Part shown: in pieces, positions 1 through 64,000 of the stretch
How the letters are laid out: each line of letters starts with the position of its first letter
How positions within the stretch are numbered: the first letter of the stretch is position 1
DNA from: an uncultured Mollicutes bacterium
GTDB lineage: Bacteria; Bacillota_I; Bacilli_A; ML615J-28; CAG-313
Reading direction: 5' to 3'
Length of the DNA stretch: 64,000 nt
Assembly: GCA_900548675.1 (NCBI GenBank)
Contig: URLJ01000002.1
Span: 87,493 to 151,492, forward strand
Program-made: the position numbers and the translations under genes
Notes under the pieces: model-generated
The model's input: only the letters and a program-made list of their open reading frames with translations
Told to the model about the DNA's origin: nothing
Databases searched by the model: none

Positions 1-826
1 TTCTTTAGCCAAAGATATTAGTTTTGATGTCATACTATAATCATATGGCCCACTTCCATCTTTAGCACATATTGAAACTTTTTCTTCGGTTGTTGACAAA
101 TCCTCACCTATGCATCCCATATCTACTGCTAAGAGTTCATCTATTTCCGGAACGTTACTGCAGCCATGCCCCACTTCTTCATACGTTGTAAAGATAACCG
201 TTAAATTAGCGCGAGGCGTAATTTTTTCTTTTTTAATTTTTTCTAAAAGTGTAAGTAAGATAAAAACACTAGCTTTATCATCTAAAAAACGTGTTTTTAT
301 AAAACCATTACTAGTTATTTCAAACTTAGGGTCAATCGCAATAAAATCGCCATTTTCAATTCCTAAATTAACCGTATCATCTTTTGTATGTACTAATTCA
401 TCTAATCTAATATACATACCATCTTCATCACGGGTTAGAGTTGCGGCATTTTTATATACATGTGAACTTGGAGACTTTGATAAAACTGTACCAGTATATG
501 TTTTACCACTTCTTGTTATTATTTGACAATATTCACCATCGACAGTAGGAAGTTGTATTCCCCCAATTCTTGTAAACTTTAAATGACCATTACTCATAAT
601 CGAACGAACCATTAATCCTAGTGTATCCGTATGAGCACTAAGCCCTATGTTATAATTTTCTTTTCCTTTTACCGTTACTATTAGATTGCCTTTTTTATTA
701 ATAAAAGATTCATATCCTAATGATGTAACATAATCTCTAAGAAATTTCACTATTTTTTCTGTATATCCTGTTGGGGATGGAGTTTCAAAAATATGTTGTA
801 ATAATTGTAAATTTAGTTCCATTTTT
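1..826 (-). CDS. M42 family aminopeptidase (glutamyl aminopeptidase / CelM-like). The C-terminus runs off the left edge of the window.
   Basis: Reverse-strand translation from the ATG at 824-826 gives MELNLQLLQHIFETPSPTGYTEKIVK.. with the motifs LSAHTDTLG, TYEEVGHG and DMGCIGED typical of M42 peptidases. The frame stays open to position 1. The plus-strand ORF 110..526 overlapping it is low-complexity and spurious. Confidence 0.6.
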
Positions 827-831
827 TTCTC

Positions 832-1695
832 CTATCTAACTTTTATATTAACGCAATTCTTAAATGTATGGAAAACCATTCTTGTAACTCTTGCATCATC
901 TAAAGGATTATGTGTTTGAAGATATCCTACCTCTTCACCAAAATATGATAATGCATTAAACAATCCGATATCTGACTTTTGTCCTAAATAGTTTTTCATA
1001 AGTTGCATTAAATTAATAAATTTTTCTCTTTCGGCAAGCGGTTTTAACCTGTGAAGTTGATATGAAGCGTTTAAAACAAGTATATCATTTTTACCCCAAA
1101 CATATATTGTTGGATCATATAATTCTAAATAAGCTTTCATTTTTAAGTAAAACTTTTTATAACTTATCGCAATTTTCATATCGTTTTCTGTTATACCGAT
1201 AAAATCAAATGTACGTTCATTGATACCACTATGATACATTGGCTTTACGAGTGAACAATCTTCGTCTAAAACTTGTCCATTCTCATCTTCTATTACCAAA
1301 CCATATTGAATTATCTCATTTGTAAAAGGTGTACCTCTTGAAAACTCTCGTGGAGGCATTGTGAATTCCATATCTAAAAACATCTTATTTCCATCACGAT
1401 TCAAAACTTTTTTTAATGCCTCTTTGATTGTATTCATATCAAAATAAATTACACTACTGCGATGTTTTGTTTGAACCATTTTTGTGAAGCTAATTACTTC
1501 ATATGCTTTCATTCCTCCATGAAGAACCTTTTGTTCTTTGCAGGTGAAATGAACAAAGAGTCCTTCACAAAGATAGGCATTAAATTTTTTGATAAGAGAA
1601 CGTGATAAAAAATAATATTCTAATCTTTGTTTGCCTTTTATTTCAAACATTCGTTCTTTGTGATATATCCGTCTGATTCTACCACAGACCTCCAT
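832..1695 (-). CDS. DEDDh-type 3'-5' exonuclease domain protein (KapD/ERI-1-like)
   Basis: The motifs FLDMEFTMP...GQVLDE...HNPLDDARVT match Exo I/II/III of the DnaQ-like exonuclease fold. The SD AAGGGGTGA sits before the ATG at 1695. Confidence 0.55.
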   Translation of the reverse strand: MEVCGRIRRIYHKERMFEIKGKQRLEYYFLSRSLIKKFNAYLCEGLFVHFTCKEQKVLHGGMKAYEVISFTKMVQTKHRSSVIYFDMNTIKEALKKVLNRDGNKMFLDMEFTMPPREFSRGTPFTNEIIQYGLVIEDENGQVLDEDCSLVKPMYHSGINERTFDFIGITENDMKIAISYKKFYLKMKAYLELYDPTIYVWGKNDILVLNASYQLHRLKPLAEREKFINLMQLMKNYLGQKSDIGLFNALSYFGEEVGYLQTHNPLDDARVTRMVFHTFKNCVNIKVR

Positions 1696-1706
1696 AAAAT
1701 CACCCC

Positions 1707-1919
1707 TTACTTTAATTCTAATTCTTTCATTTTTATTAATTCAATAATAGCCTGGCTTCGGCCTTTTACACCTAATTTTTGAATTACATTAGAAATATGA
1801 TTTCTAACTGTTTTACTACTGATACCTAGTTCATCAGCTATTTCTTCTGTATCATAATTATTTACCAATAATTCAAATATTTCTCTTTCGCGTTGTGTTA
1901 AAAATTTATCTTTATACAA
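1707..1919 (-). CDS. LuxR/GerE-family HTH transcriptional regulator (70 aa, stand-alone)
   Basis: The C-terminal HTH EEIADELGISSKTVRNHISNVIQKLGV is LuxR-type. Its size and stand-alone architecture resemble GerE. Confidence 0.65.
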   Translation of the reverse strand: MYKDKFLTQREREIFELLVNNYDTEEIADELGISSKTVRNHISNVIQKLGVKGRSQAIIELIKMKELELK

Positions 1920-1968
1920 ATTTATCCCCCATTTATCACTTTATTTTATGCATATAGGGATAATGTTG

Positions 1969-3762
1969 CTACAAAGATAGATCATTTTTTATATTGTTTA
2001 TAACATCATCAGGGATGCCTAGTGCCTTTAGTTTTTCTTTTTCGGCATTTTTTATATCATCGATTGTTTCAAAATTTTCTAATAATTTTCGTTTTCGTGC
2101 TTTACCAATGCCTTTTATTTTATCAAGACTTGATGAAAGCATGCTTTCACTATGAACTTTTTTAAAGAACGTAATAGCGAAACGATGTACTTCATCTTGC
2201 ATTGCTTCAAGTAACAAATATAAATTTGAATTTTTCTTAATGTCACATTCTACTAGTTTATCATTAACAATAGCTCTAGTGCGGTGCTTATCATCTTTTA
2301 CAAGTCCTGCTACATTGATATCTGTTATATTAAGTTGTTTAAGTGCCATCTTAGCTGCTTTTACTTGGGGTATACCTCCATCAACTAAGATTAAATCGCA
2401 TTTTTCAAGATTATCACTAATCACTCTTTTATAACGTCTCGTTAATACTTCTTGCATCGTATGAAAATCATCGGCACCTTCGACCGTTTTTATTTTATAT
2501 TTACGATATCTCGAAGGGACTTTCACTCCATCAATATACGTGACCATCGCACTAACGCTACTTGCACCTTGAATATTGGAATTATCGAAAAGTTCAATCA
2601 CTCTAGGAGTTTTTATTCCTAAGATTTTGCCTAATTCCACTAAGGTATCAGAGGTACGTTCTATTTTTCTAAGTCTTGTAGTTAAAAGATTCTCTAGATT
2701 GTTTTTAGCATTGTCACACACTAAATCAACTAATTTCTTTTTAGTCGCAATCACTGGTATTATTAATTTAATTCCTAAAGCTTCTTCTAAAGTTTCTTTA
2801 TCTTGAATGTATGGTATTAAAACCTCTTGTGGATAAAGATTTGGATGATTATTATAAAACTGTAAGATATATGTCATAAAAGCATCTGTTGGTGAATCGT
2901 ATATATCAAATACTTCACCTTTTCTTTCTGTTATTTTACCATAACGCATATGAAATACCTGGATACTTATAATATTATCTTTTACATAAAATCCAAATAT
3001 ATCACGATTTACACCATCTGTAAGAGTAATCTTTTGATTTTCAAGAATAGTATTTAAACTATTAATCATATTACGGTATTCCAAAGCTTTTTCAAATTCA
3101 AGATTATTTGAAGCTTCTTCCATTTTGAGTGATAAAATATTTATTAATTCTGAATCACCTTTTTTTAAGTATTCATATGTTTTTTGTCTTAAGACATCAT
3201 ATTCGCTTTTTTCTATTTTATTTATACAAGGTGCTAAGCACTGATTAAGGTAATAATATAAACATGCTTTTTTGGGGATTGTATGACATTTTCTAAAGGG
3301 AAGTATTTTATTTAAAACATCAACCGTATTACGACAAGCTTTAACATCAGGAAATGGTCCATAAACCTCTCCTTTTGCTTTACGCTTTGAGGTATCAATA
3401 TCTCTTGTCACAATCAGACGAGGATTTGGTTCGTTTGTTACTGTAATATATGGATATGATTTATCATCCATTAGAAGGATGTTATACTTAGGACGATACT
3501 TTTTAATTAAGTTTTGTTCTAACAACAAAGCTTCTTTTTCACTGGATGTTATAATGTATTCAAAATGTTTAACACAAGAAACCATTTGCGTAGTTTTCGC
3601 ATCATGAGCTCCTGTAAAATAGCTTTTTAAACGATTTTGAAGAATTTTAGCTTTACCAACATAAATTATCGTGCCATCACTATTATACATTTGGTAACAT
3701 CCAGGTTTTTTAGGAACGAGTTTTAACTGTTCTTTAATGTCTAGTCTTGTTTCACTATCCAT
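1969..3762 (-). CDS. uvrC: Excinuclease ABC subunit C
   Basis: N-terminal GIY-YIG (PGCYQMYNSDGTIIYVGKAKILQNRLKSYF), a UvrBC-binding region and C-terminal HhH. Length is 597 aa. Confidence 0.95.
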   Translation of the reverse strand: MDSETRLDIKEQLKLVPKKPGCYQMYNSDGTIIYVGKAKILQNRLKSYFTGAHDAKTTQMVSCVKHFEYIITSSEKEALLLEQNLIKKYRPKYNILLMDDKSYPYITVTNEPNPRLIVTRDIDTSKRKAKGEVYGPFPDVKACRNTVDVLNKILPFRKCHTIPKKACLYYYLNQCLAPCINKIEKSEYDVLRQKTYEYLKKGDSELINILSLKMEEASNNLEFEKALEYRNMINSLNTILENQKITLTDGVNRDIFGFYVKDNIISIQVFHMRYGKITERKGEVFDIYDSPTDAFMTYILQFYNNHPNLYPQEVLIPYIQDKETLEEALGIKLIIPVIATKKKLVDLVCDNAKNNLENLLTTRLRKIERTSDTLVELGKILGIKTPRVIELFDNSNIQGASSVSAMVTYIDGVKVPSRYRKYKIKTVEGADDFHTMQEVLTRRYKRVISDNLEKCDLILVDGGIPQVKAAKMALKQLNITDINVAGLVKDDKHRTRAIVNDKLVECDIKKNSNLYLLLEAMQDEVHRFAITFFKKVHSESMLSSSLDKIKGIGKARKRKLLENFETIDDIKNAEKEKLKALGIPDDVINNIKNDLSL

Positions 3763-3797
3763 ATTATAACTCCTGTTTATTTTTATTACTACTAATT

Positions 3798-3826
3798 ATT
3801 ATACACATTTTCACTAAATAAATCAA
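3798..3826 (-). promoter_or_regulatory. sigma-A type promoter for uvrC (-35 TTGATT, 17-nt spacer, -10 TATAAT)
   Basis: The minus strand reads TTGATTtatttagtgaaaatgtgTATAAT, about 35 nt upstream of the uvrC ATG. Confidence 0.55.
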
Positions 3827-3837
3827 TGTGCATACTA

Positions 3838-3875
3838 TTTTTTTAAAAGCCTTGAGTTTTTCTCAAGGCTTTGGT
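3838..3875 (-). terminator. Rho-independent terminator after rbfA (end of the infB operon)
   Basis: Stem aagccttgag/ctcaaggctt with a 5-nt loop, immediately after the rbfA stop. A U-tract follows on the minus strand. Confidence 0.6.
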
Positions 3876-3877
3876 TT

Positions 3878-4219
3878 TTACTTATTATTAATTTCGTTTA
3901 ATATCTTTTCAATGCGACTACCATTTTCAAGTGACTCATCATATTTGAAACGCAACTCTGGTGATTTACGCAAATCAAGCTTTTTAGAAAGGCTACTTCT
4001 TAAAAAGCCTTTGGCATCTTCGAGAGCTTTTATTGTCGCTTCTTTTTCATCTTCTTCACCCAAAACTGTAAACCATATTGTTGCGATACTCATATCTTGC
4101 GTTAAAGCAACTTTCGTAATTGATACGAATTTTAGTAATTGATTTTTAGCTTCTTGAAGAAGGATCATTGAGAGTTCTTTTTCAATTATTTTTTCTACTC
4201 TTTCAACTCGGTATCCCAT
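3878..4219 (-). CDS. rbfA: Ribosome-binding factor A
   Basis: [26 protein letters not shown].. is typical RbfA. It sits directly downstream of infB. Confidence 0.9.
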   Translation of the reverse strand: MGYRVERVEKIIEKELSMILLQEAKNQLLKFVSITKVALTQDMSIATIWFTVLGEEDEKEATIKALEDAKGFLRSSLSKKLDLRKSPELRFKYDESLENGSRIEKILNEINNK

Positions 4220-6702
4220 TAGCGTTCAACTTCCTCCATAACAAAACATTCAATGCGGTCACCAACTTTAATATCATTATAATTTTCAATTGTCAATCCA
4301 CATTCATAACCTGCTTTGACTTCTTTAACGTCATCTTTGAAACGTTTTAGAGAAGAAAGTCGACCAGTATAAATTACGATACTATCTCTTATTAAGCGAA
4401 CTCCTGCACCACGAGGAATTACACCATCTGTTACGTAACAACCAGCGATTGTACCAATCTTAGAAACTTTGAATGTTTCTCTTACTTCAGCTTCACCTGC
4501 TGCCTTTTCTTCAAAGACAGGGTCCAACATGCCTTCAACAGCTTTTTCAATATCTTCTTGAAGTTTATAGATAATATCGTATAAACGGATTTCTATACCT
4601 TTTTCTTTAGCAAGATCAATAATAGCAGCACTAGGTCTAATGTTAAACCCGATAATAATCGCATTAGATGCAATAGCGAGATTGATATCTGTTTCCGTTA
4701 CGCCCCCAACACGAGATGCCACAAGATTAATTCTTGTACCAGGTATATCAATCTTTGTTAATAAACCTCTAATGGCTTCAATTGATCCTTGTACATCACA
4801 TTTTACAATTAAATTAAGTTCTTTAATTGAATCATCTTTTTGTTCATTAAATAATTCTTTTAAGGATACCCCTTTACCGACGCCTTTTTCTTCATTGAAG
4901 CGAATATGAGCTCTTGTTTCTGCTACTTCTCTCGCTTTTCTTTCATCATTGAAAATCATGAATTTTTCTCCTGCAAAAGGTACATCAGCAATACCTGTTA
5001 TTTCAACTGGTTTTGATGGTCCTGCAGTTTGTACATTGCGTCCTAATTCATCTTGCATAGCACGAATCTTTCCGTATGTGTTACCAACAACGATAATATC
5101 ACCAACTTTTATCGTTCCATTTTGAACAAGAAGGGTCGCAACTGGTCCACGTCCTTTATCAAGTTTAGCTTCTATTACTGTACCACTACCGAGACGATTT
5201 GGATTGGCTTTGTAATTATGTAAATCACTTACAAGAACAACCATATCTAGTAGATCCGAGACACCTTTTCCTGTAAGAGCGGAAATTTCAACGAAAATTG
5301 TATCGCCACCCCACTCTTCTGCGAGTAAGTTATATTCAGTCAATTCTTGTTTAATTCTGTCGCTAGATGCACCTGGTTTATCCATTTTATTAACAGCTAC
5401 AATAATTGGAACTTTAGCAGCTTGTGCGTGCTCTATAGCTTCTTTTGTTTGAGGCATAACGCCATCGTCTGCAGCAACTACCAAAATAACAATATCCGTA
5501 ATTTGGGCTCCACGTGCTCTCATTTCAGTGAAAGCTGCATGCCCTGGAGTATCTATAAAGGTAATTAATTTACCATCTTTTTCAACTTGGTACGCACCGA
5601 TGTGTTGAGTAATACCACCTGCTTCACCTTTTACAACATGACTACTTCTTATGGTATCCAAAAGTGTTGTTTTACCATGGTCAACATGCCCCATGATCGT
5701 AACAATTGGTGGGCGTGAAACAAGGTCTTTTTCATCATCTTCTATTTCCATTTCATCGAAACGAACCATATCGGTGATTTGTTTGTTTTTTATTTCGTAA
5801 TCGTATTCTATTGCGATTAATTCTACTGTTTCTCTTTCTAAAACACTTGAAGCAACTGCCATAACACCAATTGACATAAATAACTTTTTAACAAGATCTG
5901 TTACAGGAACATTCATCGCCTCAGCTATTTCTAAAACTGTCATACCTTTTTCATAATACAAAACGTGATCTTCATTTTGATTAGCTTTAACTGGTACATT
6001 ACTTCGACGCTTTTCAGTATTTTTATTGTTAGTATTTTTTATATTTTTCTTGCGGCGTTTTTCATCAGGTTGTGATTCACCGAAATTATCTCTTCTCTTA
6101 CTACGATTTTCTCTCACAATGTTATATTCATCATCTTCAAGATAATGATCATATTTTGCAAGGGTCTCTTCGTCGACACGTGGTTCAATAATTTCTGTAT
6201 CATATTTATTTAAAATAACTTTTTTGGGTCTAACATCCGCAATAACCACAGGTTTTATTTCTTCTTCTTTTTTAGTGGTTACTTTTTTAGTATCATTAAC
6301 TTTATTTTCTTCTTTTTTTACCTTTGGAGTCTCATTCAAAGAAACTTTTTGTTTTGGAAGAGGTGCCTTCTCTTCTTTTGAAGGTACTGCTTTTTTAGTT
6401 GGTTGATTATTTTTAGATATTTCCTTTAAGATTGGTTCATGCTCTTTTTGTTCTTGGGTAGGAGCTACTTTTGGTTGAGTTTTCCCTGGAATAACTACTC
6501 TATTAACAGGTTTATTTTTAACAGTTCCTGTAAAAGGGTAAGATACGTTATAGCGTTTAGCTAGTTTCTTTTCAACATCCTTTTCAACCATCGTTTCTTC
6601 TTGAAGTTTAATATCAACTCCAACATTTGATAATAAATTTAATAATTCACTTGTGCTCGTTTTAAAAATAACTGCTAAGTCTTTAACCTTCATTGTGGTC
6701 AC
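4219..6702 (-). CDS. infB: Translation initiation factor IF-2
   Basis: GTP-binding motifs [12 protein letters not shown] and DTPGH, a basic low-complexity N-terminal region, 827 aa. Confidence 0.97.
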
Positions 6703-7012
6703 CTCTTTCTGTTTCTTCTTGTAGAGTTCTCATAATTGCTTCAGCAAATCCCTTGTCGGTTAATCCGAAAACCATTGAAGAACGTTTTCCAACCGCAAAT
6801 GATAATTCCATAGAAGAATACTTTTTTATTAGTGGAATATGATAGAAGAAAGCTTTTTTCTCCATTTTATCAAGTGTCGAACTTGATGCATCACTTCCTA
6901 TTAGTATTAATTTAATCTTATTATTTTGTAAACTTTTAATCACACTATCTGTACCGATTACTAACTTGCCGCTTTTTCTTGCAAGCCCTATATACTGTAA
7001 AACTCTATCCAT
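6683..7012 (-). CDS. ylxQ: L7Ae-family ribosomal protein YlxQ
   Basis: [18 protein letters not shown] is the L7Ae/L30e signature. It lies between ylxR and infB. Confidence 0.8.
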
Positions 7013-7030
7013 TGAAACCTCTTTAATTAT

Positions 7031-7294
7031 TTAATTTTTAAGAAGTTCTAAAAGTTCATCATATATTTCGGCAGGAACTGGTATTTCTAAATAGCGATCT
7101 AACAATTTTTTCTTTTGCGCAGTTGTGATGACGGCTTTATCCTTTTTCAAATAAGCACCATGACCACGAACCTTACCAGTGGTATCGATACATATCGTGT
7201 TTTCAGGAGTTCTTACAATCCTAAACATCTCTTGTTTAGGAAGTTGTTCTGATGTCGCAATACATTTTCTTAAAGGAATTTTTCGTTCTTTCAT
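7031..7294 (-). CDS. ylxR: YlxR-family RNA-binding protein (DUF448)
   Basis: PLRKCIATSEQLPKQEMFRIVRTPE.. in the conserved nusA-ylxR-ylxQ-infB context. Confidence 0.8.
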   Translation of the reverse strand: MKERKIPLRKCIATSEQLPKQEMFRIVRTPENTICIDTTGKVRGHGAYLKKDKAVITTAQKKKLLDRYLEIPVPAEIYDELLELLKN

Positions 7295-7302
7295 ACTATC
7301 AC

Positions 7303-8391
7303 CTATTTGATAACTGCAACGTTTGGTTTGAATCTAATTCCTTCTTTGTAAGCTGTATCTTCACTCTTGATATCTATTTTCCATCCTGTTACTTGAGAAG
7401 CAAGGCGAACATTTTGTCCCCCAATTCCTATCGCAAGTGTAAATTGTTTATCAGGAACAATCGCAATACATTGATGATTAGCCTCATCAGGTAAAATACT
7501 AATAGCTTTAGCTGGCATAAGAGCTGATGCAATAAGCTGAATAGGATCATCTTGCCATTGGAAAATATCTATTTTTTCATCATTTAATGCTTCATTAATT
7601 TGTTTAATTCTTAAACCATTAAAACCAACGCAAGCTCCTTTTGGATCGACTAAAGGGTTATTAGATTTAACGCCCACTTTACTACGATATCCTGGGGCTC
7701 TCGAAATATTCATTATTTCAATCGTACCATTAGCAATTTCTGGTACAGCCATTTCAAATAATCTTTTAACGATATCTTTTGTAGTTCTTGAAACATATAC
7801 TTTAGGGCCACGTGGTGTTTCTTCAACTTTTGTGATATATACTTTTGTTTTATCACCAACTTTTAATTCTTCAGTTGGTAACGCTTCAGTTTTTGGCATA
7901 TAGGCATCATAGTCCATTCCAATTCCTAAAACATATGCATCAGGGAATATTTTATTGACTGTCGCTGTTATCATTTCGTTTTCATGTTCTTGGAAGAATT
8001 CAAAAGCACGTTTACGGCCAAGTTCTTTTAAGCCTTGTGTAAAGATTTGTTTAAATTGACTTGCGCCTTTTCTTCCAACTTCTTTTTCAAAGTTAACTTC
8101 TCTTTTTATTACACTTCCTACGCGAACACGACTCTTTAGTTCTTTTGCAGCATCTAAAAGAATTTGACCTTCTGGGCCTTCTGGATCAATTTCATCGACA
8201 ACTGTTCTAACTGAGAAAACTCTTATTTTCTTTAATTCAGGGTTAAATTCAACTTGAATATCTCCTTCAATCCCTTCTAATTGGCAAGCCTTTTTCATAG
8301 CTACTGCAACTTTTTCTAAAACATCATTAATATCTAAATTTCTTTCGCTCGCGATAATTTCAAGTGATTCATAAAAACTCTTACTAGTCAT
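7303..8391 (-). CDS. nusA: Transcription termination/antitermination factor NusA
   Basis: S1 and KH domains and 362 aa. It sits between rimP and infB. Confidence 0.93.
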   Translation of the reverse strand: MTSKSFYESLEIIASERNLDINDVLEKVAVAMKKACQLEGIEGDIQVEFNPELKKIRVFSVRTVVDEIDPEGPEGQILLDAAKELKSRVRVGSVIKREVNFEKEVGRKGASQFKQIFTQGLKELGRKRAFEFFQEHENEMITATVNKIFPDAYVLGIGMDYDAYMPKTEALPTEELKVGDKTKVYITKVEETPRGPKVYVSRTTKDIVKRLFEMAVPEIANGTIEIMNISRAPGYRSKVGVKSNNPLVDPKGACVGFNGLRIKQINEALNDEKIDIFQWQDDPIQLIASALMPAKAISILPDEANHQCIAIVPDKQFTLAIGIGGQNVRLASQVTGWKIDIKSEDTAYKEGIRFKPNVAVIK

Positions 8392-8401
8392 AATATTCCT
8401 C

Positions 8402-8893
8402 CTAATTCATTTTAATTGCTAATCTTATTTTCGCAATTAAACGGTTTGGTATTTCTACTTCATATTTAAATTGTTTAATTAAAGCATTAATAATTATTTT
8501 TTCATCATCGGCATATAATAAATCGCCTTCAAATTCTTTATATTCATTCTTTTTAACAGGTATCTTTTCATATGTTTTTACATTAACATACTTACCAATA
8601 GCGGCTTTTACATCACGGCTATTTTTTAATTCTCTTTCTAAACCTGGTGATGTTACTTCTATACAATACTCTGTATCAATAGGATCTATCTCATCTAGCT
8701 TTTCACTTACTTTTTCACTTACTGTAACAGTATCATCAATTGAAAGCGTACTTGTACTATTATCTATTACAAATGAAATAATTCGTGTTCCAAATTCTTT
8801 TCTTTCTTCTACTTCTAAAAGTTCAAATCCTAATTCTTCTATGATACCTTTTAACTCTGTATAAAGTTTTTGTTCTAATGCGTTCATAAGCAT
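8402..8893 (-). CDS. rimP: Ribosome maturation factor RimP
   Basis: 163 aa and the first gene of the nusA-infB operon. The fold is RimP-like. Confidence 0.8.
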   Translation of the reverse strand: MLMNALEQKLYTELKGIIEELGFELLEVEERKEFGTRIISFVIDNSTSTLSIDDTVTVSEKVSEKLDEIDPIDTEYCIEVTSPGLERELKNSRDVKAAIGKYVNVKTYEKIPVKKNEYKEFEGDLLYADDEKIIINALIKQFKYEVEIPNRLIAKIRLAIKMN

Positions 8894-8956
8894 ACCCTTT
8901 CAAATTAAAGAGTGAGCATAGCCCACTCTTGCTAATCACGATTATCAAGTACTTAA

Positions 8957-8985
8957 ATATTATCACAAATATGAAAAAAAGTCAA
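8957..8985 (-). promoter_or_regulatory. sigma-A type promoter of the rimP-nusA-infB operon (-35 TTGACT, 17 nt, -10 TAATAT)
   Basis: The minus strand reads TTGACTttttttcatatttgtgaTAATAT. The 5' UTR that follows contains the hairpin 8909-8935. Confidence 0.55.
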
Positions 8986-9113
8986 GCAATAGACAAATAA
9001 GGTGATTATAAGAAGAGCATTATCAAAATAACGATAGGAAAATTTCAAAAAACATTTTTGTTGGATAACTCATCTTTTTTATGATTAGTTTAAAATTTAA
9101 TGGATTATTTACT

Positions 9114-9142
9114 TGCATGAAAAATGAATCTAAGGTAAAATA
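9114..9142 (+). promoter_or_regulatory. sigma-A type promoter (-35 TTGCAT, 17 nt, -10 TAAAAT) for the uridine-kinase-like gene
   Basis: TTGCATgaaaaatgaatctaaggTAAAAT, followed by the SD AAGGAG and the ATG at 9163. Confidence 0.5.
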
Positions 9143-9162
9143 TAGATAAGGAGAAAAAAGAA

Positions 9163-10827
9163 ATGAATGAATTAATTAATGTTAAAATTTTAAATAGTGA
9201 TTTACCAGAGTCACTGACAATTTCTAAGGGGAGCACTTTATTAAGTATCTTACCAGATGAATTAAAAAAACAATATTATATATGTCTTGTTAATGGTAGA
9301 GCCCGTGAATTAAGTTTTAAAATTAGCTTTGATGCTACTTTAGAATATGTTGGATTAAACAATATCGAAGCAGGAAAAGCCTATGAAGCAAGTCTAAGAT
9401 ATGTTATGGCAATGGCTTTTTATAACCTTTTTAAAGATGTCAAAATCCGCTTTAGTTATAATGTATCTCGCTCTATTTTTTGTCAAGTAATCTCCAATAA
9501 TCTTAAAATTGATAAAGGTATCGTTGACAAAATTAAAGCTAAGATGGATGAAATAATTAAACTCGATTTACCGATTGAAAGAGTTACTGTTTCATGGGAC
9601 GAAGCCAAAAAAATCTATGAAGAATTTAAAATGGAAGATAAAATGGAGATTCTTGAATATCGTCCTGAAAAAGTTGTTCACTTGTACCATTGTGGATCTT
9701 ATTATAATTATATGCATTCTTATATGGTTCCATCCACAGGATATTTACAAAATTATCGTTTACGTTTATATGCCCCAGGTATTATTATTCAATATCCTCG
9801 TTATGAAATGGGTGGAATTATCCCTGCATTTGAAGAAGCACCTGTTTATGGTAAAACTTTAAAGGCAGCTTATGAATGGGCAAAACTAGTTGATTCACAA
9901 ACCATTTATAAAATCAATCACCATATTAGCGGCAAAAACACCAATGAATTTATTCAAATGTGTGAAACAAAACATAATAATATGTTGGCTGAATTAGGTG
10001 AAAGAATTAAAAACGATATTGAAAATATTAGACTTATCGCTATTGCAGGACCATCTAGCAGCGGAAAAACTACTTTCTCTAATCGCCTAAGAATTGAACT
10101 TATGTCAAGAGGGATCAATCCTGTTATGATTTCTATTGACGATTATTATTTAGATCGTGATAAAATAGAACCAAATGAAAATGGTGAAATTGACCTTGAA
10201 GATATCAATACTCTCGATGTAGAATTATTCAATCAACACATGTACGCCTTAATTAATGGTGAAGAAGTACAACTTCCACATTTTGATTTTGTACTAGCTA
10301 AAAGAGTTCCCGGAAAGAAAATCAAAGTGGCACCAAATTGTCCTATCATTATCGAAGGCATACACGCGTTAAATGAGTTAATGAGTTCTTCTATTCCAAA
10401 ACACCAAAAGTTTAAAATTTTTATTAGCCCACAAATTCAAATTAATATTGATAATCACTCACCTATGAGTACTACTGATTTAAGATTAATTAGAAGAATC
10501 GTACGTGACAAACAATTTAGAAATGCCCCTGCTACAAAAACTTTGTCAATGTGGCCTTCGGTTAGACGTGGTGAATTTAAATGGATTTATCCTAACCAAG
10601 AACAATCAGACTATGTATTTAACTCAGAATTAACTTATGAATTATGTGTTTTGAAAAAATACGCTCTTCCTTTACTAAAGGAAATCGAACCTGATAATGA
10701 ATATTTTATTGTAGCTAATCGTTTACTAAAATATCTTAAATACTTTAAATCTATTGATGAAGCAGCTATTCCATGTAATTCTTTAATTAGAGAATTTATT
10801 GGTGGAAGTTGTTTTAACGTATGTTAA
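9163..10827 (+). CDS. Uridine kinase family protein with an N-terminal TGS-like domain (long-form Udk)
   Basis: P-loop IAIAGPSSSGKTTFSNRL, ISIDDYY and a C-terminal Udk-like fold. The roughly 280-aa N-terminal extension resembles a ThrRS N-terminal/TGS domain. Confidence 0.7.
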   Translation: MNELINVKILNSDLPESLTISKGSTLLSILPDELKKQYYICLVNGRARELSFKISFDATLEYVGLNNIEAGKAYEASLRYVMAMAFYNLFKDVKIRFSYNVSRSIFCQVISNNLKIDKGIVDKIKAKMDEIIKLDLPIERVTVSWDEAKKIYEEFKMEDKMEILEYRPEKVVHLYHCGSYYNYMHSYMVPSTGYLQNYRLRLYAPGIIIQYPRYEMGGIIPAFEEAPVYGKTLKAAYEWAKLVDSQTIYKINHHISGKNTNEFIQMCETKHNNMLAELGERIKNDIENIRLIAIAGPSSSGKTTFSNRLRIELMSRGINPVMISIDDYYLDRDKIEPNENGEIDLEDINTLDVELFNQHMYALINGEEVQLPHFDFVLAKRVPGKKIKVAPNCPIIIEGIHALNELMSSSIPKHQKFKIFISPQIQINIDNHSPMSTTDLRLIRRIVRDKQFRNAPATKTLSMWPSVRRGEFKWIYPNQEQSDYVFNSELTYELCVLKKYALPLLKEIEPDNEYFIVANRLLKYLKYFKSIDEAAIPCNSLIREFIGGSCFNVC

Positions 10828-10854
10828 TCAAATAAAAACTAGACCTATAAAAAA

Positions 10855-10894
10855 GAGGCCATCACAAACGTAAATGTTTGTGATGGCTTTTTTT
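10855..10894. terminator. Bidirectional rho-independent terminator between the convergent genes
   Basis: Stem gccatcacaaac / gtttgtgatggc with loop gtaaat. An A-tract lies upstream and a T-tract downstream. Confidence 0.8.
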
Positions 10895-11501
10895 AATAAT
10901 TATAATTAACTACTATTGAAACTTCTTTACCTGCAATTTTATATGTTACATTATAACGAGATATTTTATCATTATTGCACTTTACATCTATTATGACATT
11001 AGTAATACTATTTGTTTCATCTAAAGTTAACCCAAGTATTTCTTTTGCAGCATCTTGTGTTAAATAACCATATATTTTTGAAACACTTCTGCCATAGGAA
11101 ACAGAATAATCGCCTCCTGAAAATGAATTTTCATTTAATACTTTTTCGATGGAAAGTTTATTAGGCATTTCATCCTTGTTTAAAGTTTTAGTAGTTTCTT
11201 CACATAAATATAAATCTCCATACGGATCGCTATTTAAAGTATACTTTTGTTCTTTAAAAGTGATTTCTGCACCAATTTCATATGATTGTAATGTGTACCC
11301 TACTTTGGTGGCATTATCTGTTATTGTCATTTCAGATTCTATTTTCTTGCATCCTTCAGTATTGCTTATTTGCGTTTTAACAAGTTCTAGAAGTTCTTTT
11401 TTTGTTGTTTCATCTATAACATTATTACTACTACATGATGCCAAACAAATTAAACTTATAAATAGTATAAATAAACTAGATAGTTTTATTATTTTTTTCA
11501 T
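10893..11501 (-). CDS. Small lipoprotein (202 aa), last gene of the giant-protein operon
   Basis: Signal peptide with lipobox MKKIIKLSSLFILFISLICLASCSSNN. No recognisable catalytic motifs. Confidence 0.6.
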   Translation of the reverse strand: MKKIIKLSSLFILFISLICLASCSSNNVIDETTKKELLELVKTQISNTEGCKKIESEMTITDNATKVGYTLQSYEIGAEITFKEQKYTLNSDPYGDLYLCEETTKTLNKDEMPNKLSIEKVLNENSFSGGDYSVSYGRSVSKIYGYLTQDAAKEILGLTLDETNSITNVIIDVKCNNDKISRYNVTYKIAGKEVSIVVNYNY

Positions 11502-11513
11502 TTTACTTTCCTC

Positions 11514-14500
11514 CTAGAATCTTTCTCTTTTCAAAATAACAGCCATTGCCGAAACCATTGTCATAACCATTATAACACTTATTACGATTTGGGCATTTAG
11601 CGTTTTATTTGAAACAGTATATACGTTTTCTAAACTTGCCACATAATCAGTCCAAAGTTCTTCATAATCATGTAATATTTTTGCCTGTCTTTGATCAAGA
11701 AGAGCTAATCCCTTTTCTTCTACAGTAAGTGTTATTACTACATCATGAGCATCTTGTAGTACAGCAGCCTTATTATATTTATTTATTTTTTCTAATAATG
11801 CTTCTAAACTAGAAACTTTTACAAATGATTTTTCTAAAACACTTGATACTTCTTCTTTTACCGCTGTTAATTTAAGAAGATTATCACTTGTAATAAACGA
11901 TTGACCTATTTCATCTAGTGATGCTATAAAAGCATATATTTGATACTTAGTATCATACGAAGTATCAGTTATCTCAGGATATTTTTCCATTAGTTCTTTT
12001 TCTTTTTCCGTAACAGACTTAAACATTACATTTAGCTCAGTATAACGATTTATAATATCTTCAACCAAATTTTGATATTCAGAGTTGTTAGAAATTAACA
12101 ATAGTTCAACACCACTTAAAGCATCTATTTTTTCTTTTAAACGCGTGCTATATTCTATTATTTCTAAGCCACGTTTTCTTTCAAGTTCAAGGCGACCATG
12201 TTTTAGTTTATTTATTGTTTCAGCAATGTTTTCAATAACTTCAAATTCCACAATTTTTTCGCCTTCATAATTATCATCAATAATTGTAACAACAAATTTA
12301 TACTTACCTAAACCTTCAATTAATTCAACTAAAGTATTATCTTTGTATAATTTTTGTTCAATATTAAGATCAATAGTCTCTTTTAAACTTACAATTGGTT
12401 TAGTTATTGTGTTGATATTTATGTAATTTTCCTTTTCAATTCCTTCAATAATGATATTATCTGAAATATCTTTTTTCGCAATCGTTATTTCAAATTCTGT
12501 TTGTGAATCTTTTTCAAATTCATATGAAGTTTTATGAACTATTTCCACAACCATTATATATGTACCGGCATTGCGTAACTCAACTTCTGTTTTTGATGCA
12601 TCACCACTTCGGTAATACCATGCTTTAAAAGCACTAGCAGTTGCACTTTCAAGATAACCTTCAATATTTTTAGTGTAGTCGAAACCTTCAAAGATTTCTC
12701 CTGTATAAGTATAATTAGTTATTATATTTACTACTCTTACTTGAGGTTTTATTACTTCAAGCATAGCATCAACAATTGTAACATTATAATTACTATTAGC
12801 AGCAGTGCCTGTAATTTTGTGTATTCCACCACATAAGTGTTTGTGATAGTTTTCTTGTGTAATTGTTTTACCATTCATGATAACGTACATCGTGAGATTC
12901 AAATCATCATTTTCACATAGTGTACCAGAACTAATCACATAACTAAGTTGTGACATAAGGTCAGAATATGATGTTTTATTGTTAATTGTAAGATCATTAA
13001 TAGTAACCTCAATTGCGCGAGGAGTTATTGTGTAAATAGAATAATCACCATTTGTATAAGAGACCCTAACGTTATAATTGTTTGATTTAGTGTTAACTAT
13101 TAGTTTATATTCTCTTGCATCAAGTCCTGTTTCTTTTAAAACCTCTAGAATTTCACTTAATTCTTCATTTTCTTTTAAAGTACCACTTATTACTGTTGGA
13201 ACGACTTCTTTTATCATATCACCATACACAGATGTTTCATTAGGAACTTCTATTAAAATAGCACGTTTTTCAATAGTATAAATTCCATTAACAAATGTTA
13301 TATGATAATTTTGATTTACTACTTCACCTTTAATTAAATAAGTATTAGCATCTAAACCATCTTCTTTATATAATCTATAAATTGATTTAACATCTACTGA
13401 TTCATCTTTCTCTGCTAAACCTTGAATTGTACCTGTTAATTCTACTAATGATTCTCCATAGATACTATTCTTATCATCAATTAACACTGTAGCGTTACGT
13501 TTAGTAATCACATATGCATCAGCACCATTAATGAATTCTACTTGATAGTTATCATTTACAACTTCACCTATAATGTCATAACTACCAACGATATCACCTT
13601 TTTCTCTTGTTAATTTGATTATAGCATTAAGCGTATCAGCACTAGGAATTTCTGTTAAAGATTTAGCACCAAGAATTGTATCGGTATCACCATATACTTG
13701 TTCTACTTTTGTTATTTCAACAATTATTTGTTTTTTAACAATAGTATATTCTCTAATTTCTTGAGTTTTTAAAATATAATTTTCAGCATCAGCACCAGTT
13801 AAACCTAAAGTTTCAACGAAATAATTACCAACATTAACATTAGTTGTGGCTTTAGTAATAACATCGACATCATCTGTTTCTATTTTCGATGTAACTACAA
13901 ATAATGGATTTTGAATTGCTCCATTATATACTAACTCTTTTGTGGTAATGTCTACCATTATTTCTCTTCGTTCTACTTCGAAAGTTGCTTTATTTTGATA
14001 TTCAACTTCATTAACAGTAACATTAATTGTATAAATACCTGCCTTCTTTATAACACTAGTATCTTTTCCTGTTAAAGTGTAAGAGATACCATCTACAACT
14101 TCTTCTTTAGTGTCATGTTTTACAACTTTAATATTAGGAATTACTTCTATACCATCATACACTTTGCTTGGTAAAAGTAATTCTACTCCATTAGAGGTGA
14201 ATGTTACTTCAACATCATAATAAGTATTGTCAATTAAAATAGTAATTTCACCTAAAGTAATATTTTCAATTTCATAGTATTCACTACTTATGATTGGTTT
14301 AATTTTATATGTTCCAATATCTAAAATATCTAAAACATTTCCAAGTTTATCAATTGAAGTAATATATATATTATTTTGATAAAGTTCATAACTGAATTCA
14401 TAATTATCATCAATATTACCACTAACACTTATTTCTATATCCGATATTTTAGTCGCGGAAGCTTTCATTATGTCTTTATGATTTAATACAGCAACATCAA

Positions 14501-17500
14501 TTTTACGTTTTGTTATTTCATATGTACCATTTTCTACTATTATATTATAACCTGGATGTTTTTTGATTGCAGTTATAGCGTAACTACCGGGTTTTGTACC
14601 ATCTTCTTTTATTAAATCTACAACATCTTTAATAGTATCATTATTTAAAAGATTAGCAGTAGCACTCAATTCTAATAATTCATCGCCATAAGTGCTCATC
14701 TTATCATCAATAATTATCTTTACATCAACAGCTGTGACATTATTTGTATCACACACTAAAATATCTTTGGCATCATAATAATCTACATCATATACAAAAT
14801 CTGCTTTGATACCATTACTATTTACTATATACGTTATATTTGCTACTACAGCATTTTTCTTAGTACCATCTAAGAATGTTAAAACAGCATCAGCCTTTGT
14901 CGCACCATAAGGAACTGTTGTTACAGTTATTTTAGCAGGAACTATTTCGATATAATCAAGATACTCACTTATTATTTGCATCAAGTATTCGGTTTCTTTA
15001 GCAGTTCTATTTTCTTTAAGTGCGGCTAACTCTTCATAGAGTTTAACGGCATCGTTTATTAAATCGTTAGATGATTTAAGCATATTGTAATTATTCTTAT
15101 AAATAGCTACTTCCATACTGCTAACATATATATCATGGGTTAAATTAACTAAATACTTACTAGATGATAATTCCGCATTTAGTGTTACGTATTTAGTATT
15201 ATCGATAGATGCGACTAAATCGATAACTTCTGTTTTACCTTGATAGAAAGTAACTAATGCTTTAATATCGAGTGGTTTAATAGTGCTACCTACTTCATCA
15301 TATACTAATTCGTAATTATTAGTATTTTGTAATTCTATTGTTTTCACCACTTCATCAAGAATCGTTAAATCATTCATGACAACACTTGCATAGTGATTAT
15401 AGAAATCGCTTAGTGATTTGTAATATATTTCATCAACAGCTACGTTCGCTGTGAATTTACCAAGAGCGTTTGTTTTATATATATTACCAGCTATTTCAAT
15501 ACTGATGTTTTCTATTTCTTCACCAATATAGAATTCTACATCGCTATAGTATTTACCATCTTTAAATTCTAAGAATCTTCCTTTTAACACTTCATTAATT
15601 ACTACTTCTACATTTGGATGATAAGTAGAACTACCTGAGTTACCACTATAATAACTCATAATGTATTTTTCAAGGATAAATTCATCATCATTATAAGCTT
15701 TATATGTCTTACCATTTTCTAGTGGGATTCTTCCATATAAGCCGTTTATTTCAGCTTTTAATTCAAAAATACTTCGGTTATCAGTGTAACCTCCGCCAGC
15801 ACCATCAGTAATAATCTTAGGTGCAACATCAGCATCTTCTGCTACTATTATAGTACCTGTATTTGATGTAGTTTGGATTATTCCAAGGAACAATCCTTTA
15901 ACGTCTAGTGTACCATTATTAATTAATACGCCTGTTTGACTAAAGCCATTAGCCTTTAAGATGCTTGATGAAGGATATTCTTTACCACTCTTTGGTGCTT
16001 GTAACAAGCCATTATAGACAAGTAAACCACCTTTTTTAGCAATTTCAATAGTTCCATTTTCTTTAATTTCGATAATTGAACCAGGCATTAATTTGTAGTA
16101 TTTTTCTAAAATTACTTTCGCATCCGCATTTATTATAAAGTTATAAGTATACGGGATAGAAAGGGTCATTTCGCTTGATCCATAACCTTGAAGAGAAAAC
16201 TCACCCGCGGTTATTACGCCATTTACTTCAACAATATTTAAACCACTATCACCTAAATGAACTGTATTATATTCATGATTAACTGCTTTTCCATCATATG
16301 TAATTACTAAACTACTTCCCTCATGAAGCCAAATTAATGATCCTTCACTTGAAGCCGTTCTATTTTCTATTTTATCAACTAAAACTACATCTTGAGTGTG
16401 AATAGAACTCCAGAAATATAGAGAAGTTGTTCCTAAGATTTTTGATCCATAATTAACTATTTTTTGACATTGGATGTTAGCTGTTGCGAATTGTACAAAT
16501 GGGAACTGGTTAGCCCCATAAAGATCAGAAGTATTAGTACCACCTGAATAATTATCTACCATAAATGGTTCTTTTAAAATAGCTCCATCATTTAATGTCA
16601 ATACACCGCTTCCTACAACTAATCCTCTTACATCCATTTTCCCATTGATTATTAAAGAACCATTGTTAACAAGTTTCGCATAAGCACCACTTGTCATACC
16701 TTGAGAAGCTTGGTTTGGTGCGTGTTGTACACCACCAACTATCAATTTACCATTAATAGTTACAGTAGCATTTTCACTAACTGTTAACGTTACATAAGGT
16801 TTGATACCTCTACCCCATGATGGGCGTTTAACATTAGCTGTGCCTATCTTCATTCCTTCTGTATCATCTAATTCAAATGGTAAAAGAATTGTAACATTTT
16901 CATTAATTGTAATATCATTAGATATTTCCATATCGGCAAGTATTCTAATGAATACTTCACTAGCAGAAGCCGTTGCATTAAGCGCTTCTTCTAGGGTTGC
17001 ATAGAATAAATTATTACACATTATTTTTGAATTTTCCGTTATGAAAATAGCTTTTACATTTAACGATTTAGAAAGATTATAAGTAAGTGTTGTTTGTCTT
17101 GATAAAATTCGACCATCTTGGTCTACCCAACCATAAAATTTTTCACTAGTATTTGTATTTGTAGCTGTCAATATTGCTTTCTTTCCAGCAGCAACAGTGC
17201 TTCCACTAGGTATTTCTACGTCATCAATTTTGGCCGTAATTGTCGTAGTAGAAGAATTAGTCTCATAACTAAATTCAAAGTTAGCTGAAATGAAATCAAC
17301 GTTCGCAATACCTGCCATATCATCACGATCTCTACTATAACCATCTTTTACGTAACCGATATATACAATTGTTTCTTCATCTTCAGCTCCTGATACTGGT
17401 ATAATACCTTTTTGCCATCCAGTTTCACCTTGAGCTAGGCTTGTGTTTGTTTCTTGTAAATTAGCGCCAGCATATCCTACAAGATTAGCATATTCTGGAA

Positions 17501-20500
17501 GCACATGACCATAAGATTCCCGATCTGATGATAAAACTTTTCCAAATTCTAGTACTGTGTTTATACCATATAATAATTTATCACCACTATCGGCTGTACC
17601 ATATCTATTAGAATTCGCTTCACTACTTACGAAATAATCAAATATAATTACTCCGCTTCCCTTTACCTTAAAAGCAGCACCTGATGTTGTCTTATCTATA
17701 TTACTATTCGTTGTAACATAAACAAATTTACCATCGGTTGATTTCTCATTACTAAATATTAAAGGGTATGTTGTATCATTAATTAATTCGATTGGTTTTG
17801 ATTCAGGAAGAATTAAATATTTATTAATGTCAGGAATTAGATTAATATATAACTTAATTATTGTATCTTTTGCTTCATCATCAGTGTAAATGAAATCTAT
17901 TTCGTGACTTTGACTAAAATCAGATAATGTATAAAAATACTTGCCTTTATCCGATAATAGTGGAAGTTCTTTTCCATTATCGTTCACTTTAACACTATAA
18001 CCTTGTATATCATTAACTTGATATATCATTTGCGTATCAGTTAAGATTTCTGTAAGAATTATTTCATCATAGTTCACAACTGAAGCATTGCTTATTTCTA
18101 CACCATTTTTTAATACACTATATTGAATTTCATTTTGGATATTTATTTTTTCTTTGAAAACTACACATATTTCAATATCTGTAGTCACTCTGATAAAATC
18201 ATTATTTTGAGAAATAAGTTCACCATATGTTCCATCAGCTTTTTTAATTTTATATCCTACATATTCCCAGTTCGATTGAGGAAGAGTTTCTGCATTTAGT
18301 TGGAATTCATTGAAAGTTTTATATGTGTTTTCTGTATTCATCGCTTCTTTTACAAAGCCATATATATCATAAACACTACCCTCACCAATAGTAGTTACTT
18401 TTACACTATGGTCAGTAGCTTTTAAAGCTTGAACATTTCTAATTGAACATGCATACCACGCGTAGTATGTAAACATTATTTTGATTGTATGCGTTCCTAC
18501 TGTATCAAAGTTATAGGCAAATGATTTATAATTGTAATCACCATTATTACCATCACCTGAAAGGAGAATTTCTTTACCATCAAATATCGCTGTAACTTTA
18601 TTTGCTTCATATGTTGTATCATCATATTCAAAATAGAATATATCAGTATCAGTAATTGTAAATGTAACAGAAGCATTTTTAGCTTCATCAGCAACAGTTG
18701 TGAAAACTCTTGTTGTTTCATCTAAGACAAATTTTCTTTCATCTTCATATTTATAATAAACATTCGTATCATATAAAGTCCCATAATCACTCGTACTATT
18801 TGTCATTTTTCCTCTTGATTTAGGAGCATTATTATTTGTTACAGTGATGTTCTTAATATAAGCAGTATCAAGCCCACCTTTACTGCTTGAATCTTTTTTA
18901 TAATATACCTTTAATAGAACTTTATCACTTGTTGTATTAGCGAAAGTATATTCGGTCCATTTAGCATTATCTGTGAAAAATTCATCCAAATTAGTATGAT
19001 CGTTATTTTTTCCCTTAGTATTAGTTACAGTGCCATTTGCATCAAAATATAAATAGTCCCAATTATTCTCAGAAGAACAAGCATATATAAATGAAATTGT
19101 TTTACCACTTGCTATTTCAAAAACAACATAACTACTTGTACTGTCTTCTCCTTGATTGCTTGAATATATATATGTTGTACCATTATATGAACCAAAACTC
19201 CAAGGGTATGTTTCATTTAAAAGTAGTGAAACTCCTTCATACTTAACGCCTTTAGCGTTACATATATCATAGGTTACATCATCAACTTTTGTGAAAACAT
19301 TATCTTTAGCTACTACTAAATGACTTTCTAGGTCTATTAAATCACCATCAACAACAATACTATATGCAACCTTTTTATCAAATTCATCTACAGCTGTATA
19401 AGGAATTTTACTGTTAGAGGCAACCTCAGCACCATTAGATTTTATAGTAATAAATTCTGGTACATTTTTAACTGCCAAATAATAAGTAGCAGTACCAAAT
19501 GAATCTAAACTATAATTGAGTTCACTCTTTTTGAGAAAATTACTTAGCGAAGTAAGGGCTTCACCATTTTCATTCTGAGCTTCTAGTAATAAATCAAGAT
19601 TTGTTAATAATTTAACATCAGCAACGTTTATACCATTTAATGAGGCTTTTACTTTAACTGCATTAAATCCTTCTTTAAAATCTATTACTAATTGTTTTGT
19701 TTTTGATGTAGTCTTTACACCATTGTGAACAACTTCGACGTCTACTTCTAATCCAAAATTAAACACACAATTAGTCGCATTTTTAGTTGTAACATAATTA
19801 GGGTTATTAATTATATCAGCATAAATATCATTTTCATCAAGTATAACTTCATATAAAATAGAGCCAACATTATTGGTTTGACCAACTGTTAAAAAGTATT
19901 CATAAGTTAATTTATTATATTTATCGTATATTTTATTATACTCTTCAACTATTTTTTCACTTACATAAGGAGCTACTACATCGATACCTAATTGTACAGG
20001 CCACATATTAGAGTAGCATTCACTTACTATCGTATTGTTATTTCCTTTTCCGTTAAATAAATATACACTATTTCCTGTTGCGATGAGGTATGAATTAATG
20101 ATATTAACGTTTTTAATTACCGAAGCGTATTTGTCATGATTGATACTATACACTACACCTGCAGTATAACCATTCGAACCACCATTAGCCATACTATTTG
20201 TTATGTTAACATTTTCTACTTTAATGCTCGCTTCACTCATACATGTAACAAACGCAAGATACATCGAATTAGTGTAATTTTCCACTCTACCGATGTAACA
20301 ATTATTGATATTACAATTTATGATTTCTGTACCAAAGGCTTTATTAACACCGACAATAATTGCTGCTTTATTGAATAATGTGTTTCCACATAGAACCTCG
20401 ATGTTTTCAAAATTGAGGTTTTTAATCGTTGTCTTCTTGTTAAAAGTGCTAAATATTCCGTTACCCATTTCATTATTCGCAATGATATTAGCATTTTTAA

Positions 20501-20876
20501 TAGCATGATTATTACCATCTAAGGTTCCTGAAAAATTTTCAATTGGAGACCATTTGTGACCATTAATATCAATGTCAACTAGTAACTTAATTGTATAATT
20601 AGAAAAATCAAATCCTTTCTTACACATATCAGCTAAACCTAAAAACTCAGCTGCAGTTGATATTTCTAAAATATTATCATCATAATCAAAGAAACTTCTA
20701 TCTACTGTTTTACCATCCCAAACACTAACATCACCATTTGCTTCAACACTTTTTGAGAAAATTATATTTCCGCCAAAGATTCCTAGTGCTAATGTCATAA
20801 TAAGTAAAACAATATTGATATTTTTTAGAGATTTGAATATTTTATCTAATAACTTATTTTTTATTAAACTATTCAT
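11514..20876 (-). CDS. Giant surface protein (3120 aa). It has an N-terminal signal/TM, a beta-helix-like region, tandem MBG-type repeats and a C-terminal TM tail anchor.
   Basis: A single 9.36 kb ORF. N-terminus MNSLIKNK...IVLLIMTLALGIFGGNIIFSKSVEANG. Repeated ...NYxIxxVNGxYxITKR..VYGD.. units match MBG-domain repeats. C-terminus IVISVIMVMTMVSAMAVILKRERF, with no LPXTG. Confidence 0.85.
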   Translation of the reverse strand: MNSLIKNKLLDKIFKSLKNINIVLLIMTLALGIFGGNIIFSKSVEANGDVSVWDGKTVDRSFFDYDDNILEISTAAEFLGLADMCKKGFDFSNYTIKLLVDIDINGHKWSPIENFSGTLDGNNHAIKNANIIANNEMGNGIFSTFNKKTTIKNLNFENIEVLCGNTLFNKAAIIVGVNKAFGTEIINCNINNCYIGRVENYTNSMYLAFVTCMSEASIKVENVNITNSMANGGSNGYTAGVVYSINHDKYASVIKNVNIINSYLIATGNSVYLFNGKGNNNTIVSECYSNMWPVQLGIDVVAPYVSEKIVEEYNKIYDKYNKLTYEYFLTVGQTNNVGSILYEVILDENDIYADIINNPNYVTTKNATNCVFNFGLEVDVEVVHNGVKTTSKTKQLVIDFKEGFNAVKVKASLNGINVADVKLLTNLDLLLEAQNENGEALTSLSNFLKKSELNYSLDSFGTATYYLAVKNVPEFITIKSNGAEVASNSKIPYTAVDEFDKKVAYSIVVDGDLIDLESHLVVAKDNVFTKVDDVTYDICNAKGVKYEGVSLLLNETYPWSFGSYNGTTYIYSSNQGEDSTSSYVVFEIASGKTISFIYACSSENNWDYLYFDANGTVTNTKGKNNDHTNLDEFFTDNAKWTEYTFANTTSDKVLLKVYYKKDSSSKGGLDTAYIKNITVTNNNAPKSRGKMTNSTSDYGTLYDTNVYYKYEDERKFVLDETTRVFTTVADEAKNASVTFTITDTDIFYFEYDDTTYEANKVTAIFDGKEILLSGDGNNGDYNYKSFAYNFDTVGTHTIKIMFTYYAWYACSIRNVQALKATDHSVKVTTIGEGSVYDIYGFVKEAMNTENTYKTFNEFQLNAETLPQSNWEYVGYKIKKADGTYGELISQNNDFIRVTTDIEICVVFKEKINIQNEIQYSVLKNGVEISNASVVNYDEIILTEILTDTQMIYQVNDIQGYSVKVNDNGKELPLLSDKGKYFYTLSDFSQSHEIDFIYTDDEAKDTIIKLYINLIPDINKYLILPESKPIELINDTTYPLIFSNEKSTDGKFVYVTTNSNIDKTTSGAAFKVKGSGVIIFDYFVSSEANSNRYGTADSGDKLLYGINTVLEFGKVLSSDRESYGHVLPEYANLVGYAGANLQETNTSLAQGETGWQKGIIPVSGAEDEETIVYIGYVKDGYSRDRDDMAGIANVDFISANFEFSYETNSSTTTITAKIDDVEIPSGSTVAAGKKAILTATNTNTSEKFYGWVDQDGRILSRQTTLTYNLSKSLNVKAIFITENSKIMCNNLFYATLEEALNATASASEVFIRILADMEISNDITINENVTILLPFELDDTEGMKIGTANVKRPSWGRGIKPYVTLTVSENATVTINGKLIVGGVQHAPNQASQGMTSGAYAKLVNNGSLIINGKMDVRGLVVGSGVLTLNDGAILKEPFMVDNYSGGTNTSDLYGANQFPFVQFATANIQCQKIVNYGSKILGTTSLYFWSSIHTQDVVLVDKIENRTASSEGSLIWLHEGSSLVITYDGKAVNHEYNTVHLGDSGLNIVEVNGVITAGEFSLQGYGSSEMTLSIPYTYNFIINADAKVILEKYYKLMPGSIIEIKENGTIEIAKKGGLLVYNGLLQAPKSGKEYPSSSILKANGFSQTGVLINNGTLDVKGLFLGIIQTTSNTGTIIVAEDADVAPKIITDGAGGGYTDNRSIFELKAEINGLYGRIPLENGKTYKAYNDDEFILEKYIMSYYSGNSGSSTYHPNVEVVINEVLKGRFLEFKDGKYYSDVEFYIGEEIENISIEIAGNIYKTNALGKFTANVAVDEIYYKSLSDFYNHYASVVMNDLTILDEVVKTIELQNTNNYELVYDEVGSTIKPLDIKALVTFYQGKTEVIDLVASIDNTKYVTLNAELSSSKYLVNLTHDIYVSSMEVAIYKNNYNMLKSSNDLINDAVKLYEELAALKENRTAKETEYLMQIISEYLDYIEIVPAKITVTTVPYGATKADAVLTFLDGTKKNAVVANITYIVNSNGIKADFVYDVDYYDAKDILVCDTNNVTAVDVKIIIDDKMSTYGDELLELSATANLLNNDTIKDVVDLIKEDGTKPGSYAITAIKKHPGYNIIVENGTYEITKRKIDVAVLNHKDIMKASATKISDIEISVSGNIDDNYEFSYELYQNNIYITSIDKLGNVLDILDIGTYKIKPIISSEYYEIENITLGEITILIDNTYYDVEVTFTSNGVELLLPSKVYDGIEVIPNIKVVKHDTKEEVVDGISYTLTGKDTSVIKKAGIYTINVTVNEVEYQNKATFEVERREIMVDITTKELVYNGAIQNPLFVVTSKIETDDVDVITKATTNVNVGNYFVETLGLTGADAENYILKTQEIREYTIVKKQIIVEITKVEQVYGDTDTILGAKSLTEIPSADTLNAIIKLTREKGDIVGSYDIIGEVVNDNYQVEFINGADAYVITKRNATVLIDDKNSIYGESLVELTGTIQGLAEKDESVDVKSIYRLYKEDGLDANTYLIKGEVVNQNYHITFVNGIYTIEKRAILIEVPNETSVYGDMIKEVVPTVISGTLKENEELSEILEVLKETGLDAREYKLIVNTKSNNYNVRVSYTNGDYSIYTITPRAIEVTINDLTINNKTSYSDLMSQLSYVISSGTLCENDDLNLTMYVIMNGKTITQENYHKHLCGGIHKITGTAANSNYNVTIVDAMLEVIKPQVRVVNIITNYTYTGEIFEGFDYTKNIEGYLESATASAFKAWYYRSGDASKTEVELRNAGTYIMVVEIVHKTSYEFEKDSQTEFEITIAKKDISDNIIIEGIEKENYININTITKPIVSLKETIDLNIEQKLYKDNTLVELIEGLGKYKFVVTIIDDNYEGEKIVEFEVIENIAETINKLKHGRLELERKRGLEIIEYSTRLKEKIDALSGVELLLISNNSEYQNLVEDIINRYTELNVMFKSVTEKEKELMEKYPEITDTSYDTKYQIYAFIASLDEIGQSFITSDNLLKLTAVKEEVSSVLEKSFVKVSSLEALLEKINKYNKAAVLQDAHDVVITLTVEEKGLALLDQRQAKILHDYEELWTDYVASLENVYTVSNKTLNAQIVISVIMVMTMVSAMAVILKRERF
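12950..14990 (-). repeat. Intragenic tandem array of about 8-10 MBG-like repeat units (about 80 aa each) within the 3120-aa protein
   Basis: Recurrent ITKR(K/N)..V, VYGD/IYGES and NYxV/I..xNG motifs at a regular period, for example DAYVITKRNATVLIDDKNSIYGESL and NGIYTIEKRAILIEVPNETSVYGDM. Confidence 0.6.
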
Positions 20877-20911
20877 ATTAGATTACCTTTCATTTCATTT
20901 TTTTAATTAAT

Positions 20912-23900
20912 CTATTTATCTTTTAATATATCGTAAGCAGATGTATCAAATATATCTTTTTCTTGCTTTTCAACTGTTAATGAACTTGTTGCATCATATA
21001 ACAAGAAACGGAATTTTTCTTTACCTGCAGTATAATATATAAATTTAGGATTGCTTGGTGAAAAATAATCTACATCAACTGTATAATCATGTAAATCTTC
21101 TTTAGCAGTAGATGTTGCTTCATCAAGTGCAACACAACTATAGTTTTTACCACCACCATAATACGCAATCGCACCATTAACATAAGTCTCACCATTATAA
21201 CTAGCTAATATTTTTTCATGTGATATATCTTCATCATAGTATTCTTTTAATAGACTACTGAAATCCAAATTGAACCCTATTTTAGAAGCCACCGTTGTAA
21301 GGTTACCATTACTATCTTTGATCCCTTCAATTAAAGTGTCACTATTTACAGAAGATACCTTTTTCCAATCATAGAAACGTACATCATCTTTTAATCTCAA
21401 TAATGCAGGATAACTAGTACCGCTAATTCCACCCCAGCCAAGTTCACTGCCAAATTTAAAGTTATCACTGAAGTCCCAACCATGGAGAACTAATCCCCCA
21501 AACATCGCTTCAAGACCTATGCTGAATAATCCGGCATTCATAAATACACAGTTTTGCACCGTGATATCTGTTAGAATATAATTATTGTAAAATTTTTCAT
21601 CTTTATAATTATTATTATCAATTACATAGTTTTTAGTGCCATTACTTAAGTATGGTGATGCATCATCATAATAACTTACGTTGGTAATAGCATCTTGTGT
21701 CGTACTAATTGTTTTATTTGTAACACGTGTTGTTTTCATCACTTGGTTTGTACCAATCTTTAATAAGAATTCACGAGCATTAGTAAAAAGTGTTTTTGAG
21801 AAAGTAGCAGTTATGCGGTAATCACTAGGATTAAAGGTAGTATCGGTATGAGCTTTACCAAAAACTCTAACTGCAGTTCTACCATTATTTATTCTTGAGT
21901 AAGAAACATTACAATTATCGCCAACTATTTCTAAAACAGTACCACAATAATCTAAATTAGTTAAATCATATTCGCCATTACTTGAGGCGATGCTTTCATC
22001 ATTACATCCTTTTAATTCAACATTATGAATATTTATATTATCCTTTAAAACTGCAAAAATAATATTATCTTGAGATTTTACTGCTAAGTTGTTTGGAGCA
22101 CCGTTATAATCTTTATTGTATCTTACTAAATCAATTGGGCCACGATAAACGCGCGTACCAAATTTTTTATTTAACAATTGTGTCAAATTGTCTGCTGATA
22201 TAGCGTAACCATTTCCATATAAATCTGTTGATATTTCTACTGCGTAACGAATAACTGCATCTTTTAATTTACCAGTATTTTTATAATATGTAACATCACA
22301 AGTAGGATCCATCGTTGTAAGACAACTTAATGCATACTTTTCATAATTATCATCTTTAGTCATTTTTTCTAGTTCTGGTGCTAGCATAATATTGTTTTTC
22401 AAAACCATTACGTATTCTTTATCTTCAATATTCTTGCTGCAAACCATCAACTCTTCATATGTAGATATATTTATACCATTACTTAAAACATTTAATTTGA
22501 TGCTAGTTGAAGTATTGAGGTTATTCTTATCGATAACATCTACTTCCACTAAGCCTGTTTTACCTCCTAAATAGAAATAACCATCTTCACCAATTGTAAG
22601 GATATCTTCATCACTACTTGTTAAAATTAATTTAGAATAATCTATTTTTTCACTACCATTAGATAACATTCCAATTAAAGGTAGTCTCATTTTATGATCT
22701 TTATCAAACGGAATTAAACTCTTTAAAGATGTAGCACTATCAAATGAATAATATCCAAGGGTAGGAATTTCAGTGAATGATCCACTAACAACTTTAACAG
22801 GCATCTCATCATTATCTATTGCGAGAGATACATAATTGCTGTAGATTTTAACTTCTAGTGTTTCTACATCAAATAATTTTACCCCCGTGTCTTTTTGTGT
22901 GATTGAACATGTTAATTTAAATACACCTTCTAATTTATTAGTAGGTTTTATAAAACATCCAAAATAATAATTATTAGTTAATGGATTAACTTCCGCAAGT
23001 GTTATAACTTCAGCAGCATCTTTTTCTGATAAGCTAAATTTAACACTTACCTTTGATATATCTTTTATATCTGTATATAAAGTTGCAACTCTTGTATTTG
23101 AGGCATTCTTTCTCATCAATACTTCTAAGTTTTTATCAGCGTAATTAGCATATGTTAATAATGTTTCTTCAGTATGGTTTATACCAATAATAACTGCAAC
23201 ATAATTAACATCACTAACCTTTACAAGGATTACATCAAGTTTATCACCTATTTGAATAGCGTATGTCTTTTCATTAGATAAGAAATCTTTAGGATTATTA
23301 AATTCATACTCACCTGTTTGATCATCCCATGAAAGAGCTTTTCTTGTCATAGTAGAACCGAGAACAACAATTTTATTATTACCATCTAAATCAGTTACTT
23401 TAAGAGCACCTATGCTTGTTGGCGCTAACTCTTCTTTTTCAGTACTTCCAAAGCCACTTACTTTAACAGTTGTCTTATAAGCATATTTCAAATCTAGTGA
23501 TTCATCTTTTTTTATTATTTCAGTCAAATCTAAAACTTCAATCTCAGGTTCAGGATGAACAACAGGTTTTTCATGTGGTGTTACCTTCACTATAATAGCA
23601 CTTAAAGTCGTACCTTTTACATCGTCGCGAACTACTAATAATTCTAGTTCATAACCTATTTTTATTCCTTTAGTTTTTTCATTAGTTAAGAAATTACTAG
23701 GATTACTAAATGTATATACACCTTTTTCTTTATCCCAAGTAAGAGCGTTAGTTGAAGCGGTTGATCCAATTACTACTACTCTATTTTCACCATTTAAATC
23801 TGTCGCTTTAAAACAACCAGTTTCACTTGCTGCATCATCATCATAACTGAGGTTATTCCCCCAACTTTCAACTAAAACAGTTGTACGATATGCTTTCTTT

Positions 23901-24064
23901 AAATTTTCATTAGAATCTAAAGCACATATTTCTTGTAAACTTTTCCCTATTTTAGCAGGTTCTTTAAAACCTTTATCACCACTATTTCCTCCGCCACATC
24001 CTACAGCTACTACTGCTAGTACTAATACTAACAACATTCCTAAAATTTTTTTGATGTTTTTCAT
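20912..24064 (-). CDS. Large lipoprotein (1050 aa) with an internal duplicated roughly 100-aa module and a beta-helix-like C-terminal region
   Basis: Lipobox MKNIKKILGMLLVLVLAVVAVGCGGG. The units ...KATDLNGENRVVVIGSTASTNALTWDKEKGVYTFSNPSNFLTNEKT.. and ..KVTDLDGNNKIVVLGSTMTRKALSWDDQTGEYEFNNPKDFLSNEKT.. are repeated. Asn/Gly-rich beta-helix-like repeats follow. Confidence 0.8.
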   Translation of the reverse strand: MKNIKKILGMLLVLVLAVVAVGCGGGNSGDKGFKEPAKIGKSLQEICALDSNENLKKAYRTTVLVESWGNNLSYDDDAASETGCFKATDLNGENRVVVIGSTASTNALTWDKEKGVYTFSNPSNFLTNEKTKGIKIGYELELLVVRDDVKGTTLSAIIVKVTPHEKPVVHPEPEIEVLDLTEIIKKDESLDLKYAYKTTVKVSGFGSTEKEELAPTSIGALKVTDLDGNNKIVVLGSTMTRKALSWDDQTGEYEFNNPKDFLSNEKTYAIQIGDKLDVILVKVSDVNYVAVIIGINHTEETLLTYANYADKNLEVLMRKNASNTRVATLYTDIKDISKVSVKFSLSEKDAAEVITLAEVNPLTNNYYFGCFIKPTNKLEGVFKLTCSITQKDTGVKLFDVETLEVKIYSNYVSLAIDNDEMPVKVVSGSFTEIPTLGYYSFDSATSLKSLIPFDKDHKMRLPLIGMLSNGSEKIDYSKLILTSSDEDILTIGEDGYFYLGGKTGLVEVDVIDKNNLNTSTSIKLNVLSNGINISTYEELMVCSKNIEDKEYVMVLKNNIMLAPELEKMTKDDNYEKYALSCLTTMDPTCDVTYYKNTGKLKDAVIRYAVEISTDLYGNGYAISADNLTQLLNKKFGTRVYRGPIDLVRYNKDYNGAPNNLAVKSQDNIIFAVLKDNINIHNVELKGCNDESIASSNGEYDLTNLDYCGTVLEIVGDNCNVSYSRINNGRTAVRVFGKAHTDTTFNPSDYRITATFSKTLFTNAREFLLKIGTNQVMKTTRVTNKTISTTQDAITNVSYYDDASPYLSNGTKNYVIDNNNYKDEKFYNNYILTDITVQNCVFMNAGLFSIGLEAMFGGLVLHGWDFSDNFKFGSELGWGGISGTSYPALLRLKDDVRFYDWKKVSSVNSDTLIEGIKDSNGNLTTVASKIGFNLDFSSLLKEYYDEDISHEKILASYNGETYVNGAIAYYGGGKNYSCVALDEATSTAKEDLHDYTVDVDYFSPSNPKFIYYTAGKEKFRFLLYDATSSLTVEKQEKDIFDTSAYDILKDK
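23164..23881 (-). repeat. Intragenic duplication of two roughly 300-bp units separated by about 400 bp
   Basis: Visible at the DNA level (compare 23340-23420 with 23740-23820) and at the protein level. Confidence 0.55.
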
Positions 24065-24084
24065 TTTCTCATTTCCTTTCCTTA

Positions 24085-24819
24085 CTAATTTTCAAATATT
24101 TCCATAAATTGATCTTCAAGTGTTTTGTTTGGATTATTCTTTTTAAATTCACTAATTACAATATCTGCAACTATTTCGCCACCATTTATGATATAAGCTC
24201 TATCACACGTTTTTTCAACAGCATCTAAATTATGAGAAGAATACAAAACAGCATTACCTTTTTCTTTGTAGACTTCCATATAATCCCTTAGAGCTTTACT
24301 AGTCTGTGGATCAAGACCAGTGAGTGGTTCATCTAAAAGCCACAATTTAGGACGATGGATTAAATTAGCCATTAAACAAATTTTTTGACGCATTCCATGT
24401 GAATAAGAAGAAATTAAATTATAAATTGCATCTCCAAGCTTAAAGACTTGTTGCATTTCTTCAATTCGCTCTTTTCTTTTGTCTTCTGCTACACCATGGA
24501 TATCTGCAATAAAATTTATATATTCAAACCCTGTCATCTTTTCAAACATAGCATGATTATCAGGAACATAACCAATTTCATTTTTAGCTTTTAAATCATC
24601 TTTAACAATATCATAACCGCATATCTTAATACTACCTTTATCAAAAGAGAAAAAACCTGTTAAACACTTTATGGTAGTAGATTTTCCTGCCCCGTTTTTA
24701 CCAAGTAACCCAACTATTTCTCCTGCATAACAATCGATATTTATGTCTTTTACCGCATAGGTCGTTTGTTTATTATATTTTTTATATAAACCTTTTATTT
24801 CTACTATTTTTTCTTTCAT
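24085..24819 (-). CDS. ABC transporter ATP-binding protein (ABC-2/BcrA-like)
   Basis: Walker A GKNGAGKSTT, signature variant YSHGMRQK, Walker B LWLLDEPLTGLD. Confidence 0.85.
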   Translation of the reverse strand: MKEKIVEIKGLYKKYNKQTTYAVKDINIDCYAGEIVGLLGKNGAGKSTTIKCLTGFFSFDKGSIKICGYDIVKDDLKAKNEIGYVPDNHAMFEKMTGFEYINFIADIHGVAEDKRKERIEEMQQVFKLGDAIYNLISSYSHGMRQKICLMANLIHRPKLWLLDEPLTGLDPQTSKALRDYMEVYKEKGNAVLYSSHNLDAVEKTCDRAYIINGGEIVADIVISEFKKNNPNKTLEDQFMEIFEN

Positions 24820-24829
24820 TTACTTTCAC

Positions 24830-25573
24830 CTAAATAACATTAACTAATATTTTAATTGTTTTTTCTTCATTTGAAATATTACCATTTTCATCAAGTAAAA
24901 CATATTTATAAGTTACGCTAACATAACTACTTCCTTTTTTAACTCCTGTTACTTTCCAACTGAACTTATCTGTAATAACTAGCACTTGTTCAGTTACGTT
25001 TTGAATGCTGAATTTACCCGTACCTAAAAGATAATCTCTTCCAATATTATATTTTTCTTGTAATTCTTCATCAAGTGGTAAATATTCAGTTATCGTGGTT
25101 TCTTCACCCACATTAATTGTGATTTCTCCTTTTTCAAAGTCAATTATTTTTACATCTTCTTTATTCATGTCTTTAGTTTTAATTCCCAAGGGTTCTGAGC
25201 AAATAAAATTAAAAGTTACAGCATCACTTCGATCCATCGCATTAACTCTTACCTTTATCCATCCGAGTGATTTAGGAATTACTACGCCATCATCCGTGAC
25301 TTCTACTTTTGCCTGCGGTTTGTTTTCAACTTCTTCGATAGTATATTTTAGTGTAATATTTACATCTTTTGGCATCACTATCGCCTCTATTTTTAGAAGA
25401 GGGTTATTTTCTAATTCTTTAGCGATATCCACTACCCTTGTGTGACGGCCATCTACACTAACACTTGTAACAGTAGGATTCACAACTATTGCGGTTTTTT
25501 TAATTACAACACTTGTTGTAAAAATTAAAATGATTGGAATTATTAGTATTAGAATTATTATTTTTTGTTTCAT
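24830..25573 (-). CDS. Membrane-anchored extracellular protein (N-terminal TM plus a beta-rich Ig-like ectodomain) associated with the ABC transporter
   Basis: MKQKIIILILIIPIILIFTTSVV is a TM helix. The remainder is beta-rich. The gene is wedged between the permease and the ATPase with 7-10 nt gaps. Confidence 0.5.
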   Translation of the reverse strand: MKQKIIILILIIPIILIFTTSVVIKKTAIVVNPTVTSVSVDGRHTRVVDIAKELENNPLLKIEAIVMPKDVNITLKYTIEEVENKPQAKVEVTDDGVVIPKSLGWIKVRVNAMDRSDAVTFNFICSEPLGIKTKDMNKEDVKIIDFEKGEITINVGEETTITEYLPLDEELQEKYNIGRDYLLGTGKFSIQNVTEQVLVITDKFSWKVTGVKKGSSYVSVTYKYVLLDENGNISNEEKTIKILVNVI

Positions 25574-25579
25574 AACTCT

Positions 25580-27250
25580 TTACCCCTCAAATTCATGATA
25601 TCTTTTATTTAACGATTTTATCAAATATAGATACGATAATACTAATATTACAACTACGCTAATAGTTAAAAAGCCGATGGATAACCACATAGCTAAAGCG
25701 CTAGATTTAAGAGTTGAAACCACTACGGATAGTGTGAGTGAACCTCCTCCTAAAATAATTGATACGATAAGACCTAGGAAGATAACAACCGATGTTCCAA
25801 CATTTTCTTCCGCATCATCACTATTAGTTATTTTAGGATTATTTAAGTCTTTTCTCGTCGCAAACATTATTTCTGATGCCGATAAGAGACTCGCAATTAT
25901 AAATATAACTAAGGCTTGATACCACGTAATGAAGCCTGTTGCGAGAAGTATTACATCACTTGCGATAAGGCCTATTTCCGAAACAATTAAACAGAACAAA
26001 ACTTTACTTAAAACGATTTGTTTACCACTAACTGGTAATGTTTTTAAAATATAAAGCATCTTTCCATCTCTTGAAATATTTGTGGTACAAAAAGTATTTG
26101 TTATTACAACAAACATTGTTATTACAAATATCGCTAATTCATAATCACAATTCACTAAAGCAATACCAGGTATTTTAATCATCATTTCTTTCATAATATT
26201 AACACAAACATATATCATAAATGGCAGAGTAACTGTCGTCGCAAGATATTGGAATGCATAACTTGGTGTTCTTAAAACCACCTTAAATTCTTTTATAATT
26301 AGGCTTGTAATAATATTCTGTTTTTTATATCTTACTTTAGGTGTTTTTTCTCTTTTATTTATGCCTTCAAGTTTGATTTGAAGTAGTTTTTTGTATACTA
26401 CACCAACAATAAAAACACTAAGAACAACACACAAGAAAGATAGTCCAATAATTATCATTAATGATAAAAAATAATTTTGATTTATCATCATTTTCGCAAA
26501 TAAATTAATCGGATATGCACGATCACATATTTTTTCTATTACTGCTATTCGCCGCAATTCAAAGAAGTATGTCATATCACCACTTTGAAGTAGGGCGGTT
26601 AAAACATTTAAAAATATACTATATAAATAAAAACCAATACCCAAGATTATTACATATATTACTAGATGGAGGATAAATTTCTTTTCAATAAAATCCATCA
26701 CATAATTGTATCCAATTGATAATACGGCGGCAATTCCACATGATACCATTGGAATTAAGAAAAGGTGAAGGACAATTGAAGAATAGAACGCTACTCCACT
26801 TGCATAACTACTGATATTAGCCACTACAATGCTGACGGGTATTATGATTATAGCAGTCGATGCTATTTGAGATAAATATATTTTAATTAACTTATACAAG
26901 AAAATGCTCTTTGAACTAATTGGATGAACCATAAGAACTTCCATATCTTTTGTACTCATCGTTGTCGTATATATCTTTTTCACACCCAGTAAAACGTTAA
27001 TTACGATGATTCCTCCATAAGTTATGGTAAGTATTTCAAATAATCTTCTTATTTCATTTGATGGATCATCAAACGTTTTTGTAATATACATTTTAGTAAA
27101 TTTATAATACACATATATAAATGTTCCATAAAGAATGAGGATTAAAAGGATTGTGGATATGTATCCTAATATATCTTTTTTATTTCTTTTAAAAATTGAT
27201 AAAAACCTTTCAGTAAAATCTTTTTTAAATAAAATTAGTACTTTATTCAT
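25580..27250 (-). CDS. Polytopic ABC transporter permease (about 12 TM; ABC-2 type exporter-like)
   Basis: 556 aa of alternating hydrophobic helices. It is the first gene of the operon and is followed closely by the ATPase. Confidence 0.6.
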   Translation of the reverse strand: MNKVLILFKKDFTERFLSIFKRNKKDILGYISTILLILILYGTFIYVYYKFTKMYITKTFDDPSNEIRRLFEILTITYGGIIVINVLLGVKKIYTTTMSTKDMEVLMVHPISSKSIFLYKLIKIYLSQIASTAIIIIPVSIVVANISSYASGVAFYSSIVLHLFLIPMVSCGIAAVLSIGYNYVMDFIEKKFILHLVIYVIILGIGFYLYSIFLNVLTALLQSGDMTYFFELRRIAVIEKICDRAYPINLFAKMMINQNYFLSLMIIIGLSFLCVVLSVFIVGVVYKKLLQIKLEGINKREKTPKVRYKKQNIITSLIIKEFKVVLRTPSYAFQYLATTVTLPFMIYVCVNIMKEMMIKIPGIALVNCDYELAIFVITMFVVITNTFCTTNISRDGKMLYILKTLPVSGKQIVLSKVLFCLIVSEIGLIASDVILLATGFITWYQALVIFIIASLLSASEIMFATRKDLNNPKITNSDDAEENVGTSVVIFLGLIVSIILGGGSLTLSVVVSTLKSSALAMWLSIGFLTISVVVILVLSYLYLIKSLNKRYHEFEG

Positions 27251-27292
27251 AAAATCTCCTGTTGATACGATTTTCCCCCTCTTTACTTGTTT

Positions 27293-27301
27293 ATTATAAC
27301 A
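27293..27301 (-). promoter_or_regulatory. Extended -10 element (TGtTATAAT) upstream of the permease start. This is the likely promoter of the ABC/giant-protein operon.
   Basis: The minus strand reads aTGtTATAAT about 40 nt upstream of the ATG at 27250. The SD agagggggaaaa lies between. No clear -35. Confidence 0.4.
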
Positions 27302-27393
27302 TATTGAAATTACAAAGCCTTATTTTACGTACCTACTAGTTCTAGTAAAAGACCTACCTTTGTACTACAAAAGCTAGTAGATAATTATTATTT

Positions 27394-27447
27394 AAAAAAA
27401 GCAGTTCTATTAAATACCCTTTAAAAGGATATATAGAACTGCTTTTT
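27394..27447 (-). terminator. Rho-independent terminator of the RHH/SPFH/TIR operon
   Basis: Stem agcagttctat...atagaactgct flanked by A- and T-tracts, immediately after the stop of the TIR gene. Confidence 0.7.
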
Positions 27448-27451
27448 ATTA

Positions 27452-30421
27452 TTAATTTTCTATTATGACTAGTGTTTGACCACCACTAACTGTTTCACCT
27501 TTTTTTACCCATATTTCTTTAACTGTCCCTGATATTGGTGAAACAATTTCGTTTTTTAACTTCATTGCTTCTAAAGATAATAGCGTACTTCCTTTAGGCA
27601 CTTTATCACCAACATTTACGGCTATATCTAATACTTCTCCTGCCATTGGGGCTTTAATTATTTCTCTTACTTTTTCTAAGGATGGTTCACTATTAAAATC
27701 CACATCAGTATCAACAATTATGATAGGTGCTATACCATGTCTTTTTTGATATACAAGTGATGATTCTTTTTCACCTTGGTTAGAAACGACGAAACATTTA
27801 TCAATAACAGTTGGGAAAGGAGTTCTTAAAAAGTAACTACCTTTTTTATCAAGTGTCGCACATCCTTTAGCAACAGCATAATCTGTAGGTCTTTTTACAT
27901 CTACTTGATCGATATAACAAGGTATCGTTACTTTGTCAATAGTGTTTTCACAAACACATCCAAGATATAGATTATTGCTGTTGTTTGCGGTATTAGGAGT
28001 AGTGTATATACTATTATCTACATTCATAGGTAGTATATATGTATCTAGTGCGTTGTTAAAGGCTTTTTTATAAAATTCATTATTAAGCCAACTGCGTACA
28101 TCAGAATATTCATAGTTATTAGGTTTAATCATTTTACCATCAATCATTCGTTCACGACACATTGAGGCATATTCTTGTCTATCAAGAATAGTTTCACTTA
28201 ATAAAATATATGCACTTTCTTTTCCTTCATCATTTTCAGTTTTTTGAACTGTCCATTTAATTGGCATTACTTTAAAGTAATAAGTTTTACCAGCCTCAAG
28301 AGCAGTTTGATCTGATGTGTAGTAATTACTAATATTAACATCAGCTACTACTTTTTCGTAACGTGCTCCGTCACTTCCCAAATAGTAACCATCTTTATCA
28401 GGGGTATCACTTGTTATTTTAACATATTCTTTTTTTAAATCTTGAGGATATTCTCCAAAATAAATGGTTTCACCATCTTTTTTTCCACCAATAGATGCCC
28501 ATTTAACTTTTAAAATGATTGTAGCAGTTTTATCTTCTGATACGGTATATTTATCAACCACTAATTCATTTGATTCACCTATACCTGGTTTTTTAGCTAT
28601 TAAATGACCATTTACTAATTTAACTAATCCTCCATTACCATCGTATGTAATATCAATCTTAAAGCCTAGTGACATAAGACTTGTAATTGCTTCTTTATAA
28701 TAATTGTTATAAAGTTTAAGTTTAGCATCATACATACCATTCTTTATTTTACCCTTAGCGAAGAGCCCAAGTTTGGCATCTTTTTGTGGTATTACTTCTA
28801 TTACTGTTTCAGTAAATCCCGCTTGTTTTAATCTTTCATTTTCTTCTGTGATAAATTTTTGTCTTTCTGTATAACGCTTTTCTTTTACTTCTCGTTGTTT
28901 TAATTCTTTATAAGTGTTGTTAACTTCTACAAATAATGCTCTACCTTCATCATCTAAATCAATATTCGATAATAAATTATATGCAGTTTTAACATCGCCA
29001 TCGGCAAATGCCTTTCTTACTTTCGTATATGTCTCTTGCATATATTGATATGTATTCTGGCAATCTTCAAGTTTATCTTTAGCATCACAGAAATCATCTG
29101 CTTGAGTTAATTCTTCAATTGCCTCTTTGTAATTATTAGTTAAAATATAATTTACTGCAGCATCATAATGTTTTTTACATTCATTATTTTTTATTATCTT
29201 ATTGCTGATTGACAGTAACTCTTCTTTATATTCAGCGTCCGCAAAAGTTAAAGCTTTTTTAAAGTTTTTATTATTTGTAATATCACTCGTGTAATTAACT
29301 AAATCGCCGGCTTTAGTAAGTGATAAGTCGATTAACATTAATAAAAAGTAAGCTTTGGCATTTTCAGGATCAATATTTAAAATATTATCAAGAACTTCTT
29401 TGGCTTTAGGATAATCTTCATCACTGATTAAAATTTCACTTCTTCTAAGTAAAGGAGATACGTTATTATTGATATTTGTGTTTTGAATTGTTTGTTCCAC
29501 CACTATTTGCTTTTTAATGGTTCTATCAAAGATTTTATCAATACCTCTTACAAGATCTTGAATAAATCCTAATTTATTCATATCCTGAGCTTGGAACAAC
29601 GCTAATTCTTCTGGTAACTCGTAAGCTTCCATATCTCTGTAACATGGTATAATATATCTTTTTTGGTCCGTATCATCCATCATACTGATGAATCTACTCC
29701 ACTCATTTTTAACCCATACCGCATTATAATATTCTGGCTTTGTTCCTATTACAAGCATAACTTTAGCACTTGATAAGGCAGCATATATATATGGTTCATA
29801 CTTAGCACCAGGAATACTTTCAAGGGTTATTTTTGAGAAGAATACCCGGTATCCTTTACTTACTAATTCATCATATACTTCTTGGGCTATTACAGAATCC
29901 CTCGTTCTTTTTCCTTCAGAACTTGTTTCTTTATAACAAATGAATATATCATAAGGCTCTTCTTTTTGTGATATCATCAATATCTCTTTTTGCAATCTAT
30001 TGATTTCTTCAGCTTCTGCTTGATATATTCTTTTAGCTACCACGTCACTGTTTTCAATGGCTGCTAAATAATCAATGTCATCAAAAATTGATTTTAATTG
30101 TGTTCTATGACATGTAGGAATCTTTCTATTTGTAGCTTTATCATCAACATATTCTATTCCATATCTACAAAGTAATAATCCCCAGTGAGCTTCTGCATCT
30201 TTAGGATTTTCATTAATAATGTTTTCATATGTTATGATAGCTTTATCAAACATATTATTTAGTCTTAAACTATTAGCTCTGTTATGAAGGGCGGCTAGCT
30301 TTTCATTATCTACAATATTAGGAACCGTTTGTTCTCTTTCACAATATTCACATCTAGCCGTTGTGGCTCCTTCTGGAACGTTAATTATAGCCCCACATGC
30401 TTTACATTTAAATTCTCTCAT
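27452..30421 (-). CDS. Multidomain protein (989 aa). Domains in order: N-terminal C4 zinc ribbon, TIR domain, helical/TPR-like region, unknown beta-rich region, and a C-terminal biotinyl/lipoyl (BCCP-like) domain.
   Basis: Zinc ribbon: CKACG...CEYCE. TIR: YDIFICYKETSSEGKRTRDSVIAQEVYDELVSKGYRVFF...AKVMLVIGT...YYNAVWVKNEWSRF (about aa 155-290). C-terminus: IKAPMAGEVLDIAVNVGDKVPKGSTLLSLEAMKLKNEIVSPISGTVKEIWVKKGETVSGGQTLVIIEN, which matches the AccB biotinyl-domain consensus including EAMK. Confidence 0.7.
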   Translation of the reverse strand: MREFKCKACGAIINVPEGATTARCEYCEREQTVPNIVDNEKLAALHNRANSLRLNNMFDKAIITYENIINENPKDAEAHWGLLLCRYGIEYVDDKATNRKIPTCHRTQLKSIFDDIDYLAAIENSDVVAKRIYQAEAEEINRLQKEILMISQKEEPYDIFICYKETSSEGKRTRDSVIAQEVYDELVSKGYRVFFSKITLESIPGAKYEPYIYAALSSAKVMLVIGTKPEYYNAVWVKNEWSRFISMMDDTDQKRYIIPCYRDMEAYELPEELALFQAQDMNKLGFIQDLVRGIDKIFDRTIKKQIVVEQTIQNTNINNNVSPLLRRSEILISDEDYPKAKEVLDNILNIDPENAKAYFLLMLIDLSLTKAGDLVNYTSDITNNKNFKKALTFADAEYKEELLSISNKIIKNNECKKHYDAAVNYILTNNYKEAIEELTQADDFCDAKDKLEDCQNTYQYMQETYTKVRKAFADGDVKTAYNLLSNIDLDDEGRALFVEVNNTYKELKQREVKEKRYTERQKFITEENERLKQAGFTETVIEVIPQKDAKLGLFAKGKIKNGMYDAKLKLYNNYYKEAITSLMSLGFKIDITYDGNGGLVKLVNGHLIAKKPGIGESNELVVDKYTVSEDKTATIILKVKWASIGGKKDGETIYFGEYPQDLKKEYVKITSDTPDKDGYYLGSDGARYEKVVADVNISNYYTSDQTALEAGKTYYFKVMPIKWTVQKTENDEGKESAYILLSETILDRQEYASMCRERMIDGKMIKPNNYEYSDVRSWLNNEFYKKAFNNALDTYILPMNVDNSIYTTPNTANNSNNLYLGCVCENTIDKVTIPCYIDQVDVKRPTDYAVAKGCATLDKKGSYFLRTPFPTVIDKCFVVSNQGEKESSLVYQKRHGIAPIIIVDTDVDFNSEPSLEKVREIIKAPMAGEVLDIAVNVGDKVPKGSTLLSLEAMKLKNEIVSPISGTVKEIWVKKGETVSGGQTLVIIEN

Positions 30422-30435
30422 ATATATCCTCTTTT

Positions 30436-31134
30436 CTATTTAGCACTGCGTATTTTAATACTTCTTTCTTTTACTAAAGATATGACTTTATCTATTTGAT
30501 ACGATACCTTTTCATAATCATTATCATAGTATGCTGATTTCAAGGAGGAATAATTATCATTGATTTCATCTTCGATATCTTCTACAATGCTCGTAGAAAT
30601 AGGATCAGTGTAAATTATCAATTCATATAGTTTAGCGAATTTTTCCCTTAATGGTTCGTATTTAAACTCATTATTAAATACTTTTATATCATCCCTTAAT
30701 GTTTTCATAAACTCTTGTTTAGCCTTTGCTTCTGCTTCATTTTCCTTTAAGGCATCTTTATAAAATTCCACTTTAATAATGCTCATTACTTCTAATCCTA
30801 CGATTATTACATTAACTATTAATACGAACCAAAGCGGTACATTAAAGAAATTATTAAAAATCGTTACAAGTATTGTTATAATAAAAGTTACGACAAGATA
30901 TATCAAACTAACCCTTACAAGAGGGATGCCGTATACCTTAATTTTTAAGTTTTTTTCTTTGTAAAAAGCTGCATAAAATGTATATAATTGAGCCAAAATA
31001 GCTACCATCATAAAGATATATGAGGTAATATAAACACTTAAATTTACATAGTTAAAAGGGATTATGAAATAGCATAAAGAGAATATTAAAGCAATTATAC
31101 CTAACGCAATAATAAATCTAATTTTATTTTTCAT
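30436..31134 (-). CDS. Membrane protein (four N-terminal TM helices plus a cytoplasmic charged/coiled C-terminal domain), the middle gene of the operon
   Basis: Hydrophobic helices within aa 8-120. The C-terminal region is rich in E/K/D and Y. It is separated from both neighbours by 2-14 nt. Confidence 0.55.
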   Translation of the reverse strand: MKNKIRFIIALGIIALIFSLCYFIIPFNYVNLSVYITSYIFMMVAILAQLYTFYAAFYKEKNLKIKVYGIPLVRVSLIYLVVTFIITILVTIFNNFFNVPLWFVLIVNVIIVGLEVMSIIKVEFYKDALKENEAEAKAKQEFMKTLRDDIKVFNNEFKYEPLREKFAKLYELIIYTDPISTSIVEDIEDEINDNYSSLKSAYYDNDYEKVSYQIDKVISLVKERSIKIRSAK

Positions 31135-31136
31135 AT

Positions 31137-32864
31137 TTATTCACCCTTTTTTGTTCCGCAATTAGGACAGAATGGTGTCGTTATATTTTTCATCCCACAT
31201 TCACAATCCCAGGTATTATTTGTTGTAGGTTTCTTACAGCCACACTCTGGGCAGAATGGTGTCGTTATATCACTTTTTCCGCAGTTAGGACAAACCCAAG
31301 TATTGTTCGGTGTCGGTTTTTTACTTCCACAATTAGGGCAGAAAAGTGTTGTTACTTCACTGTGACAATTAGGACAAGTCCATTTATTTTGACTTACTGG
31401 TTTTTCTTCTTTAAGATTTAACGTTGGATTGACCGTGTTTTTAACAGTACTAGCTACTTCACCCATTACTCCAAGGCCTACTCCTAAACCTACCATATCA
31501 TTCATCAATCCTGTCACTCCCCCTACTTGACCTTGATTTTCCATAGCAGCTTTAGCAACTTGACGTTGTGTCTCTTGTTGATATGTGTAACCTTTCATTT
31601 GCATTTCCTTAGCTTCAGCTTCAGCCTTTAGGCGATACGCTTCAGCAGATGCTTGCGCTTTGATAATTTCTTCTTGAGCGGCCGTTTGTGCCTCAACCAT
31701 TTTACGTTGTTGTGCGGCTTCGGCTTCAGCTTTTTTGATGCGTTCTTCTGCCACAAGCAAATATTTTTCAGCATATTGTTCTTTTAAACGTTTGAAGTTT
31801 GGATCATCATCTGGTGTCATAATTGTTGTAATAAAGAATTCTGGCATTATCAAGCCATATGCTTCGAGGGCTCTATTAATTTCATTCTTCAAAACATTTG
31901 ATATTTCTTCAATGTGTTCATCTACTTCTAAAATATTGATTGCTTCTTCTCTTATTGTCTTAGCCAAGAAAGACTTAACTTTAGCGGTAACTAATGCTTT
32001 GAATTTTCCTTTCATTCCCACATTTGAGTAATCACTTCCCATTAAATCATTTTGATTTAATTCACCTGTTGTACCTACTACTTTTATTAAAAGTTTTCTT
32101 GGATCATTAACTTTAATATTAAACTCACCACAGGCACCTAATTCAACATGCATGCCTGTTGCGGGATCAAACATTCTTATACGTGTATCAGTTCCCCATT
32201 TTATGCCCATTTGCGTTGTTAAATTAACATAGTAAACCTCTGCATGGAACATATTTGTATCTGATACAGTTGGAAGCTTATAAGTTTTATTTAATAATGG
32301 AATATTATCAGTATTAAGTGTGTATCTACCAGCTCCGAAGGAATCAAGAGCTTTACCATCTTTTAAGAATACAGCTTCTTGTGATTCATGAACAATAAGT
32401 TGTGTTCCCAAATTGAAATCTTCAACAGGATGTTTCCATACTAAGACATCATTAGGTCCTTCATATTTTATTACTGATATTATGCCATCTTTAGTCAAAT
32501 TTTGTTTTAAAATTTGTTCTTTAACATTAATTGTTGTATCACATAAAGGGCAAGTATATGTTGTAGCATTTTTATCTACCGTTAACTCGCAAGAACAAGT
32601 TGGACATTTGATTTCAGCAGTGTTTTTTAACGCATCTTCAGTTGCAAGTTTTTCTTTACAAATAGGACAAACAGCTTTGTTTCCTTTTGATTGATCATAA
32701 ACCACAGTGTTCTTACAATGAGGACAAACAATTGATTTCATCTTATCCTTTTTAATATTTATTACCATACCACAAGTACATTGGATATTCTTTTTTGAAA
32801 AAATTGATGTTGATGCTTCATTATAAGCACCGCAATGTGGGCATTCAATTACAAATTTTGCCAT
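31137..32864 (-). CDS. SPFH/band-7-like protein of the YdjI / 'virion core protein' (PRK13665-like) family, flanked by three N-terminal and three C-terminal C4 zinc ribbons
   Basis: Core HESQEAVFLKDGKALDSFGAGRYTLNTDNIPLL...VNLTTQMGIKWGTDTRI and an Ala/Glu/Gln coiled coil. The N-terminus has three CxxC..CxxC units. The C-terminus repeats W.CPNCG....ITTPFCP.CG.KKPT.NNT three times. Confidence 0.6.
   Translation of the reverse strand: MAKFVIECPHCGAYNEASTSIFSKKNIQCTCGMVINIKKDKMKSIVCPHCKNTVVYDQSKGNKAVCPICKEKLATEDALKNTAEIKCPTCSCELTVDKNATTYTCPLCDTTINVKEQILKQNLTKDGIISVIKYEGPNDVLVWKHPVEDFNLGTQLIVHESQEAVFLKDGKALDSFGAGRYTLNTDNIPLLNKTYKLPTVSDTNMFHAEVYYVNLTTQMGIKWGTDTRIRMFDPATGMHVELGACGEFNIKVNDPRKLLIKVVGTTGELNQNDLMGSDYSNVGMKGKFKALVTAKVKSFLAKTIREEAINILEVDEHIEEISNVLKNEINRALEAYGLIMPEFFITTIMTPDDDPNFKRLKEQYAEKYLLVAEERIKKAEAEAAQQRKMVEAQTAAQEEIIKAQASAEAYRLKAEAEAKEMQMKGYTYQQETQRQVAKAAMENQGQVGGVTGLMNDMVGLGVGLGVMGEVASTVKNTVNPTLNLKEEKPVSQNKWTCPNCHSEVTTLFCPNCGSKKPTPNNTWVCPNCGKSDITTPFCPECGCKKPTTNNTWDCECGMKNITTPFCPNCGTKKGE
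31140..31376 (-). repeat. Three tandem roughly 80-bp direct repeats encoding the C-terminal zinc-ribbon units
   Basis: The DNA-level unit recurs as ...ggacagaatggtgtcgttatat... / ...gggcagaatggtgtcgttatatc... / ...gggcagaaaagtgttgttac... Confidence 0.6.
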
Positions 32865-32868
32865 ATTA

Positions 32869-33072
32869 TTAATTCTCCTCCATATCTGAAATAACTAAAT
32901 TTTTTAATGAAAATTCTAAACACATAATCATAATCTCATTTCTCGTTCTACCAGTTTTTTCGGCAACCAAATCTATTTCTTTAGCAAGCTCACTTGGCAT
33001 TCTTGTAGAAACGACAATTGATTCACCTTTGTATTTTTTAGATTGAATCTCAAGTTTCACTTTACTTTCCAT
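32869..33072 (-). CDS. Ribbon-helix-helix (CopG/Arc-like) DNA-binding protein, the likely autoregulator of the operon
   Basis: MESKVKLEIQSKKYKGESIVVSTRMPSELAKEIDLVAEKTGRTRNEIMIMCLEFSL has a beta strand followed by two helices. The SD AAAGAGG lies 8 nt before the ATG at 33072. The longer ORF-track N-terminus has no SD. Confidence 0.6.
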   Translation of the reverse strand: MESKVKLEIQSKKYKGESIVVSTRMPSELAKEIDLVAEKTGRTRNEIMIMCLEFSLKNLVISDMEEN

Positions 33073-33094
33073 AACATTTACCTCTTTCATTAAC

Positions 33095-33123
33095 ATTATA
33101 ATACAAATGTATACAAATGTCAA
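33095..33123 (-). promoter_or_regulatory. Perfect consensus sigma-A promoter (-35 TTGACA, 17 nt, -10 TATAAT) driving the RHH/SPFH/TIR operon
   Basis: The minus strand reads TTGACAtttgtatacatttgtatTATAAT. The TSS is predicted about 15 nt upstream of the RHH ATG. Confidence 0.7.
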
Positions 33124-33154
33124 AGATAAAGCATTACAAATGTATACATTTGTA
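33101..33154. promoter_or_regulatory. Operator-like repeats: a tandem direct 10-mer (ATACAAATGT x2) in the promoter spacer and a perfect 20-bp palindrome (TACAAATGTATACATTTGTA) just upstream of the -35
   Basis: 33101-33120 is atacaaatgtatacaaatgt. 33135-33154 is tacaaatgtatacatttgta, which is self-complementary. The same ACAAATGT half-site occurs four times. Confidence 0.65.
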
Positions 33155-33194
33155 TTATATGCAGTATTATTTAAATGATTACAAACTAAAATAA

Positions 33195-33237
33195 AATAAA
33201 AAAGAATTTAAAATCCTCAAGGACTAAAAATTCTTTT
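33195..33237 (-). terminator. AT-rich hairpin and U-tract after trmH (weak terminator)
   Basis: aaaaagaattt...aaattcttttt with an inner tcc/gga stem. The stem is AT-rich, so confidence is low. Confidence 0.35.
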
Positions 33238-33983
33238 TACTTTAAATAATAATACATAAGAATGCTTGAAGCTACCGCAACATTAAGAGACTCGACATCA
33301 TTATGCATAGGAATTATAACAGAGGTAGTTGCATTATTTAGGAATTCCTTTGAAACGCCATTCGCCTCATTACCGACTATTATTGCGAAAACTGAAGTAG
33401 GGATAACCTCATCTAAAGTTCGTTTAGCATCTAAACTAGATACTACAATGTCAAAATCATTATTCTTTAAATAATTAATTATCTTACCCTTTTCTTCTAT
33501 AATTACTGGTATTTTAAACAAAGCTCCTTGTGTAGCTCTCACCACTTTATCATTATATGCATCTACAGTATCACTTGTTAAAATGACCGCATCCATCCCT
33601 AAAGCAGCCGATGTTCTTATAATTGTACCTAGATTACCAGGATCTTGAATGTTATCAAGAACTATTATTTTTTTAAAATCTTTACTAATGTAGTTTTTAC
33701 ATTTCTCTACAACCCCAATAATACCTTGTGTAGTAACAACATTTGAGAGTTTTTTAATTATTTCTTTTGTCACGATATATATATTAACACTTTGATAGTT
33801 TTTGATATCAATGGCATCAATATCTAAGATATACACTTCTTTTAGTAAACCATGTTTTAAGGCTTCTTCTACTAAATGATAACCTTCTACTAAATATGTA
33901 TTAGTCTGTTCGCGATACTTTTTTTCTTTTAGTTTGGCCGTTTCTTTTATTTTATTATTTTGTAAAGATGTAATTTTTTCCAT
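33237..33983 (-). CDS. TrmH/SpoU-family RNA 2'-O-methyltransferase
   Basis: SpoU methylase motifs ILDNIQDPGNLGTIIRTSAALG, FAIIVGNEANGVS and IPMHNDVESLNVAVA. Confidence 0.85.
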   Translation of the reverse strand: MEKITSLQNNKIKETAKLKEKKYREQTNTYLVEGYHLVEEALKHGLLKEVYILDIDAIDIKNYQSVNIYIVTKEIIKKLSNVVTTQGIIGVVEKCKNYISKDFKKIIVLDNIQDPGNLGTIIRTSAALGMDAVILTSDTVDAYNDKVVRATQGALFKIPVIIEEKGKIINYLKNNDFDIVVSSLDAKRTLDEVIPTSVFAIIVGNEANGVSKEFLNNATTSVIIPMHNDVESLNVAVASSILMYYYLK

Positions 33984-33985
33984 TT

Positions 33986-34633
33986 TTAACTGACCATTCC
34001 TATGAAACTCTTATATAAATAAACATTACTAAGCACAGTCATAGCGATTAAATAAACAACAAATATAATATATACAATTAAATATAAACGTTTATTTTCT
34101 TTTTTATTTTTATGATTACCAATAAATGTTAACCAAATAAGGGACATTACAGCTAAAATAATTAGTGGATAAATTGTGTTTATTCCTACTAATTTCCACA
34201 CATCTGCTTTTTCAGTAATACTTGTTATTTTATCATTTTCAATAAATTTATTTATAATTTTTATTCCCATGAAAACAAGGAACCAGAAATTCGTAAATAG
34301 CATCGCAATTATTCCACTCAAGTAATAGAAGTGATTAATACGATTTAACCACTCTAATTTCTTAGGCTTTTTTGCTTCTTCTTTTTCATGTTCCATTTCA
34401 TGTTTTTTTTCTATTTCTTCAGTAAGTGACAATCCTAATTTACTTTCTAACATTTCATATACATCTTGAAGTTCTTGATATTCTTCATCAGATATTGATG
34501 GTGTTCCATCTGTTAAAAGTTGTTCATTATAATTATTTATTTTATTAAAGACTTCCTCTTGTAGTTTTTTTGCTTCTTCGATATCATCAGGAATATTATA
34601 TTTATTCATAGTTTCCTCCTTCTCATACAACAA
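33986..34633 (-). CDS. Hypothetical membrane protein (acidic N-terminal region, 3-4 C-terminal TM helices)
   Basis: ORF with the SD GAAGGAGGAAAC. Helices run from about aa 95 to 215. Confidence 0.5.
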   Translation of the reverse strand: MLYEKEETMNKYNIPDDIEEAKKLQEEVFNKINNYNEQLLTDGTPSISDEEYQELQDVYEMLESKLGLSLTEEIEKKHEMEHEKEEAKKPKKLEWLNRINHFYYLSGIIAMLFTNFWFLVFMGIKIINKFIENDKITSITEKADVWKLVGINTIYPLIILAVMSLIWLTFIGNHKNKKENKRLYLIVYIIFVVYLIAMTVLSNVYLYKSFIGMVS

Positions 34634-34635
34634 AT

Positions 34636-34664
34636 ATTATACCCTATGTTGTCTATTATTGCAA
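34636..34664 (-). promoter_or_regulatory. sigma-A type promoter (-35 TTGCAA, 17 nt, -10 TATAAT) for the membrane protein and trmH
   Basis: The minus strand reads TTGCAAtaatagacaacatagggTATAAT. Confidence 0.5.
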
Positions 34665-34667
34665 TTA

Positions 34668-34708
34668 ATTTAAAAAAAATTAAAAGCACTAGAACTTTAC
34701 TAGTGCCT
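34668..34708 (-). terminator. Rho-independent terminator of the SASP gene
   Basis: Stem gcactag/ctagtgc with loop aactttac, followed by an 8-nt U-tract on the minus strand. Confidence 0.65.
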
Positions 34709-34724
34709 TAATCATTGTTTTTCA

Positions 34725-34925
34725 TTATTTAGTTGCGATTTGAGATTGAGCCATAGAAACTAAACGACGAGTAATTTCTCCACCAACTGTACCATTTTGA
34801 CGAGCAGTTGCATCTGGTCCTAAATGTACGCCAAGTTCGTTAGCGATTTCATATTTCATTTGAGAAAGAGCATTTTCTGCACCTGGAACAGCTAATCTGT
34901 TTTTGCTGTAAGATGAATTATTCAT
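34725..34925 (-). CDS. Small acid-soluble spore protein, alpha/beta type
   Basis: [60 protein letters not shown] closely matches the SspA/SspB consensus. Confidence 0.92.
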
Positions 34926-34949
34926 TGATTACACCTCCTGTCAAAATTA

Positions 34950-34980
34950 GTATGTACCATTTTGAGGTTTATATAACATT
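34950..34980 (-). promoter_or_regulatory. Forespore sigma-G/sigma-F-type promoter (-35 TGTTATA, 17 nt, -10 CATACTA) for the SASP gene
   Basis: The minus strand reads TGTTATAtaaacctcaaaatggtaCATACTA. CATACTA equals the sigma-G -10 consensus CATnnTA. The SD AGGAGG follows. Confidence 0.55.
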
Positions 34981-35005
34981 TTTTAAATGTTAATTTATGG
35001 TAAAT

Positions 35006-36220
35006 CTAGAATATATCTATTTCATCTTCTACTACTTGATATTTACGTTTAGTGTTTAAAGTAACATGCTCAGTTTTTTCAACTGCTTTGTTAATTAACT
35101 CTTTAAAATTAAATTTGTTTTCCTCTTTTATACAAACATCTAATCGAGGTTTAATTTGCGGATGTCTTGGAACATACACTGTACAACAATCTTCATGAGG
35201 TCTAATCGATATATTAAATGTGTCTATTTTATTAGCAATATCAATTATATCCTGTTTGTCAAACGTTACTAGCGGTCTAATAATTGGAAGTTTTGTAACC
35301 TCGCCGATTACGCTCATACTTTCAATTGTTTGACTAGCAACCTGTCCAACACTTTCACCATTGATAATGGCGATGGACTTTGTTTTTTCTGATAACTTTT
35401 CAGCTATGCGATACATCATTCTTCGCATTATTGTTATACAGTAATCTTCTCTAACATAATTATATATATTTTCTTGAATGTCTGTAAAAGGCACTATATG
35501 GAAATTAATCTTCTGGTTACTTGTATATGGGACTAACTTTTCTAATAAATCAACAACTTTTTGTAAAGCAAGATCTGATGTATATGGTGGTGATGCAAAG
35601 TGAACCGCTTCTATTTCGATTCCTTTCTTAATGGAAAGATAACCAGCAACAACACTATCGATACCACCGCTTATCATTAACAATCCTTTACCAAGAATAC
35701 CAGCAGGGAAACCTCCCATACCATAATATGTTTTAGTATATATATATGTACCCTCATATCTTACATCAATATCGAGTGTAATATCAGGGTTATGTACATC
35801 AGCTTTTAAGCCTTCGATACTTTTAAATAAATTTCTACTTACTTCTTTAGTAATCTCAGGGGAAGTATATGGAAAGTTTTTGTCACCTCTTGAGGTTTCT
35901 ACTTTAAAGGTTTTTCCTAGATAATTTTCACTTTTCATCACTTCTACTGTAGCATCTAATATAGTTTCCATCGTGCTTTCACATCTAGTAGCTAAACTAA
36001 ATGAATATATACCCGGGATTTTTTTTAATATTTCAACAACATCTAAAGGGTCCGTTCCATTTAAAATAACATAGTATCTTAACCCTTTTGATTCAAATGT
36101 TAGTTTATCATATGCCGCAAGAGCACGTTTTATATGTGTGGTTACCGCCTTAATAAATTGATTGCGGTTTGATTTTTTAAGCGCCAATTCGCCATAACGT
36201 ATTAAGATATGATTATACAT
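35006..36220 (-). CDS. thiI: tRNA 4-thiouridine(8) synthase ThiI
   Basis: PP-loop SGGIDS, a THUMP-like N-terminal region and 404 aa. It overlaps the end of the upstream desulfurase gene. Confidence 0.9.
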   Translation of the reverse strand: MYNHILIRYGELALKKSNRNQFIKAVTTHIKRALAAYDKLTFESKGLRYYVILNGTDPLDVVEILKKIPGIYSFSLATRCESTMETILDATVEVMKSENYLGKTFKVETSRGDKNFPYTSPEITKEVSRNLFKSIEGLKADVHNPDITLDIDVRYEGTYIYTKTYYGMGGFPAGILGKGLLMISGGIDSVVAGYLSIKKGIEIEAVHFASPPYTSDLALQKVVDLLEKLVPYTSNQKINFHIVPFTDIQENIYNYVREDYCITIMRRMMYRIAEKLSEKTKSIAIINGESVGQVASQTIESMSVIGEVTKLPIIRPLVTFDKQDIIDIANKIDTFNISIRPHEDCCTVYVPRHPQIKPRLDVCIKEENKFNFKELINKAVEKTEHVTLNTKRKYQVVEDEIDIF

Positions 36221-36223
36221 AAT

Positions 36224-37378
36224 TTATTTTCCTTTATTTGTTTTACTGATAGTTTTACTGCTGGTAATTTCTTCTAATACTTTTACTAATGTATCTATTT
36301 CTTCTTTTGTATTAAGATAAGAAAAACTTATTCTAATTGATGATAAAGCTCTTTCTTTATTATTGGTAACAGCTAAAACGGTTCTTTCAGGTGTTTTTTG
36401 TTTAGAGTTGCATGCACTACCTGCTGATAAATATATTTCATGTTTTTCAAAAATGTGAAGCATCGTTTCACTATTAATATTTAAAATACTAATATTAATA
36501 ATATATGGTGAATAAGAAAAGCTCGGGCTATTAATAATAATATCAGGGTTTTCTTTAACCAAATCTCTAAAATAATCATTTAATTCTTTAACATAAGTGA
36601 AATGCTCGTCCATATTTTTAGTAGCTATTTGAATTGCTTTAGCACAAGCAACACTACCAGCGACATTAATAGTACCTGGTTTTAAGCCATCTTGCTGCAT
36701 TGAACCTTTGAGTGGAGCATTTAGATTGATATTAGATTGGTAGAAAAGTGCCCCTGTTCCTTTTAAACCATTAATTTTGTGAGCACTCATTGTAAACATA
36801 TCGACATCATTAAAAGAGAAATGAGGTTTAAGTTTTGCAAGTCCTTGAACAGCATCAACATGGAGTTTCACTCTAGGGTATTTTCTAACTATTTCTATTA
36901 CTTTATCAATTGGTTGAATGGCGCCAATAATATTATTTACCCACATAATTGATACTAAAATGGTGTCATTGTCAATTTCTTTTTTTAAAGTTTCTAGATT
37001 AATTTGACCATTTTCCAAAACATCTAAGTAAACTACTTTAAAACCTTTCTTTTCTAAATCATTAAAACAAGAAAGAACGGAAGGATGTTCAATAGATGTT
37101 GTGATAATTTTCTTATTTTGATTTAAGTAATTGTTACAAACACCATATATCGCAAGATTATTGGCTTCAGTTGCCCCCGATGTAAATACTATTTTTTTAT
37201 TAGTTACACCTAAAGCATCCAGGCAAACTTTTTCAGCTTTTTCAAATAATTGATTAGCTTGAAGCCCTACCTTATATATGCTAGAAGCATTGTACCAACA
37301 TTTAGTGGCAACTTCTTCATATGCTTTTAAAACTTCATCACTTACTGGTGTAGTCGCAGTAGAGTCTAGGTATATCAT
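36224..37378 (-). CDS. Cysteine desulfurase (NifS/IscS family, class V aminotransferase), partner of ThiI
   Basis: MIYLDSTATTP start. PLP-lysine motif SAHKINGLKGTGALF. Active-site Cys in LSAGSACNS. The ATG at 37378 has a GGTGA SD. The longer ORF-track start at 37399 has no SD. Confidence 0.85.
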   Translation of the reverse strand: MIYLDSTATTPVSDEVLKAYEEVATKCWYNASSIYKVGLQANQLFEKAEKVCLDALGVTNKKIVFTSGATEANNLAIYGVCNNYLNQNKKIITTSIEHPSVLSCFNDLEKKGFKVVYLDVLENGQINLETLKKEIDNDTILVSIMWVNNIIGAIQPIDKVIEIVRKYPRVKLHVDAVQGLAKLKPHFSFNDVDMFTMSAHKINGLKGTGALFYQSNINLNAPLKGSMQQDGLKPGTINVAGSVACAKAIQIATKNMDEHFTYVKELNDYFRDLVKENPDIIINSPSFSYSPYIINISILNINSETMLHIFEKHEIYLSAGSACNSKQKTPERTVLAVTNNKERALSSIRISFSYLNTKEEIDTLVKVLEEITSSKTISKTNKGK

Positions 37379-37404
37379 TATTATCACCAATTCTTTCATG
37401 AATA

Positions 37405-37413
37405 ATTATACCA
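37405..37413 (-). promoter_or_regulatory. Extended -10 (TGgTATAAT) for nifS-thiI
   Basis: The minus strand reads tgTGgTATAATtattc, immediately upstream of the desulfurase coding region. Confidence 0.4.
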
Positions 37414-37463
37414 CATTTTTCATAGTTTGTCACTTAATTAAAAAAATGATAATTGCAAAGATA

Positions 37464-37492
37464 TTGAAAAAAAAAGAAAATATCACTATAAT
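37464..37492 (+). promoter_or_regulatory. sigma-A type promoter (-35 TTGAAA, 17 nt, -10 TATAAT) for the TSCPD-domain gene
   Basis: TTGAAAaaaaaagaaaatatcacTATAAT, then the SD GAGGT and the ATG at 37511. Confidence 0.55.
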
Positions 37493-37510
37493 ATACTTGT
37501 GAGGTATTTT

Positions 37511-37771
37511 ATGAAACATATATCGTATACACCGAAAGGTGTTTGTTCAAAACAAATAGATTTTGATCTTTCCGATAATTTTGAAATTTACAATCTCACC
37601 TTTACCGGTGGATGCAATGGTAATCTAAAAGCTATTTCAAAATTATTAGAAGGTAGAAAAGCCGATGAAATCATTCCTATTTTAGAAGGTAATGTTTGTG
37701 GCGTAAGAAATACTAGTTGTGCTGATCAATTAACCAAAGCATTAAAAGAAGCAATTGAATCATGTAAATAA
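37511..37771 (+). CDS. TSCPD-domain small protein (four Cys)
   Basis: MKHISYTPKGVCSKQIDFDL...FTGGCNGNLKAIS...GNVCGVRNTSCADQLTKAL carries the TSC(P/A)D-type motif NTSCADQ and four Cys. Confidence 0.55.
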   Translation: MKHISYTPKGVCSKQIDFDLSDNFEIYNLTFTGGCNGNLKAISKLLEGRKADEIIPILEGNVCGVRNTSCADQLTKALKEAIESCK

Positions 37772-37798
37772 AAAGGCTACTTTATGTAGCCTTTTTTA
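37770..37798. terminator. Bidirectional rho-independent terminator
   Basis: aaaaaGGCTACtttaTGTAGCCtttttt lies between convergent genes. Confidence 0.75.
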
Positions 37799-37811
37799 AG
37801 TAGTCTTTAAA

Positions 37812-38177
37812 CTATTTACTTTCTTTTTTTGCTTCAGTATATTGAGCACTCATAGCTCTTCCAGCCGCAAATGTAACAGTAATACTTTTTACAGTTTTAC
37901 CATCTTCATAAGCTTTGTTAGCTTCTTCTGCAGATTTATAGTTTTTGTACCAAGTTGCAGTACCAGTTCTTCCACTGCTACCTACTTCTGCAGTTAAGTT
38001 AATTTGAGGTTCACCAAGTTTTTTTACTACTTTTTCATAAGTAATGTTTTCTTTTTTGTCAGCAGCTTCGTTGATTTTATCAGCATAGCTCTTGCTTACG
38101 CTACAACTTGCAAGCGCTAAGAAAAGAACTAAACATAATGCAAAAATACCTGATAATTTTAAAACTCTTGCTTTCAT
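37812..38177 (-). CDS. Small lipoprotein (121 aa)
   Basis: MKARVLKLSGIFALCLVLFLALASCSVSK is a lipobox. Confidence 0.6.
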   Translation of the reverse strand: MKARVLKLSGIFALCLVLFLALASCSVSKSYADKINEAADKKENITYEKVVKKLGEPQINLTAEVGSSGRTGTATWYKNYKSAEEANKAYEDGKTVKSITVTFAAGRAMSAQYTEAKKESK

Positions 38178-38264
38178 TTTTTTCTCCTCCTTCTCACAAA
38201 ATTTCTATTAATATGTTATCATAAACAACCATTTTTTTCAAGAATTATGATAATGGTTTTATTA

Positions 38265-39701
38265 TTATAACCCACTAGCGAGCGCTTCTTGCAGTGCTCT
38301 TTTTTCTTTTACTTTATCTTTAATCACATCTTTTAATCTTAACCCAAAGTATAATGCAACATATAGTGCTGTATAACCAACATAAACAAAAAGTGAAAGA
38401 TGTGGCATTATTTTATATATGTCGCTTCCTAGTTCAACCCTAGTGAAAATTTCAAAGGCTGGGATTAAATCGATGATTACCTTTTTATTATACATAAACA
38501 AATAATTGACTTCGAAATAGTTATTACCATTTTTAATAGCTATTCCGTTTAAAACGGTATTGAGAATAAGACAAATAATAAAGTAAACCGAAAATCCTAT
38601 GAAAGCATCTAAAAGTGAACGTTTATCCATTTTAGGAAAAATCCCTAATGTAAGACACAAAATAGGTACTACCATTACATTAGTATGTTCATAAATAAAA
38701 TGCATATTCCAAACTTCAAATATTCCTGTGCCATTAACATCAGGAACGGCTAATGCTAGTGTTGCTCCTACCGCATTGATTAAGAAATTAAAATTAAAGA
38801 TATGTTTATTTTTAGTTATTAATGCGATTATTATCAAATACGAAGCAAGATTACACAATTGAAGGGGCAAGCGCTTAATGTTAATCGTTAACGCAAACAT
38901 TGAATTATACTGTATTATCAATGAGAGAGCTAAGACAAAACATAGCGCTAATTTAGTTTGATCACTTTTTTTCTTAAATAGAAGCGTTAATACCACCACT
39001 TTAATTGGTAAGTATAAAATCCAAATAATATGTGATATGCTAAATCCATCAAAAATAATATTACTATAGCCAAATAGTATTTGTGGTACATAAATAGGCA
39101 TATTTTGAATCATCAAAAGAATAAGTGTTATTAGTAAATATAGCCATTCTTTAGCGTTTTTCACACAGAAACGATGCTTATCTACAATATATATTTTAAG
39201 CGTTATAATAAAGGCTATAAGCCATTCTAGACTTAACCATATTGTTCTAAACACTTGATTTAACGAGACATCTTTTACACCCTGATTTAACCAATATATC
39301 ATGTTGATTCCACGGCCTTGAGGATCTAAATAATAAAGCATGTAAGTATTATAAGAAAAAATACTTATAATTGTTACGGGCAAACATATATATACTGCTA
39401 AATTTTTAAATAAACGATTTTTAAAAAATGTCGCAATAATGAGAATAATTGGTGTACAAGCATTAAAAATTCTAAGAATTGCGTGAGGTTTACTTAAAGT
39501 ATTTAATTCGAAGATATTATCTCCAACACTTTTAATAAAAGCATCAGGAAGTATTAACCCTACAAAAAATAATCCGAAATACGCAACAGCTAGTATTTGT
39601 GAAAATTTTGTGTTGACATTCTCATTTCCCTTTTTATTTAAAAAAAGAATTACTATTACTGTAATCAAGGTAATTACTAATAAAATAATTGTGCTTATCA
39701 T
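38265..39701 (-). CDS. Polytopic integral membrane protein (about 12 TM), function unknown
   Basis: 478 aa, highly hydrophobic, with no nucleotide-binding motifs. Confidence 0.55.
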   Translation of the reverse strand: MISTIILLVITLITVIVILFLNKKGNENVNTKFSQILAVAYFGLFFVGLILPDAFIKSVGDNIFELNTLSKPHAILRIFNACTPIILIIATFFKNRLFKNLAVYICLPVTIISIFSYNTYMLYYLDPQGRGINMIYWLNQGVKDVSLNQVFRTIWLSLEWLIAFIITLKIYIVDKHRFCVKNAKEWLYLLITLILLMIQNMPIYVPQILFGYSNIIFDGFSISHIIWILYLPIKVVVLTLLFKKKSDQTKLALCFVLALSLIIQYNSMFALTINIKRLPLQLCNLASYLIIIALITKNKHIFNFNFLINAVGATLALAVPDVNGTGIFEVWNMHFIYEHTNVMVVPILCLTLGIFPKMDKRSLLDAFIGFSVYFIICLILNTVLNGIAIKNGNNYFEVNYLFMYNKKVIIDLIPAFEIFTRVELGSDIYKIMPHLSLFVYVGYTALYVALYFGLRLKDVIKDKVKEKRALQEALASGL

Positions 39702-39798
39702 AGACTTCTCCTCCGGTAGTTACATTATACTCATTTTCCTTTTTTTTACAATAGCCTAAAAATCAAAATGCATTTTTAACTTATTAGAAAGCACTTTC

Positions 39799-39808
39799 TT
39801 GATATAAT
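39799..39808 (+). promoter_or_regulatory. Extended -10 (TGaTATAAT) for the PD-(D/E)xK-like gene
   Basis: cTTGATATAATg lies 25 nt upstream of the ATG at 39833. Confidence 0.4.
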
Positions 39809-39832
39809 GTATTTAAGTTATTGGTGATATAT

Positions 39833-40558
39833 ATGAATTTAGAAGAAATCTTAGAAAAAGTAAAAAAAAGTGAAATAATTAATGATTCTATTGGTACAAA
39901 ACAAGAGAAAACAATTCATAAAGTTTTAAAATTTTATCTTGCAGATGATGCAAAATATCATGAAATAAAAATTGATAATTATTTTATCGATGTATATAAA
40001 GATGGCATGATATATGAAATTCAAACAAAATCTTTCAATGCGATTAAAAATAAATTATCAAATCTTTTAATAAATCATGAAGTGACTATCGTTTATCCTT
40101 TGACTATTGAAAAGCATATATATATTGAAGATGATAATGGCGAACTTTTACGTAAAAGAAAATCACCTAAAACCGGTTCTCCTTTAATCATTTGTAGCGA
40201 ATTATATAAAATTAAAAGTTTACTTAAATCTAATAACTTGCATTTAATGATTGTTCTTTTAAAAACAAAAGAAAGAAGATTCTTAAGAATTAATAGATAC
40301 CATAGAACCGTTTCTTCTAGGATTGATGAATTACCTTTTGAGATTACTTCAAAACTTGATTTTAAAACTGTAGCTGAGTTATCTGATCTTTTACCAAATA
40401 CCTTGCCAGCTGAATTTACAACTAACGATTTAGTAAAAAACCTAAAACTAAGAAAGAAAGATGCCTCTTTAGTTGCAAATATTCTTTATAGCACCGGAGC
40501 ACTAGAGAGAACAGGAAAGGTCCGTAACTGTTATTTGTATAAAAAACATATATATTAA
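39833..40558 (+). CDS. Hypothetical protein with a PD-(D/E)xK nuclease-like motif
   Basis: MNLEEILEK... contains IDVYKDGMIYEIQTK, which has D..(x)n..E.K spacing. The N-terminal side has an HK/Q region. No other homology is recognisable by eye. Confidence 0.4.
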   Translation: MNLEEILEKVKKSEIINDSIGTKQEKTIHKVLKFYLADDAKYHEIKIDNYFIDVYKDGMIYEIQTKSFNAIKNKLSNLLINHEVTIVYPLTIEKHIYIEDDNGELLRKRKSPKTGSPLIICSELYKIKSLLKSNNLHLMIVLLKTKERRFLRINRYHRTVSSRIDELPFEITSKLDFKTVAELSDLLPNTLPAEFTTNDLVKNLKLRKKDASLVANILYSTGALERTGKVRNCYLYKKHIY

Positions 40559-40562
40559 TATC

Positions 40563-40600
40563 AAAAATACCTGCCCAATTTAAGAGGCAGGTATTTTAAT
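40563..40600. terminator. Bidirectional rho-independent terminator
   Basis: aaaaATACCTGCCcaatttaagagGGCAGGTATtttaattt. Confidence 0.75.
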
Positions 40601-40613
40601 TTATTGATTCTAA

Positions 40614-41483
40614 CTAATTCGTTTTATACTTTCTACTTATTTTATTAATAACAGAAGCTATTAAGAAAGCAATTAAATTCACTATTACAATACTAGCTGC
40701 TGATGAATATTGATAAAAACCAAAGAAAGCGATAATAAAGCAAACAACTGATATTGCTGCTGCAAACCATACAACTTTTTTGAAATTATTAAATAATCTC
40801 ATCGAAGTAAGTGCGGGGAAAATTATAATGCTAGATATTAGTAGGGTTCCCATTATTCTCATTCCAAATACAATTAAAATAGCAGTTAAAATTGACAAGA
40901 TACTGTTATATAGTTTTGTATTAATCCCTACCGCCTTAGCAAATGATTCATCAAATGTAACGGCGAAGATATGATTTTGAAAACAAATAAATAATCCTAC
41001 AACAACGACAGTTAAGGCTATTACAATATATAAATCTGTTCTAGTAACCGTGGTAATACTTCCAAACATATATTTAGAAATATCTGCAGATGTTCCACCA
41101 GAAACGCTAATCGCGAGATATCCCACTGCGAGTGAACTGCTGGCTATTAGGGCTATCGCACTATCACCTTTTATTTTTTTATTTTCACCAATTCTAAGTA
41201 GTACATATGCCGCAACAATTACAATTGGTATTGCGATTAATAATTCCCAACCTTCTTTTTTTAAACCTTTGTCATGCATTTCTAAAATAGTGTTAAAAGC
41301 AAGTGCTAAAGAAAATGCGCCAAAACCAACATGAGACAAACCATCACCAATCATTGAATATCTTTTTAACACTAATATAACTCCTATAATCGAAGCACTA
41401 ACGCATAATAAGATACCGACAATTATTGCTTCAGGCATATATTTCATAATACTCACGATATCATTAAGCCATGTTAGATACAT
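40614..41483 (-). CDS. znuB: Metal (Zn/Mn) ABC transporter permease
   Basis: ZnuB/MntB-like TM pattern. It is the last gene of the zur-znuACB operon. Confidence 0.8.
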   Translation of the reverse strand: MYLTWLNDIVSIMKYMPEAIIVGILLCVSASIIGVILVLKRYSMIGDGLSHVGFGAFSLALAFNTILEMHDKGLKKEGWELLIAIPIVIVAAYVLLRIGENKKIKGDSAIALIASSSLAVGYLAISVSGGTSADISKYMFGSITTVTRTDLYIVIALTVVVVGLFICFQNHIFAVTFDESFAKAVGINTKLYNSILSILTAILIVFGMRIMGTLLISSIIIFPALTSMRLFNNFKKVVWFAAAISVVCFIIAFFGFYQYSSAASIVIVNLIAFLIASVINKISRKYKTN

Positions 41484-42165
41484 TTACAGCACCTTCTTTC
41501 TTAAGATATTCTTTTGGCGTACCATCAAATTTAATTGTTTCATCGATTTCAATGATTCTATTAACATATTTAATTGTCGTTTCATTATCATGAGAGATCA
41601 TTACAATAGATACACCATATAGTTTATTAATTTCAGATAAAGTACGATATAACTGTTCTCTTGTTCGTTCATCCAAAGCATTGAATGGTTCATCTAAAAA
41701 AAGTATTTTTTCACAAGAGACAAGAGCTCTCGCTAATAAAACCTTTTGTCTTTCTCCACCTGATAGCTCTTTAAATGATTTATTCCGTAAATCATCAATA
41801 CCAAGAATCGTCATATATCTAATAGCTAAATTTCGTTCTTCTTTATTGTAAATGGCTCTTAAACCCAATCTATTGACGCATCCCGAAATAACTACTTCAT
41901 AGGCTGTTGCGGGAAAATCTGGATTAGCTTTTATTTCTTGAGGTAAATAACCGATGGCAGAGTGTTTTACTGATGGATCATATTTTATTTTACCACTGAG
42001 TGGTGGTAAAAGTTTTACTAATGTTTTAATTAGAGTACTTTTTCCACTGCCATTGGCACCAAAAATACCGATAAAATCTCCGGCTTCAATAGTTAAATTA
42101 ACATTTTTTAAAACTGTTTTATTATCATAACCTACTCTTAGCTTTTCACAAGCAATTAATTTCAT
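41464..42165 (-). CDS. znuC: Metal ABC transporter ATP-binding protein
   Basis: Walker A GANGSGKSTLIKTL, signature LSGGERQ, Walker B LFLDEP. Confidence 0.85.
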   Translation of the reverse strand: MKLIACEKLRVGYDNKTVLKNVNLTIEAGDFIGIFGANGSGKSTLIKTLVKLLPPLSGKIKYDPSVKHSAIGYLPQEIKANPDFPATAYEVVISGCVNRLGLRAIYNKEERNLAIRYMTILGIDDLRNKSFKELSGGERQKVLLARALVSCEKILFLDEPFNALDERTREQLYRTLSEINKLYGVSIVMISHDNETTIKYVNRIIEIDETIKFDGTPKEYLKKEGAVNVSNMA

Positions 42166-43094
42166 AAAAGCCCCCTCTCTAAGTTTTTAATATTATTTTT
42201 TAAAATATCTAAATAACTAATATTATTGTTAAAGTCTTCTCTACTAACATTATGCCCAGAATGAAGAACAAGGATTGCTGCAGAGGTCCCCTTCGTAATA
42301 GTCTTAGCCATACTATTATCTGTCATAAGTTCTTTTATATATATAACTGGTATGTTTTCTTTTTTAATCGCTTCATTCATTTGGATTATTGTCGAAATAG
42401 CCGGATCTACTTCCATTGAACAAGAATCATATGCAGACACGAAATCGAAACCATATTCTTCAGTTAAATAAAGAAAAGCAAATGGTGCTCCAAAATATAA
42501 CGTTGTTCTTTTAGCCTTCTTTTTTAATTCTTTTAAGGATGTATCAATTTCATTTAAAGACTTAATATATGCTGCTGCCTTTTCTTCATAATAAGCACTA
42601 TTGGCGTTATCAAGTTTTTTAATAGCTGTCAAAACATCTTCTACCATATATGTTACATATCTTGGGTTTGTCCATATATGGGGGTCAGCACTATGTTTAT
42701 GATGATGTTTATGTTCATTTCCATCGTGAGTTTCATGTAATTCGTATGTAATAATTCTTTCATCTTTAGAAAAATCCACTACTATTACATCACTACTCAA
42801 TCCCTCAACAATTTTAGAAGCCCATGTTTCCATAAAATCACCTGTATATATAAACATTTTAGCTTTTTTCACTAAAACAATATCTCTAACAGAAGGATCA
42901 TAAGAGTGGGTATCTTCACCTGGTGATAGAAGCATCTTAATATTAAAATTCTCTCCTGCTATAGTTCTAGCTATATCATAATGAGGAAAAAGGGTTGTAA
43001 CAATTATGGGTTTATTGTCTTCTTCTTTTTTACAAGAGGTGATTAAAACCACCATAAGTAGTATTACTACTACAATTCCTATTCTTTTTTTCAT
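42162..43094 (-). CDS. znuA: Zinc ABC transporter substrate-binding lipoprotein
   Basis: Lipobox LITSCKK. His-rich loop HETHDGNEHKHHHKHSADPH, typical of ZnuA/AdcA. Confidence 0.85.
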   Translation of the reverse strand: MKKRIGIVVVILLMVVLITSCKKEEDNKPIIVTTLFPHYDIARTIAGENFNIKMLLSPGEDTHSYDPSVRDIVLVKKAKMFIYTGDFMETWASKIVEGLSSDVIVVDFSKDERIITYELHETHDGNEHKHHHKHSADPHIWTNPRYVTYMVEDVLTAIKKLDNANSAYYEEKAAAYIKSLNEIDTSLKELKKKAKRTTLYFGAPFAFLYLTEEYGFDFVSAYDSCSMEVDPAISTIIQMNEAIKKENIPVIYIKELMTDNSMAKTITKGTSAAILVLHSGHNVSREDFNNNISYLDILKNNIKNLERGLL

Positions 43095-43501
43095 ACTTTC
43101 CCCCTACAATCTTCACATTTACCATAAAGAATTATTTTATCTGGATCAACATCAAAATGATGCTCTTTAGATACATGAGCGATAATCTTGCTGAAATCAT
43201 CACATTCCATATGTATAAGTTTTCCACATTCCATACACTTTAAATGAAAATGTTCATGGGAATTATCACAACCTAAATATTGATAACATGTTTTATCACT
43301 ATCTGGTAACACATACTTCCTAACATCACCTGTTGTTGTTAAAACATCCAAATAACGATACAATGTAGATTTACTTACTTGATTACCTTTTGCATATAAC
43401 ATATATAATATTTCATCAGCTGTAAGGTTCTTATTAATATTCTCTTGTAAAAACTCTAAAATTACACTTTTTTGTTTGGTATTATAACTTTTAGGTTCCA
43501 T
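43091..43501 (-). CDS. zur: Fur-family regulator, probably Zur
   Basis: Fur-family HTH and CxxC pairs (CMECG...CEDC). It is the first gene of the zinc-uptake operon. Confidence 0.8.
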   Translation of the reverse strand: MEPKSYNTKQKSVILEFLQENINKNLTADEILYMLYAKGNQVSKSTLYRYLDVLTTTGDVRKYVLPDSDKTCYQYLGCDNSHEHFHLKCMECGKLIHMECDDFSKIIAHVSKEHHFDVDPDKIILYGKCEDCRGKV

Positions 43502-43543
43502 AATAATCCTCCAATTTGAAATTGAGTCTTAGTTTATATTTAT

Positions 43544-43572
43544 ATTATACAACATCATCTAAAATTATACAA
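43544..43572 (-). promoter_or_regulatory. sigma-A type promoter (-35 TTGTAT, 17 nt, -10 TATAAT) for zur-znuACB
   Basis: The minus strand reads TTGTATaattttagatgatgttgTATAAT. Confidence 0.5.
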
Positions 43573-43604
43573 GTATTTAACAAAATAATTAATAAAAAGA
43601 AAAT

Positions 43605-43635
43605 ATCTCTAAACAATAAATTATTGTTCAGAGAT
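43605..43635. promoter_or_regulatory. 31-bp near-perfect palindrome (core AACAATAAaTTATTGTT). It is either a terminator for the LRR fragment or a Fur/Zur-type operator.
   Basis: atctctaAACAATAAATTATTGTTcagagat has an 8-1-8 perfect core with T-rich sequence downstream on the minus strand. Confidence 0.45.
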
Positions 43636-43653
43636 ATTATTAACATATATCCT

Positions 43654-43998
43654 CTATTTCTTGTATCCCCATACTACAGGATGGTTATCAAGATTCCAAT
43701 TAAAATCCCAACCATCTGGCTTGGAATTAGCCTCACAGTATATAGTTAAGTTATTACAGTCGATGAATGCATCGTCTCCTATACTTGTGATACTATTTGG
43801 ACTTACTATACTTGTTAGACTACTGCAGCCTCTGAATGCATTATCTTCTATACTTGTAATAGTGCTAGATATTATTGTTTTCATACATCCTTTAATTAAT
43901 GTATTAGTAGCAGTTTCTATTATTGCATTACAATTATCTCTAGAATCATATATTTTGTTTCCACTATCTACTTTAATACTTATTAAACTAGTACAATA
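43654..43998 (-). pseudogene. C-terminal fragment of a BspA-type leucine-rich-repeat surface protein (no start codon, no promoter)
   Basis: The frame is open from the stop at 43999-44001. It encodes ..[78 protein letters not shown].., which are BspA-like LRRs. Upstream it abuts a terminator. Confidence 0.55.
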
Positions 43999-44049
43999 TT
44001 AGAATGCATACCTTTCTAGACTTTTTTCTTTTTTATATTTTTATATATA

Positions 44050-44092
44050 AAAAGAGCCGATTAACAAGTAGTTTGTTAATGGACTCTTTTGT
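44050..44092. terminator. Rho-independent terminator after the TPR gene
   Basis: aaagagccgattaacaagtagtttgttaatggactctttt is a compound stem followed by T-tracts. Confidence 0.6.
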
Positions 44093-44097
44093 TTTGT

Positions 44098-45075
44098 TTA
44101 ATGGATATCATTTGTTTTATCTTCTATAATATCACTATACAGTTGTTCTATTGAATTGTGGAGTTCTTCTAAACCTGGTTCAGCAGTATCAGCTAGTATT
44201 TGTGTTAATGCATCAATTACTTCTTGGGTAGGAGTGAGAGGTATGTTATACGCTTTTAAAAGTTCATTTATTTTTTCAGGCGATTTAGCTGTAATATTGC
44301 TGTATTGACTTTCAATTTTTTTCATAGCTTTTATTGCGTAATCCATATCAATATAGCTAATTGTTTTTTCATATAAATAATAAGCTAATTCATAGTCACC
44401 TATTTCATAATAGTAACCCGCTAGTAAAAAATACCCTCTACCAAATTGTAACGTGTTAAATGCGTAAGATAAAGCTTTAATTATGCTTTCCATAAAGCCT
44501 TGTAAATTACCTAAACGTTTATGAGTATCTGCTTCTAAAACAAAATAATCAAAACAAACCGGATTTAACTCTAAGGCTTTTTCAACCATTTCTAGGGTTC
44601 CTTCATAATCCTTTGTTTCTCTTAAAACATATGCTAATTGATAATAGAATATTGATACTGGTTCTTCATACTGGTGGATTTTTATGTCACTATGAATTTC
44701 TTGATATATAGCTCTTTCAACAATATGATTGAATTGAAGATAGGCAGCCTCATCATCAGAGCGTTTAAACGGAAAAGTATCAATAAGTTCAGTTAGTAAA
44801 CGTGAAGCCTCTGAAAATTGTTTTTCTTTTATCGCTTCTATAGCTCTTTTGTATTTTTTGTGTCTTGCATCTATTTGGGCAGCAGCGACCTCCATCATGC
44901 GCACTCTGCCTTTTTCACCAAGATGTTTTTTAAACACCATAAGTATTTCCTTTACAAGTTCTTCAGTGCCTTTCATTCTTTGAAAATGAGCTGCTTCATT
45001 CATTAAATAATTGAAATCGTGATCGAAATCACCTGTAAGGTTATTTTCTATTACATCGATAATTTTTTTATTCAC
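44098..45075 (-). CDS. TPR-repeat protein, function unknown
   Basis: Helical repeat patterns such as AYYLYEKTISY and ALELNPVCFDYF. Length 325 aa. Confidence 0.5.
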   Translation of the reverse strand: MNKKIIDVIENNLTGDFDHDFNYLMNEAAHFQRMKGTEELVKEILMVFKKHLGEKGRVRMMEVAAAQIDARHKKYKRAIEAIKEKQFSEASRLLTELIDTFPFKRSDDEAAYLQFNHIVERAIYQEIHSDIKIHQYEEPVSIFYYQLAYVLRETKDYEGTLEMVEKALELNPVCFDYFVLEADTHKRLGNLQGFMESIIKALSYAFNTLQFGRGYFLLAGYYYEIGDYELAYYLYEKTISYIDMDYAIKAMKKIESQYSNITAKSPEKINELLKAYNIPLTPTQEVIDALTQILADTAEPGLEELHNSIEQLYSDIIEDKTNDIH

Positions 45076-45926
45076 TATTTTGTCTCCTTCATTTGAGCTA
45101 TTTGTTCTTTAGAGATAAAGACTAGTTGTGATGTTTTAGCCATTTCTTCAATAATAAGTTTTACAATATTTTCTAATTCTGATGATTTTCCATAATTTGC
45201 TTCACACACAAAGTTTACTCGATCATCTTTTAAGAGAAGCTCTACTTTAGATTTTTGAGCTTTTTGGTATATCGCAATCGATTTACCGCCATATTGCTTA
45301 ACAAGTTTCATACAAGGAACATCTGTTAATCCATCACCTAAGTAGATCATATTACGATAAGGGATGCGTCTGTCATCATCATTAGTTTTTCTATTTAAGG
45401 CTTCATCATCCATAACATCTAATACCCCTTTAGATATTCTAAATAGGTATTGTGTTTTTGTTGTAAAGTTTACCGCGTGTTGAGGCCAATCAGCATTGCC
45501 ACTTGCATTATAATGAAATTCACATGCATATATCTTTTTAAATTCAGAGGCAATAGCGGTACCCTCAATTATTTCTTTTAATCCCGATGATAAGATATAG
45601 TGTTCAATCGTTATCCCAAGGGATTTTCCAAATTCATTTATTCTTTTAAACCAAGTTTTTACACCATTATAAAGAATTACATCTTTTCCCAAAGCTTGGA
45701 ACGATTCTCTTCTAATCGAAATTTCTTTTTTCTTAGCTTCTTTTATCATCAAATACATATATGCAAGTATTTTATCCATATCACTATCGTGAGCTATTTT
45801 ATTGGCTTTACTCCAAAACTCACCTGCGTTCATCCCTACACTCGGTATAAAACTATACTCTTGCATATCTTTAGCACATAATGTTTTATCAAAATCATAC
45901 ATTAAGGCAATAATTGGTTTTTCCAT
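45075..45926 (-). CDS. HAD-superfamily hydrolase
   Basis: Motif I MYDFDKTLC (DxDxT) and motif IV YLGDGLTD. Confidence 0.75.
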   Translation of the reverse strand: MEKPIIALMYDFDKTLCAKDMQEYSFIPSVGMNAGEFWSKANKIAHDSDMDKILAYMYLMIKEAKKKEISIRRESFQALGKDVILYNGVKTWFKRINEFGKSLGITIEHYILSSGLKEIIEGTAIASEFKKIYACEFHYNASGNADWPQHAVNFTTKTQYLFRISKGVLDVMDDEALNRKTNDDDRRIPYRNMIYLGDGLTDVPCMKLVKQYGGKSIAIYQKAQKSKVELLLKDDRVNFVCEANYGKSSELENIVKLIIEEMAKTSQLVFISKEQIAQMKETK

Positions 45927-45946
45927 AAACCCTCCCTTTATCTTTT

Positions 45947-47128
45947 TTATCTAAAAAACTCATCAAGTAATTGTTTATGATGACCTAATAGCACTAAATG
46001 GTGATTACCATATGGACTGTATAACAAATAATTTCTAAATTCTTTATCTATAGCCAATGCCATTTGTGTACGACATAAATCTTTTTCTTGTAAGTTTCTA
46101 GTTATTTCTGTTTCATAAGCAACATAACCATCAAGCATTGGTGAAATCTTAAATATTGTTGCAGCTTGTTCTTTAACTTCACCTACGATTGCGATACCTT
46201 GATTAGACTCAAAATGAGTATCGAAGGTATATTTGTCTACCATATCTAGAGGAATTGTACAATGTGCTAATACTAATTCATCTTTAGAAAGAATGCTTGG
46301 GTTGGCTTGAAAACTACTAATATTTAATAATTTTCTTGCGATATGCATTGAAACAAGTGTTGCAAGATCGCCTTCACAACACGCGCTGATGCCTTCCTTA
46401 TTAAGCAAGGCTAAAGCTATACATGCGGTTGTTTTAGATTTTTCGATTAAATCAAAACAGCGAATAGTTACACCATCCAATTTATATTTTCTAATTAAAG
46501 ATTTAAAGGCACCATAAACCTTAAATACTTTTGCAACTTCTTTTTCAGGAAATTTTGACATTAGTTCTCTTAATAATTTATCATTAGATGCAAAATTAGT
46601 AACGACTTCAACTAAAAATTCATCCATAGGTATATGTATTACTTCAATGCCATACTTTTCCTTTAAATCATCTTCATTGACACTTGATGCGATTAACCAA
46701 TCAGATGGTTCGCCAATTACAGCTAAGCGTGTTTTTTCTAGGGCTTTTTTCGCCATTGTTATTTTATAAATTGTTTTTATTCTTTCGGCTATTTCTACAG
46801 GATCACCTTCAAGAATTTCAAATTTCTCGTTTTGTTCTTTTAAGTAACTAGCAATTTCTAAAGTGGCTGCTAATGAGTTACTAGTTGGCGAGGTTAATAA
46901 GTAATATGGGCCTTTTGTTTTTTCCTTTAACTTTAGAAATTCTCCTTCAACTCCGCCTGTTCTTACAAAGACGATATTTAATTCAAATTGGTCCCATGTG
47001 TTAACGGTTACTTTTTTAAAGTTTTCTCCTAATGCTTTTGTTATTGCAGCAACGAACGCTTTAGAAGAAGCGTTAACTTTTTCTTCATTTGCATTCATAG
47101 CACTTAAATTTAATAATCCTAACTGCAT
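45947..47128 (-). CDS. Hypothetical protein resembling the L-fucose/arabinose isomerase-like family (COG2407-like)
   Basis: 393 aa with CCEGDLATLVSMHIARKLL and HHLVLLGHH-type segments. The assignment is tentative. Confidence 0.35.
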   Translation of the reverse strand: MQLGLLNLSAMNANEEKVNASSKAFVAAITKALGENFKKVTVNTWDQFELNIVFVRTGGVEGEFLKLKEKTKGPYYLLTSPTSNSLAATLEIASYLKEQNEKFEILEGDPVEIAERIKTIYKITMAKKALEKTRLAVIGEPSDWLIASSVNEDDLKEKYGIEVIHIPMDEFLVEVVTNFASNDKLLRELMSKFPEKEVAKVFKVYGAFKSLIRKYKLDGVTIRCFDLIEKSKTTACIALALLNKEGISACCEGDLATLVSMHIARKLLNISSFQANPSILSKDELVLAHCTIPLDMVDKYTFDTHFESNQGIAIVGEVKEQAATIFKISPMLDGYVAYETEITRNLQEKDLCRTQMALAIDKEFRNYLLYSPYGNHHLVLLGHHKQLLDEFFR

Positions 47129-47183
47129 ACTATTAATCCTTTCCTTCGTTCATTAATTTTATTATATCATTTTTATTTTGATT

Positions 47184-47218
47184 TCAAGAAAAAAGTGCTT
47201 GATTTTTCAAGCACTTTC
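47184..47218 (-). terminator. Rho-independent terminator after the ABC exporter pair
   Basis: aaagtgcttgatttttcaagcacttt stem, then a U-tract on the minus strand. Confidence 0.7.
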
Positions 47219-49128
47219 TATTTATTTATTTCATCTTGATATTGTAAGCGATATAAATCATAGTAATGACCCTTAGCTTTTAAGAGTTCTTGGTGATTAC
47301 CTTGTTCAATGATTTTTCCATGATCTAGAACTATGATTTTATCAGCATGTTGAATCGTAGATAAACGGTGGGCAACTATTAGCATCGTTCCTATCGTCAT
47401 AATTTTTTCTAAAGAGTGTTGAATTAACACTTCTGTTTCAGTATCGATATTAGCTGTTGCTTCATCGAGAATCATAATACTAGGTTTATGAACAATGGTT
47501 CTTGCAAAAGACAAAAGTTGTCGTTCACCTGATGAAAAGTTGTTACCACGTTCTCTTACTTCTTCTAAGTAGCCATTTTTTAATTTATCGATGACATGTG
47601 TTGCCCCAACGTATTCACAAGCTGCTACCATTTCTTCATCAGAAATCGTATCATCATCCATTTTAATATTTGACTTAATTGTACCACTAAACAAGAATAC
47701 ATCTTGAAGCATTTGACCAATTTTAGAACGAAGGGAATCAAGTTTTATATCTTTTACATTTATTCCATCTAATAGGATTTCTCCTTTTTGAATATCGTAA
47801 TTTCGAACAAGAAGGGAAAGAATTGTTGTTTTACCACTTCCTGTTGCTCCAACAAAAGCAACAACTTCTTTAGGATTTATGTGGAATGATACGTCTTTTA
47901 AAATCCAATCTTCTTTTTCATAAGCAAACCATACATGTTTGAACTCAACTTCACCCTTAATTTCTGAAAGTTCAATCGCATCTTCTTTATCGGTTATTTC
48001 ACTTTGGGTATCTAAAATTTCGAAGATTCTTTCACCTGAAGCAAAACCTGATTGTAAAACGTTGAATTGTTCAGCTAATTGTTGAAGAGGATCAAATAAA
48101 TTGCCGATGTATTGATATAACGCAACAACAGCTCCTAAAGCGGCTAAATCCATTGTTTTTAAACCTTCTCTCGCTCCAAACCAAAGAACAATAATGATTG
48201 TCGCAATATATAAGAAATATATCGTTGGTCTAAAAATAGCAGCTACTAATATTTGTTTTAACGAACTTCTTTTTAATTTATTATTTTGTTCAACGAAGCT
48301 TTTCTTTTGTTTTAGGGTTGCATTATAGATTTGTATCACTTTCATTCCTGATAAATTCTCTGACAAATTGGCATTTAAACTAGATAAGTTTTGACGAACT
48401 TCGCGATGAGTTTTTCTTAAATAATATCTAAACGCAAAAGATAATAATACAACAAGTGGCATAACGAGTAAAACATAACCCGTAAGTCTTAAGTTTATGC
48501 AAGCCATAAATACGATAGCACCAATAATTGTCAAAATATTTTTAATTAAGTTTATCGCAACATCAGTAAACATTTCATTTAAATAGGCTGTATCATTAGT
48601 TACTCTCGTAACAAGTTTCCCAACTGGTATTTTATTGATTTGGGCGATTGATAATTTTTCAATATGAAAGAAAGTTTCGGTTCTAATTTCATAGATTATC
48701 TTTTGACCGACTTTTTGAAGTATCATTGTTTCATAATAAGAGAGCACAGCTGATGCTAAAATAATAACTGCTCCTGCTAGTACTAGATATATAACATGTC
48801 TAAATACGATTACTTCTTTACTTAATATTATTATTGCGTAATTTAAGCCTAGGGGGATTATTAAATTAAATCCTACCATTATAATCATAATTATAAAGGC
48901 AATTATGAAAGTTTTCTTATAAGGGATAATGTAACTAATTAATCGCTTAAAAATTTCTTTATCGCTCATTTTTCGGCCATTTTCGGCATTTTCTAACTTG
49001 CTTTCCTTTTTATTCTTTTGAATTATTTTAACAACTAACGTAATTACTAATATGAGTAAGATTGCAATTAATAATATGAAGAGGATTTTATTATTAGGAT
49101 TAGTCAAAATATTTTTAATTATTACCAT
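47218..49128 (-). CDS. ABC exporter, fused permease-ATPase (ABCB/MsbA-like), subunit 2
   Basis: Six TM helices, then Walker A GATGSGKTT, LSGGQRQ and Walker B ILDEAT. Confidence 0.85.
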   Translation of the reverse strand: MVIIKNILTNPNNKILFILLIAILLILVITLVVKIIQKNKKESKLENAENGRKMSDKEIFKRLISYIIPYKKTFIIAFIIMIIMVGFNLIIPLGLNYAIIILSKEVIVFRHVIYLVLAGAVIILASAVLSYYETMILQKVGQKIIYEIRTETFFHIEKLSIAQINKIPVGKLVTRVTNDTAYLNEMFTDVAINLIKNILTIIGAIVFMACINLRLTGYVLLVMPLVVLLSFAFRYYLRKTHREVRQNLSSLNANLSENLSGMKVIQIYNATLKQKKSFVEQNNKLKRSSLKQILVAAIFRPTIYFLYIATIIIVLWFGAREGLKTMDLAALGAVVALYQYIGNLFDPLQQLAEQFNVLQSGFASGERIFEILDTQSEITDKEDAIELSEIKGEVEFKHVWFAYEKEDWILKDVSFHINPKEVVAFVGATGSGKTTILSLLVRNYDIQKGEILLDGINVKDIKLDSLRSKIGQMLQDVFLFSGTIKSNIKMDDDTISDEEMVAACEYVGATHVIDKLKNGYLEEVRERGNNFSSGERQLLSFARTIVHKPSIMILDEATANIDTETEVLIQHSLEKIMTIGTMLIVAHRLSTIQHADKIIVLDHGKIIEQGNHQELLKAKGHYYDLYRLQYQDEINK

Positions 49129-50948
49129 CCTTTGCCTCCTTCTAACTCTTCTAGTTTTTGAAGATTAACTATTTCGTTATAAGCATCCGATGTTTTAAGT
49201 AATTCTTCATGAGTCCCGACACCAACGATTTTACCATCATCAAGAATAATGATTTTATCCATTTTTTGAACCGTCGATACTCTATGGGCCACTAGAATAG
49301 TAGTTTTATTTTTTCTTATCTTGTCAAGATTGTGGATGATTGCATCTTCAGTCTCAGTATCAACTGCTGATACCGAATCATCTAATATCAAAATACTAGG
49401 ATTTTTAATTAGCGCTCTCGCAATTGATGTTCTTTGGCGTTGTCCTCCACTGAGAGTTACACCTCTTTCACCTAACACTGTGTCATATTTTAGAGGAAAT
49501 TCTTCAATATTGTCATTAACAGCAGCTTCACTACAAGCTCTTACAACGTCTTCTAAATCAGTATCAGTCACTTCTTTTCTCGATAACAAAACATTATCTT
49601 TAATGGTTGTACTAAAAAGAAAATTATCTTGAGGTACATAACCGATGCCATCCCTTAAATCTTCTAGGGCTATTTTCATAATGTCAACACCATCAATGAA
49701 GATTTTATTTTCTTCGGGATTATATATTCTTAAAAGCATGTCAACAAGCGTTGTTTTTCCACTGCCTGTTTTACCGATTATTCCTACTCTTTCGCCTTCT
49801 TTTATGGAAAGACTAATGTTTTTAAGAACTTCTACATCAGAATCAGGATATTTGAATGATAAATCTTTAATTTCAATTGCACCTTTTATCTTTAAATGAA
49901 CTGCATCACTAGCATCTTTTATTTCAATTTTATGATCCAATAAACTATTTATTCTTTTTAAACTAGCTCGTGCTTGGCTCGTCATATTGATGAGGTTAGC
50001 AATAGCCATCATTGGCCATGTTAAAGTACTAAAATAAGATATAAATTCAACAAGTTTACCTACCGTGAAATGGCTTGGCATTTTATATACTAAATAACCA
50101 CCATATCCCACTATTATTAAAGTAATTGAACTGATAAAAACCCCTATTAATGCTTGAAGAATAGTTGAGAATCTTATGAATTCAATATTTTTGTTCATGT
50201 TTTCTTTATTAACGCGATTGAATTTTAATAACTCTAAACCTTCTTTTACAAATGCTTTTATTACGCTTATTCCTGAGAAACTTTCTTGAGTAACATCAGT
50301 CAAATCTGCATAGGCTTTTTGACGCATTTCAAATTTTCTCATCATGTATTTTCCAATAATTCCCCCACACGCTGCTAAAACAAGTAAAGGGATGCTCGCA
50401 AAACAGGCAAGTAATGCATCGAGTCTTATCATTTTAATAAAAGATAAACTACCTAAAAAGACCGCATCTACAAACATAACGAGTCCTGATCCAAAAGAAT
50501 TTTTAATTGTTTGGATATCATTAGTGTAAAGAGCCATCAATTGACCAACTTTGTTTTTATTATAAAAGTCAGTCGATAAAAGTTCAGAATAACTAAACAT
50601 TTCTTCTCTTAAATCAGTTTCAACCATTACGCCTAACCCAAATACAGTTATTCGCCAAATGAATCTACCCGCTAACATTATTAGGCCGATTAATCCGAGT
50701 TTAATCATTAAAGTTTCTAAAACATCTATTGTGAGTGGTTGGACTGGATTATCACCGCTTGGAGTGATGATAGCTTTTAAACCATCAATAATTTTACTCA
50801 TTATTTCTGGAATGATTAATTGAACATAGTTTACAAAAAGTAAGGCTACTACACCTATTATTATTAAGTAACTATATTTCAAATAAAATTTATTAACATG
50901 TTTACCGAGAATCATATTATCCTCCTTTATTAATAGTAAGTATAACAT
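49122..50948 (-). CDS. ABC exporter, fused permease-ATPase (ABCB-like), subunit 1
   Basis: Six TM helices, then [17 protein letters not shown] and ILDDSVSAVD. It overlaps the downstream partner by 7 nt. Confidence 0.85.
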   Translation of the reverse strand: MLYLLLIKEDNMILGKHVNKFYLKYSYLIIIGVVALLFVNYVQLIIPEIMSKIIDGLKAIITPSGDNPVQPLTIDVLETLMIKLGLIGLIMLAGRFIWRITVFGLGVMVETDLREEMFSYSELLSTDFYNKNKVGQLMALYTNDIQTIKNSFGSGLVMFVDAVFLGSLSFIKMIRLDALLACFASIPLLVLAACGGIIGKYMMRKFEMRQKAYADLTDVTQESFSGISVIKAFVKEGLELLKFNRVNKENMNKNIEFIRFSTILQALIGVFISSITLIIVGYGGYLVYKMPSHFTVGKLVEFISYFSTLTWPMMAIANLINMTSQARASLKRINSLLDHKIEIKDASDAVHLKIKGAIEIKDLSFKYPDSDVEVLKNISLSIKEGERVGIIGKTGSGKTTLVDMLLRIYNPEENKIFIDGVDIMKIALEDLRDGIGYVPQDNFLFSTTIKDNVLLSRKEVTDTDLEDVVRACSEAAVNDNIEEFPLKYDTVLGERGVTLSGGQRQRTSIARALIKNPSILILDDSVSAVDTETEDAIIHNLDKIRKNKTTILVAHRVSTVQKMDKIIILDDGKIVGVGTHEELLKTSDAYNEIVNLQKLEELEGGKGW

Positions 50949-50990
50949 ATATAGCGAGGCTTTATAATATTTTTACTATTTAATACGTTT

Positions 50991-51722
50991 TCATTTATTT
51001 CTTAGGGTTCTCACTTTCGCTTTTAACTCAAGCGGTATTCTATAAGAATCCAAAACTTTAGATATTGTTTTTCTATAAATAAAATCATCTAAAGGATTAT
51101 TTTTTAGAAAATTATATCCTATCTCAAAATCTTTTACCATTATTACTTGTAAAAGCCAAGCAATGGCCATCTTTATATAATACTCATTAGTATTTGTGTT
51201 TTTAATTATATCTAACATCTTTAAAATATACTCGTTTTCTCTTTTAACATAATAATTAAGCATAATTACAAAGTAAAATCTTACGCGATATATTTCAAGT
51301 TGCTCTTCTATTAATTTATTACTCTTTACTTTATTGAAGGAATTCATCATGTATTCCCACATTTCTTTATAATACTTATCTACCTGCTTAACTGATGATG
51401 CTACCATATCATTGGTTGCCCAATTATCAATTTTTTTAATAAAGATTTCTAAATAATAAATAAATTCTTCAAAACTAAAAGGCATTTTACTAATTATTAA
51501 TCCATATAATGTGACTTCTTCTAAATATGATGGTTCTTTCAAACCTTGATTTAAATAATTCATAGCCTCCGCTTTGTCTAAAGCAATTCTAGCAGCTAAG
51601 GCTTTTAAATCAGGTGTTCTCACGCCTAAAATATCCGTACTTCTAGCGGGGGTTAGTTTAAGTGAAAATGCTTGATATTTATCATCTTTTAGTTTTATTA
51701 ATTCCTCTTTTACATCAATCAT
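50991..51722 (-). CDS. DNA alkylation repair protein (AlkD-like HEAT-repeat glycosylase family)
   Basis: About 240 aa of helical repeats. The ATG at 51722 has an AAGGGA SD. The ORF-track start at 51740 is a TTG overlapping the upstream gene. Confidence 0.45.
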   Translation of the reverse strand: MIDVKEELIKLKDDKYQAFSLKLTPARSTDILGVRTPDLKALAARIALDKAEAMNYLNQGLKEPSYLEEVTLYGLIISKMPFSFEEFIYYLEIFIKKIDNWATNDMVASSVKQVDKYYKEMWEYMMNSFNKVKSNKLIEEQLEIYRVRFYFVIMLNYYVKRENEYILKMLDIIKNTNTNEYYIKMAIAWLLQVIMVKDFEIGYNFLKNNPLDDFIYRKTISKVLDSYRIPLELKAKVRTLRNK

Positions 51723-52638
51723 GCTTTTTTTCCCTTTCAAATAATTCTAAATAACGTTTATCGATATTTTCGTAATATGGGATATAACATTTAAAAAAGC
51801 CTTTGGTATCTTTTGTTATACATCTTTTATATGGCAATTCTTTTTCTATTTTTTTTAAATCATATTTACCATTAACTCGCCATTTATTTAAAATACCTGT
51901 ATTAAAAGCATCTTTGTGACAATTAAAAGAACATCTCATACACATTATACATTTATGATGAAATCTAATTTTTCCCTTTTTAACATATATATTGTTGACA
52001 GGACACGCCTTTACGCAAGCCATACATTTATCACACAAGTTATCATTAACATGATAAAAATAGGAATTCACACTTCCCCCTATATATTGTATTTTCAAGA
52101 TGTTACTGGTTAGAATATTGATTAAATGATATTTTTGAATATTCTTGATTTTATTCGTAACTTCTTCAACAAGAATATCTGCTAACTTATTATTCATTAC
52201 TAGCATTTCCCGAATAATTTCATCATCAAAACGAAAGCAGATGTTATATGGCATTACAAAATGATATTCATTGTTTGGATAGATTTTCTTTTTATTTAGC
52301 ACCTTTACTAAAGAGTAAGAACTAGCATTATTGACATTGTATACTTCACCACTATTTTTATAAATAAAACAATATGGCATCTGGCTAATATTTTCTTTTG
52401 AAAATTTTTGTTTTTTTATGTATTTTAAAAAATATTGAGGTGTATTAAAAGCATAAATAGGATACCCAAAGCCAACTATATCATAATTAGATAAATGAAG
52501 CACATCATTATAATTTTGGTTATTAACCTCTACCGTATCAACTACTGCCTGAGTTTTTTTTGTAAAGCGCAACTTTAATATATTTGTTATGTATCTAGTA
52601 TTATATGTACCTGTAAAGTAAACTAATAGAACTCTCAA
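51715..52638 (-). CDS. Flavodoxin-like domain plus 2x[4Fe-4S] ferredoxin domain protein (EFR1-type)
   Basis: TTG start with the SD AGGAGG at a 6-nt spacer. It gives MRVLLVYFTGTYNTRY.., a flavodoxin N-terminus, with C-terminal CDKCMACVKACP and CIMCMRCSFNCH. The ORF-track version (to 52785) reads through the tRNA and its terminator. Confidence 0.7.
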   Translation of the reverse strand: MRVLLVYFTGTYNTRYITNILKLRFTKKTQAVVDTVEVNNQNYNDVLHLSNYDIVGFGYPIYAFNTPQYFLKYIKKQKFSKENISQMPYCFIYKNSGEVYNVNNASSYSLVKVLNKKKIYPNNEYHFVMPYNICFRFDDEIIREMLVMNNKLADILVEEVTNKIKNIQKYHLINILTSNILKIQYIGGSVNSYFYHVNDNLCDKCMACVKACPVNNIYVKKGKIRFHHKCIMCMRCSFNCHKDAFNTGILNKWRVNGKYDLKKIEKELPYKRCITKDTKGFFKCYIPYYENIDKRYLELFEREKKHD

Positions 52639-52651
52639 TAATACCCTCCTA

Positions 52652-52698
52652 AAGAAAAAAGTCTTAAGAGTAATGGCATACACTACTTTAAGACTTGT
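52652..52698 (-). terminator. Rho-independent terminator immediately after the tRNA
   Basis: The minus strand reads gtcttaaagtagtgtatgccattactcttaagacttttttcttt. Confidence 0.65.
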
Positions 52699-52708
52699 AT
52701 TTGCATTA

Positions 52709-52783
52709 TGGAGCAGGTAACGAGGATCGAACTCGCATCTTCGCCATGGCAAGGCGGTATAATAGCCATTATACGATACCTGC
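52709..52783 (-). tRNA. tRNA-Gly (anticodon GCC), CCA-encoded, discriminator U
   Basis: The minus strand reads GCAGGTATCGTATAATGGCTATTATACCGCCTTGCCATGGCGAAGATGCGAGTTCGATCCTCGTTACCTGCTCCA. The acceptor stem is a 7-bp perfect pair. The T-arm is GCGAG/TTCGATC/CTCGT. The anticodon loop is TTGCCAT. It is one nucleotide shorter than canonical, so either position 26 is missing or the anticodon stem is 4 bp. Confidence 0.6.
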
Positions 52784-52803
52784 ATCTCTCAACTTGCAGG
52801 GTT

Positions 52804-52832
52804 ATTATACCAAAATGCTCCACTTTATGCAA
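52804..52832 (-). promoter_or_regulatory. sigma-A type promoter with extended -10 (-35 TTGCAT, 17 nt, TGgTATAAT) driving the tRNA
   Basis: The minus strand reads TTGCATaaagtggagcattttggTATAAT, with about a 20-nt leader before tRNA position 1. Confidence 0.55.
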
Positions 52833-52869
52833 GTGTTTTACAATAAATATTTTTTTAATTTATTATTTT

Positions 52870-55800
52870 TTAATTATTAAATACACCAGGAAGAACACTA
52901 AATAGTGTTATTTCATTTTTATATCCTTCTTTTTCAATTGTTACAGTATAACTTAGACATTCACTATATAATGGTTGATCGTATGTGCGACCATTATTGC
53001 GTAAATGATCAAGTGAGTTAGACTTAGCCGTGATTGTATATTCAGCAAAGTTACTTCTTCTGTTATACTCGGCTTCAACCAAGCTCATAAAGTGATACCA
53101 AAGTTTATTATCTCTCATTGTTTCTGGACAGTTTTTACCACTAAAGAAATGATGTGGTTTTACTCTTGAGGTATCAAGATTATTTTCCATTAATAGTTTG
53201 GCTACAAGGTTGGCTGTTTTTTGCCATGTCATATATAAGTCAGAACCTTGGTTTACGCATGTTTCAATGCCTATACTATTGTTGTTACCACCATAGTTTG
53301 ATATTTTTTGATATGTTCCATTATAGTATGTTTTACCTAAATAATAATATCCGTCATCACCAACAACATAATGAATACCGATATCGTTTATCGCTGAAGT
53401 TTTAAGAATATATCCATTATTAGTAGGAGCTTTTATTCCTGTATTTTTATTATTAATTAAATAGTATCCTTCAGCATCTATTGTAATTTTTACATCTTCT
53501 ACTTCTTCTGCAAGAACTTTTGTTTTAAGTAAACCATATTTAACATCTGTACCATCACCAGCATGGTATGCCACTTCATTATCTGGCATTTGGTGATAAA
53601 TTCCATCATTACCAACACTATAATGCCATGATGTACCGCCGCCACCAAGGTCCGCTACATATTTAGCGTGAGCTAAAGCATCAGCAGTACTTTCACTCGA
53701 TGCTGTATCATGAACAGTTATGAATTCTGTTGATTCTTTAATAGTACCTGGACGATTTGATCCAAGTGGAGCGATGTATTCAGTTATAGCGTTGTTACCA
53801 AAGAATAGCTTAGAAACACTTGATAAAATGTCATGATAATAAACAAATTTATAACCTGTTACAAGGATATTTGGTTTTACCATTACTTCACTATTATTTG
53901 CTTCAAGTATCATTTTTGTTACTTCATCTATTTTTTCTAAAACTGTTACACCGAGAGTCATCTCGTGTTCTGTATCTGGTATATATGCTTTCACCATTAC
54001 GATGCCTGGGGCTTTAGCACTTAAAGTACCATTTTCAATTACAGCTATTTTTTCATCGCTAACTTCCCAAACTAGTTTTGATGCATCAAGCCCATCAAGC
54101 ATGGCATTTATTCTTAAATCATCATTTACTAAAACCCATGAAGTGCTTTCGTATCTGAGTTCAATTCTAGCCGGTACATCAACTTTTACAGTGAATTCTT
54201 TTACCATTTCTCCACTATAATTTAGATATGCTTTTACCTGTACTTCACCTTTTTTAATTCCGTGCATCACACCATCTTTATCAATTGTCAAGATTTTTTC
54301 ATTCATACTAACAAATGTAACGCCTAAAACATTACTGCGATGTGGTATATAATCAAATGTAATAGGTGTCGATCCAAATAGATCAGCTTGAAGTGTTTCA
54401 GCGATTTCTATTCCGACAGGATAGATTAAGTCTTCTTTCACAGATTCTTTTTTATACATTACATTTGTTAAATTATCTAAAACACTTACTTTAGTGTTAA
54501 AGATGAAAGAATAAATTTCTTCACCTAAATCACTATAGTTACGGTCATAAGCTATTGACATTGTTGAAGCACTATTTACTACATCTTTAAAAACATAATC
54601 TAGATTATTGTTGTTAATAATTATATTATGTTTTACATTTATAGAACCTTTATTATTTTCATCAACAATGTTAATGTTAAACATTTTTGGTGTAGTAATA
54701 AAAGTATTATACATTATATTAATGTTTAATATACCATCATGACTCTTACCATTGATTACTATCATTTCGCCCATAACACGTTTTATATTATTACGATTAA
54801 TAAAGACTTCAAGGGCACTAGTATCTGGTGAATTAAATAATGATTCCGTAACATTTTCAATAACGTTATCATCTATTTTAATAATTCCTGTAGCTTTAGC
54901 AATCACAATCACATTTTTAGCACCTTTAACAATGTTTTTGGTAAAGGTCAAATCAGATGATTCTTCCATTGTTAGGATGGTATCATCATTTTTTTCAAAA
55001 TATGAATGAGTAACTGTAGCATTACCTTTTAAATAATTAAGTGTTGCATTACTATTAAAATAACTATATGCGATAACAGAACCTAAAGCGTTTATAGTTA
55101 CTTTGTCATTTATCACCAAACCATTCAACTCTACATTAACAGCATTGATATTTACTTTTCCTAAAATTACTTCATCATTTCTTACAAAAACTTGCGTTTT
55201 AGCATTAGCAGTTATAATTTTAATGTTAGGTGTTTTGATGGTTAATTCTTCTGCACGATAGTCACCTTTATATACGTAGATAATCCCATTTTCAGAAACT
55301 TTTTCCAAGGCTTCTGCGATTGAGCTAAAAGCAGTTTCGCCCATTTTGAACTCTACACCTTGGCGCTCAATTATCGTTCCTACTGAAACAGTTTTTAATG
55401 CATTATCTACTATAATCATTTCTTTATTCAATATAGTAGTATATTCTAAATATTCTTCATCATAATTCTTAATTACTAGGCTATTATTGATTTTTAAATT
55501 TGACGCAGGAGATAAGAAATTACTTTTAATACTTTCATTGTCACCTGTTTTTGTAAGATAGATGCTTTCACCTTTTTCTAAAATTATTTTTGTTGGAGTT
55601 TTATAAGTTGTTTTAATAACGCCGTTGCTTATAACAGAAGCTCCATTTCCAAAATAACTATTGCCATTTGCATCTTTTAAAGTAGAAAAGTCAAGTGTAA
55701 CTCTACTAGAAGCATTATTAATTAATAGTGTTGCATATAATGGGTTTTCTATAGATGCATTCGTTAAATCGCTCTCTTTTGAAAAACCAAATACGTTACC

Positions 55801-57333
55801 TTTTAAAAGGAAAATAGTATAAGCGCCGTATGTGATACTATATTTACTCCATCCGATAACATCACTACTTCCTGTTTCATCAGCACTTAATACTCTTGGA
55901 TCATTTCCATAATATAATCCTCTTTTAGAAGTCTCAAGAGCACCATAGTTAACATCTATTTCTTTTGTAATGGTTATATCACAATATGCAAATGTATATC
56001 TCACTTTAGAAATATATGTTTTTATTAATTCTTTAAAGTGCGCTCCTGTTGTTAAATCATGAATAGTCTTATCTTGTTCATTTACGTATTCCCATGTAAC
56101 AAACGCATTAGAAACAGATGGTGTTGGAAATTTATAATCAAATGTTATATGCTTAGGAACACTATTAATTATCTCATCACTAATATTCTTAATTTCATCT
56201 AAATTTAAATATTCTATTTCCTTATTAGCACATAATACCTCTAAACATTTATTTAATTTAATAATGGAATCATAAGAAACGTAAGCTAATACTTCATCAC
56301 TTAAAGAGTAGTAAGTAGTGATGACTTCCTTAACAATTTCTTTTTTAGCAATAATGCTTGCATCGTCATTTGGAATAGCCTTAACTGAGGCATCAAATTG
56401 TAGTGCGGCTTTTTCTGCTTTATCAAGTAAATCTTGTAATTTTTCAATCTTCTTAAAGATGTTGTTTAATACTTTAATATTTTTTACAAGACTTTTAGCA
56501 TCTTCATGAAGGGCATCATATTTATCTTTCACAATTAAAATATCTAAGATGTCTTCATATTTAGGATTACTATTTAATTTTGAAATCATTTCATCAAGTG
56601 AAAATGCTTCTTGAATATGAACTTGATGTTTAGCTAAAGCTTCTTTTAATGCTTCTTCTTTTTCAACTAATACTTGATAGTTTCTAACTATTACTTGTGC
56701 ACCATACTCAAGACTGCGATATATTTTTCTCGTGTTTGTTACTTTTTCTTCATCCGTAAACTTTATTTCTTTAGGAAGAGAAGCTATAGCGATTTCAGCT
56801 TCAAGAGCGTACATCATATTGCGGTTTTTAATTAAAATTTTTATTCTTTCATTAAAGTTATTATATTTTTCCATTAATAAAAGATAATCATCGCTTGCTG
56901 TTGATGATTCGTAATTAAAGTTTTCAACCTCTTTGTCGAACTCTTCTGCTTTTTTAGCTATATCCATATCGACTAAACTTGGGTTAATGGTTATTTCTAA
57001 CTCAGCATAAAGATCATCTTGCCCTTCATAGCGCATTATGATTAGGGCAGTTCCTTCTTTTTTGCCAATAATGTTATATGTTCCTTCTTCTAAAACAGCA
57101 TTGTCTGTATCAATTTCAATTATTACTTTATTTATATCTAATGAATCATCTAAATCAAGAATTAGTTCTAGTGACTCATCGACATTTACACTAGTTATTT
57201 CATTTTTAAACCCAAATTTTTTAATTGTAGGTTTAGGCGTAGATGCAGGGCAAGCACATACGCTTAAAAATAAACCTATCATCATAGGTATCACAAATAG
57301 TAATTGTAAATAGTTTTTTCTTTTTATTTTCAT
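52870..57333 (-). CDS. Giant lipoprotein (1487 aa) with a helical/coiled N-terminal region, a beta-helix-like core, Big_2 Ig-like domains and a C-terminal Amidase_2 (PGRP-type) domain
   Basis: Lipobox LFLSVCACPAS. Big_2-like GVMHGIKKGEVQVKAYL.. and GTLSAKAPGIVMVKAYI. Amidase_2 within about 53100-53770: FITVHDTASS...TSWHYSVGNDGIYHQMPDNEVAYHAGDG...NNNSIGIETC...HHFFSGKNCPETM, with an 80-aa Tyr/Gly-rich insertion. Confidence 0.75.
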   Translation of the reverse strand: MKIKRKNYLQLLFVIPMMIGLFLSVCACPASTPKPTIKKFGFKNEITSVNVDESLELILDLDDSLDINKVIIEIDTDNAVLEEGTYNIIGKKEGTALIIMRYEGQDDLYAELEITINPSLVDMDIAKKAEEFDKEVENFNYESSTASDDYLLLMEKYNNFNERIKILIKNRNMMYALEAEIAIASLPKEIKFTDEEKVTNTRKIYRSLEYGAQVIVRNYQVLVEKEEALKEALAKHQVHIQEAFSLDEMISKLNSNPKYEDILDILIVKDKYDALHEDAKSLVKNIKVLNNIFKKIEKLQDLLDKAEKAALQFDASVKAIPNDDASIIAKKEIVKEVITTYYSLSDEVLAYVSYDSIIKLNKCLEVLCANKEIEYLNLDEIKNISDEIINSVPKHITFDYKFPTPSVSNAFVTWEYVNEQDKTIHDLTTGAHFKELIKTYISKVRYTFAYCDITITKEIDVNYGALETSKRGLYYGNDPRVLSADETGSSDVIGWSKYSITYGAYTIFLLKGNVFGFSKESDLTNASIENPLYATLLINNASSRVTLDFSTLKDANGNSYFGNGASVISNGVIKTTYKTPTKIILEKGESIYLTKTGDNESIKSNFLSPASNLKINNSLVIKNYDEEYLEYTTILNKEMIIVDNALKTVSVGTIIERQGVEFKMGETAFSSIAEALEKVSENGIIYVYKGDYRAEELTIKTPNIKIITANAKTQVFVRNDEVILGKVNINAVNVELNGLVINDKVTINALGSVIAYSYFNSNATLNYLKGNATVTHSYFEKNDDTILTMEESSDLTFTKNIVKGAKNVIVIAKATGIIKIDDNVIENVTESLFNSPDTSALEVFINRNNIKRVMGEMIVINGKSHDGILNINIMYNTFITTPKMFNINIVDENNKGSINVKHNIIINNNNLDYVFKDVVNSASTMSIAYDRNYSDLGEEIYSFIFNTKVSVLDNLTNVMYKKESVKEDLIYPVGIEIAETLQADLFGSTPITFDYIPHRSNVLGVTFVSMNEKILTIDKDGVMHGIKKGEVQVKAYLNYSGEMVKEFTVKVDVPARIELRYESTSWVLVNDDLRINAMLDGLDASKLVWEVSDEKIAVIENGTLSAKAPGIVMVKAYIPDTEHEMTLGVTVLEKIDEVTKMILEANNSEVMVKPNILVTGYKFVYYHDILSSVSKLFFGNNAITEYIAPLGSNRPGTIKESTEFITVHDTASSESTADALAHAKYVADLGGGGTSWHYSVGNDGIYHQMPDNEVAYHAGDGTDVKYGLLKTKVLAEEVEDVKITIDAEGYYLINNKNTGIKAPTNNGYILKTSAINDIGIHYVVGDDGYYYLGKTYYNGTYQKISNYGGNNNSIGIETCVNQGSDLYMTWQKTANLVAKLLMENNLDTSRVKPHHFFSGKNCPETMRDNKLWYHFMSLVEAEYNRRSNFAEYTITAKSNSLDHLRNNGRTYDQPLYSECLSYTVTIEKEGYKNEITLFSVLPGVFNN

Positions 57334-57350
57334 ATTGCCACCTCTTAAAT

Positions 57351-57379
57351 ATTATACTATTTTTTTGTGTTTACCGCAA
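57351..57379 (-). promoter_or_regulatory. sigma-A type promoter (-35 TTGCGG, 17 nt, -10 TATAAT) for the amidase lipoprotein gene
   Basis: The minus strand reads TTGCGGtaaacacaaaaaaatagTATAAT, then the SD AAGAGG. Confidence 0.5.
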
Positions 57380-57397
57380 GCGTTTTCACTTAAATTC

Positions 57398-57430
57398 CAA
57401 AAGAAAAAGAGGATTAACTTCCTCTTTTTA
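57398..57430 (-). terminator. Rho-independent terminator after the small membrane protein gene
   Basis: aaagaggattaacttcctcttt stem with a U-tract on the minus strand. Confidence 0.65.
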
Positions 57431-57456
57431 AAAATATCTATGAACAAAAATTTTTC

Positions 57457-57921
57457 TTAGTAAGTAGTTTTGGTTTTATTTGAATAATTGTAGTATGCTT
57501 CATCTTTTTCTTGATATTTTTTAATACCTTCAATAATTGTAAAAATACTAGAAACTAGTAATAATAAAGCACCTACAGATCCTATTAACAAGTATGGAAC
57601 AAGCCACATAAGTCCTGTCATAATAGCAGCTACGCTATATTCGACAACACCAATTAACATTAGAATTGAGCCTGCAACTTCAGAATAAAAACTAATTGAA
57701 GCACCGACAATGCCGACAATACCACTAATTATAGCCATAATAGCTATTACTATTCCCATATTACCAAATTCAAAAACATATCCATTTACCCATGCTCCAC
57801 CTAACGCAAAATACGTTATAAAGGCGGTCATTAATAAATTAAAGATAGCACCAACTAAGCCTAATACGAAAGGAAACTTTTCCCTCGAAAATTCTTTTGG
57901 ATATTTTTCGTTATTCTGCAT
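57457..57921 (-). CDS. Small membrane protein (four TM; DUF4064-like)
   Basis: 154 aa of Gly/Ala-rich hydrophobic helices and a C-terminal charged tail. Confidence 0.5.
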   Translation of the reverse strand: MQNNEKYPKEFSREKFPFVLGLVGAIFNLLMTAFITYFALGGAWVNGYVFEFGNMGIVIAIMAIISGIVGIVGASISFYSEVAGSILMLIGVVEYSVAAIMTGLMWLVPYLLIGSVGALLLLVSSIFTIIEGIKKYQEKDEAYYNYSNKTKTTY

Positions 57922-58035
57922 AATGTCCTCCTCCTATTTTTGTTCATTATTATTTTTTGATAAATAGCATTTTTTATGAAAACCTAATTTTGTAAAATTT
58001 TTATTGTTACATATTGTGACACCAAAAAATTATAA

Positions 58036-58075
58036 TAAAAACAACATAACTAAAACAATTAGCTATGTTGTTTAT
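58036..58075 (-). terminator. Terminator after rpsD
   Basis: aacaacata...tatgttgtt stem followed by a T-rich tract on the minus strand. Confidence 0.5.
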
Positions 58076-58097
58076 TACTGCTTATTAGTGATTAATA

Positions 58098-58697
58098 CTA
58101 ACGATTGTAGAATTCAACAATTAGATTTTCACGAATGTCAGGCATAATTTCGCTTCTTTCAGGATAACGAACAAATGTACCTGTTAATGTATTTTCATCA
58201 AATGAAACAAATGGAAGACGAGAAACTGTAGCTTCTAAAGCATCTTTAACAATTTGTAAACCTTTTGAAGATTGTTTTAAAGAAATTGTTTGACCTTCTT
58301 TTACTAATAGTGAAGGAATGTCAGCTTTTTTACCATCTAGTAAAACATGTCCATGAGTAACTAATTGACGAGCTTGACGACGAGTTGTTGCGAAACCCAA
58401 ACGATAAACTAGGTTGTCTAATCTTGATTCTAATAAGAATAAGAAGTTGTCACCTTGTTTACCAGGGAATTTAGCAGCTTTGTCAAATAAAGTTCTAAAT
58501 TGTTTTTCGTTAACACCATATGTGAAACGAACTTTTTGTTTTTCTTGTAATTGTAATCCATATTCAGAAAGTTTTGCACGGCGTTGACCATGTTGACCTG
58601 GTGCATATGGACGTTTTTGTAATTCTTTACCATTTTCTAAAATAGAAAATTTTAATCTTCTTGATAACTTCCAAGAAGGACCTGTGTAACGTGCCAT
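58098..58697 (-). CDS. rpsD: 30S ribosomal protein S4
   Basis: [15 protein letters not shown]...S4 domain. Length 199 aa. Confidence 0.97.
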
Positions 58698-58877
58698 TTT
58701 ATTTTCTCCTTAAGTTTAAATTTATTTTTTAGTGGATAAAAATATTCAAACGCAGATAATAGGAAAGGTTATCTTATTGCTTTCGCCTAAGCAGCGAGAC
58801 TACTAACATCCTAAAGTGATAATCTTTTAAAAAGTGATAATCTTTTTTCTATTACTATTTGAATGCTGCCTTTATCG

Positions 58878-58906
58878 CACCTATAGTATTATACTCTTTT
58901 TTTAGT
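58878..58906 (-). promoter_or_regulatory. Consensus sigma-A promoter (-35 TTGACT, 17 nt, -10 TATAAT) for rpsD, followed by a roughly 180-nt leader
   Basis: The minus strand reads TTGACTttttactaaaaaaagagTATAAT. The leader contains a duplicated AAAGTGATAATCTTTT unit (58814-58846). Confidence 0.6.
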
Positions 58907-58992
58907 AAAAAGTCAAGGAATTAGATTCCCCATTACTTAAATAAGCCTTAAAATTTTAATATAACTAATAAGTCTTATTTATTTTATTTAGT

Positions 58993-59877
58993 CTATTCCT
59001 CTACTACAACATCATAGTTACTACCTATATATTTAAAGCCTACTTTTAAATATGCTTTATTAGAATATGGATTATCTTGATCTACAAATAAACTACAGCA
59101 CTTAAATCCTTCCTCAAAACTTTTTTCAACAAGTAGAGCAACTGTTGTTGAAGCATATCCTTTATTACGATATTTAGGAAAAGTATATACAAAGCTTAAA
59201 GCAGCGTGATCTTTTATTTTTCTCGTTATTGCTGCTAATGAAACAATAGTATTAGTTTCATCGTAGAATAAATATATTTTTTTATCAGCTATCATACTTT
59301 GAGCCATCTTCAAACATTCATCATCACTTTTTATTTCTTTAAAACAATCAAAACTAAAACCTTTAATCGCTGCTGCAATTTCTTTTTCGTCTTCTTGCAC
59401 GGCTTGTTTTAAGTATCCATCTCTATATTTGTCTAAAGAAATTTTTCCTATTTCCATTATATCCATTCTAATATTGATAAAAGCTTTTTTACCAAGAATA
59501 CTATTTGCTTTTTTTATAAAATACTCTGCTTCAGTAGGGTTCCCATTAATACCTTTTATCACTTTATTAGATGTTTTTACATATGTTAAAACGGAAGATA
59601 TCGATTCTTTTTCCTCTTCTATAGAAAGCGTTCTAAGCGGCATTATTTGTAATTTAAAAGGATAAGCATTTTGAAAAATCATAAGCTTTTCATTGTCTTT
59701 TTCTACATACCCAAAAAAGATATTTGAATCAAGAGAAACACCATCTTCTTTCTTTTGAAGATATATGTTTATGTTATGAATTATTAGTTGATTAACACTT
59801 ATATTGTTATATAGAAAATCATGAAATTGCTTTTCAAATTCTTCTATATCCGGTATTATAACAGTAACGTAATTCAT
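58993..59877 (-). CDS. GNAT-family N-acetyltransferase
   Basis: The C-terminal FPKYRNKGYASTTVALL is the acetyl-CoA binding motif. The ATG at 59877 is preceded by AGGAGG at a 7-nt spacer. The ORF-track N-terminal extension has no SD. Confidence 0.7.
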   Translation of the reverse strand: MNYVTVIIPDIEEFEKQFHDFLYNNISVNQLIIHNINIYLQKKEDGVSLDSNIFFGYVEKDNEKLMIFQNAYPFKLQIMPLRTLSIEEEKESISSVLTYVKTSNKVIKGINGNPTEAEYFIKKANSILGKKAFINIRMDIMEIGKISLDKYRDGYLKQAVQEDEKEIAAAIKGFSFDCFKEIKSDDECLKMAQSMIADKKIYLFYDETNTIVSLAAITRKIKDHAALSFVYTFPKYRNKGYASTTVALLVEKSFEEGFKCCSLFVDQDNPYSNKAYLKVGFKYIGSNYDVVVEE

Positions 59878-59970
59878 ATGTTTTCCTCCTAAAACAAGCA
59901 AAGTTTTGCATAAACGCATTCATTATATCATAGTTTCATTTTTCTATTTAAAAAGAAACTTATAAAACTT

Positions 59971-59999
59971 TTGAAGAAAATTTTTAAATATGGTATAAT
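59971..59999 (+). promoter_or_regulatory. sigma-A type promoter with extended -10 (-35 TTGAAG, 17 nt, TGgTATAAT) upstream of the pnuC remnant
   Basis: TTGAAGaaaatttttaaatatggTATAAT. Confidence 0.55.
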
Positions 60000-60115
60000 G
60001 CTCATACATTAATATAAATATTTGCCACCGGGCATAAGAATGTTAAGCATTCATATTACTTATCGTTAGATACTTGAAGATAAGTAAATGCGTGCTTATT
60101 TTTTTTGGAGAATAT

Positions 60116-60485
60116 ATGAAATTATTAAATAGATTTATAAAATATTTTTCTATAACTGAAATATTATTATAGTGTGGATCCGTAGTCCTAATTATCGTGT
60201 CATTCTGTATTTTTGATAGAGAAAACTACCTAACGCTTGCAGCATCACTCATTGGAGTAGCATCACTAGTTTTATAGCCGTATATCTAACTTTCAGAAGA
60301 AGTCCCTTTTATGCAGTGGTTATGCAGATAATGACATTGTATTAATTGTCTTGTGGATATTAGCAACACTGAAAAATTTATCTTACCTTTTTGTTGTTGT
60401 TTGTTTTGTTGCTTTTCTTGTAAATGATATTTATGGTTTCATAAATTGGCGAAAGCTTGAAAAAAAGCAACTTGCTGAAGTATAA
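60116..60485 (+). pseudogene. pnuC: Decayed pnuC (nicotinamide riboside transporter). It keeps an N-terminal fragment with an in-frame stop and frameshift plus an intact C-terminal roughly 70 codons. The middle is deleted.
   Basis: ATG at 60116 with SD GGAG, reading MKLLNRFIKYFSITEILL*. Continuing gives ..IFDRENYLTLAASLIGVASLVL*. A different frame (60270-60485) reads ..GYADNDIVLIVLWILATLKNLSYLFVVVCFVAFLVNDIYGFINWRKLEKKQLAEV*, a typical PnuC C-terminus. The total span is about 370 bp against about 700 bp for an intact pnuC. Confidence 0.6.
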
Positions 60486-60499
60486 TAAATACTTTTTAA

Positions 60500-60536
60500 T
60501 TAAAAAAAACGTGGGTGACCACGTTTTTATTTTTTA
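60500..60536. terminator. Bidirectional rho-independent terminator (end of pgk-tpiA and of the pnuC remnant)
   Basis: aaaaaaAACGTGGgtgaCCACGTTtttatttttt. Confidence 0.8.
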
Positions 60537-60541
60537 AGTTA

Positions 60542-61306
60542 TTAGTATTTGATTGAAGCAGCTACTTTAGCAAAGTTAATAAAGTCTTCAGCAACAAGAC
60601 TAGCACCACCGATTAAAGCTCCGTCAATATGAGGTTGAAGCATCAATGCTTCGATATTAGCAACTTTTACACTTCCACCATATTGAATACGGATTGCATC
60701 AGCTGTTTCTTCACCATACATATTATCAATCAAGAAACGGATATATCCACAAGTTGCGTTAGCCATTTCAGGAGTAGCTGTTTGACCAGTTCCGATAGCC
60801 CAGATTGGTTCATACGCAATTACTAGATCCTTTACTTGTTCTTTTGTTAAACCTGCAAGATCAGCAGTAATTTGTTCTTTAATACGCTTTTCAGTTAAAC
60901 CTGCTTCACGTTCATCTAGTGTTTCACCTACACAAAGAATAGGTTTTAGTCCATGTTTATATGCAGCGTGAAGTTTTTTGTTTACAGATTCATCAGTTTC
61001 ATTAAACATTGCTCGACGCTCACTATGTCCTATTATAACATATGTAACACCAAGTGATGTAAGCATTTCAGGAGCAACTTCACCAGTGTAAGCACCATTT
61101 TCTGCAAAATGCATATTTTGAGCACCAATGCGAAGATTTTCTCCTTGACGTTTTACAAGACATCTTAAAATTGTAAATTGTGAACAAATAACAGTGTCAA
61201 CTTCATCTATTGATGGCATCTCGTTGTTTACAGCGTAGATGAAACTTAAGGCTTCATCTCGTGTTTTAAACATTTTCCAATTGCCAGCGATAATAGGTTT
61301 TCTCAT
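60542..61306 (-). CDS. tpiA: Triosephosphate isomerase
   Basis: IAGNWKM, AYEPIWAIGTG and 254 aa. Confidence 0.97.
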   Translation of the reverse strand: MRKPIIAGNWKMFKTRDEALSFIYAVNNEMPSIDEVDTVICSQFTILRCLVKRQGENLRIGAQNMHFAENGAYTGEVAPEMLTSLGVTYVIIGHSERRAMFNETDESVNKKLHAAYKHGLKPILCVGETLDEREAGLTEKRIKEQITADLAGLTKEQVKDLVIAYEPIWAIGTGQTATPEMANATCGYIRFLIDNMYGEETADAIRIQYGGSVKVANIEALMLQPHIDGALIGGASLVAEDFINFAKVAASIKY

Positions 61307-61321
61307 ATCTTCACCAATACC

Positions 61322-62515
61322 TTATTTATCATTTAAGCAAGCAACACCTGGTAAAGTTTTGCCTTCAAGATATTCTAAACTTGCTCCACCACCTGTTGAA
61401 ATGTGTGTGAATTTCTTTTCATAACCTAAGTTAATAGCTGCAGAAGCAGAATCACCACCACCAATAATAGTTGTTGCGCCTTCTAAATGAGCTAACATCT
61501 CACATACACCAATAGTTCCTTTAGCAAAACGTTTGAATTCGAAAACTCCCATTGGGCCATTCCAAACAACTGTTTTTGCACCTTCAAGTTCTTTCTTAAA
61601 TAATTCAAGTGTTTTGTCACCAATATCAAGACCCATTTCATCATCATGAATGTCTGATGTTAAAGCAACACGATATTCAGCATCTTCAGCGAATTCTTTT
61701 GTTACAACTGTATCAAGTGGTAAAATAATTTTACCTTGTGCTTTTTCTAATAAGCCTTTTGCGAATTCAACAAAGTCATCTTCACATTTTGAAAGACCTA
61801 CATTTTTGCCTTGTGCTTTATAGAATGTATAAGCCATCGCACCACCGATAATAATTTTATCAGCTTTATTTAATAAGTTTTCAATTACAGAAATTTTATC
61901 AGATACTTTTGCTCCACCTAATATTGCTACGAAAGGTCTAACAGGATTATCAACAGCTTCACCGATAAACTTAATTTCTTTTTCTAATAAAAAGCCTGCT
62001 ACACTGTCTTTCATATTTGAAGCAATACCAACATTAGATGCATGTGCACGGTGTGCAGTACCAAATGCATCATTAACGAATACATCGCCAAGGCTTGCCC
62101 AATATGCACCTAATTCAGGATTATTTTTAGATTCTTTTTTGCCATCTACATCTTCATAACGTGTATTTTCAAGCATTACGATTTCAGATGTTTTCATATT
62201 ATTAATTGCATCTTCAACTAAAGCTCCTCTTGTTGCAGGAACAAAATGAACTGGTTGTTTTAATAATTCTTCCAAACGTTTTGCAACTGGTGCTAAAGAA
62301 TTTTTAGCTTTATCTTCTTCACTTGCAACACGTCCTAAATGTGATAAAAGAATAACTTTTGCATCATGTTCTAAAGCATATTTAATTGTTGGTAATGCTT
62401 GAACGATACGATTGTCATCAGTGATTACACCATCTTTCATTGGAACATTAAAATCAACTCTCATTAGGACCTTTTTTCCAGTTAAGTCGATGTCTCTAAT
62501 CGTTTTTTTAGCCAT
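61322..62515 (-). CDS. pgk: Phosphoglycerate kinase
   Basis: RVDFNVP...FAKGT, 397 aa. Confidence 0.97.
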
Positions 62516-62607
62516 ACAATTTACCTTCCTTTTTTATATTTTATTATTTTTACTACTTATATATTGTACTACTTTTTTATCTTTAATGCAAGCAAAATGT
62601 ATGAGGA

Positions 62608-63021
62608 CTAATATATATATCTTTTCTGTTTTGCATATTCTTCTATTACATGTGCCTTCTTTAAAGACAGTTTAACTTGTTTAATCTTTGCATCCACTTC
62701 TAAGCCTTCATGGCTATTAAAGAAAACGATTGTTTTATTATCATTTTCAATAACTCTTTTCACTGCCATAGCATTTATAAATAATATTTTTTTATTGTTA
62801 AGAGGCGTGAAATATATTAATATTATTTCTTCATTTATATATATGGGTGTTAATTTAACATATTTAAACATCTTTCTAATTGCTTTTACTCTTCCACTTA
62901 AAGTTGAAAAATGTTTTATACATTCATCTTCTAAAACTTTCAAAACTTTATCATTTTTTTTCGAAATGCCATTGTCACTAGCAATAATAGTTTCGTCATT
63001 TTTCCCTTTTATATAAAACAT
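62608..63021 (-). CDS. ComK-family protein (competence transcription factor-like), tentative
   Basis: The ATG at 63021 has a GGAGGG SD. MFYIKGKNDETIIAS...TLSGRVKAIRKMFKYVKLTPIYINEEIILIYFTPLNN follows the ComK pattern (G.T.I...GR.A......K.P......I..FPT). Confidence 0.4.
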   Translation of the reverse strand: MFYIKGKNDETIIASDNGISKKNDKVLKVLEDECIKHFSTLSGRVKAIRKMFKYVKLTPIYINEEIILIYFTPLNNKKILFINAMAVKRVIENDNKTIVFFNSHEGLEVDAKIKQVKLSLKKAHVIEEYAKQKRYIY

Positions 63022-63081
63022 TGTTAAAATCCCTCCTATTATATGACAAAAACCACGAGACAACTCGCGGTTTTTAATTTA

Positions 63082-64000
63082 TTATTTTGTTTCTGCTTCT
63101 TCTTTTGCTTCTTCTTCTTGAGCAATTTGTGCTTTACGCTTTTGATCGATTTTGATACGTTTTTCTGTTTCAGGATCAAAGAAGTGACATTTATCAATGT
63201 CTAAAGCCATTTCAAACATATCATTAGTATGAATATCAACACGTGCTTTTACTTTAGCAACAACCATTTGTCCAGCAATATCAGTACCAGGGAATTTAAC
63301 AGTTATTTGTGATTCTGCACCTAATAATTCAGAAACTTCAACTTTAGCAGTAACTTTTGAATCTTGGTGCTCTTTAATGAATTCAGGTTCATCGTGACAA
63401 TCTTCAGGTCTAATACCCATGATTACTTTTTCACCAATATATCCTTCGTGTTTTAAAACATTCATTTGTTTTTCAGATACTTTAATTCTAAATACACCAT
63501 GTTTATGAGTACCACATTCAAAGATACCATCTTCACCAACTGTACCTTCAATAAAGTTCATTGGAGGAGTTCCAATGAAACCACCTACGAATACATTATC
63601 TGGATAATCATATATTTCTTTAGGTGCTCCTATTTGTTGAATCCAACCATCTTTCATAACAACGATTCTACTTGCCATTGTCATAGCTTCAATTTGGTCA
63701 TGGGTAACGTAAATAGTTGTTGTTCCTAAACTTTCATGAAGTTTAATTAATTCTGATCTCATTTGTACACGTAATTTTGCATCTAGGTTAGATAGAGGTT
63801 CGTCCATTAAGAATACTTTTGCGTCACGAACGATAGCACGTCCTAATGCAACACGTTGACGTTGACCACCTGATAGAGCTGCAGGTTTACGATCTAAATA
63901 TGGTTTTAATCCTAATGTTTCAGCAGCACCTTGAACACGACGATCAATTTCATTACGAGAGAATTTTCTTAGTTTTAATCCAAATGCCATATTATCATAT
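63082..64000 (-). CDS. Sugar ABC transporter ATP-binding protein (MalK/MsmK/UgpC family). The N-terminus lies beyond the right edge of the window.
   Basis: [16 protein letters not shown], Walker [13 protein letters not shown], the H-loop TTIYVTHDQ and a C-terminal TOBE-like regulatory domain. The frame is open to the window end. Confidence 0.85.

Follow-up and report, generated by a model that had tools for sequence, protein, structure and literature searches.

A conserved ABC transporter cassette with an anchored partner protein and a giant adhesin-like protein in uncultured gut Bacillota

We tentatively propose (probability about 0.4) that a six-gene locus in the 64,000-nucleotide stretch of DNA analysed here (the window) represents an as yet uncharacterised cassette of the cell envelope, conserved among uncultured gut Bacillota, in which an ABC complex acts through a membrane-anchored partner protein on an adhesin. 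The same set of ATPase, permease, partner, giant protein and small lipoprotein is also found in some 70 related species from the gut, all of them uncultured, and because of this recurrence it is nearly certain that the parts work together. In the proposed mechanism, the ATPase and permease would form a membrane complex with the transmembrane (TM) anchor of the partner. ATP binding and hydrolysis would then either switch the partner, on the outer side of the membrane, to another state or supply it with a ligand taken from the membrane, for which NosFY driving NosD and FtsEX driving PcsB/EnvC could serve as models of ATP-driven control. The C-terminal domain of the partner could subsequently act with or on the giant adhesin, in its assembly, anchoring, processing or release.

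The genes are located in the window as follows, in the order of transcription:

25580..27250, minus strand: permease, 556 aa, first gene of the predicted operon
24830..25573, minus strand: ig247, 247 aa, aligning to residues 1-220 of the ~1050-1090-aa partner protein of relatives
24085..24819, minus strand: ABC ATPase, 244 aa, matching PF00005 at 5e-30 (5.4e-30)
20912..24064, minus strand: lipo1050, 1050-aa lipoprotein with a VAVGC lipobox, matching the partner of relatives by blastp
11514..20876, minus strand: giant3120, 3120 aa, fibrillar-adhesin-like surface protein
10893..11501, minus strand: lipo202, 202 aa, with an LASC lipobox

All six ORFs were recovered exactly where the first-pass annotation had placed them, on the minus strand and packed within 10893-27250 of the window. 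The intergenic gaps, in transcription order, are 6, 10, 20, 35 and 12 nt, so that the annotated range of 7-35 nt is right at its upper end and one nucleotide too long at its lower. A Shine-Dalgarno-like purine run precedes the start codon of every one of the six genes. The elements flanking them are:

27396..27447, minus strand: intrinsic terminator of the upstream TIR/DUF6273 gene, a hairpin with a U-run
27293..27301, minus strand: extended -10 promoter motif TGTTATAAT, seen in the sequence itself
10858..10887, not assigned to one strand: bidirectional intrinsic terminator, a 12-bp GC-rich stem with U-runs on both strands

Since the spacing, the ribosome-binding sites and the flanking terminators fit a single transcription unit, the six genes probably form one co-transcribed operon. 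The terminator at 27396-27447 (-24.8 kcal/mol, z -6.9) marks its 5' boundary and separates it from the upstream gene. At the other end, a bidirectional terminator had been annotated before and was borne out by the U-runs together with the hairpin energies of the two strands (-21.9 and -26.6 kcal/mol, z -8.3 and -11.0); this terminator is common to the operon and a convergent uridine-kinase-like gene. No hairpin was found in the intergenic gaps between the operon genes. Five weak terminator-like sites inside the operon all fall within ORFs, and the 6 found in the region against 4.6 expected correspond to the chance rate. The motif TGTTATAAT is 42 nt upstream of the first ATG, that of the permease, with a weak -35 region that gives no good match, and it is a plausible operon promoter. 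The extended -10 motif is therefore present where it had been annotated, but it cannot be distinguished from background, as 124 promoter-like matches in the region compare with 120.3 in shuffles.

The core of the cassette is a type V (ABC-2) transporter, consisting of a homodimer-type nucleotide-binding protein and a single, fused 12-TM permease. The ATPase consists of a nucleotide-binding domain alone and belongs to the DrrA/GldA-like ABC-2 class; its best NCBIfam match was drrA, followed by GldA, both below their own cut-offs. The motifs that place it in type V are kept in 68 homologues: Walker A (GKNGAGKST), the signature (YSHGMRQK), Walker B with its D-E pair (LLDEP) and the H-loop (SSHN). 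The Q-loop glutamine is replaced by a conserved aspartate throughout the family. In the model of the permease, two 6-TM halves are fused into a 12-TM chain with the type V (ABC-2) fold, each half preceded by a K-D/E-F...R connecting-helix motif. Six helices per half, no domain swap, an N-terminal connecting helix and short extracellular helices, all features of type V transmembrane domains, were found, and the extracellular loops are short only. The structures nearest to the model were NosY and Rv1217c, and the nearest full-length one was a drug-efflux pump. Against Pfam PF09847 (12TM_1) the permease scored 23.9 bits, where the cut-off is 33.2, and many homologues carry precomputed PF09847 or PF16949 matches. 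The wider 12TM_1 family is also found without partners, as in a second pair in locus L024 and a pair in locus L076.

A three-component ABC transporter had been annotated initially. The ATPase and permease stand, while blastp showed the third component to be part of a split accessory protein, the partner. In relatives the unsplit partner is an anchored protein of ~1000-1090 aa, of which ig247 aligns to residues 1-220, and residues ~370-1050 of lipo1050 match the C-terminal two-thirds. Judged by these alignments, ig247 and lipo1050 are the two halves of one ancestral gene, split in this lineage only, and the ATPase gene has moved to a position between the two. The membrane anchor attributed to ig247 was confirmed and its Ig-like region is supported by family matches, but ig247 is an N-terminal piece that has come away from the partner and not a component of its own. 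It has a single N-terminal TM helix with a conserved, proline-containing L-x-L-[VI]-I-P-L motif, followed by an Ig-like (Big_2-type) region; Big_2 was matched in 13 of 17 partner family members and the anchor motif was present in 56 of 69 family representatives. The conservation of this motif argues for a specific intramembrane contact. Residues 1-~370 of lipo1050 are specific to the lineage and comprise the lipobox and two tandem repeats of ~130 aa. The lipoboxes of lipo1050 and lipo202 agree with their previous annotation as lipoproteins. Following the split, lipo1050, which is the effector half, and the TM/Ig half are separate chains without a covalent link.

The conserved C-terminal domain of the partner is located as follows:

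20915..22507, minus strand: C-terminal domain of the partner, ~530 aa (residues 520-1050), an uncatalogued family

Searches of this domain against Pfam, NCBIfam and PDB sequences gave no match, and 349 cluster representatives were found among 1.84 billion, almost always as the C-terminus of proteins of ~1000-1100 aa. N618, Q665, D666, R764, N773 and N974 are invariant, and R729, R733 and E765 are kept by 97% or more of the 97 sequences aligned. These invariant Q-D, R-E, N and R residues hint at a site of catalysis or binding. With a pLDDT of 42.7, and below 50 in the region that bears on a beta-helix, the AlphaFold model of lipo1050 was too poor for its fold to be judged, and the N-terminal half of this low-confidence model resembles only tandem OB folds and Ig arrays. 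Among 17 partner homologues, NosD, Beta_helix and hydrolase families gave no match, the first two even at E<=5; weak HL_N-beta (hyaluronate-lyase N-terminal) matches were seen in 5 of the 17.

Such residues could also be those of an enzyme acting on an exported molecule. The transporter would then export or flip, as a type V system, a lipid, a glycolipid or a hydrophobic peptide, and modification at the outer face may tether or decorate the giant, so that the coupling would come from a shared substrate and not from mechanotransmission. The invariant polar residues, the short extracellular loops of the permease, the conserved synteny and the presence of exporters of lipids, peptides and drugs (among them Rv1217c, ABCA3/ABCA4, ABCG5, PmtD and CcmB) among the closest structures are all consistent with this. 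However, genes for biosynthesis (glycosyltransferases, or the making of lipids or peptides) are neither in the cassette nor consistently beside it, the giants are anchored already, by TM helices or as lipoproteins, and the conservation of the partner's TM anchor suggests that partner and transporter touch directly, which leaves such an exporter somewhat unlikely.

The protein on which the partner may act is the product of the longest gene. Its annotated parts are:

15777..17009, minus strand: Gly-rich module of ~400 aa, residues 1290-1700, from an HMM of the module
12246..14720, minus strand: MBG/YDG repeat array, residues 2053-2877, PF18676 MBG_2 at 1.9e-21, YDG, and an iterative HMM
11532..11588, minus strand: C-terminal TM anchor, residues 3097-3115, hydropathy 2.72, followed by KRERF

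From its N-terminus, giant3120 has a signal peptide, a head region of ~2000 aa that is unannotated, the MBG/YDG stalk, a helical segment and the TM anchor. It thus has the layout that defines fibrillar adhesins (Monzon et al.), with its great length, repeated stalk domains, an anchor and a distal non-stalk region, and a role in adhesion is predicted. The stalk is formed by 5 clear and ~3 degenerate repeats of ~70 aa. MBG repeats had been assigned to both large proteins, lipo1050 included, and were found in giant3120 only. The Gly-rich module is a hallmark of the cassette-linked giants, as its HMM matched only adjacent giants, in 34 loci, and it occurs once per protein, always beyond the stalk as seen from the anchor. 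In Pfam and PDB sequences the module had no match beyond single weak ones to MinC_C and a bactofilin. The first-pass annotation had called both large proteins beta-helix proteins, which could not be verified for either: beta-helix families in Pfam, NCBIfam and PDB-sequence profiles gave no significant match to lipo1050 or giant3120. Short strand triplets that repeat and motifs rich in N and G would fit a beta-helix fold, without proving it. The gene for the small lipoprotein lipo202, which matched no family in Pfam or NCBIfam, has homologues (186-207 aa, with lipoboxes) directly following the giant gene in 11 loci.

A more ambitious form of the proposal, which we regard as doubtful, is a hitherto unrecognised ABC-powered surface machine of monoderm gut bacteria, where a type V motor, through a dedicated TM-anchored partner with a new enzyme-like domain, would control the giant adhesin, for instance by making its deployment, tensioning, release or movement depend on ATP. 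It would be a Gram-positive counterpart of GldAFG-SprB or of Lap-type regulated adhesion and, if true, would add two families of protein domains to those known and set up a functional class of its own among ABC-2 systems. Quite improbable, in our view, is an exporter of glycopolymer of the Wzm/Wzt, TarGH or KpsMT kind, with a polymer that is modified or cleaved by the partner and bound by the giant, although the DrrA/ABC-2 class of the ATPase, the presence of Wzm, KpsM and TarG among the structural matches of the permease, and the weak HL_N-beta matches would all agree with it.

Coupling of the ABC system to the partner and the giant is supported by a comparison of 70 permease-homologous loci from uncultured gut Bacillota (Clostridia/Bacilli), with permease identities of 26-57%. 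The ATPase gene adjoins the permease gene in 67 of the 70 loci, and of 67 loci that could be assessed, 63 have an anchored partner of ~1000-1090 aa directly after the permease, with median gaps of -4 nt from ATPase to permease and 3 nt from permease to partner. For the giant 57 loci could be assessed: 48 have an MBG-repeat giant next to the cassette genes and 9 do not, which shows that it need not be present in cis. The association has outlived two or more permutations of gene order: the giant and small lipoprotein are upstream in L011, L015, L017, L019, L021 and L028 and downstream elsewhere, and the ATPase gene is relocated in the window locus, L007 and L008. The association persists where permease identity is only 26-30%, and the flanking genes are unrelated housekeeping genes that differ between lineages. 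The link between ABC system and giant genes suggested by the first-pass annotation, which would have fallen had giants never been found beside the ABC system in relatives, is thus upheld by a nearly invariant trio and a mostly adjacent giant, and functional coupling of the two is supported at the level of gene content and order.

There is little chance that we are dealing with an ordinary pump for efflux or immunity, inherited beside surface-protein genes without a functional link. The partnerless pairs in L024 and L076, the drug-efflux pump as nearest full-length structure and the 9 loci without a giant could be read in this way, but the trio is kept with overlapping or nearly overlapping genes, the link to the giant outlasts rearrangement and divergence, and the cassette stays intact while its flanks vary by lineage.

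Each of the extracytoplasmic proteins has a hydrophobic N-terminal targeting sequence (signal peptide, lipobox or signal-anchor) of its own, and we therefore infer that the surface proteins of the cassette reach the surface via Sec and not via the ABC system. Secretion or membrane insertion of the giants by the ABC system itself, in the manner of a type I secretion system (T1SS), was put forward earlier as coupled export and agrees with the conserved adjacency, but is very improbable given these Sec-type signals, a transporter of type V and not the type IV half-transporter of T1SS, the lack of a membrane-fusion or outer-membrane component in the cassette, and a monoderm-type Bacillota host with a SASP gene nearby. 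The processing or sensing role suggested together with export may still apply.

Among known systems, type I secretion of the RTX/Lap type was rejected also because the nucleotide-binding domain and the 12-TM permease are separate proteins and the giant combines a signal peptide with a C-terminal TM anchor. Rv1217c-Rv1218c of Mycobacterium tuberculosis is a type V exporter with fused transmembrane domains, a drug/lipid efflux pump without a dedicated extracytoplasmic partner or adhesin genes, and identity is only 10-13%. In NosDFY, the NosF ATPase, the ABC-2 permease NosY and the periplasmic beta-helix protein NosD serve the maturation of nitrous-oxide reductase. Membership of this system failed on the nos gene context and on the NosD/CASH family of the partner: the cassette permease is one fused 12-TM chain, its partner is TM-anchored with Ig domains and has no NosD, CASH or Beta_helix signature, and its neighbours are housekeeping or unrelated genes without nosZ, nosL or nosR. 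The host is an anaerobic gut Bacillota, and the set includes a giant adhesin and a small lipoprotein. FtsEX-PcsB/CwlO/EnvC and further ABC systems of the mechanotransmitting kind (type VII) share with the cassette the concept that intracellular ATP hydrolysis regulates an extracytoplasmic effector, a protein encoded with the transporter or acting together with it.

GldA-GldF-GldG comprises an ABC-2 ATPase and a permease together with a large extracytoplasmic accessory protein, and is tied to the giant SprB adhesin in the gliding of Bacteroidota; we know of no transported substrate for it. The cassette resembles it in all these components and in the genetic tie to a giant surface adhesin. It was rejected as a member, as its ATPase scored 191.6 bits against the GldA equivalog TIGR03522 (cut-off 402.6) and a search of its proteins for ABC_transp_aux, the GldG-type auxiliary domain, found none. 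Phylum and envelope also differ, and T9SS and gliding genes are absent on the cassette side.

For the giant itself, MBG, YDG and Flg_new are listed as stalk domains of fibrillar adhesins (PMC9210967), and giant3120 is like the Firmicutes adhesins with such stalks in its length, signal peptide, stalk, terminal anchor and unannotated distal region. A sortase-anchored LPXTG protein was ruled out, as LPxT[GAND] is absent throughout the 3120 aa. Whereas those adhesins use LPXTG and sortase, giant3120 has its C-terminal TM helix and its relatives an N-terminal lipobox, and it differs further by a family-specific Gly-rich module and by being consistently encoded with an ABC transporter.

The six reading frames that the first-pass annotation had assigned to one minus-strand operon were all found, running from 27250 down to 10893 with gaps of 6, 10, 20, 35 and 12 nt between them and a purine-rich ribosome-binding site before each of the six start codons. 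The genes of this cassette and the signals around them are as follows.

27396-27447, strong intrinsic terminator of the upstream gene, -24.8 kcal/mol
27301-27293, minus strand, candidate promoter motif TGTTATAAT, 42 nt 5' of the first ATG, with a poor -35
25580-27250, minus strand, permease (perm556), 556 aa
24830-25573, minus strand, anchored protein (ig247), 247 aa
24085-24819, minus strand, ATPase (atp244), 244 aa
20912-24064, minus strand, large lipoprotein (lipo1050), 1050 aa
11514-20876, minus strand, giant MBG-repeat surface protein (giant3120), 3120 aa
10893-11501, minus strand, small lipoprotein (lipo202), 202 aa
10858-10887, both strands, intrinsic terminator at the operon 3' end

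The bidirectional terminator claimed for the operon end was confirmed, with a 12-bp stem, U-runs on both strands and strong folding (-21.9 and -26.6 kcal/mol, equalled by 0 of 200 shuffles). Terminator-like sites internal to the operon are weak, are confined to ORFs and are about as frequent as chance predicts. The operon promoter at 27301-27293 is plausible at best, as its -35 is poor and shuffled versions of this 30% G+C DNA give about as many promoter-like matches (120.3) as the real sequence (124). An Rfam search of the operon returned no riboswitch and no other structured RNA.

To compare the cassette across genomes, one genome per species (GTDB release 232) was scanned with a permease profile, and the ORFs of the 70 loci obtained were called and then searched with the six window proteins by phmmer and blastp. 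Every one of the 70 loci belongs to an uncultured gut MAG (with labels such as Clostridia, Christensenella-like, Bacilli and Mollicutes), and permease identities are 26-57%. The ATPase adjoins the permease in 67 of the 70 loci, a gene for a partner protein of ~970-1160 aa begins right after the permease in 63 of the 67 that could be assessed, and an MBG-type giant gene is directly adjacent in 48 of 57 assessable loci. Giants that were missed by phmmer contained MBG_2 or MBG_3, together with Flg_new in two of the three checked. The genes are tightly packed, with median gaps of -4 nt between ATPase and permease (an ATGA overlap) and 3 nt between permease and partner. Permease and partner are coupled at the gene level. 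The commonest gene order is ATPase, permease, partner, giant. A second order (giant, small lipoprotein, ATPase, permease, partner) is found in L011, L015, L017, L019, L021, L028 and L077 of the related loci, and the order permease, ig247, ATPase, lipo1050, giant is restricted to the window, L007 and L008, with the genes outside the cassette varying between lineages and including no glycosyltransferases or other biosynthetic genes. The comparative check of the proposed ABC-giant coupling found the trio together at nearly all assessable loci and the giant beside it at most of them. That the set is kept despite rearrangement and deep divergence is strong evidence for the parts of the cassette working together.

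Some loci depart from the usual layout. Two tandem partner paralogues are present at 6209-12239 of L052, ATPase and permease share one 816-aa ORF at 3931-6381 of L049 (a fusion or an assembly frameshift), and module-bearing giants flank the core on both sides in L021 (1-8658 and 15000-21662). Six loci (L013, L019, L022, L034, L045 and L051) come from bins with implausible names, such as Parasutterella excrementihominis, Bacteroides sp., Ruminococcus bicirculans and Butyrivibrio crossotus. As their cassettes are close to those of Clostridia MAGs, this suggests that these bins are mislabelled or contaminated.

The 247-aa protein had been regarded as a separate third transporter component, but alignment to the partner of relatives indicates that it is half of a split gene. 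It has a single N-terminal TM helix, is without a Pfam match of its own and aligns to residues 1-~220 of the relatives' partners, in which the equivalent region matches Big_2 in 13 of 17 members. Residues ~370-1050 of lipo1050, a protein with a lipobox, two ~130-aa tandem repeats near its N-terminus and no family match in Pfam or NCBIfam, align to residues ~400-1075 of the same partners. The ancestral partner therefore consisted of a TM anchor, Ig-like domains and a C-terminal domain. On these alignments, ig247 and lipo1050 are parts of one ancestral protein that was split in the window's clade, where the ATPase gene moved between the two halves and the C-terminal half acquired both a lipoprotein signal and additional repeats at its N-terminus. 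These repeats (residues ~40-295) are clade-specific, stand in for the ancestral TM-Ig region after the split and resemble tandem OB folds in a low-confidence model (Foldseek matches to Teb1 AB and LEF-3). The AlphaFold model of lipo1050, built on a 5-sequence alignment of at least 58% identity, reached a pLDDT of 42.7, and Foldseek with it gave Ig-array and OB-fold matches only, in the N-terminal half, so that it gave no confirmation of the beta-helix label proposed earlier.

In an exhaustive search with the partner C-terminal domain (residues 520-1050), 349 of 1.84 billion cluster representatives matched, and the domain nearly always lies at the C-terminus of ~1000-1100-aa proteins. An N-terminal hydrophobic anchor is present in 122 of the 125 full-length representatives and a lipobox in 6 of the 125. 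In 56 of 69 representatives the anchor carries the motif L-x-L-[VI]-I-P-L, whose proline is almost always kept, and this conservation suggests a specific intramembrane contact. Within the domain, N618, Q665, D666, R764, N773 and N974 are invariant, while R729, R733 and E765 are unchanged in 97% or more of 97 aligned sequences; such conserved polar residues would fit a catalytic or ligand-binding site. This domain had no relative in Pfam, NCBIfam or PDB sequences, and a PDB sequence-profile search of the partner family gave nothing except Big_2 domains. Homologue searches with lipo1050 and with the partner profile returned little besides proteins of the same clade and Big_2 repeat proteins that are unrelated (e.g. 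P0127).

The cassette transporter was shown to have a type V ABC fold, and its ATPase motifs are intact. The ATPase is a bare nucleotide-binding domain of the DrrA/GldA-like ABC-2 class, and its Walker A, signature (YSHGMRQK), Walker B (LDEP) and H-loop are kept in 68 homologues. The permease has ~12 TM helices in two halves, with a K-[DE]-F...R motif ahead of each half, and scored under the threshold of PF09847 (12TM_1). Its AlphaFold model (32-sequence alignment, pLDDT 75.8) was matched by Foldseek to Rv1217c (8k1n_C) over 509 columns. When the cassette was scanned with PADLOC together with the TIR gene upstream of it, generic ATPase matches alone were returned. The Q-loop Gln is replaced by Asp (G-Y-V-x-D) in at least 90% of 68 aligned cassette ATPases (window 24085-24819, L007-L076), and the remaining catalytic motifs are all canonical.

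The giant protein begins with a signal peptide (predicted cleavage after VEA, around residue 46), followed by ~2000 residues without a family match, an MBG/YDG array at residues 2053-2877 (5 clear and ~3 degenerate repeats), a ~200-residue helical segment and a C-terminal TM helix with KRERF after it; an LPXTG motif was searched for and is absent. The sole region besides the MBG repeats that is common to all giants is a Gly-rich module of ~400 aa (window residues 1290-1700), whose HMM matches cassette-linked giants only, once per giant, in 34 loci. The window giant is anchored at its C-terminus and has the module on the N-terminal side of the stalk, and in the distant (Christensenellales-type) giants inspected there is an N-terminal lipobox and the module is at the C-terminal end. 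The order anchor, stalk, module is therefore common to both types, which suggests that the module is the distal functional head of the giant. It had no match in Pfam or PDB sequences, and single weak matches to MinC_C and bactofilin, both beta-helical families, are no more than suggestive; a PDB sequence-profile search with the whole giant gave nothing except Big_2 domains. Kinship of the module with the partner C-terminal domain was rejected (blastp E of 0.3 or higher). The small lipoprotein lipo202 has no family match, and its family (186-207 aa, with a lipobox) is encoded directly 3' of the giant gene in 11 loci. A Rosetta-stone link, with lipo202 fused to giants elsewhere, was rejected, as it is a separate gene in every case.

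The synteny result is solid, and the function of the cassette is drawn from it and from the sequences entirely by inference. The large proteins would be exported by Sec with lipoprotein processing and not by the ABC system. The ABC system would form a complex with the TM anchor of the partner and use ATP to alter the state of the partner or to give it a membrane-derived ligand, and the C-terminal domain of the partner would then work with or on the giant adhesin. The main rival is substrate export, in which a lipid or peptide is flipped outward and then used by the partner. A glycopolymer exporter is less likely, and so is an efflux pump merely co-located with surface genes. Direct secretion of the giant by the ABC system is unlikely, because the extracytoplasmic cassette proteins carry signal peptides or lipoboxes. 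The earlier observation is thus largely confirmed and its interpretation partly supported, in that synteny at the 70 loci speaks for the coupling and direct export is unlikely.

The window is 100% identical over 20.7 kb to the human-gut metagenome contig ERZ1307805 NODE_40, and 99.1-99.6% identical to contigs of other samples and to MAG GCA_016293885.1. In L004 the giant gene (called at 2916 aa) seemed to carry a strain-level indel in its 5' region; this was rejected, being a scaffold gap of 100 N at L004 15018-15117. The flanking housekeeping genes (nusA, rimP, thiI and a SpoU methylase) and an alpha/beta-type SASP gene indicate a chromosomal locus of a low-G+C Bacillota with a spore-protein gene. 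The presence of this SASP gene (34725-34925, minus strand, 66 aa, PF00269) suggests that the host, uncultured and with relatives under the labels Bacilli or Mollicutes, may be spore-forming.

Immediately upstream of the operon and separate from it is a three-gene unit (27452-32864, minus strand) encoding a 575-aa SPFH/Band-7 protein with C-terminal zinc ribbons, a 232-aa protein without a family match and a 989-aa protein with TPR repeats, TIR, DUF6273 and a C-terminal biotinyl/lipoyl-like barrel-sandwich domain. The unit is kept in all strains seen and had no PADLOC match, and the TIR and SPFH pair could represent a system for defence or signalling that is not yet catalogued. Elsewhere, a tRNA gene (52712-52783, minus strand, Rfam RF00005, 52.3 bits) occupies the 5' end of a 356-aa ORF (51715-52785), the true start of which is probably further downstream.

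The carriers are abundant uncultured Bacillota of the human and animal gut (labelled as Christensenellales-like, Clostridia and Bacilli MAGs), in which a conserved transporter-giant adhesin cassette would be a candidate factor for colonisation and would add a new example of ABC transporters acting via extracytoplasmic partners. ATPase, 12-TM permease and then TM-Ig partner can serve as a genomic marker for this adhesin class, and the partner C-terminal domain (~349 cluster representatives) and the Gly-rich module, both with no catalogued relatives, are targets for structure determination.

No source gives names for the six cassette proteins, and no description of such a cassette was found in the literature on PF09847/12TM_1 and on MBG with ABC transporters. 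The novelty appears to lie in the conserved set as such, in the dedicated TM-Ig partner and its uncatalogued domain, and in the hallmark module of the giants. Taken singly, the ABC-2 transporter and the fibrillar adhesin are components of known kinds. The layout of giant3120, including its MBG/YDG stalk, is that of a fibrillar adhesin; PMC9210967 lists MBG, YDG and Flg_new among stalk domains. Rv1217c-1218c consists of one fused 12-TM permease and a homodimeric nucleotide-binding protein (PMC11406275), which is the architecture we infer for the window transporter.

Follow-up and report, generated by a model that had tools for sequence, protein, structure and literature searches.

A four-gene operon of an uncultured Mollicutes bacterium encodes an RHH repressor, an SPFH protein, a membrane protein and a TIR protein: a predicted sensing or conflict module

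Thoeris loci commonly contain several thsB genes beside one thsA, and the TIR antiphage systems include ThsB sensors and NADase effectors such as SPARTA TIR-APAZ and SpbK. In the PspA-YdjGHI (SamGHI) system of Bacillus subtilis, the SPFH protein YdjI (SamI) has been described as having no strong predicted TM helix, a low-complexity segment, and terminal zinc ribbons (PMC8581546; PMC11237479). DUF6273 is a C-lectin-like target of DGRs (PMC10743442; PMC11792537), and for other bacteria, fusions of DGR-diversified sensors with TIR-type effectors have been put forward (PMC10907252; PMC7159879). We found no description of an SPFH-TIR system in the searchable literature, which agrees with an earlier, sequence-only reading of the locus reported here; the module is conserved across many gut bacteria and apparently undescribed. 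The locus lies in a stretch of 64,000 nucleotides (contig URLJ01000002.1, positions 87,493 to 151,492), which we call the window.

Operon layout and promoter control

Four minus-strand genes form the operon and encode, from 5' to 3', an RHH protein (67 aa, 32869..33072), an SPFH protein (575 aa, 31137..32864), a membrane protein (232 aa, 30436..31134), and a TIR protein (989 aa, 27452..30421). The intergenic gaps are 4, 2, and 14 nt, with a promoter ahead and a terminator behind. All four ORFs are present, which confirms the tight packing between a consensus promoter and a terminator proposed from the letters, and the evidence supports a real, self-contained, co-transcribed operon with a dedicated RHH repressor. 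Chance falls far short of explaining the arrangement, given that dozens of unrelated genomes carry this set of genes.

The sigma-70-type promoter (33095..33123, minus strand) reads TTGACA-17-TATAAT, with the -35 box at 33118-33123, the -10 box at 33095-33100, and a 17-nt spacer, and it is the sole 12/12 consensus match in an 8-kb scan (26500-34500). The operator repeats suspected at this promoter are real and number three. Two TACA-NN-TGTA sites form the upstream 20-bp perfect palindrome TACAAATGTATACATTTGTA, that is TACAAATGTA-TACATTTGTA (33135..33154, unstranded), and the third site, TACATTTGTA (33102..33111, unstranded), is located in the promoter spacer and abuts the -10 box. Of 24 homologous loci, 14 have TACA-NN-TGTA upstream of the RHH gene, at a density of 4.2 per kb versus 0.017 per kb in the remainder of those loci (~240-fold enrichment). 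The motif is also situated between the -35 and -10 boxes in L015, L025, L031, L036, L037, L028, and others, and such an operator within the promoter recurs across orders and distant taxa.

The RHH protein, the predicted autorepressor of the operon, is borderline for Pfam RHH_1 (E = 7e-4, 19.9 bits against a cutoff of 20.5; Arc E = 0.018). In four independent assemblies, gene callers arrive at the same 67-aa product starting at the ATG. The typical pattern of a β-strand and two helices, VISxRLP...LD..A..TGRTRNEI..LEFAL, is found in 21 homologues. In some loci, an XRE-type HTH gene takes the place of the RHH gene. At the other end, the intrinsic terminator (27396..27447, minus strand) is a long hairpin followed by a T run; its folding energy of -24.8 kcal/mol (z = -6.93) was reached by 0 of 200 shuffles, which bears out the strength claimed for it. 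A simple terminator scan missed it because the loop is long.

The SPFH, membrane and TIR proteins

The soluble SPFH protein matches Pfam Band_7_1 (E = 1.3e-35) as well as DZR and Zn_ribbon_3. Five clustered CxxC zinc ribbons (aa 1-112) precede the SPFH domain (aa 149-353) and an A/E/K-rich coiled coil, which are followed by a Gly-rich hydrophobic segment (aa 447-475) and five further clustered CxxC zinc ribbons (aa 487-572). A strong TM helix is absent across 80 SPFH homologues (median best hydropathy 1.37), and most of them carry C-terminal CxxC repeats. The proposed likeness to YdjI holds on each of these counts: Band_7_1, no strong predicted TM helix, a low-complexity segment, and terminal zinc ribbons.

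The membrane-protein gene always adjoins the SPFH gene. Its product, of an unnamed family for which the Pfam search returned no model, contains four TM helices and a cytosolic helical bundle with a conserved (R/K)YSDP motif (here IYTDP, aa 174-178). We rejected the suggestion that this 4-TM protein is YdjH-like, as the TPM domain is absent and the predicted model is all-helical.

The TIR protein begins with a zinc ribbon (aa 1-31), a TPR-like region (39-151), and the TIR domain (156-296), continues with TPR and long helices (320-532) and a β domain (587-640), and ends with a DUF6273/C-type-lectin-like domain (648-905) and a biotinyl domain (920-988). Its AF2 model has a mean pLDDT of 81.9; the Foldseek matches are TPR arrays, NADase TIR domains, and the T. 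ramosa IgA peptidase, and no TM segment is predicted over the 989 aa. Public assemblies contain 31 near-identical 989-aa variants. The TPR and DUF6273 parts and the hypervariable C-termini of the family are absent from the sequence-only reading. The protein had been taken for a YdjG that gained a TIR domain, an identity that we reject: a single zinc ribbon is followed by TPR and TIR, and the NTF2-like domain is absent. With neither a YdjH-like 4-TM protein nor a YdjG-derived TIR protein, the supposed YdjGHI module with inverted gene order reduces to the YdjI resemblance alone.

The TIR domain (29534..29956, minus strand) is real, with a TIR_2 match above cutoff (E = 5.5e-12, 46.7 bits against 28) and a Foldseek probability of 1.0 to the SARM1, RUN1, and SPARTA TIR domains. 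The predicted catalytic glutamate, E240 (codon 29702-29704), lies in WVKNEW, and W236, N239, E240, W241, and R243 are invariant in 78 aligned homologues. In a weak profile alignment (E = 0.45), E240 falls opposite the Glu of the 'WCLMEL' motif of flax L6, the catalytic residue of that TIR. The invariance of E240/WxxNEW and the modelled NADase-like fold argue for a TIR domain predicted to be enzyme-competent. Across orders, the first ~370 residues, including E240, are almost invariant and the C-terminus is hypervariable; the TIR domain identity of 60-70% is unusually high for an immune gene.

The DUF6273-like (C-type-lectin-like) putative ligand-binding domain (27707..28480, minus strand; Pfam DUF6273 E = 1.2e-9) was searched exhaustively with a 350-aa query, the matches spanning query aa 9-270, which are protein aa 648-909. 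Over its full length it aligns with the domain that the DGR targets in one TIR homologue (L081), a bona fide DGR target; the segment equivalent to a DGR variable region is aa 861-899 (27725-27841, minus strand). RT, Avd, and a template repeat were absent from the window, and the strain variants of its TIR protein contain no hypervariable patch. The BCCP-type biotinyl domain (27458..27664, minus strand) has an E-A-M-K-L motif with a predicted biotinyl-lysine at K954 (codon 27560-27562), and scores 64.4 bits with Biotin_lipoyl (cutoff 22.1, E = 8.7e-18) and E = 1e-18 to 1e-12 with the NCBIfam BCCP, OadA, and pyruvate-carboxylase models. This domain is real, as had been claimed, but it is confined to this lineage and is not a feature of the system; searches of homologues found no other protein in which a biotinyl domain is joined to DUF6273 or TIR.

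Conservation and competing explanations

Homologues of the four genes do co-occur. The TIR gene lies within 3 kb of the SPFH gene in 28 of the 33 SPFH-centred loci whose flanks each reach 4 kb or more, all TIR matches (51/51) are on the same strand as the SPFH gene, and the order [RHH]-Band_7_1-~236 aa-TIR was found in 8 of 9 TIR-centred look-ups. Clustering of the ORFs in 86 loci left SPFH, 4-TM, TIR, and RHH as the only widely recurring families, with the exceptions of an alternative XRE regulator (7 loci) and a generic ABC ATPase (8 loci). The partnership is not obligatory, since SPFH/4-TM pairs occur without a TIR gene (L040-L046) and the TIR gene of L081 has no SPFH gene within 4 kb upstream and 8 kb downstream. 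One to four tandem TIR paralogues stand beside a single SPFH/4-TM pair. Among 120 TIR homologues, 74 have a TM helix and an outside domain of >100 aa with a positive-inside charge bias, 13 are tail-anchored without an outside domain, and 22 are fully cytosolic; the C-terminal domains across the family are LRR_5, Flg_new, DUF6273, GH9, and RCC1. In predicted topology, most relatives look like bacterial Toll-like receptors. The TM topology, the tandem paralogues, and the DGR link are likewise additions to the earlier reading.

The operon is flanked in the window by housekeeping and transport genes. Around homologous modules, ~8 of 150 flanking genes match defence models and the remainder are mostly metabolic; therefore, the usual defence-island signature is absent. 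The PADLOC check gave no family match at E <= 0.01, none being a TIR/Thoeris or SPFH model, and viral contigs almost never carry the module. The earlier interpretation thus survives in its YdjI-like SPFH protein, TIR domain, biotinyl domain, and module, and fails in YdjH, YdjG, the defence island, and the biotinyl domain as a system trait.

From sequence and models, we give an even chance to the explanation that the operon encodes an autorepressed, membrane-associated TIR sensing or conflict module on an SPFH membrane platform. The RHH dimer would bind the palindromes, occlude the promoter, and hold expression low. The 4-TM protein would bring the SPFH oligomer to the membrane, like SamG/SamH with SamI in Bacillus subtilis (PMC8581546; bioRxiv 10.64898/2026.02.06.704340), resulting in a platform on which the conserved zinc-ribbon/TPR module may dock the TIR protein or several TIR paralogues; that the SPFH, 4-TM, and TIR proteins interact is inferred from gene linkage. 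The variable C-terminal domain would be the sensor, which in most relatives is extracellular and follows one TM helix and, in the window, is composed of a cytosolic C-type-lectin-like DUF6273 and a probably biotinylated domain. Binding of a ligand, be it from a phage, a competitor, or another source, could then lead to TIR self-association and NAD+ cleavage, and either to NAD+ depletion or to an ADPR-derived signal acting on the SPFH/4-TM pair, with a growth stop, cell death, or a changed envelope state as the end result. Against this explanation stand the housekeeping and metabolic surroundings, the PADLOC result, the high conservation of the TIR domain, the rarity in viral contigs, and the loci in which the SPFH/4-TM pair or the TIR gene occurs alone. 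The sensor logic of the window TIR protein is the least certain part of the model, because the TM helix is lacking and the biotinyl domain is without precedent.

An envelope-stress or membrane-homeostasis module of the SamGHI/YdjGHI kind is an unlikely alternative, though the one that survives best. Here, the SPFH/4-TM complex would sense membrane perturbation, and the TIR protein would be no immune effector but a housekeeping enzyme or adaptor in signalling, reporting the state of the surface or membrane. The YdjI architecture with Band_7_1 (PMC8581546), the housekeeping contexts, the strong purifying selection on the TIR module, and the core SPFH/4-TM pair without a TIR gene in some lineages fit this explanation. 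However, pspA, a TPM-domain YdjH, and a YdjG-like protein are absent from the window flanks and from the top families of the 150 neighbours; hypervariable sensors, tandem paralogues, and DGR diversification are hallmarks of ligand arms races and not of homeostasis; and such tight repression of a consensus promoter points to a product that is costly or toxic.

Surface-protein anchoring or organisation is improbable. The TIR-family proteins would be mainly adhesins or enzymes (LRR, Flg_new, C-lectin, GH9) on atypical-walled cells, with the zinc-ribbon/TPR/TIR part merely tethering them to an SPFH microdomain scaffold, and the TM-less window copy would be a degenerate or regulatory paralogue. The N-in/C-out topology with typical surface domains in those 74 homologues is consistent with anchoring, as are hosts that include Acholeplasmatales, Mollicutes, and Erysipelotrichales-type MAGs, the common DGR diversification of surface ligand-binding proteins (PMC10743442), and the Foldseek resemblance of the DUF6273 region to part of a gut-bacterial IgA peptidase. 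Yet the catalytic-type Glu and TIR motif, invariant in 78/78, argue for a kept enzymatic activity, the tail-anchored and fully cytosolic homologues would be senseless for a pure anchor, and adhesins are rarely under tight repression by a regulator of their own.

Least probable is strict Thoeris-like two-part signalling, with ThsB-type TIR paralogues making a cADPR-type signal for a membrane-disrupting SPFH/4-TM effector: although several TIR paralogues per SPFH/4-TM pair, the TM effectors of newly described Thoeris types (bioRxiv 10.64898/2025.12.03.692087), and the Arg, Tyr, and Asp of the conserved cytosolic 4-TM motif favour it, the ThsA and ThsB PADLOC models have no match, NCBIfam ThcB4 reaches 22.6 bits (cutoff 220), known signal-binding domains (SLOG, Macro, STING, SAVED, and DUF6650) are absent from the SPFH and 4-TM proteins, defence-island context is missing, and the scheme belongs within the explanation by a TIR sensing or conflict module rather than standing fully apart from it.

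Comparison with described systems

The operon and PspA-YdjGHI both encode a soluble SPFH protein that has a low-complexity region and one or more C-terminal zinc ribbons, and in both its gene adjoins genes of membrane proteins expected to recruit it (PMC8581546; PMC11237479; bioRxiv 10.64898/2026.02.06.704340). In contrast, the operon has no pspA, its membrane partner is an all-helical 4-TM protein instead of the TPM-domain YdjH, YdjG (two zinc ribbons, an NTF2-like domain, and a TM helix) is missing, TIR proteins and an RHH repressor are added, and the SPFH protein often carries the extra N-terminal cluster of five zinc ribbons. In the case of Thoeris and other TIR antiphage systems, the common features are the catalytic-type glutamate, the predicted NADase TIR fold, several TIR paralogues per partner module, and tight expression control. 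However, the window TIR falls in no Thoeris family by sequence, its partners are an SPFH and a 4-TM protein instead of any known signal-binding effector, the large TIR proteins carry zinc ribbon and TPR and are mostly transmembrane with outside domains, and the loci are situated outside defence islands.

The DGR-diversified C-type-lectin-like targets (phage Mtd, tentaclins, DUF6273 proteins, and conflict-system sensors of multicellular bacteria) are approached through the alignment with the demonstrable target in L081, but the window lacks the DGR components and patch described above, and its DUF6273 is cytosolic and followed by a biotinyl domain. That domain, with its E-A-M-K and strong BCCP-family scores, is as canonical as in biotin carboxyl carrier proteins (AccB, the OadA C-terminus, and decarboxylase gamma subunits), although here it is fused to a TIR/C-lectin protein in an operon without a carboxylase or decarboxylase partner, and Leu instead of Met follows the lysine. 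The window protein, without a TM helix, departs from animal Toll-like receptors, and there is no sign of common descent for the whole architecture; the TIR is N-terminal here and C-terminal in the receptors, and it keeps the catalytic glutamate, and is therefore enzyme-type and not adaptor-type. The typical family member nevertheless resembles them: one TM helix links a cytosolic TIR to a variable ligand-binding domain, often LRR, on the outside. A further likeness is the flotillin-like (SPFH) partner that the same operon encodes.

Operon anatomy and the RHH operator

We found all four of the minus-strand genes claimed by the sequence-only reading over exactly window positions 27452-33154. They encode a 67-aa RHH protein (32869-33072, minus strand; counted from ATG, with the same call by the gene callers in four independent assemblies), a 575-aa SPFH protein (31137-32864, minus), a 232-aa protein with four transmembrane helices, termed the 4-TM protein (30436-31134, minus), and a 989-aa TIR protein (27452-30421, minus), with intergenic gaps of 4, 2, and 14 nt. 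The promoter (33123..33095, minus strand) reads TTGACA-17-TATAAT and is the sole 12/12 match in an 8-kb scan, in which the total count of promoter-like sites equaled the shuffled expectation. A perfect 20-bp operator palindrome, TACAAATGTATACATTTGTA (33135-33154), is located just upstream of the promoter, and a third operator copy, TACATTTGTA (33102-33111), fills the promoter spacer and adjoins the -10 box. On the 3' side of the TIR gene, a terminator hairpin with a T-run has a folding energy of -24.8 kcal/mol (z = -6.9), which was equaled by none of 200 shuffles. The 12/12 match, the palindromes, and this z-score bear out the consensus promoter, operator repeats, and strong terminator that had been described around the operon.

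The RHH protein scores 19.9 bits against Pfam RHH_1, just short of the 20.5 cutoff; the canonical RHH pattern of a strand and two helices is common to 21 homologues, and the RHH homologue of L092, a homologous locus in another genome, does match RHH_1. Of 24 loci, 14 have a TACA-NN-TGTA palindrome upstream of the RHH gene, at a density of 4.2 per kb versus 0.017 per kb elsewhere in the same loci. The palindrome is situated between TTGAC-type -35 and -10 boxes in Acholeplasmatales, Lachnospiraceae, and Coprobacillus-like MAGs. Its constant place within the promoter across distant taxa argues strongly, on comparative grounds, that the RHH protein would repress its own operon by promoter occlusion. 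The protein is a predicted DNA binder: it carries the RHH signature, and its own promoter holds a palindromic operator. The conserved operator also offers a ready handle for induction experiments. A type II toxin-antitoxin antitoxin was considered and rejected on the scores of the RelB-like (16.7 bits, cutoff 50) and BrnA (15.2 bits, cutoff 60) models; the 67-aa protein consists of the RHH core alone, without a C-terminal extension. In some loci, an XRE-type HTH gene takes the place of the RHH gene. Such a regulator, of ~92 aa, is encoded just upstream of the SPFH gene in L040, L041, L044-L046, L011, and L023, and the Acutalibacteraceae loci with an XRE-type regulator have the SPFH/4-TM pair without a TIR gene nearby.

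The operon is flanked on one side by SpoU-methylase, ThiI, and cysteine-desulfurase-type genes and on the other side by a 12TM_1 permease, an ABC ATPase, and very large MBG-domain proteins. The latter side contains a 3120-aa ORF with three MBG_2 domains (11514-20876, minus) and a 1050-aa ORF without a Pfam match (20912-24064, minus); upstream of these two large ORFs are the ABC ATPase (24085-24819), an unassigned 247-aa ORF (24830-25573), and the 12TM_1 permease (25580-27250). These large ORFs and transporter genes probably form a surface-protein/transporter cluster unrelated to the operon. A gene for a 66-aa small acid-soluble spore protein (34725-34925, minus; PF00269 in the matching assemblies) is also present in the window, which has a G+C content of 30%, and the host is therefore a low-G+C spore-former.

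Domains, topology, and variable ends of the TIR protein family

The TIR protein contains, in order, a zinc ribbon, a TPR-like region, a TIR_2 domain, TPR and long helices, a beta domain, DUF6273, and Biotin_lipoyl. The TIR_2 match reaches 46.7 bits against the Pfam cutoff of 28 (E = 5.5e-12), and the TIR domain has a pLDDT above 90 in the AF2 model. A fold search was needed because a single-sequence search of the TIR domain against the PDB returned nothing and a profile search gave only weak matches. Using Foldseek, the TIR part was matched with a probability of 1.0 to the TIR domains of SARM1 (target-normalised TM-score 0.62), RUN1, SPARTA TIR-APAZ, and MAL, and the C-terminal part was matched to the Thomasclavelia ramosa IgA peptidase. 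The TIR domain proposed earlier is thus real, both by its score over the curated threshold and by its fold. An alignment of 78 homologues shows no variation at Trp236, Asn239, Glu240, Trp241, and Arg243 or at three of the four zinc-ribbon cysteines, and the remaining one (Cys6) is nearly invariant. Glu240, the predicted catalytic residue, sits in WVKNEW on a W-x-x-x-E helix. In a weak profile alignment (E = 0.45) with the TIR domain of flax L6, it coincides with the Glu of 'WCLMEL', the catalytic position of NADase TIR domains, as in SARM1 and RUN1.

The C-terminal BCCP-type biotinyl domain (27458-27664) anticipated from the sequence is confirmed by a Biotin_lipoyl score of 64.4 bits (Pfam cutoff 22.1) and by an EAMKL motif at aa 951-955; the BCCP, OadA, and PycB models match it too, with E down to 1.7e-18. 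The residue following the target lysine (Lys954) is Leu, not Met, and the domain is probably biotinylated. No biotinyl domain was found in the 82 homologous loci L001-L082, and an exhaustive HMMER search with aa 640-989 over 1.84 billion representatives found no other protein combining DUF6273 or TIR with a biotinyl domain; three candidate fusions turned out, on checking, to be multi-biotinyl carrier proteins. The domain is therefore peculiar to the window's lineage and a one-off architecture within the 1.84 billion representative proteins. The nearest relatives of the biotinyl domain in the HMMER search are multi-biotinyl carriers of the decarboxylase-gamma (OAD_gamma) type, such as P0345, which points to carrier proteins of this type as its origin. 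An assembly error can be discounted for the fusion, since 31 near-identical variants of the TIR protein exist on contigs of up to 172 kb (of the 15 listed variants, 13 have 989 aa and another is a 437-aa fragment) and four independent assemblies carry an identical locus.

At least 7,999 homologues of the TIR protein exist, and the domain and topology figures below are from the best 120 (P0001-P0120). Their similarity to the query is confined to its first 45-60%, and they end in Flg_new, Flg_new_2, LRR_5/LRR_8, DUF6273, RCC1, or GH9 domains. A strong hydrophobic helix directly follows the conserved zinc-ribbon/TPR/TIR module in 98 of the 120; beyond it, 74 proteins extend for more than 100 aa, 13 are tail-anchored, and 11 are neither, some of them with several C-terminal TM helices. 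The 15 residues before the helix carry 5.9 Lys+Arg versus 1.9 after it, a positive-inside bias. Because of the helix position and this charge bias, the typical member is predicted to adopt an N-in/C-out topology, placing the TIR domain in the cytosol and a variable domain outside the cell; this is the domain logic of a Toll-like receptor but in reversed order. The window's TIR protein is among the 22 of the 120 without a TM helix.

One homologue, in locus L081, has one TM helix and an outside DUF6273, with bAvd (7155-7523) and RVT_1 (7838-8878) genes 3' of it. A 117-nt template repeat (~7552-7664) matching the DUF6273 end lies between bAvd and RVT_1; the variable region (6949-7065) is 83% identical to it over 117 nt, with mismatches almost only at template adenines. 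The L081 homologue is therefore a bona fide target of a diversity-generating retroelement (DGR). In gut phages, DUF6273 is already known as a C-type-lectin-like domain targeted by DGRs (PMC10743442; PMC11792537; bioRxiv 10.1101/2024.10.15.618418). The window's DUF6273 aligns end to end with the L081 target, with aa 861-899 equivalent to the variable region. A DGR in the window itself was rejected: tblastn with the L081 proteins found no RT or Avd, and blastn over the whole window found no repeat of the 3' third of the TIR gene. Among 14 strain variants, the 37 variable positions are scattered and no hypervariable patch exists.

The SPFH/4-TM pair and conservation of the module

The SPFH protein matches Pfam Band_7_1 (E = 1.3e-35) and also DZR/Zn_ribbon; YdjI, the SPFH protein of the Bacillus subtilis YdjGHI (SamGHI) envelope-stress module, is presumably itself a member of PF13421. 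Five CxxC pairs are located N-terminal of the SPFH domain and five C-terminal, accompanied by a coiled coil and a Gly-rich, moderately hydrophobic stretch, and hydropathy predicts no strong TM helix. YdjI is a soluble SPFH protein with a C-terminal zinc finger (PMC8581546; PMC11237479), and the window protein is alike in both respects. Its Band_7_1 match, its five C-terminal CxxC pairs, and the lack of a strong TM helix uphold the YdjI-like assignment. Its closest relative, at 63% identity, is found in a Coprobacillus-like MAG. The 4-TM protein fares differently, and a YdjH identity was rejected for it: YdjH has a TPM domain, whereas a Pfam search of the 232-aa protein returned neither TPM_phosphatase nor any other match above threshold, and its predicted model is all-helical, with four TM helices and a helical bundle. 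No Pfam match was found among its 69 homologues, which were collected by a repeated search using a profile from locus-derived homologues, the first search having given only near-identical copies.

An SPFH-centered scan of close SPFH relatives, with one genome per species, returned 80 loci. Because it was built on peptide patterns of the window protein, it samples one SPFH subfamily, and ORF calling and tblastn under-count divergent partners. All-against-all ORF clustering yielded four widely recurring families, namely SPFH (79 loci), TIR (47 loci, 61 proteins), 4-TM (55), and RHH (21); smaller recurrent clusters comprise an XRE regulator (7 loci) and a generic ABC ATPase (8 loci), and all other neighbors differ. 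In 28 of the 33 loci whose flanks both reach 4 kb or more, a TIR gene lies within 3 kb of the SPFH gene, and the TIR matches are all on the SPFH strand (51/51). From the TIR side, the arrangement (RHH), Band_7_1, ~236-aa protein, TIR is present in 8 of 9 homologues on long contigs; near the TIR gene of L081, no SPFH gene occurs within 4 kb upstream or 8 kb downstream. The sequence-only reading had staked its claim on the co-occurrence of homologues, and this linkage is indeed kept in both surveys.

The gene orders include RHH-SPFH-4TM-TIR, as in the window, RHH-TIR-SPFH-4TM, and TIR-RHH-SPFH-4TM-TIR. In L004, the SPFH and 4-TM genes are followed by four tandem TIR genes, and two to four tandem TIR paralogues with differing C-termini accompany one SPFH/4-TM pair in L004, L008, L011, L059, and L082. 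In two further loci (L062:~7797-8105 and L063:~4486-4896), the pair is followed by a ~380-aa DUF6273 protein without the TIR module. Gut and rumen Bacillota make up most of the hosts (Oscillospiraceae, Lachnospiraceae, Acutalibacteraceae, Acholeplasmatales, and Bacilli MAGs), and a few bins are placed in other phyla or among methanogens. The bin assignments of L004 (Methanocorpusculum), L075 (Methanobrevibacter), and L001 (Bacteroidales) reflect either bin contamination or horizontal transfer.

By raw count, PADLOC matches about 8 of the 150 genes flanking the homologous modules (AbiEii, WYL, mad2/3, ZorD-like, RT-protease, and LmuA models), and the commonest Pfam families around the modules are metabolic. 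The module thus behaves as a self-contained insert in varied places, and a classical defense-island signature does not stand out from these raw counts. Two TIR family members have a known abortive-infection gene as a neighbor, namely an AbiH gene (L092:7657-8514) directly downstream of a TIR gene and an AbiEii gene (L081:1034-1894) upstream of one. Some ADP-ribose-related neighbors were also seen, including Macro (L085:5108-5626) immediately upstream of SPFH, NUDIX in L083 and L089, and ADP-ribosylglycohydrolase in L089 (coordinates of the NUDIX and ADP-ribosylglycohydrolase neighbors: L083:10749-11165; L089:16373-16909 and 22479-22766); they are anecdotal, since they are not among the commonest families of the 150 neighbors, and may be a coincidence. 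A phage-borne module was rejected, as 2.9 million viral contigs gave two TIR and no SPFH matches.

Possible working and comparison with known systems

We consider the chances about evenly balanced that the operon is a sensing or conflict module. In such a module, the RHH protein would hold the operon repressed and the 4-TM protein would bring an SPFH oligomer to the membrane, much as SamG/H do for SamI. The near-invariant zinc-ribbon/TPR module would dock one or several TIR proteins on the SPFH/4-TM platform, where a ligand on the variable domain would induce TIR self-association and NAD+ cleavage, leading either to NAD+ depletion or to a signal acting on the SPFH/4-TM pair. For the window's TM-less TIR protein, the sensor would be cytosolic.

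A SamGHI-like role in signaling the envelope state is rather unlikely. The YdjI-like SPFH protein is common to both, but the SamGHI module has pspA, whereas the window operon is without it: as noted earlier from the sequence, pspA is absent from the four genes and the ten flanking window genes, and it is also absent from the 25 commonest Pfam families of the 150 neighbors of homologous modules. The TIR protein had been regarded as a zinc-ribbon YdjG derivative, an identity ruled out by Pfam, architecture, and fold. YdjG consists of two zinc ribbons, an NTF2-like domain, and a TM helix, whereas in the TIR protein one N-terminal zinc ribbon precedes TPR and TIR, and no TM helix is present. Most of the defining features tested were not found, and the operon is not a member of the YdjGHI module.

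More speculatively, the family may be a prokaryotic counterpart of Toll-like receptors, in which transmembrane receptors with hypervariable outside domains (LRR, Flg_new, C-lectin), at least one of them diversified by a DGR, and catalytic TIRs on a flotillin-like SPFH/4-TM platform would give an NAD+-derived response to contact with phage or foreign surfaces. The window would then hold a cytosolic offshoot, in which a C-lectin and an integrated-decoy biotinyl sensor guard the biotin-carrier machinery against a phage or competitor effector; this decoy role would match the integrated-decoy logic of plant TIR-NLR receptors. This full picture is unlikely. That the module serves instead in surface-protein anchoring is very unlikely.

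If the sensing or conflict working is true, a widespread gut Bacillota system would be added to TIR-based biology, with the unusual traits of an SPFH scaffold and a new 4-TM family as partners, a receptor-like TIR topology with interchangeable outside domains, and one sensor domain rewritten by a diversity-generating retroelement. Surface sensing of threats or ligands by bacterial TIR enzymes would become directly testable, and the poorly understood YdjI-type SPFH proteins would gain a concrete client. No paper on a system of this kind turned up in full-text searches combining SPFH, Band-7, or flotillin with TIR, defense, or zinc ribbon, and neither a 2025 systematic TIR-signaling survey nor a 2026 domain-centric discovery paper mentions SPFH or Band-7. 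These searches are in line with the earlier remark that an SPFH-TIR system under an RHH repressor is not a described one, although a passing earlier mention is possible.

A strictly Thoeris-like division of labor is a sub-case of the sensing or conflict reading. In Thoeris loci, one thsA is commonly accompanied by several thsB genes, and the several TIR paralogues per SPFH/4-TM pair resemble this arrangement. New Thoeris types use TM effectors (bioRxiv 10.64898/2025.12.03.692087). Membership in Thoeris was nevertheless rejected: PADLOC matched no ThsB/ThsA or other Thoeris/TIR model in the four proteins, its lone match at E <= 0.1 being a weak and irrelevant one of PtuA to the SPFH protein (E = 0.036), and the NCBIfam Thoeris type III ThcB4 model gave 22.6 bits, far below its cutoff of 220. 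Thoeris partner effectors carry a signal-binding domain, such as SLOG or Macro, whereas the partners here are Band_7_1 and the domain-less 4-TM protein. We class the operon as TIR-based, with conserved partners and a topology that are both new, and as a member of neither Thoeris nor YdjGHI.

Follow-up and report, generated by a model that had tools for sequence, protein, structure and literature searches.

An SPFH protein with six zinc ribbons encoded next to 4TM and TIR-domain partners in an uncultured Mollicutes bacterium

The window, a stretch of 64,000 nucleotides from contig URLJ01000002.1 of an uncultured Mollicutes bacterium (GenBank assembly GCA_900548675.1), carries an operon that encodes, in this order, a ribbon-helix-helix (RHH) regulator, an SPFH protein, a four-transmembrane (4TM) protein, and a zinc-ribbon/TPR/TIR protein, with intergenic gaps of 4, 2, and 14 nt. 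The SPFH gene is the subject of this study. The features of the operon and of the SPFH protein are as follows.

33095..33123, minus strand: promoter-like site TTGACA-17-TATAAT upstream of the operon (a consensus match alone, at 12/12 positions; sites of this kind occur no more often overall than in shuffled sequence)
32869..33072, minus strand: 67-aa RHH (CopG/Arc-like) protein, ending 4 nt before the SPFH start
31137..32864, minus strand: SPFH/zinc-ribbon gene, 575 aa, ORF confirmed
32526..32864, minus strand: three long-spacer zinc ribbons, aa 1 to 113 (cysteine motifs and AF2)
31806..32477, minus strand: SPFH (Band_7_1) domain, aa 130 to 353 (Pfam PF13421 and Foldseek)
31539..31802, minus strand: long Ala/Glu/Gln-rich helix, aa 355 to 424 and 428 to 442 (AF2 secondary structure)
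31389..31535, minus strand: disordered linker, aa 444 to 492 (pLDDT <50)
31140..31382, minus strand: three short-spacer CPxCG zinc ribbons, aa 495 to 575 (cysteine motifs and TRF)
30436..31134, minus strand: 232-aa 4TM partner, starting 2 nt after the SPFH stop (hydropathy)
27452..30421, minus strand: 989-aa zinc-ribbon/TPR/TIR partner, starting 14 nt after the 4TM gene (Pfam)

The first gene of the operon probably begins at position 33072 and not at the TTG of the listed 84-aa ORF, which is doubted as a start because it overlaps the promoter-like site; the RHH gene is annotated as 67 aa in same-species contigs. Its product matched Pfam RHH_1 (E = 0.0011) and Arc (E = 0.027) and a CopG-like repressor in PHROG (E = 4e-4), and it is probably a local regulator. 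An RHH gene upstream of the SPFH gene was not conserved in the sampled relatives.

The 575-aa protein consists of three N-terminal zinc ribbons, a Band_7_1 domain, a helix of approximately 90 residues, a Gly-rich disordered linker, and three C-terminal ribbons. This six-ribbon SPFH layout had been claimed in a first-pass annotation made from the sequence alone, and it is upheld by the ORF, the cysteine motifs, and Pfam Band_7_1. SPFH similarity, for which that annotation had called for a profile search, was found: PF13421 (Band_7_1) matched aa 149 to 353 with 123.4 bits, compared with a gathering cutoff of 24 (E = 1.3e-35). The full-length AF2 model, a monomer of moderate confidence (pLDDT 65, pTM 0.37), shows an SPFH alpha/beta fold that leads into a long helix, and its best PDB matches in Foldseek were stomatin, prohibitin, flotillin, HflK/C, and QmcA, with E values from 9e-8 to 2e-4. 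Alignments with cage-forming SPFH chains extended over approximately 300 columns, corresponding to the SPFH domain and the long helix, at identities of 12% to 16%. These matches came from the fold search alone, and the family profile recovered no chain among the PDB sequences at E ≤ 0.01. An SPFH fold followed by a long helix is common to this protein, HflK/C-FtsH, QmcA-YbbJ, stomatin, flotillin, and prohibitin, and by analogy the modeled helix (aa 355 to 442) is predicted to be the coiled-coil wall/cap element of SPFH oligomers. Unlike the cage-forming SPFH proteins, the protein has no N-terminal TM segment or hairpin, and its N terminus is made up of three zinc ribbons. No TM segment was detected in any part of the 575-aa protein, in which no 19-residue window reached the hydropathy cutoff. 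The linker holds a conserved Gly-rich hydrophobic stretch, GLGVGLGVMG, with G461, G465, and V470 invariant in 20 homologues. Membership in PRK13665, which we take to be the FloA/YqfA family, had also been put forward and was dropped, with no such model scoring in the NCBIfam scan at E ≤ 0.1; the scan returned weak coiled-coil matches (TolA and FloT), one match in the zinc-ribbon region, and nothing else. A suggested kinship to a "virion core protein" was likewise abandoned, the viral fold matches in BFVD being Band 7 proteins of a generic kind from giant viruses and phages, with no poxvirus core protein among them.

The cysteine motifs of the N-terminal module are C8xxC..C29xC, C47xxC..C66xxC, and C87xxC..C105xxC, and all 12 cysteines are invariant in 20 diverse homologues. 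In the AF2 model, the three units are beta-hairpin ribbons with pLDDT values of approximately 70 to 75. An RBR/IBR-like reading of these ribbons was rejected as too weak (Pfam IBR_1, E = 0.026; Foldseek matches to HOIP and HOIL-1, E = 0.2 to 0.4). The module was found in 280 clusters (50% identity) among 1.84 billion proteins, nearly always starting Band_7_1 proteins at residue 1. More than 7,800 homologues of the SPFH protein were retrieved at E ≤ 1e-5, the best 120 of which span 95% to 100% of the query, and the protein is present in at least 590 species-representative genomes. The plasmid and phage collections contained no full-length relatives; the best match there was a Butyrivibrio plasmid SPFH protein that lacks the N-terminal module and has no TIR-annotated gene within 6 kb.

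The C-terminal array comprises units of 28, 29, and 24 aa (aa 495 to 522, 523 to 551, and 552 to 575), encoded by 84, 87, and 72 bp, and each unit ends in a conserved K/R-K-P. The units share short CPxCG knuckles with DZR/Zn_ribbon_3/DZANK-type arrays, with weak Pfam matches to Zn_ribbon_3 and DZR and a DZANK-type match in BFVD (E = 0.012), but the Pfam scores are under the gathering cutoffs, and the ribbons form a tandem array of one to six on an SPFH protein. A repeat at the DNA level, which the first-pass annotation placed at 31140 to 31376, exists, but the array runs from 31140 to 31382; TRF reported a repeat at 31147 to 31361 with a period of 87, 2.5 copies, 71% matches, and a score of 202. 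The units had been described as near-identical and 27 aa long, whereas they range from 24 to 29 aa and have pairwise identities of 57% to 68% in protein and 64% to 70% in codon-aligned DNA, with 76% in the best ungapped stretch. The longest exact runs between unit pairs are 9, 11, and 19 nt. Identical residues that share a codon between unit pairs number 9, 8, and 6, compared with codon-usage expectations of 10.2, 7.2, and 7.7. Codon agreement is therefore at chance, which indicates that the DNA repeat does no more than reflect an old and conserved repeat in the protein. All 12 full-length variants in the 90% cluster of the species are 575 aa long, the shorter entries, which are truncated contigs or alternative starts, having been left out of this count, and the gene is identical in five of six same-species contigs, with four substitutions and no indel in the sixth. 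The triplication in this genome is old and fixed, with saturated synonymous sites, and because codon matches are at chance and the 12 variants do not differ in length, it is not a mutational hotspot. The slipped-strand hotspot that had been proposed here fails on both of the grounds, copy number and synonymous divergence, by which its proposer would have judged it; at this locus the repeat is an ordinary, ancient protein repeat, which is sobering for that narrower claim. The accompanying idea that ribbon copy number varies holds across the family and between strains elsewhere but not within this species. C-terminal ribbon counts range from two to six among the 120 best matches, from one to five among species representatives, and from one to six family-wide. 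Homologues P0034 and P0050 differ by one 29-aa unit and are otherwise 98.9% identical, P0011 and P0012 differ by one 26-aa unit and are otherwise 95.9% identical, and the relative L010 carries a 96-nt exact repeat at an offset of 87. The length of the array evolves through gain and loss of whole units, with fresh strain-level changes in other lineages.

Hydropathy indicates approximately four TM helices in the hydrophobic N-terminal half of the 232-aa partner, followed by a helical domain that contains a Y[ST]DP[IV][ST] motif and that is read, from the sequence, as probably cytoplasmic. The protein had no match in Pfam, NCBIfam, PADLOC, or PHROG. A homologue search recovered its own cluster alone, because the sequence diverges too fast for the word index, and the 4TM homologues that adjoin the SPFH genes of relatives are 25% to 29% identical. 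The 4TM partner was found at 72 of 87 loci; of the 42 well-flanked loci, 36 have it within 3 kb.

The 989-aa partner contains a zinc ribbon, a helical/TPR region, TIR_2 (E = 5.5e-12), TPR, DUF6273, and a biotinyl/lipoyl domain, as identified with Pfam. Residues 1 to 301 were modeled by AF2 with a pLDDT of 90.7, and the TIR fold of the modeled protein matched those of SPARTA, SARM1, AbTir, and plant TIR NADases; phmmer with the single TIR core sequence found nothing in the PDB. A 12-sequence profile pairs the Glu in WVKNEW with that of SKWCLMEL in the flax L6/L7 TIR, and this catalytic-type Glu is kept in 95 of 102 TIR paralogues. The TIR fold and a Glu at the catalytic position are common to the partner, SPARTA TIR-APAZ, AbTir, SARM1, plant TNL TIRs, and Thoeris ThsB-type sensors. 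The TIRs nearest in fold belong to NAD+-consuming enzymes that are switched on by oligomerization, and we infer from the fold and the conserved Glu that the TIR partner is of the NAD-cleaving type. It differs from Thoeris, SPARTA, and CBASS-TIR in having neither a defense-model match nor cognate partner genes. PADLOC defense models gave no match at E ≤ 0.01 for the SPFH, 4TM, TIR, or RHH protein (generic ATPases give spurious PADLOC matches, an ABC ATPase being one example), and the sole defense match in NCBIfam, to the Thoeris type III ThcB4, was at the level of the TIR domain, with 22.6 bits compared with a cutoff of 220. The genes listed in the sampled neighborhoods included no Argonaute, ThsA-like effector, or STAND NTPase. 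A CxxC..CxxC ribbon opens 99 of the 102 TIR paralogues, the C-terminal domains of which are highly variable. Approximately half of the paralogues carry a predicted TM segment; none was found in the 989-aa protein of the window.

Linkage of the SPFH gene to TIR genes extends across relatives. A same-strand TIR gene lies within 6 kb at 37 of the 42 well-flanked loci, including all 29 at which the SPFH protein carries the N-terminal module, and the link is reciprocal, with all four sampled TIR homologues adjoining a Band_7_1 gene. Loci differ from one another in their flanking genes, in the order of the genes, and in the number of TIR copies. The SPFH proteins of L062, L065, L077, L085, L087, L091, and L092 have no N-terminal ribbons yet have 4TM and TIR neighbors, and therefore the N-terminal module is not needed for the linkage. 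TIR genes without a 4TM partner occur at L011, L016, and L038, which count against the scaffold reading proposed below. The correlation of C-terminal ribbon number with the number of adjacent TIR genes, which is only weak (rho = 0.41, P = 0.012, n = 37, uncorrected for phylogeny; rho = 0.39, P = 0.096, n = 19 within the subset carrying the N-terminal module), also counts against it. In relatives without a TIR gene, the gene upstream of the SPFH gene encodes a YdjG-like protein with a zinc ribbon, a helical region, and TM segments. A partner led by a zinc ribbon is the shared theme of SPFH neighborhoods with and without TIR. The YdjG-like neighbor and the N terminus of the TIR protein gave a co-linear alignment (E = 0.049), which is suggestive only of homology. 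The searchable literature contained no description of SPFH/Band 7 proteins linked with TIR domains, the "Tir" in one candidate paper being the CesT/Tir chaperone and not a TIR domain (PMC11237479). The conserved 4TM and TIR partners in the operon, which are the most informative feature, had been missed in the first-pass annotation.

The reading of the protein as YdjI-like fared well, as its Band_7_1 domain, lack of a TM segment, low-complexity linker, and CPxCG ribbons at the C terminus correspond to the published description of SamI (bioRxiv 10.64898/2026.02.06.704340; PMC11237479). SamI consists of an SPFH domain, a low-complexity region, and a C-terminal zinc finger and has no anchor; it is recruited by the membrane proteins SamG, which has zinc ribbons and a TM segment, and SamH, and it restrains their signaling (PMC8581546; bioRxiv 10.64898/2026.02.06.704340; PMC11237479). 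Its localization relies on membrane proteins and not on its zinc finger alone (PMC8581546). Likened by description, the protein of the window and Bacillus subtilis YdjI/SamI (pspA-ydjGHI, which is pspA-samGHI) have in common Band_7_1, the lack of an anchor, a linker, and a zinc finger, as well as operon partners that include a membrane protein and one protein beginning with zinc ribbons. However, descriptions of SamI give it a single zinc-finger motif, whereas here there are three extra N-terminal and three C-terminal ribbons, and the operon partners are the 4TM and zinc-ribbon/TPR/TIR proteins. Neither pspA, ydjG (two zinc ribbons and a TM segment), nor the TPM-domain ydjH occurs in the operon of the window or in the neighborhoods of the sampled relatives.

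Our preferred reading, to which we give about an even chance, is that the protein is a YdjI/SamI-type SPFH scaffold, soluble and peripheral to the membrane, whose ribbons dock its partners in a membrane-linked TIR module. Solved SPFH assemblies suggest by analogy that the SPFH domain, together with the long helix, would form a ring or cage at the cytoplasmic side of the membrane. The 4TM protein is proposed as the membrane tether because the SPFH protein has no anchor of its own; gene linkage and the SamGHI precedent suggest that this co-translated protein would hold the SPFH protein at the membrane and that the zinc ribbons may be docking modules for the zinc-ribbon/TPR/TIR proteins of the operon. 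Three fixed N-terminal ribbons would sit beside the SPFH domain, and the short C-terminal ribbons, in their variable array, would be carried on a flexible Gly-rich tether, so arranged that the scaffold could control the site and density of TIR clustering. The proposed logic, an SPFH oligomer regulating a membrane-associated client, is common to HflK/C-FtsH and QmcA-YbbJ, but the putative clients here are TIR proteins and not a protease or an NfeD protein.

Membrane scaffolds of the SPFH type are universal, and TIR enzymes need controlled clustering to fire. To our knowledge, the clients of most bacterial SPFH proteins are unknown, as is the control of membrane-associated bacterial TIRs. A module in which SPFH, 4TM, and TIR are linked tightly and reciprocally would give an SPFH scaffold a concrete candidate client and would suggest a membrane-based route of TIR regulation. 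The SPFH/4TM/TIR module of gut bacteria is undescribed in the papers and defense-system models searched; the YdjI/SamI-type scaffold is already known. We propose, tentatively and as a possibility that may well prove wrong, that gut and rumen Firmicutes carry, in the RHH-SPFH-4TM-TIR operon, a membrane-coupled TIR system that is as yet undescribed and in which a 4TM-tethered SPFH ring or cage holds TIR receptors through its ribbons. Envelope damage or phage attack would then release or cluster the receptors, NAD+ cleavage would signal or abort infection, and the valency of the platform would depend on how many ribbons it carries.

The ribbons may instead be lysine-rich membrane- or lipid-binding (or nucleic-acid-binding) modules with no docking role, their number setting membrane avidity. 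A protein without a TM segment must somehow reach the membrane, and the conserved K/R-K-P at the end of every C-terminal unit, the counts of K+R versus D+E (18 versus 12 and 8 versus 6 in the two ribbon regions), and the position of the array on a flexible tether are consistent with such binding. We nevertheless regard it as unlikely: the net charge excess is modest, a dedicated 4TM partner lies directly downstream in most loci, and SamI depends on membrane proteins, not on its zinc finger alone, for localization (PMC8581546). This explanation is essentially the "membrane clustering" idea of the first-pass annotation, in which ribbon number might alternatively tune oligomerization.

A strict equivalent of YdjI/SamI, that is, an adaptor bringing to damaged membrane a PspA/ESCRT-III protein whose gene lies elsewhere, with the adjacency of TIR reflecting co-regulation, is quite unlikely. 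The Pfam family and the core of SPFH domain, linker, and C-terminal zinc finger without an anchor are the same (bioRxiv 10.64898/2026.02.06.704340), and relatives without TIR have the YdjG-like zinc-ribbon/TM neighbor, but the absence of pspA, ydjG, and ydjH from the operon and the sampled neighborhoods and a TIR linkage that is reciprocal and complete (29/29) argue against it.

An SPFH cage that surrounds the TIR proteins and keeps them silent, in the way that HflK/C surrounds FtsH, with the ribbons as incidental decoration, is highly unlikely. The fold is like those of HflK/C and of QmcA, the latter in complex with YbbJ, the TIR paralogues with a TM segment, approximately half of the total, could sit under a cage, and SamI acts as a brake on SamGH (bioRxiv 10.64898/2026.02.06.704340). 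However, the TIR protein of the window has no TM segment, and ribbon cysteines that are invariant family-wide argue for a specific role. An enclosing cage overlaps with the preferred docking scaffold, the main difference being the role of the ribbons.

A contingency locus, in which slipped-strand mispairing or unequal recombination would often change ribbon number in this organism, is almost certainly not present and is already largely refuted, as the tandem arrangement seen by TRF and the single-unit gains and losses between near-identical strains of other lineages are outweighed by units only 64% to 70% identical in DNA with exact runs of ≤19 nt and chance codon identity, by the constant 575 aa of the 12 species variants, and by the lack of indels in the six same-species contigs. 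The natural series of one to six ribbons, with fresh single-unit changes in some strains, provides ready valency variants for experiments.

The SPFH gene of the window, which carries six zinc ribbons (three in an N-terminal module and three in a C-terminal array), is the second gene of a tight RHH-SPFH-4TM-TIR operon with intergenic gaps of 4, 2, and 14 nt. Its features, all on the minus strand, are as follows.

33123-33095, minus strand, perfect TTGACA-17-TATAAT site preceding the operon
33072-32869, minus strand, RHH protein, 67 aa, first gene of the operon
31137..32864, minus strand, SPFH/zinc-ribbon gene, 575 aa, ATG start with a GGAGGAG ribosome-binding site upstream
31140-31382, minus strand, three C-terminal ribbons (aa 495-522, 523-551, and 552-575) defined by cysteine pattern
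31134-30436, minus strand, 4TM partner, 232 aa, about four transmembrane (TM) helices, after the SPFH gene
30421-27452, minus strand, TIR protein, 989 aa, with zinc ribbon, TPR, TIR_2, DUF6273, and biotinyl/lipoyl domains

The TTGACA-17-TATAAT site overlaps the TTG start of an 84-aa ORF called in the window. For the RHH gene, the ATG at 33072 is a likelier start than that TTG and is the one called in same-species contigs.

The N-terminal ribbons of the SPFH protein follow the cysteine pattern C8xxC..C29xC, C47xxC..C66xxC, and C87xxC..C105xxC, and a Band_7_1 SPFH domain spans aa 149-353 (Pfam E=1.3e-35; 123 bits against a cutoff of 24). An AlphaFold2 model built with 20 homologues as input (mean pLDDT 65) places beta-hairpin ribbons (aa 1-113) before the SPFH domain, after which come helices at aa 355-424 and 428-442, disorder over aa 444-492, and the C-terminal ribbons. 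Foldseek searches against the PDB matched the protein to stomatin, prohibitin, flotillin, HflK/C, and QmcA (E values of 9e-8 to 2e-4). Since cysteine pattern, Pfam, AlphaFold2, and Foldseek all agree with it, the anatomy proposed in the first-pass annotation is right; its assignment to PRK13665 found no match in the NCBIfam scan. No hydrophobic stretch of TM-helix length was detected in the SPFH protein. The otherwise disordered linker (window 31389-31535, minus strand) has a conserved Gly-rich hydrophobic stretch, GLGVGLGVMG (consensus GLGVxLGAMG), which could be a membrane-dipping or self-associating element.

In Bacillus subtilis, SamI (YdjI) is described as an anchorless SPFH protein that contains a low-complexity region and bears a zinc finger at its C terminus. 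SamG (with zinc ribbons and TM) and SamH (with a TPM domain) recruit SamI, and PspA localization requires it (PMC8581546; PMC11237479; bioRxiv 10.64898/2026.02.06.704340). The core of the window's protein fits this description, including a low-complexity region where the Gly-rich linker lies. However, the genomic setting is different, with no pspA, ydjG, or TPM-domain gene in the window operon according to a Pfam scan and the same-species contigs.

The linkage between SPFH and TIR genes is conserved and reciprocal. In all seven relatives whose encoding contigs were examined, one or two TIR_2 genes adjoin the SPFH gene, and six of these seven also have the protein of about 232 aa. A further 80 loci from species-representative genomes, including those of Lachnospiraceae, Oscillospiraceae, Ruminococcus, Erysipelotrichales-like "Bacilli," and a few bins labeled Spirochaetales or Bacteroidales, were searched with local HMMs. 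Among the 42 loci flanked on both sides by 5 kb or more, a same-strand TIR homologue lay within 6 kb in 37 and the 4TM partner within 3 kb in 36, and every well-flanked locus whose SPFH protein has N-terminal ribbons (29/29) had a TIR gene. The loci differ in their flanking genes, in the order of genes, and in the number of TIR copies (0 to 4 within 6 kb), a pattern that favors selection on the linkage over shared synteny. Reciprocally, all four sampled homologues of the N-terminal 301 aa of the TIR protein adjoin a Band_7_1 gene. The distant TIR-less relatives L086 and L089 lack N-terminal ribbons and have a single C-terminal one; the product of their upstream gene combines a zinc ribbon with a helical region and several TM segments, a YdjG-like arrangement. 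With kinship ignored, ribbon number correlated weakly with TIR gene number (rho 0.41, p=0.012, n=37; for the subset with the N-terminal module, rho 0.39 and p=0.096). No full-length relatives of the SPFH protein were found on the plasmids or phages searched. At locus L097, two TIR genes are directly preceded by a classical NfeD and Band_7 (stomatin-type) pair (4431-5908) and followed by Band_7_1 and 233-aa genes, so that two different SPFH systems meet at a single TIR locus. At the single locus L010, genes of known defense types (11585-17950), namely type I restriction-modification (Methylase_S, N6_Mtase) and AbiEii/AbiEi, occur on the opposite strand a few kilobases downstream of the SPFH gene.

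In the model of the first 301 aa of the TIR protein (pLDDT 90.7), a zinc ribbon and a helical region accompany the TIR domain. The structures nearest to this model are those of SPARTA TIR-APAZ, SARM1, AbTir, and plant TIRs, NAD+-consuming enzymes that oligomerization activates. A WVKNEW motif is kept in 95 of 102 TIR paralogues, and its Glu, aligned with that of SKWCLMEL in the flax L6/L7 TIR, is presumably the catalytic residue, as in plant TIR NADases. A CxxC..CxxC ribbon opens 99 of the 102 paralogues. About half of them have a TM segment, unlike the window's TIR protein, in which none was found. The C-terminal parts are highly variable, with DUF6273 and biotinyl/lipoyl, RCC1/WD40-like (as in L010), TM2 (as in L012), or no recognized domains. 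The window's protein ends with DUF6273 and a Biotin_lipoyl domain (Pfam E=8.7e-18) bearing an EAMKL motif; we know of no precedent for a biotinyl/lipoyl-TIR fusion. In a 1,576-aa paralogue at L008 (8588-13318), zinc ribbon, TPR, and TIR are followed by a hydrophobic segment and about 900 aa of repeats, which gives a predicted Toll-like-receptor-like topology of cytoplasmic TIR, membrane segment, and repeat-rich outer part. The next gene has LRR_5.

For the 4TM partner, Pfam, NCBIfam, PADLOC, and PHROGs gave no hit, and a word-indexed protein search returned only its own cluster. It evolves fast, its relatives being 25 to 29% identical, yet the cytoplasmic helical half retains a Y[ST]DP[IV][ST] motif across homologues.

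A search at E<=1e-5 found more than 7,800 homologues of the SPFH protein, the best 120 of which span 95 to 100% of the query. The cysteine pattern of the N-terminal module is fixed in most of these 120, and none of its 12 ligand cysteines varies in an alignment of 20 sequences. Among 1.84 billion proteins, the module forms 280 clusters at 50% identity and nearly always begins at residue 1 of Band_7_1 proteins; it is almost specific to this SPFH family. The sole non-SPFH protein found with this type of module, P0233 (1,330 aa), combines caspase (Peptidase_C14) and FGE-sulfatase domains with six ribbon stretches, an architecture typical of conflict or cell-death systems.

The C-terminal array, compared across relatives, varies by whole units from one to six ribbons (two to six among the best 120 homologues and one to five in species-representative genomes). 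Outside one exact 29-aa unit, identity between P0034 (649 aa) and P0050 (620 aa) is 98.9%; outside one 26-aa unit, identity between P0011 and P0012 is 95.9%. Of 50 representatives of the P0050 lineage, 46 have 619 to 620 aa and four ribbons, three of them being scored as having three because of one degenerate ribbon; the other four have 649 aa and five ribbons. The five-ribbon allele of L010 contains a 96-nt exact direct repeat at an offset of 87, which indicates a fresh duplication. These single-unit differences between near-identical strains, together with the L010 duplication, indicate that arrays of young units gain and lose units. Alleles P0012, P0115, and P0116 have degenerate ribbons lacking some cysteine ligands (WNFEFG; FFPNCG), so single units can also decay without deletion. 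In P0062 (Oscillospiraceae MAG), an additional zinc-ribbon pair lies within the SPFH domain (alignment A1, columns ~275-320), and ribbons have thus been gained at a third position.

The window's own repeat is genuine, but it is old. In TRF it has a period of 87, 2.5 copies, and 71% matches. The three units, which the first-pass annotation called near-identical, share only 64 to 70% DNA and 57 to 68% protein identity in codon-aligned pairs, with longest exact common runs of 9, 11, and 19 nt. The same codon was used at shared degenerate residues 9, 8, and 6 times, against 10.2, 7.2, and 7.7 expected from local codon usage. By this codon comparison, synonymous sites between units are saturated, with no trace of recent duplication or gene conversion. 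In 15 examined members of the species' 17-sequence 90% cluster, all 12 full-length proteins have 575 aa, the others being cut contigs or alternative starts; the gene is identical in five of six same-species contigs, and the sixth differs by four substitutions but no indel. Together with the saturation, this constancy refutes the suggested slippage hotspot for the window's genome, whose array has aged out of the regime of unit gain and loss.

Judging from every solved SPFH assembly, the helix and the SPFH domain would oligomerize at the membrane, where the 4TM protein may serve as anchor in the manner of SamG/SamH. The ribbons may dock partner proteins that begin with a zinc ribbon, and through such docking the scaffold would govern TIR clustering. 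A C-terminal zinc ribbon on a Band 7 protein is already known (PMC11237479). The three ribbons fused to the N terminus, the C-terminal array of variable length, and the SPFH-4TM-TIR operon were found neither described in the literature searched nor in PADLOC, and public annotation is limited to "SPFH domain-containing protein" and "TIR domain-containing protein." The operon is the foremost of these features, and its broader context merits follow-up. Downstream (window 11514-27250, minus strand) lie genes for a 12TM_1 protein, a 247-aa protein without a Pfam hit, and an ABC ATPase (24085-27250), and beyond these a 1,050-aa protein without a Pfam hit and a 3,120-aa protein whose sole hit is MBG_2 in three stretches; together these genes resemble a cluster for secretion or the cell surface.
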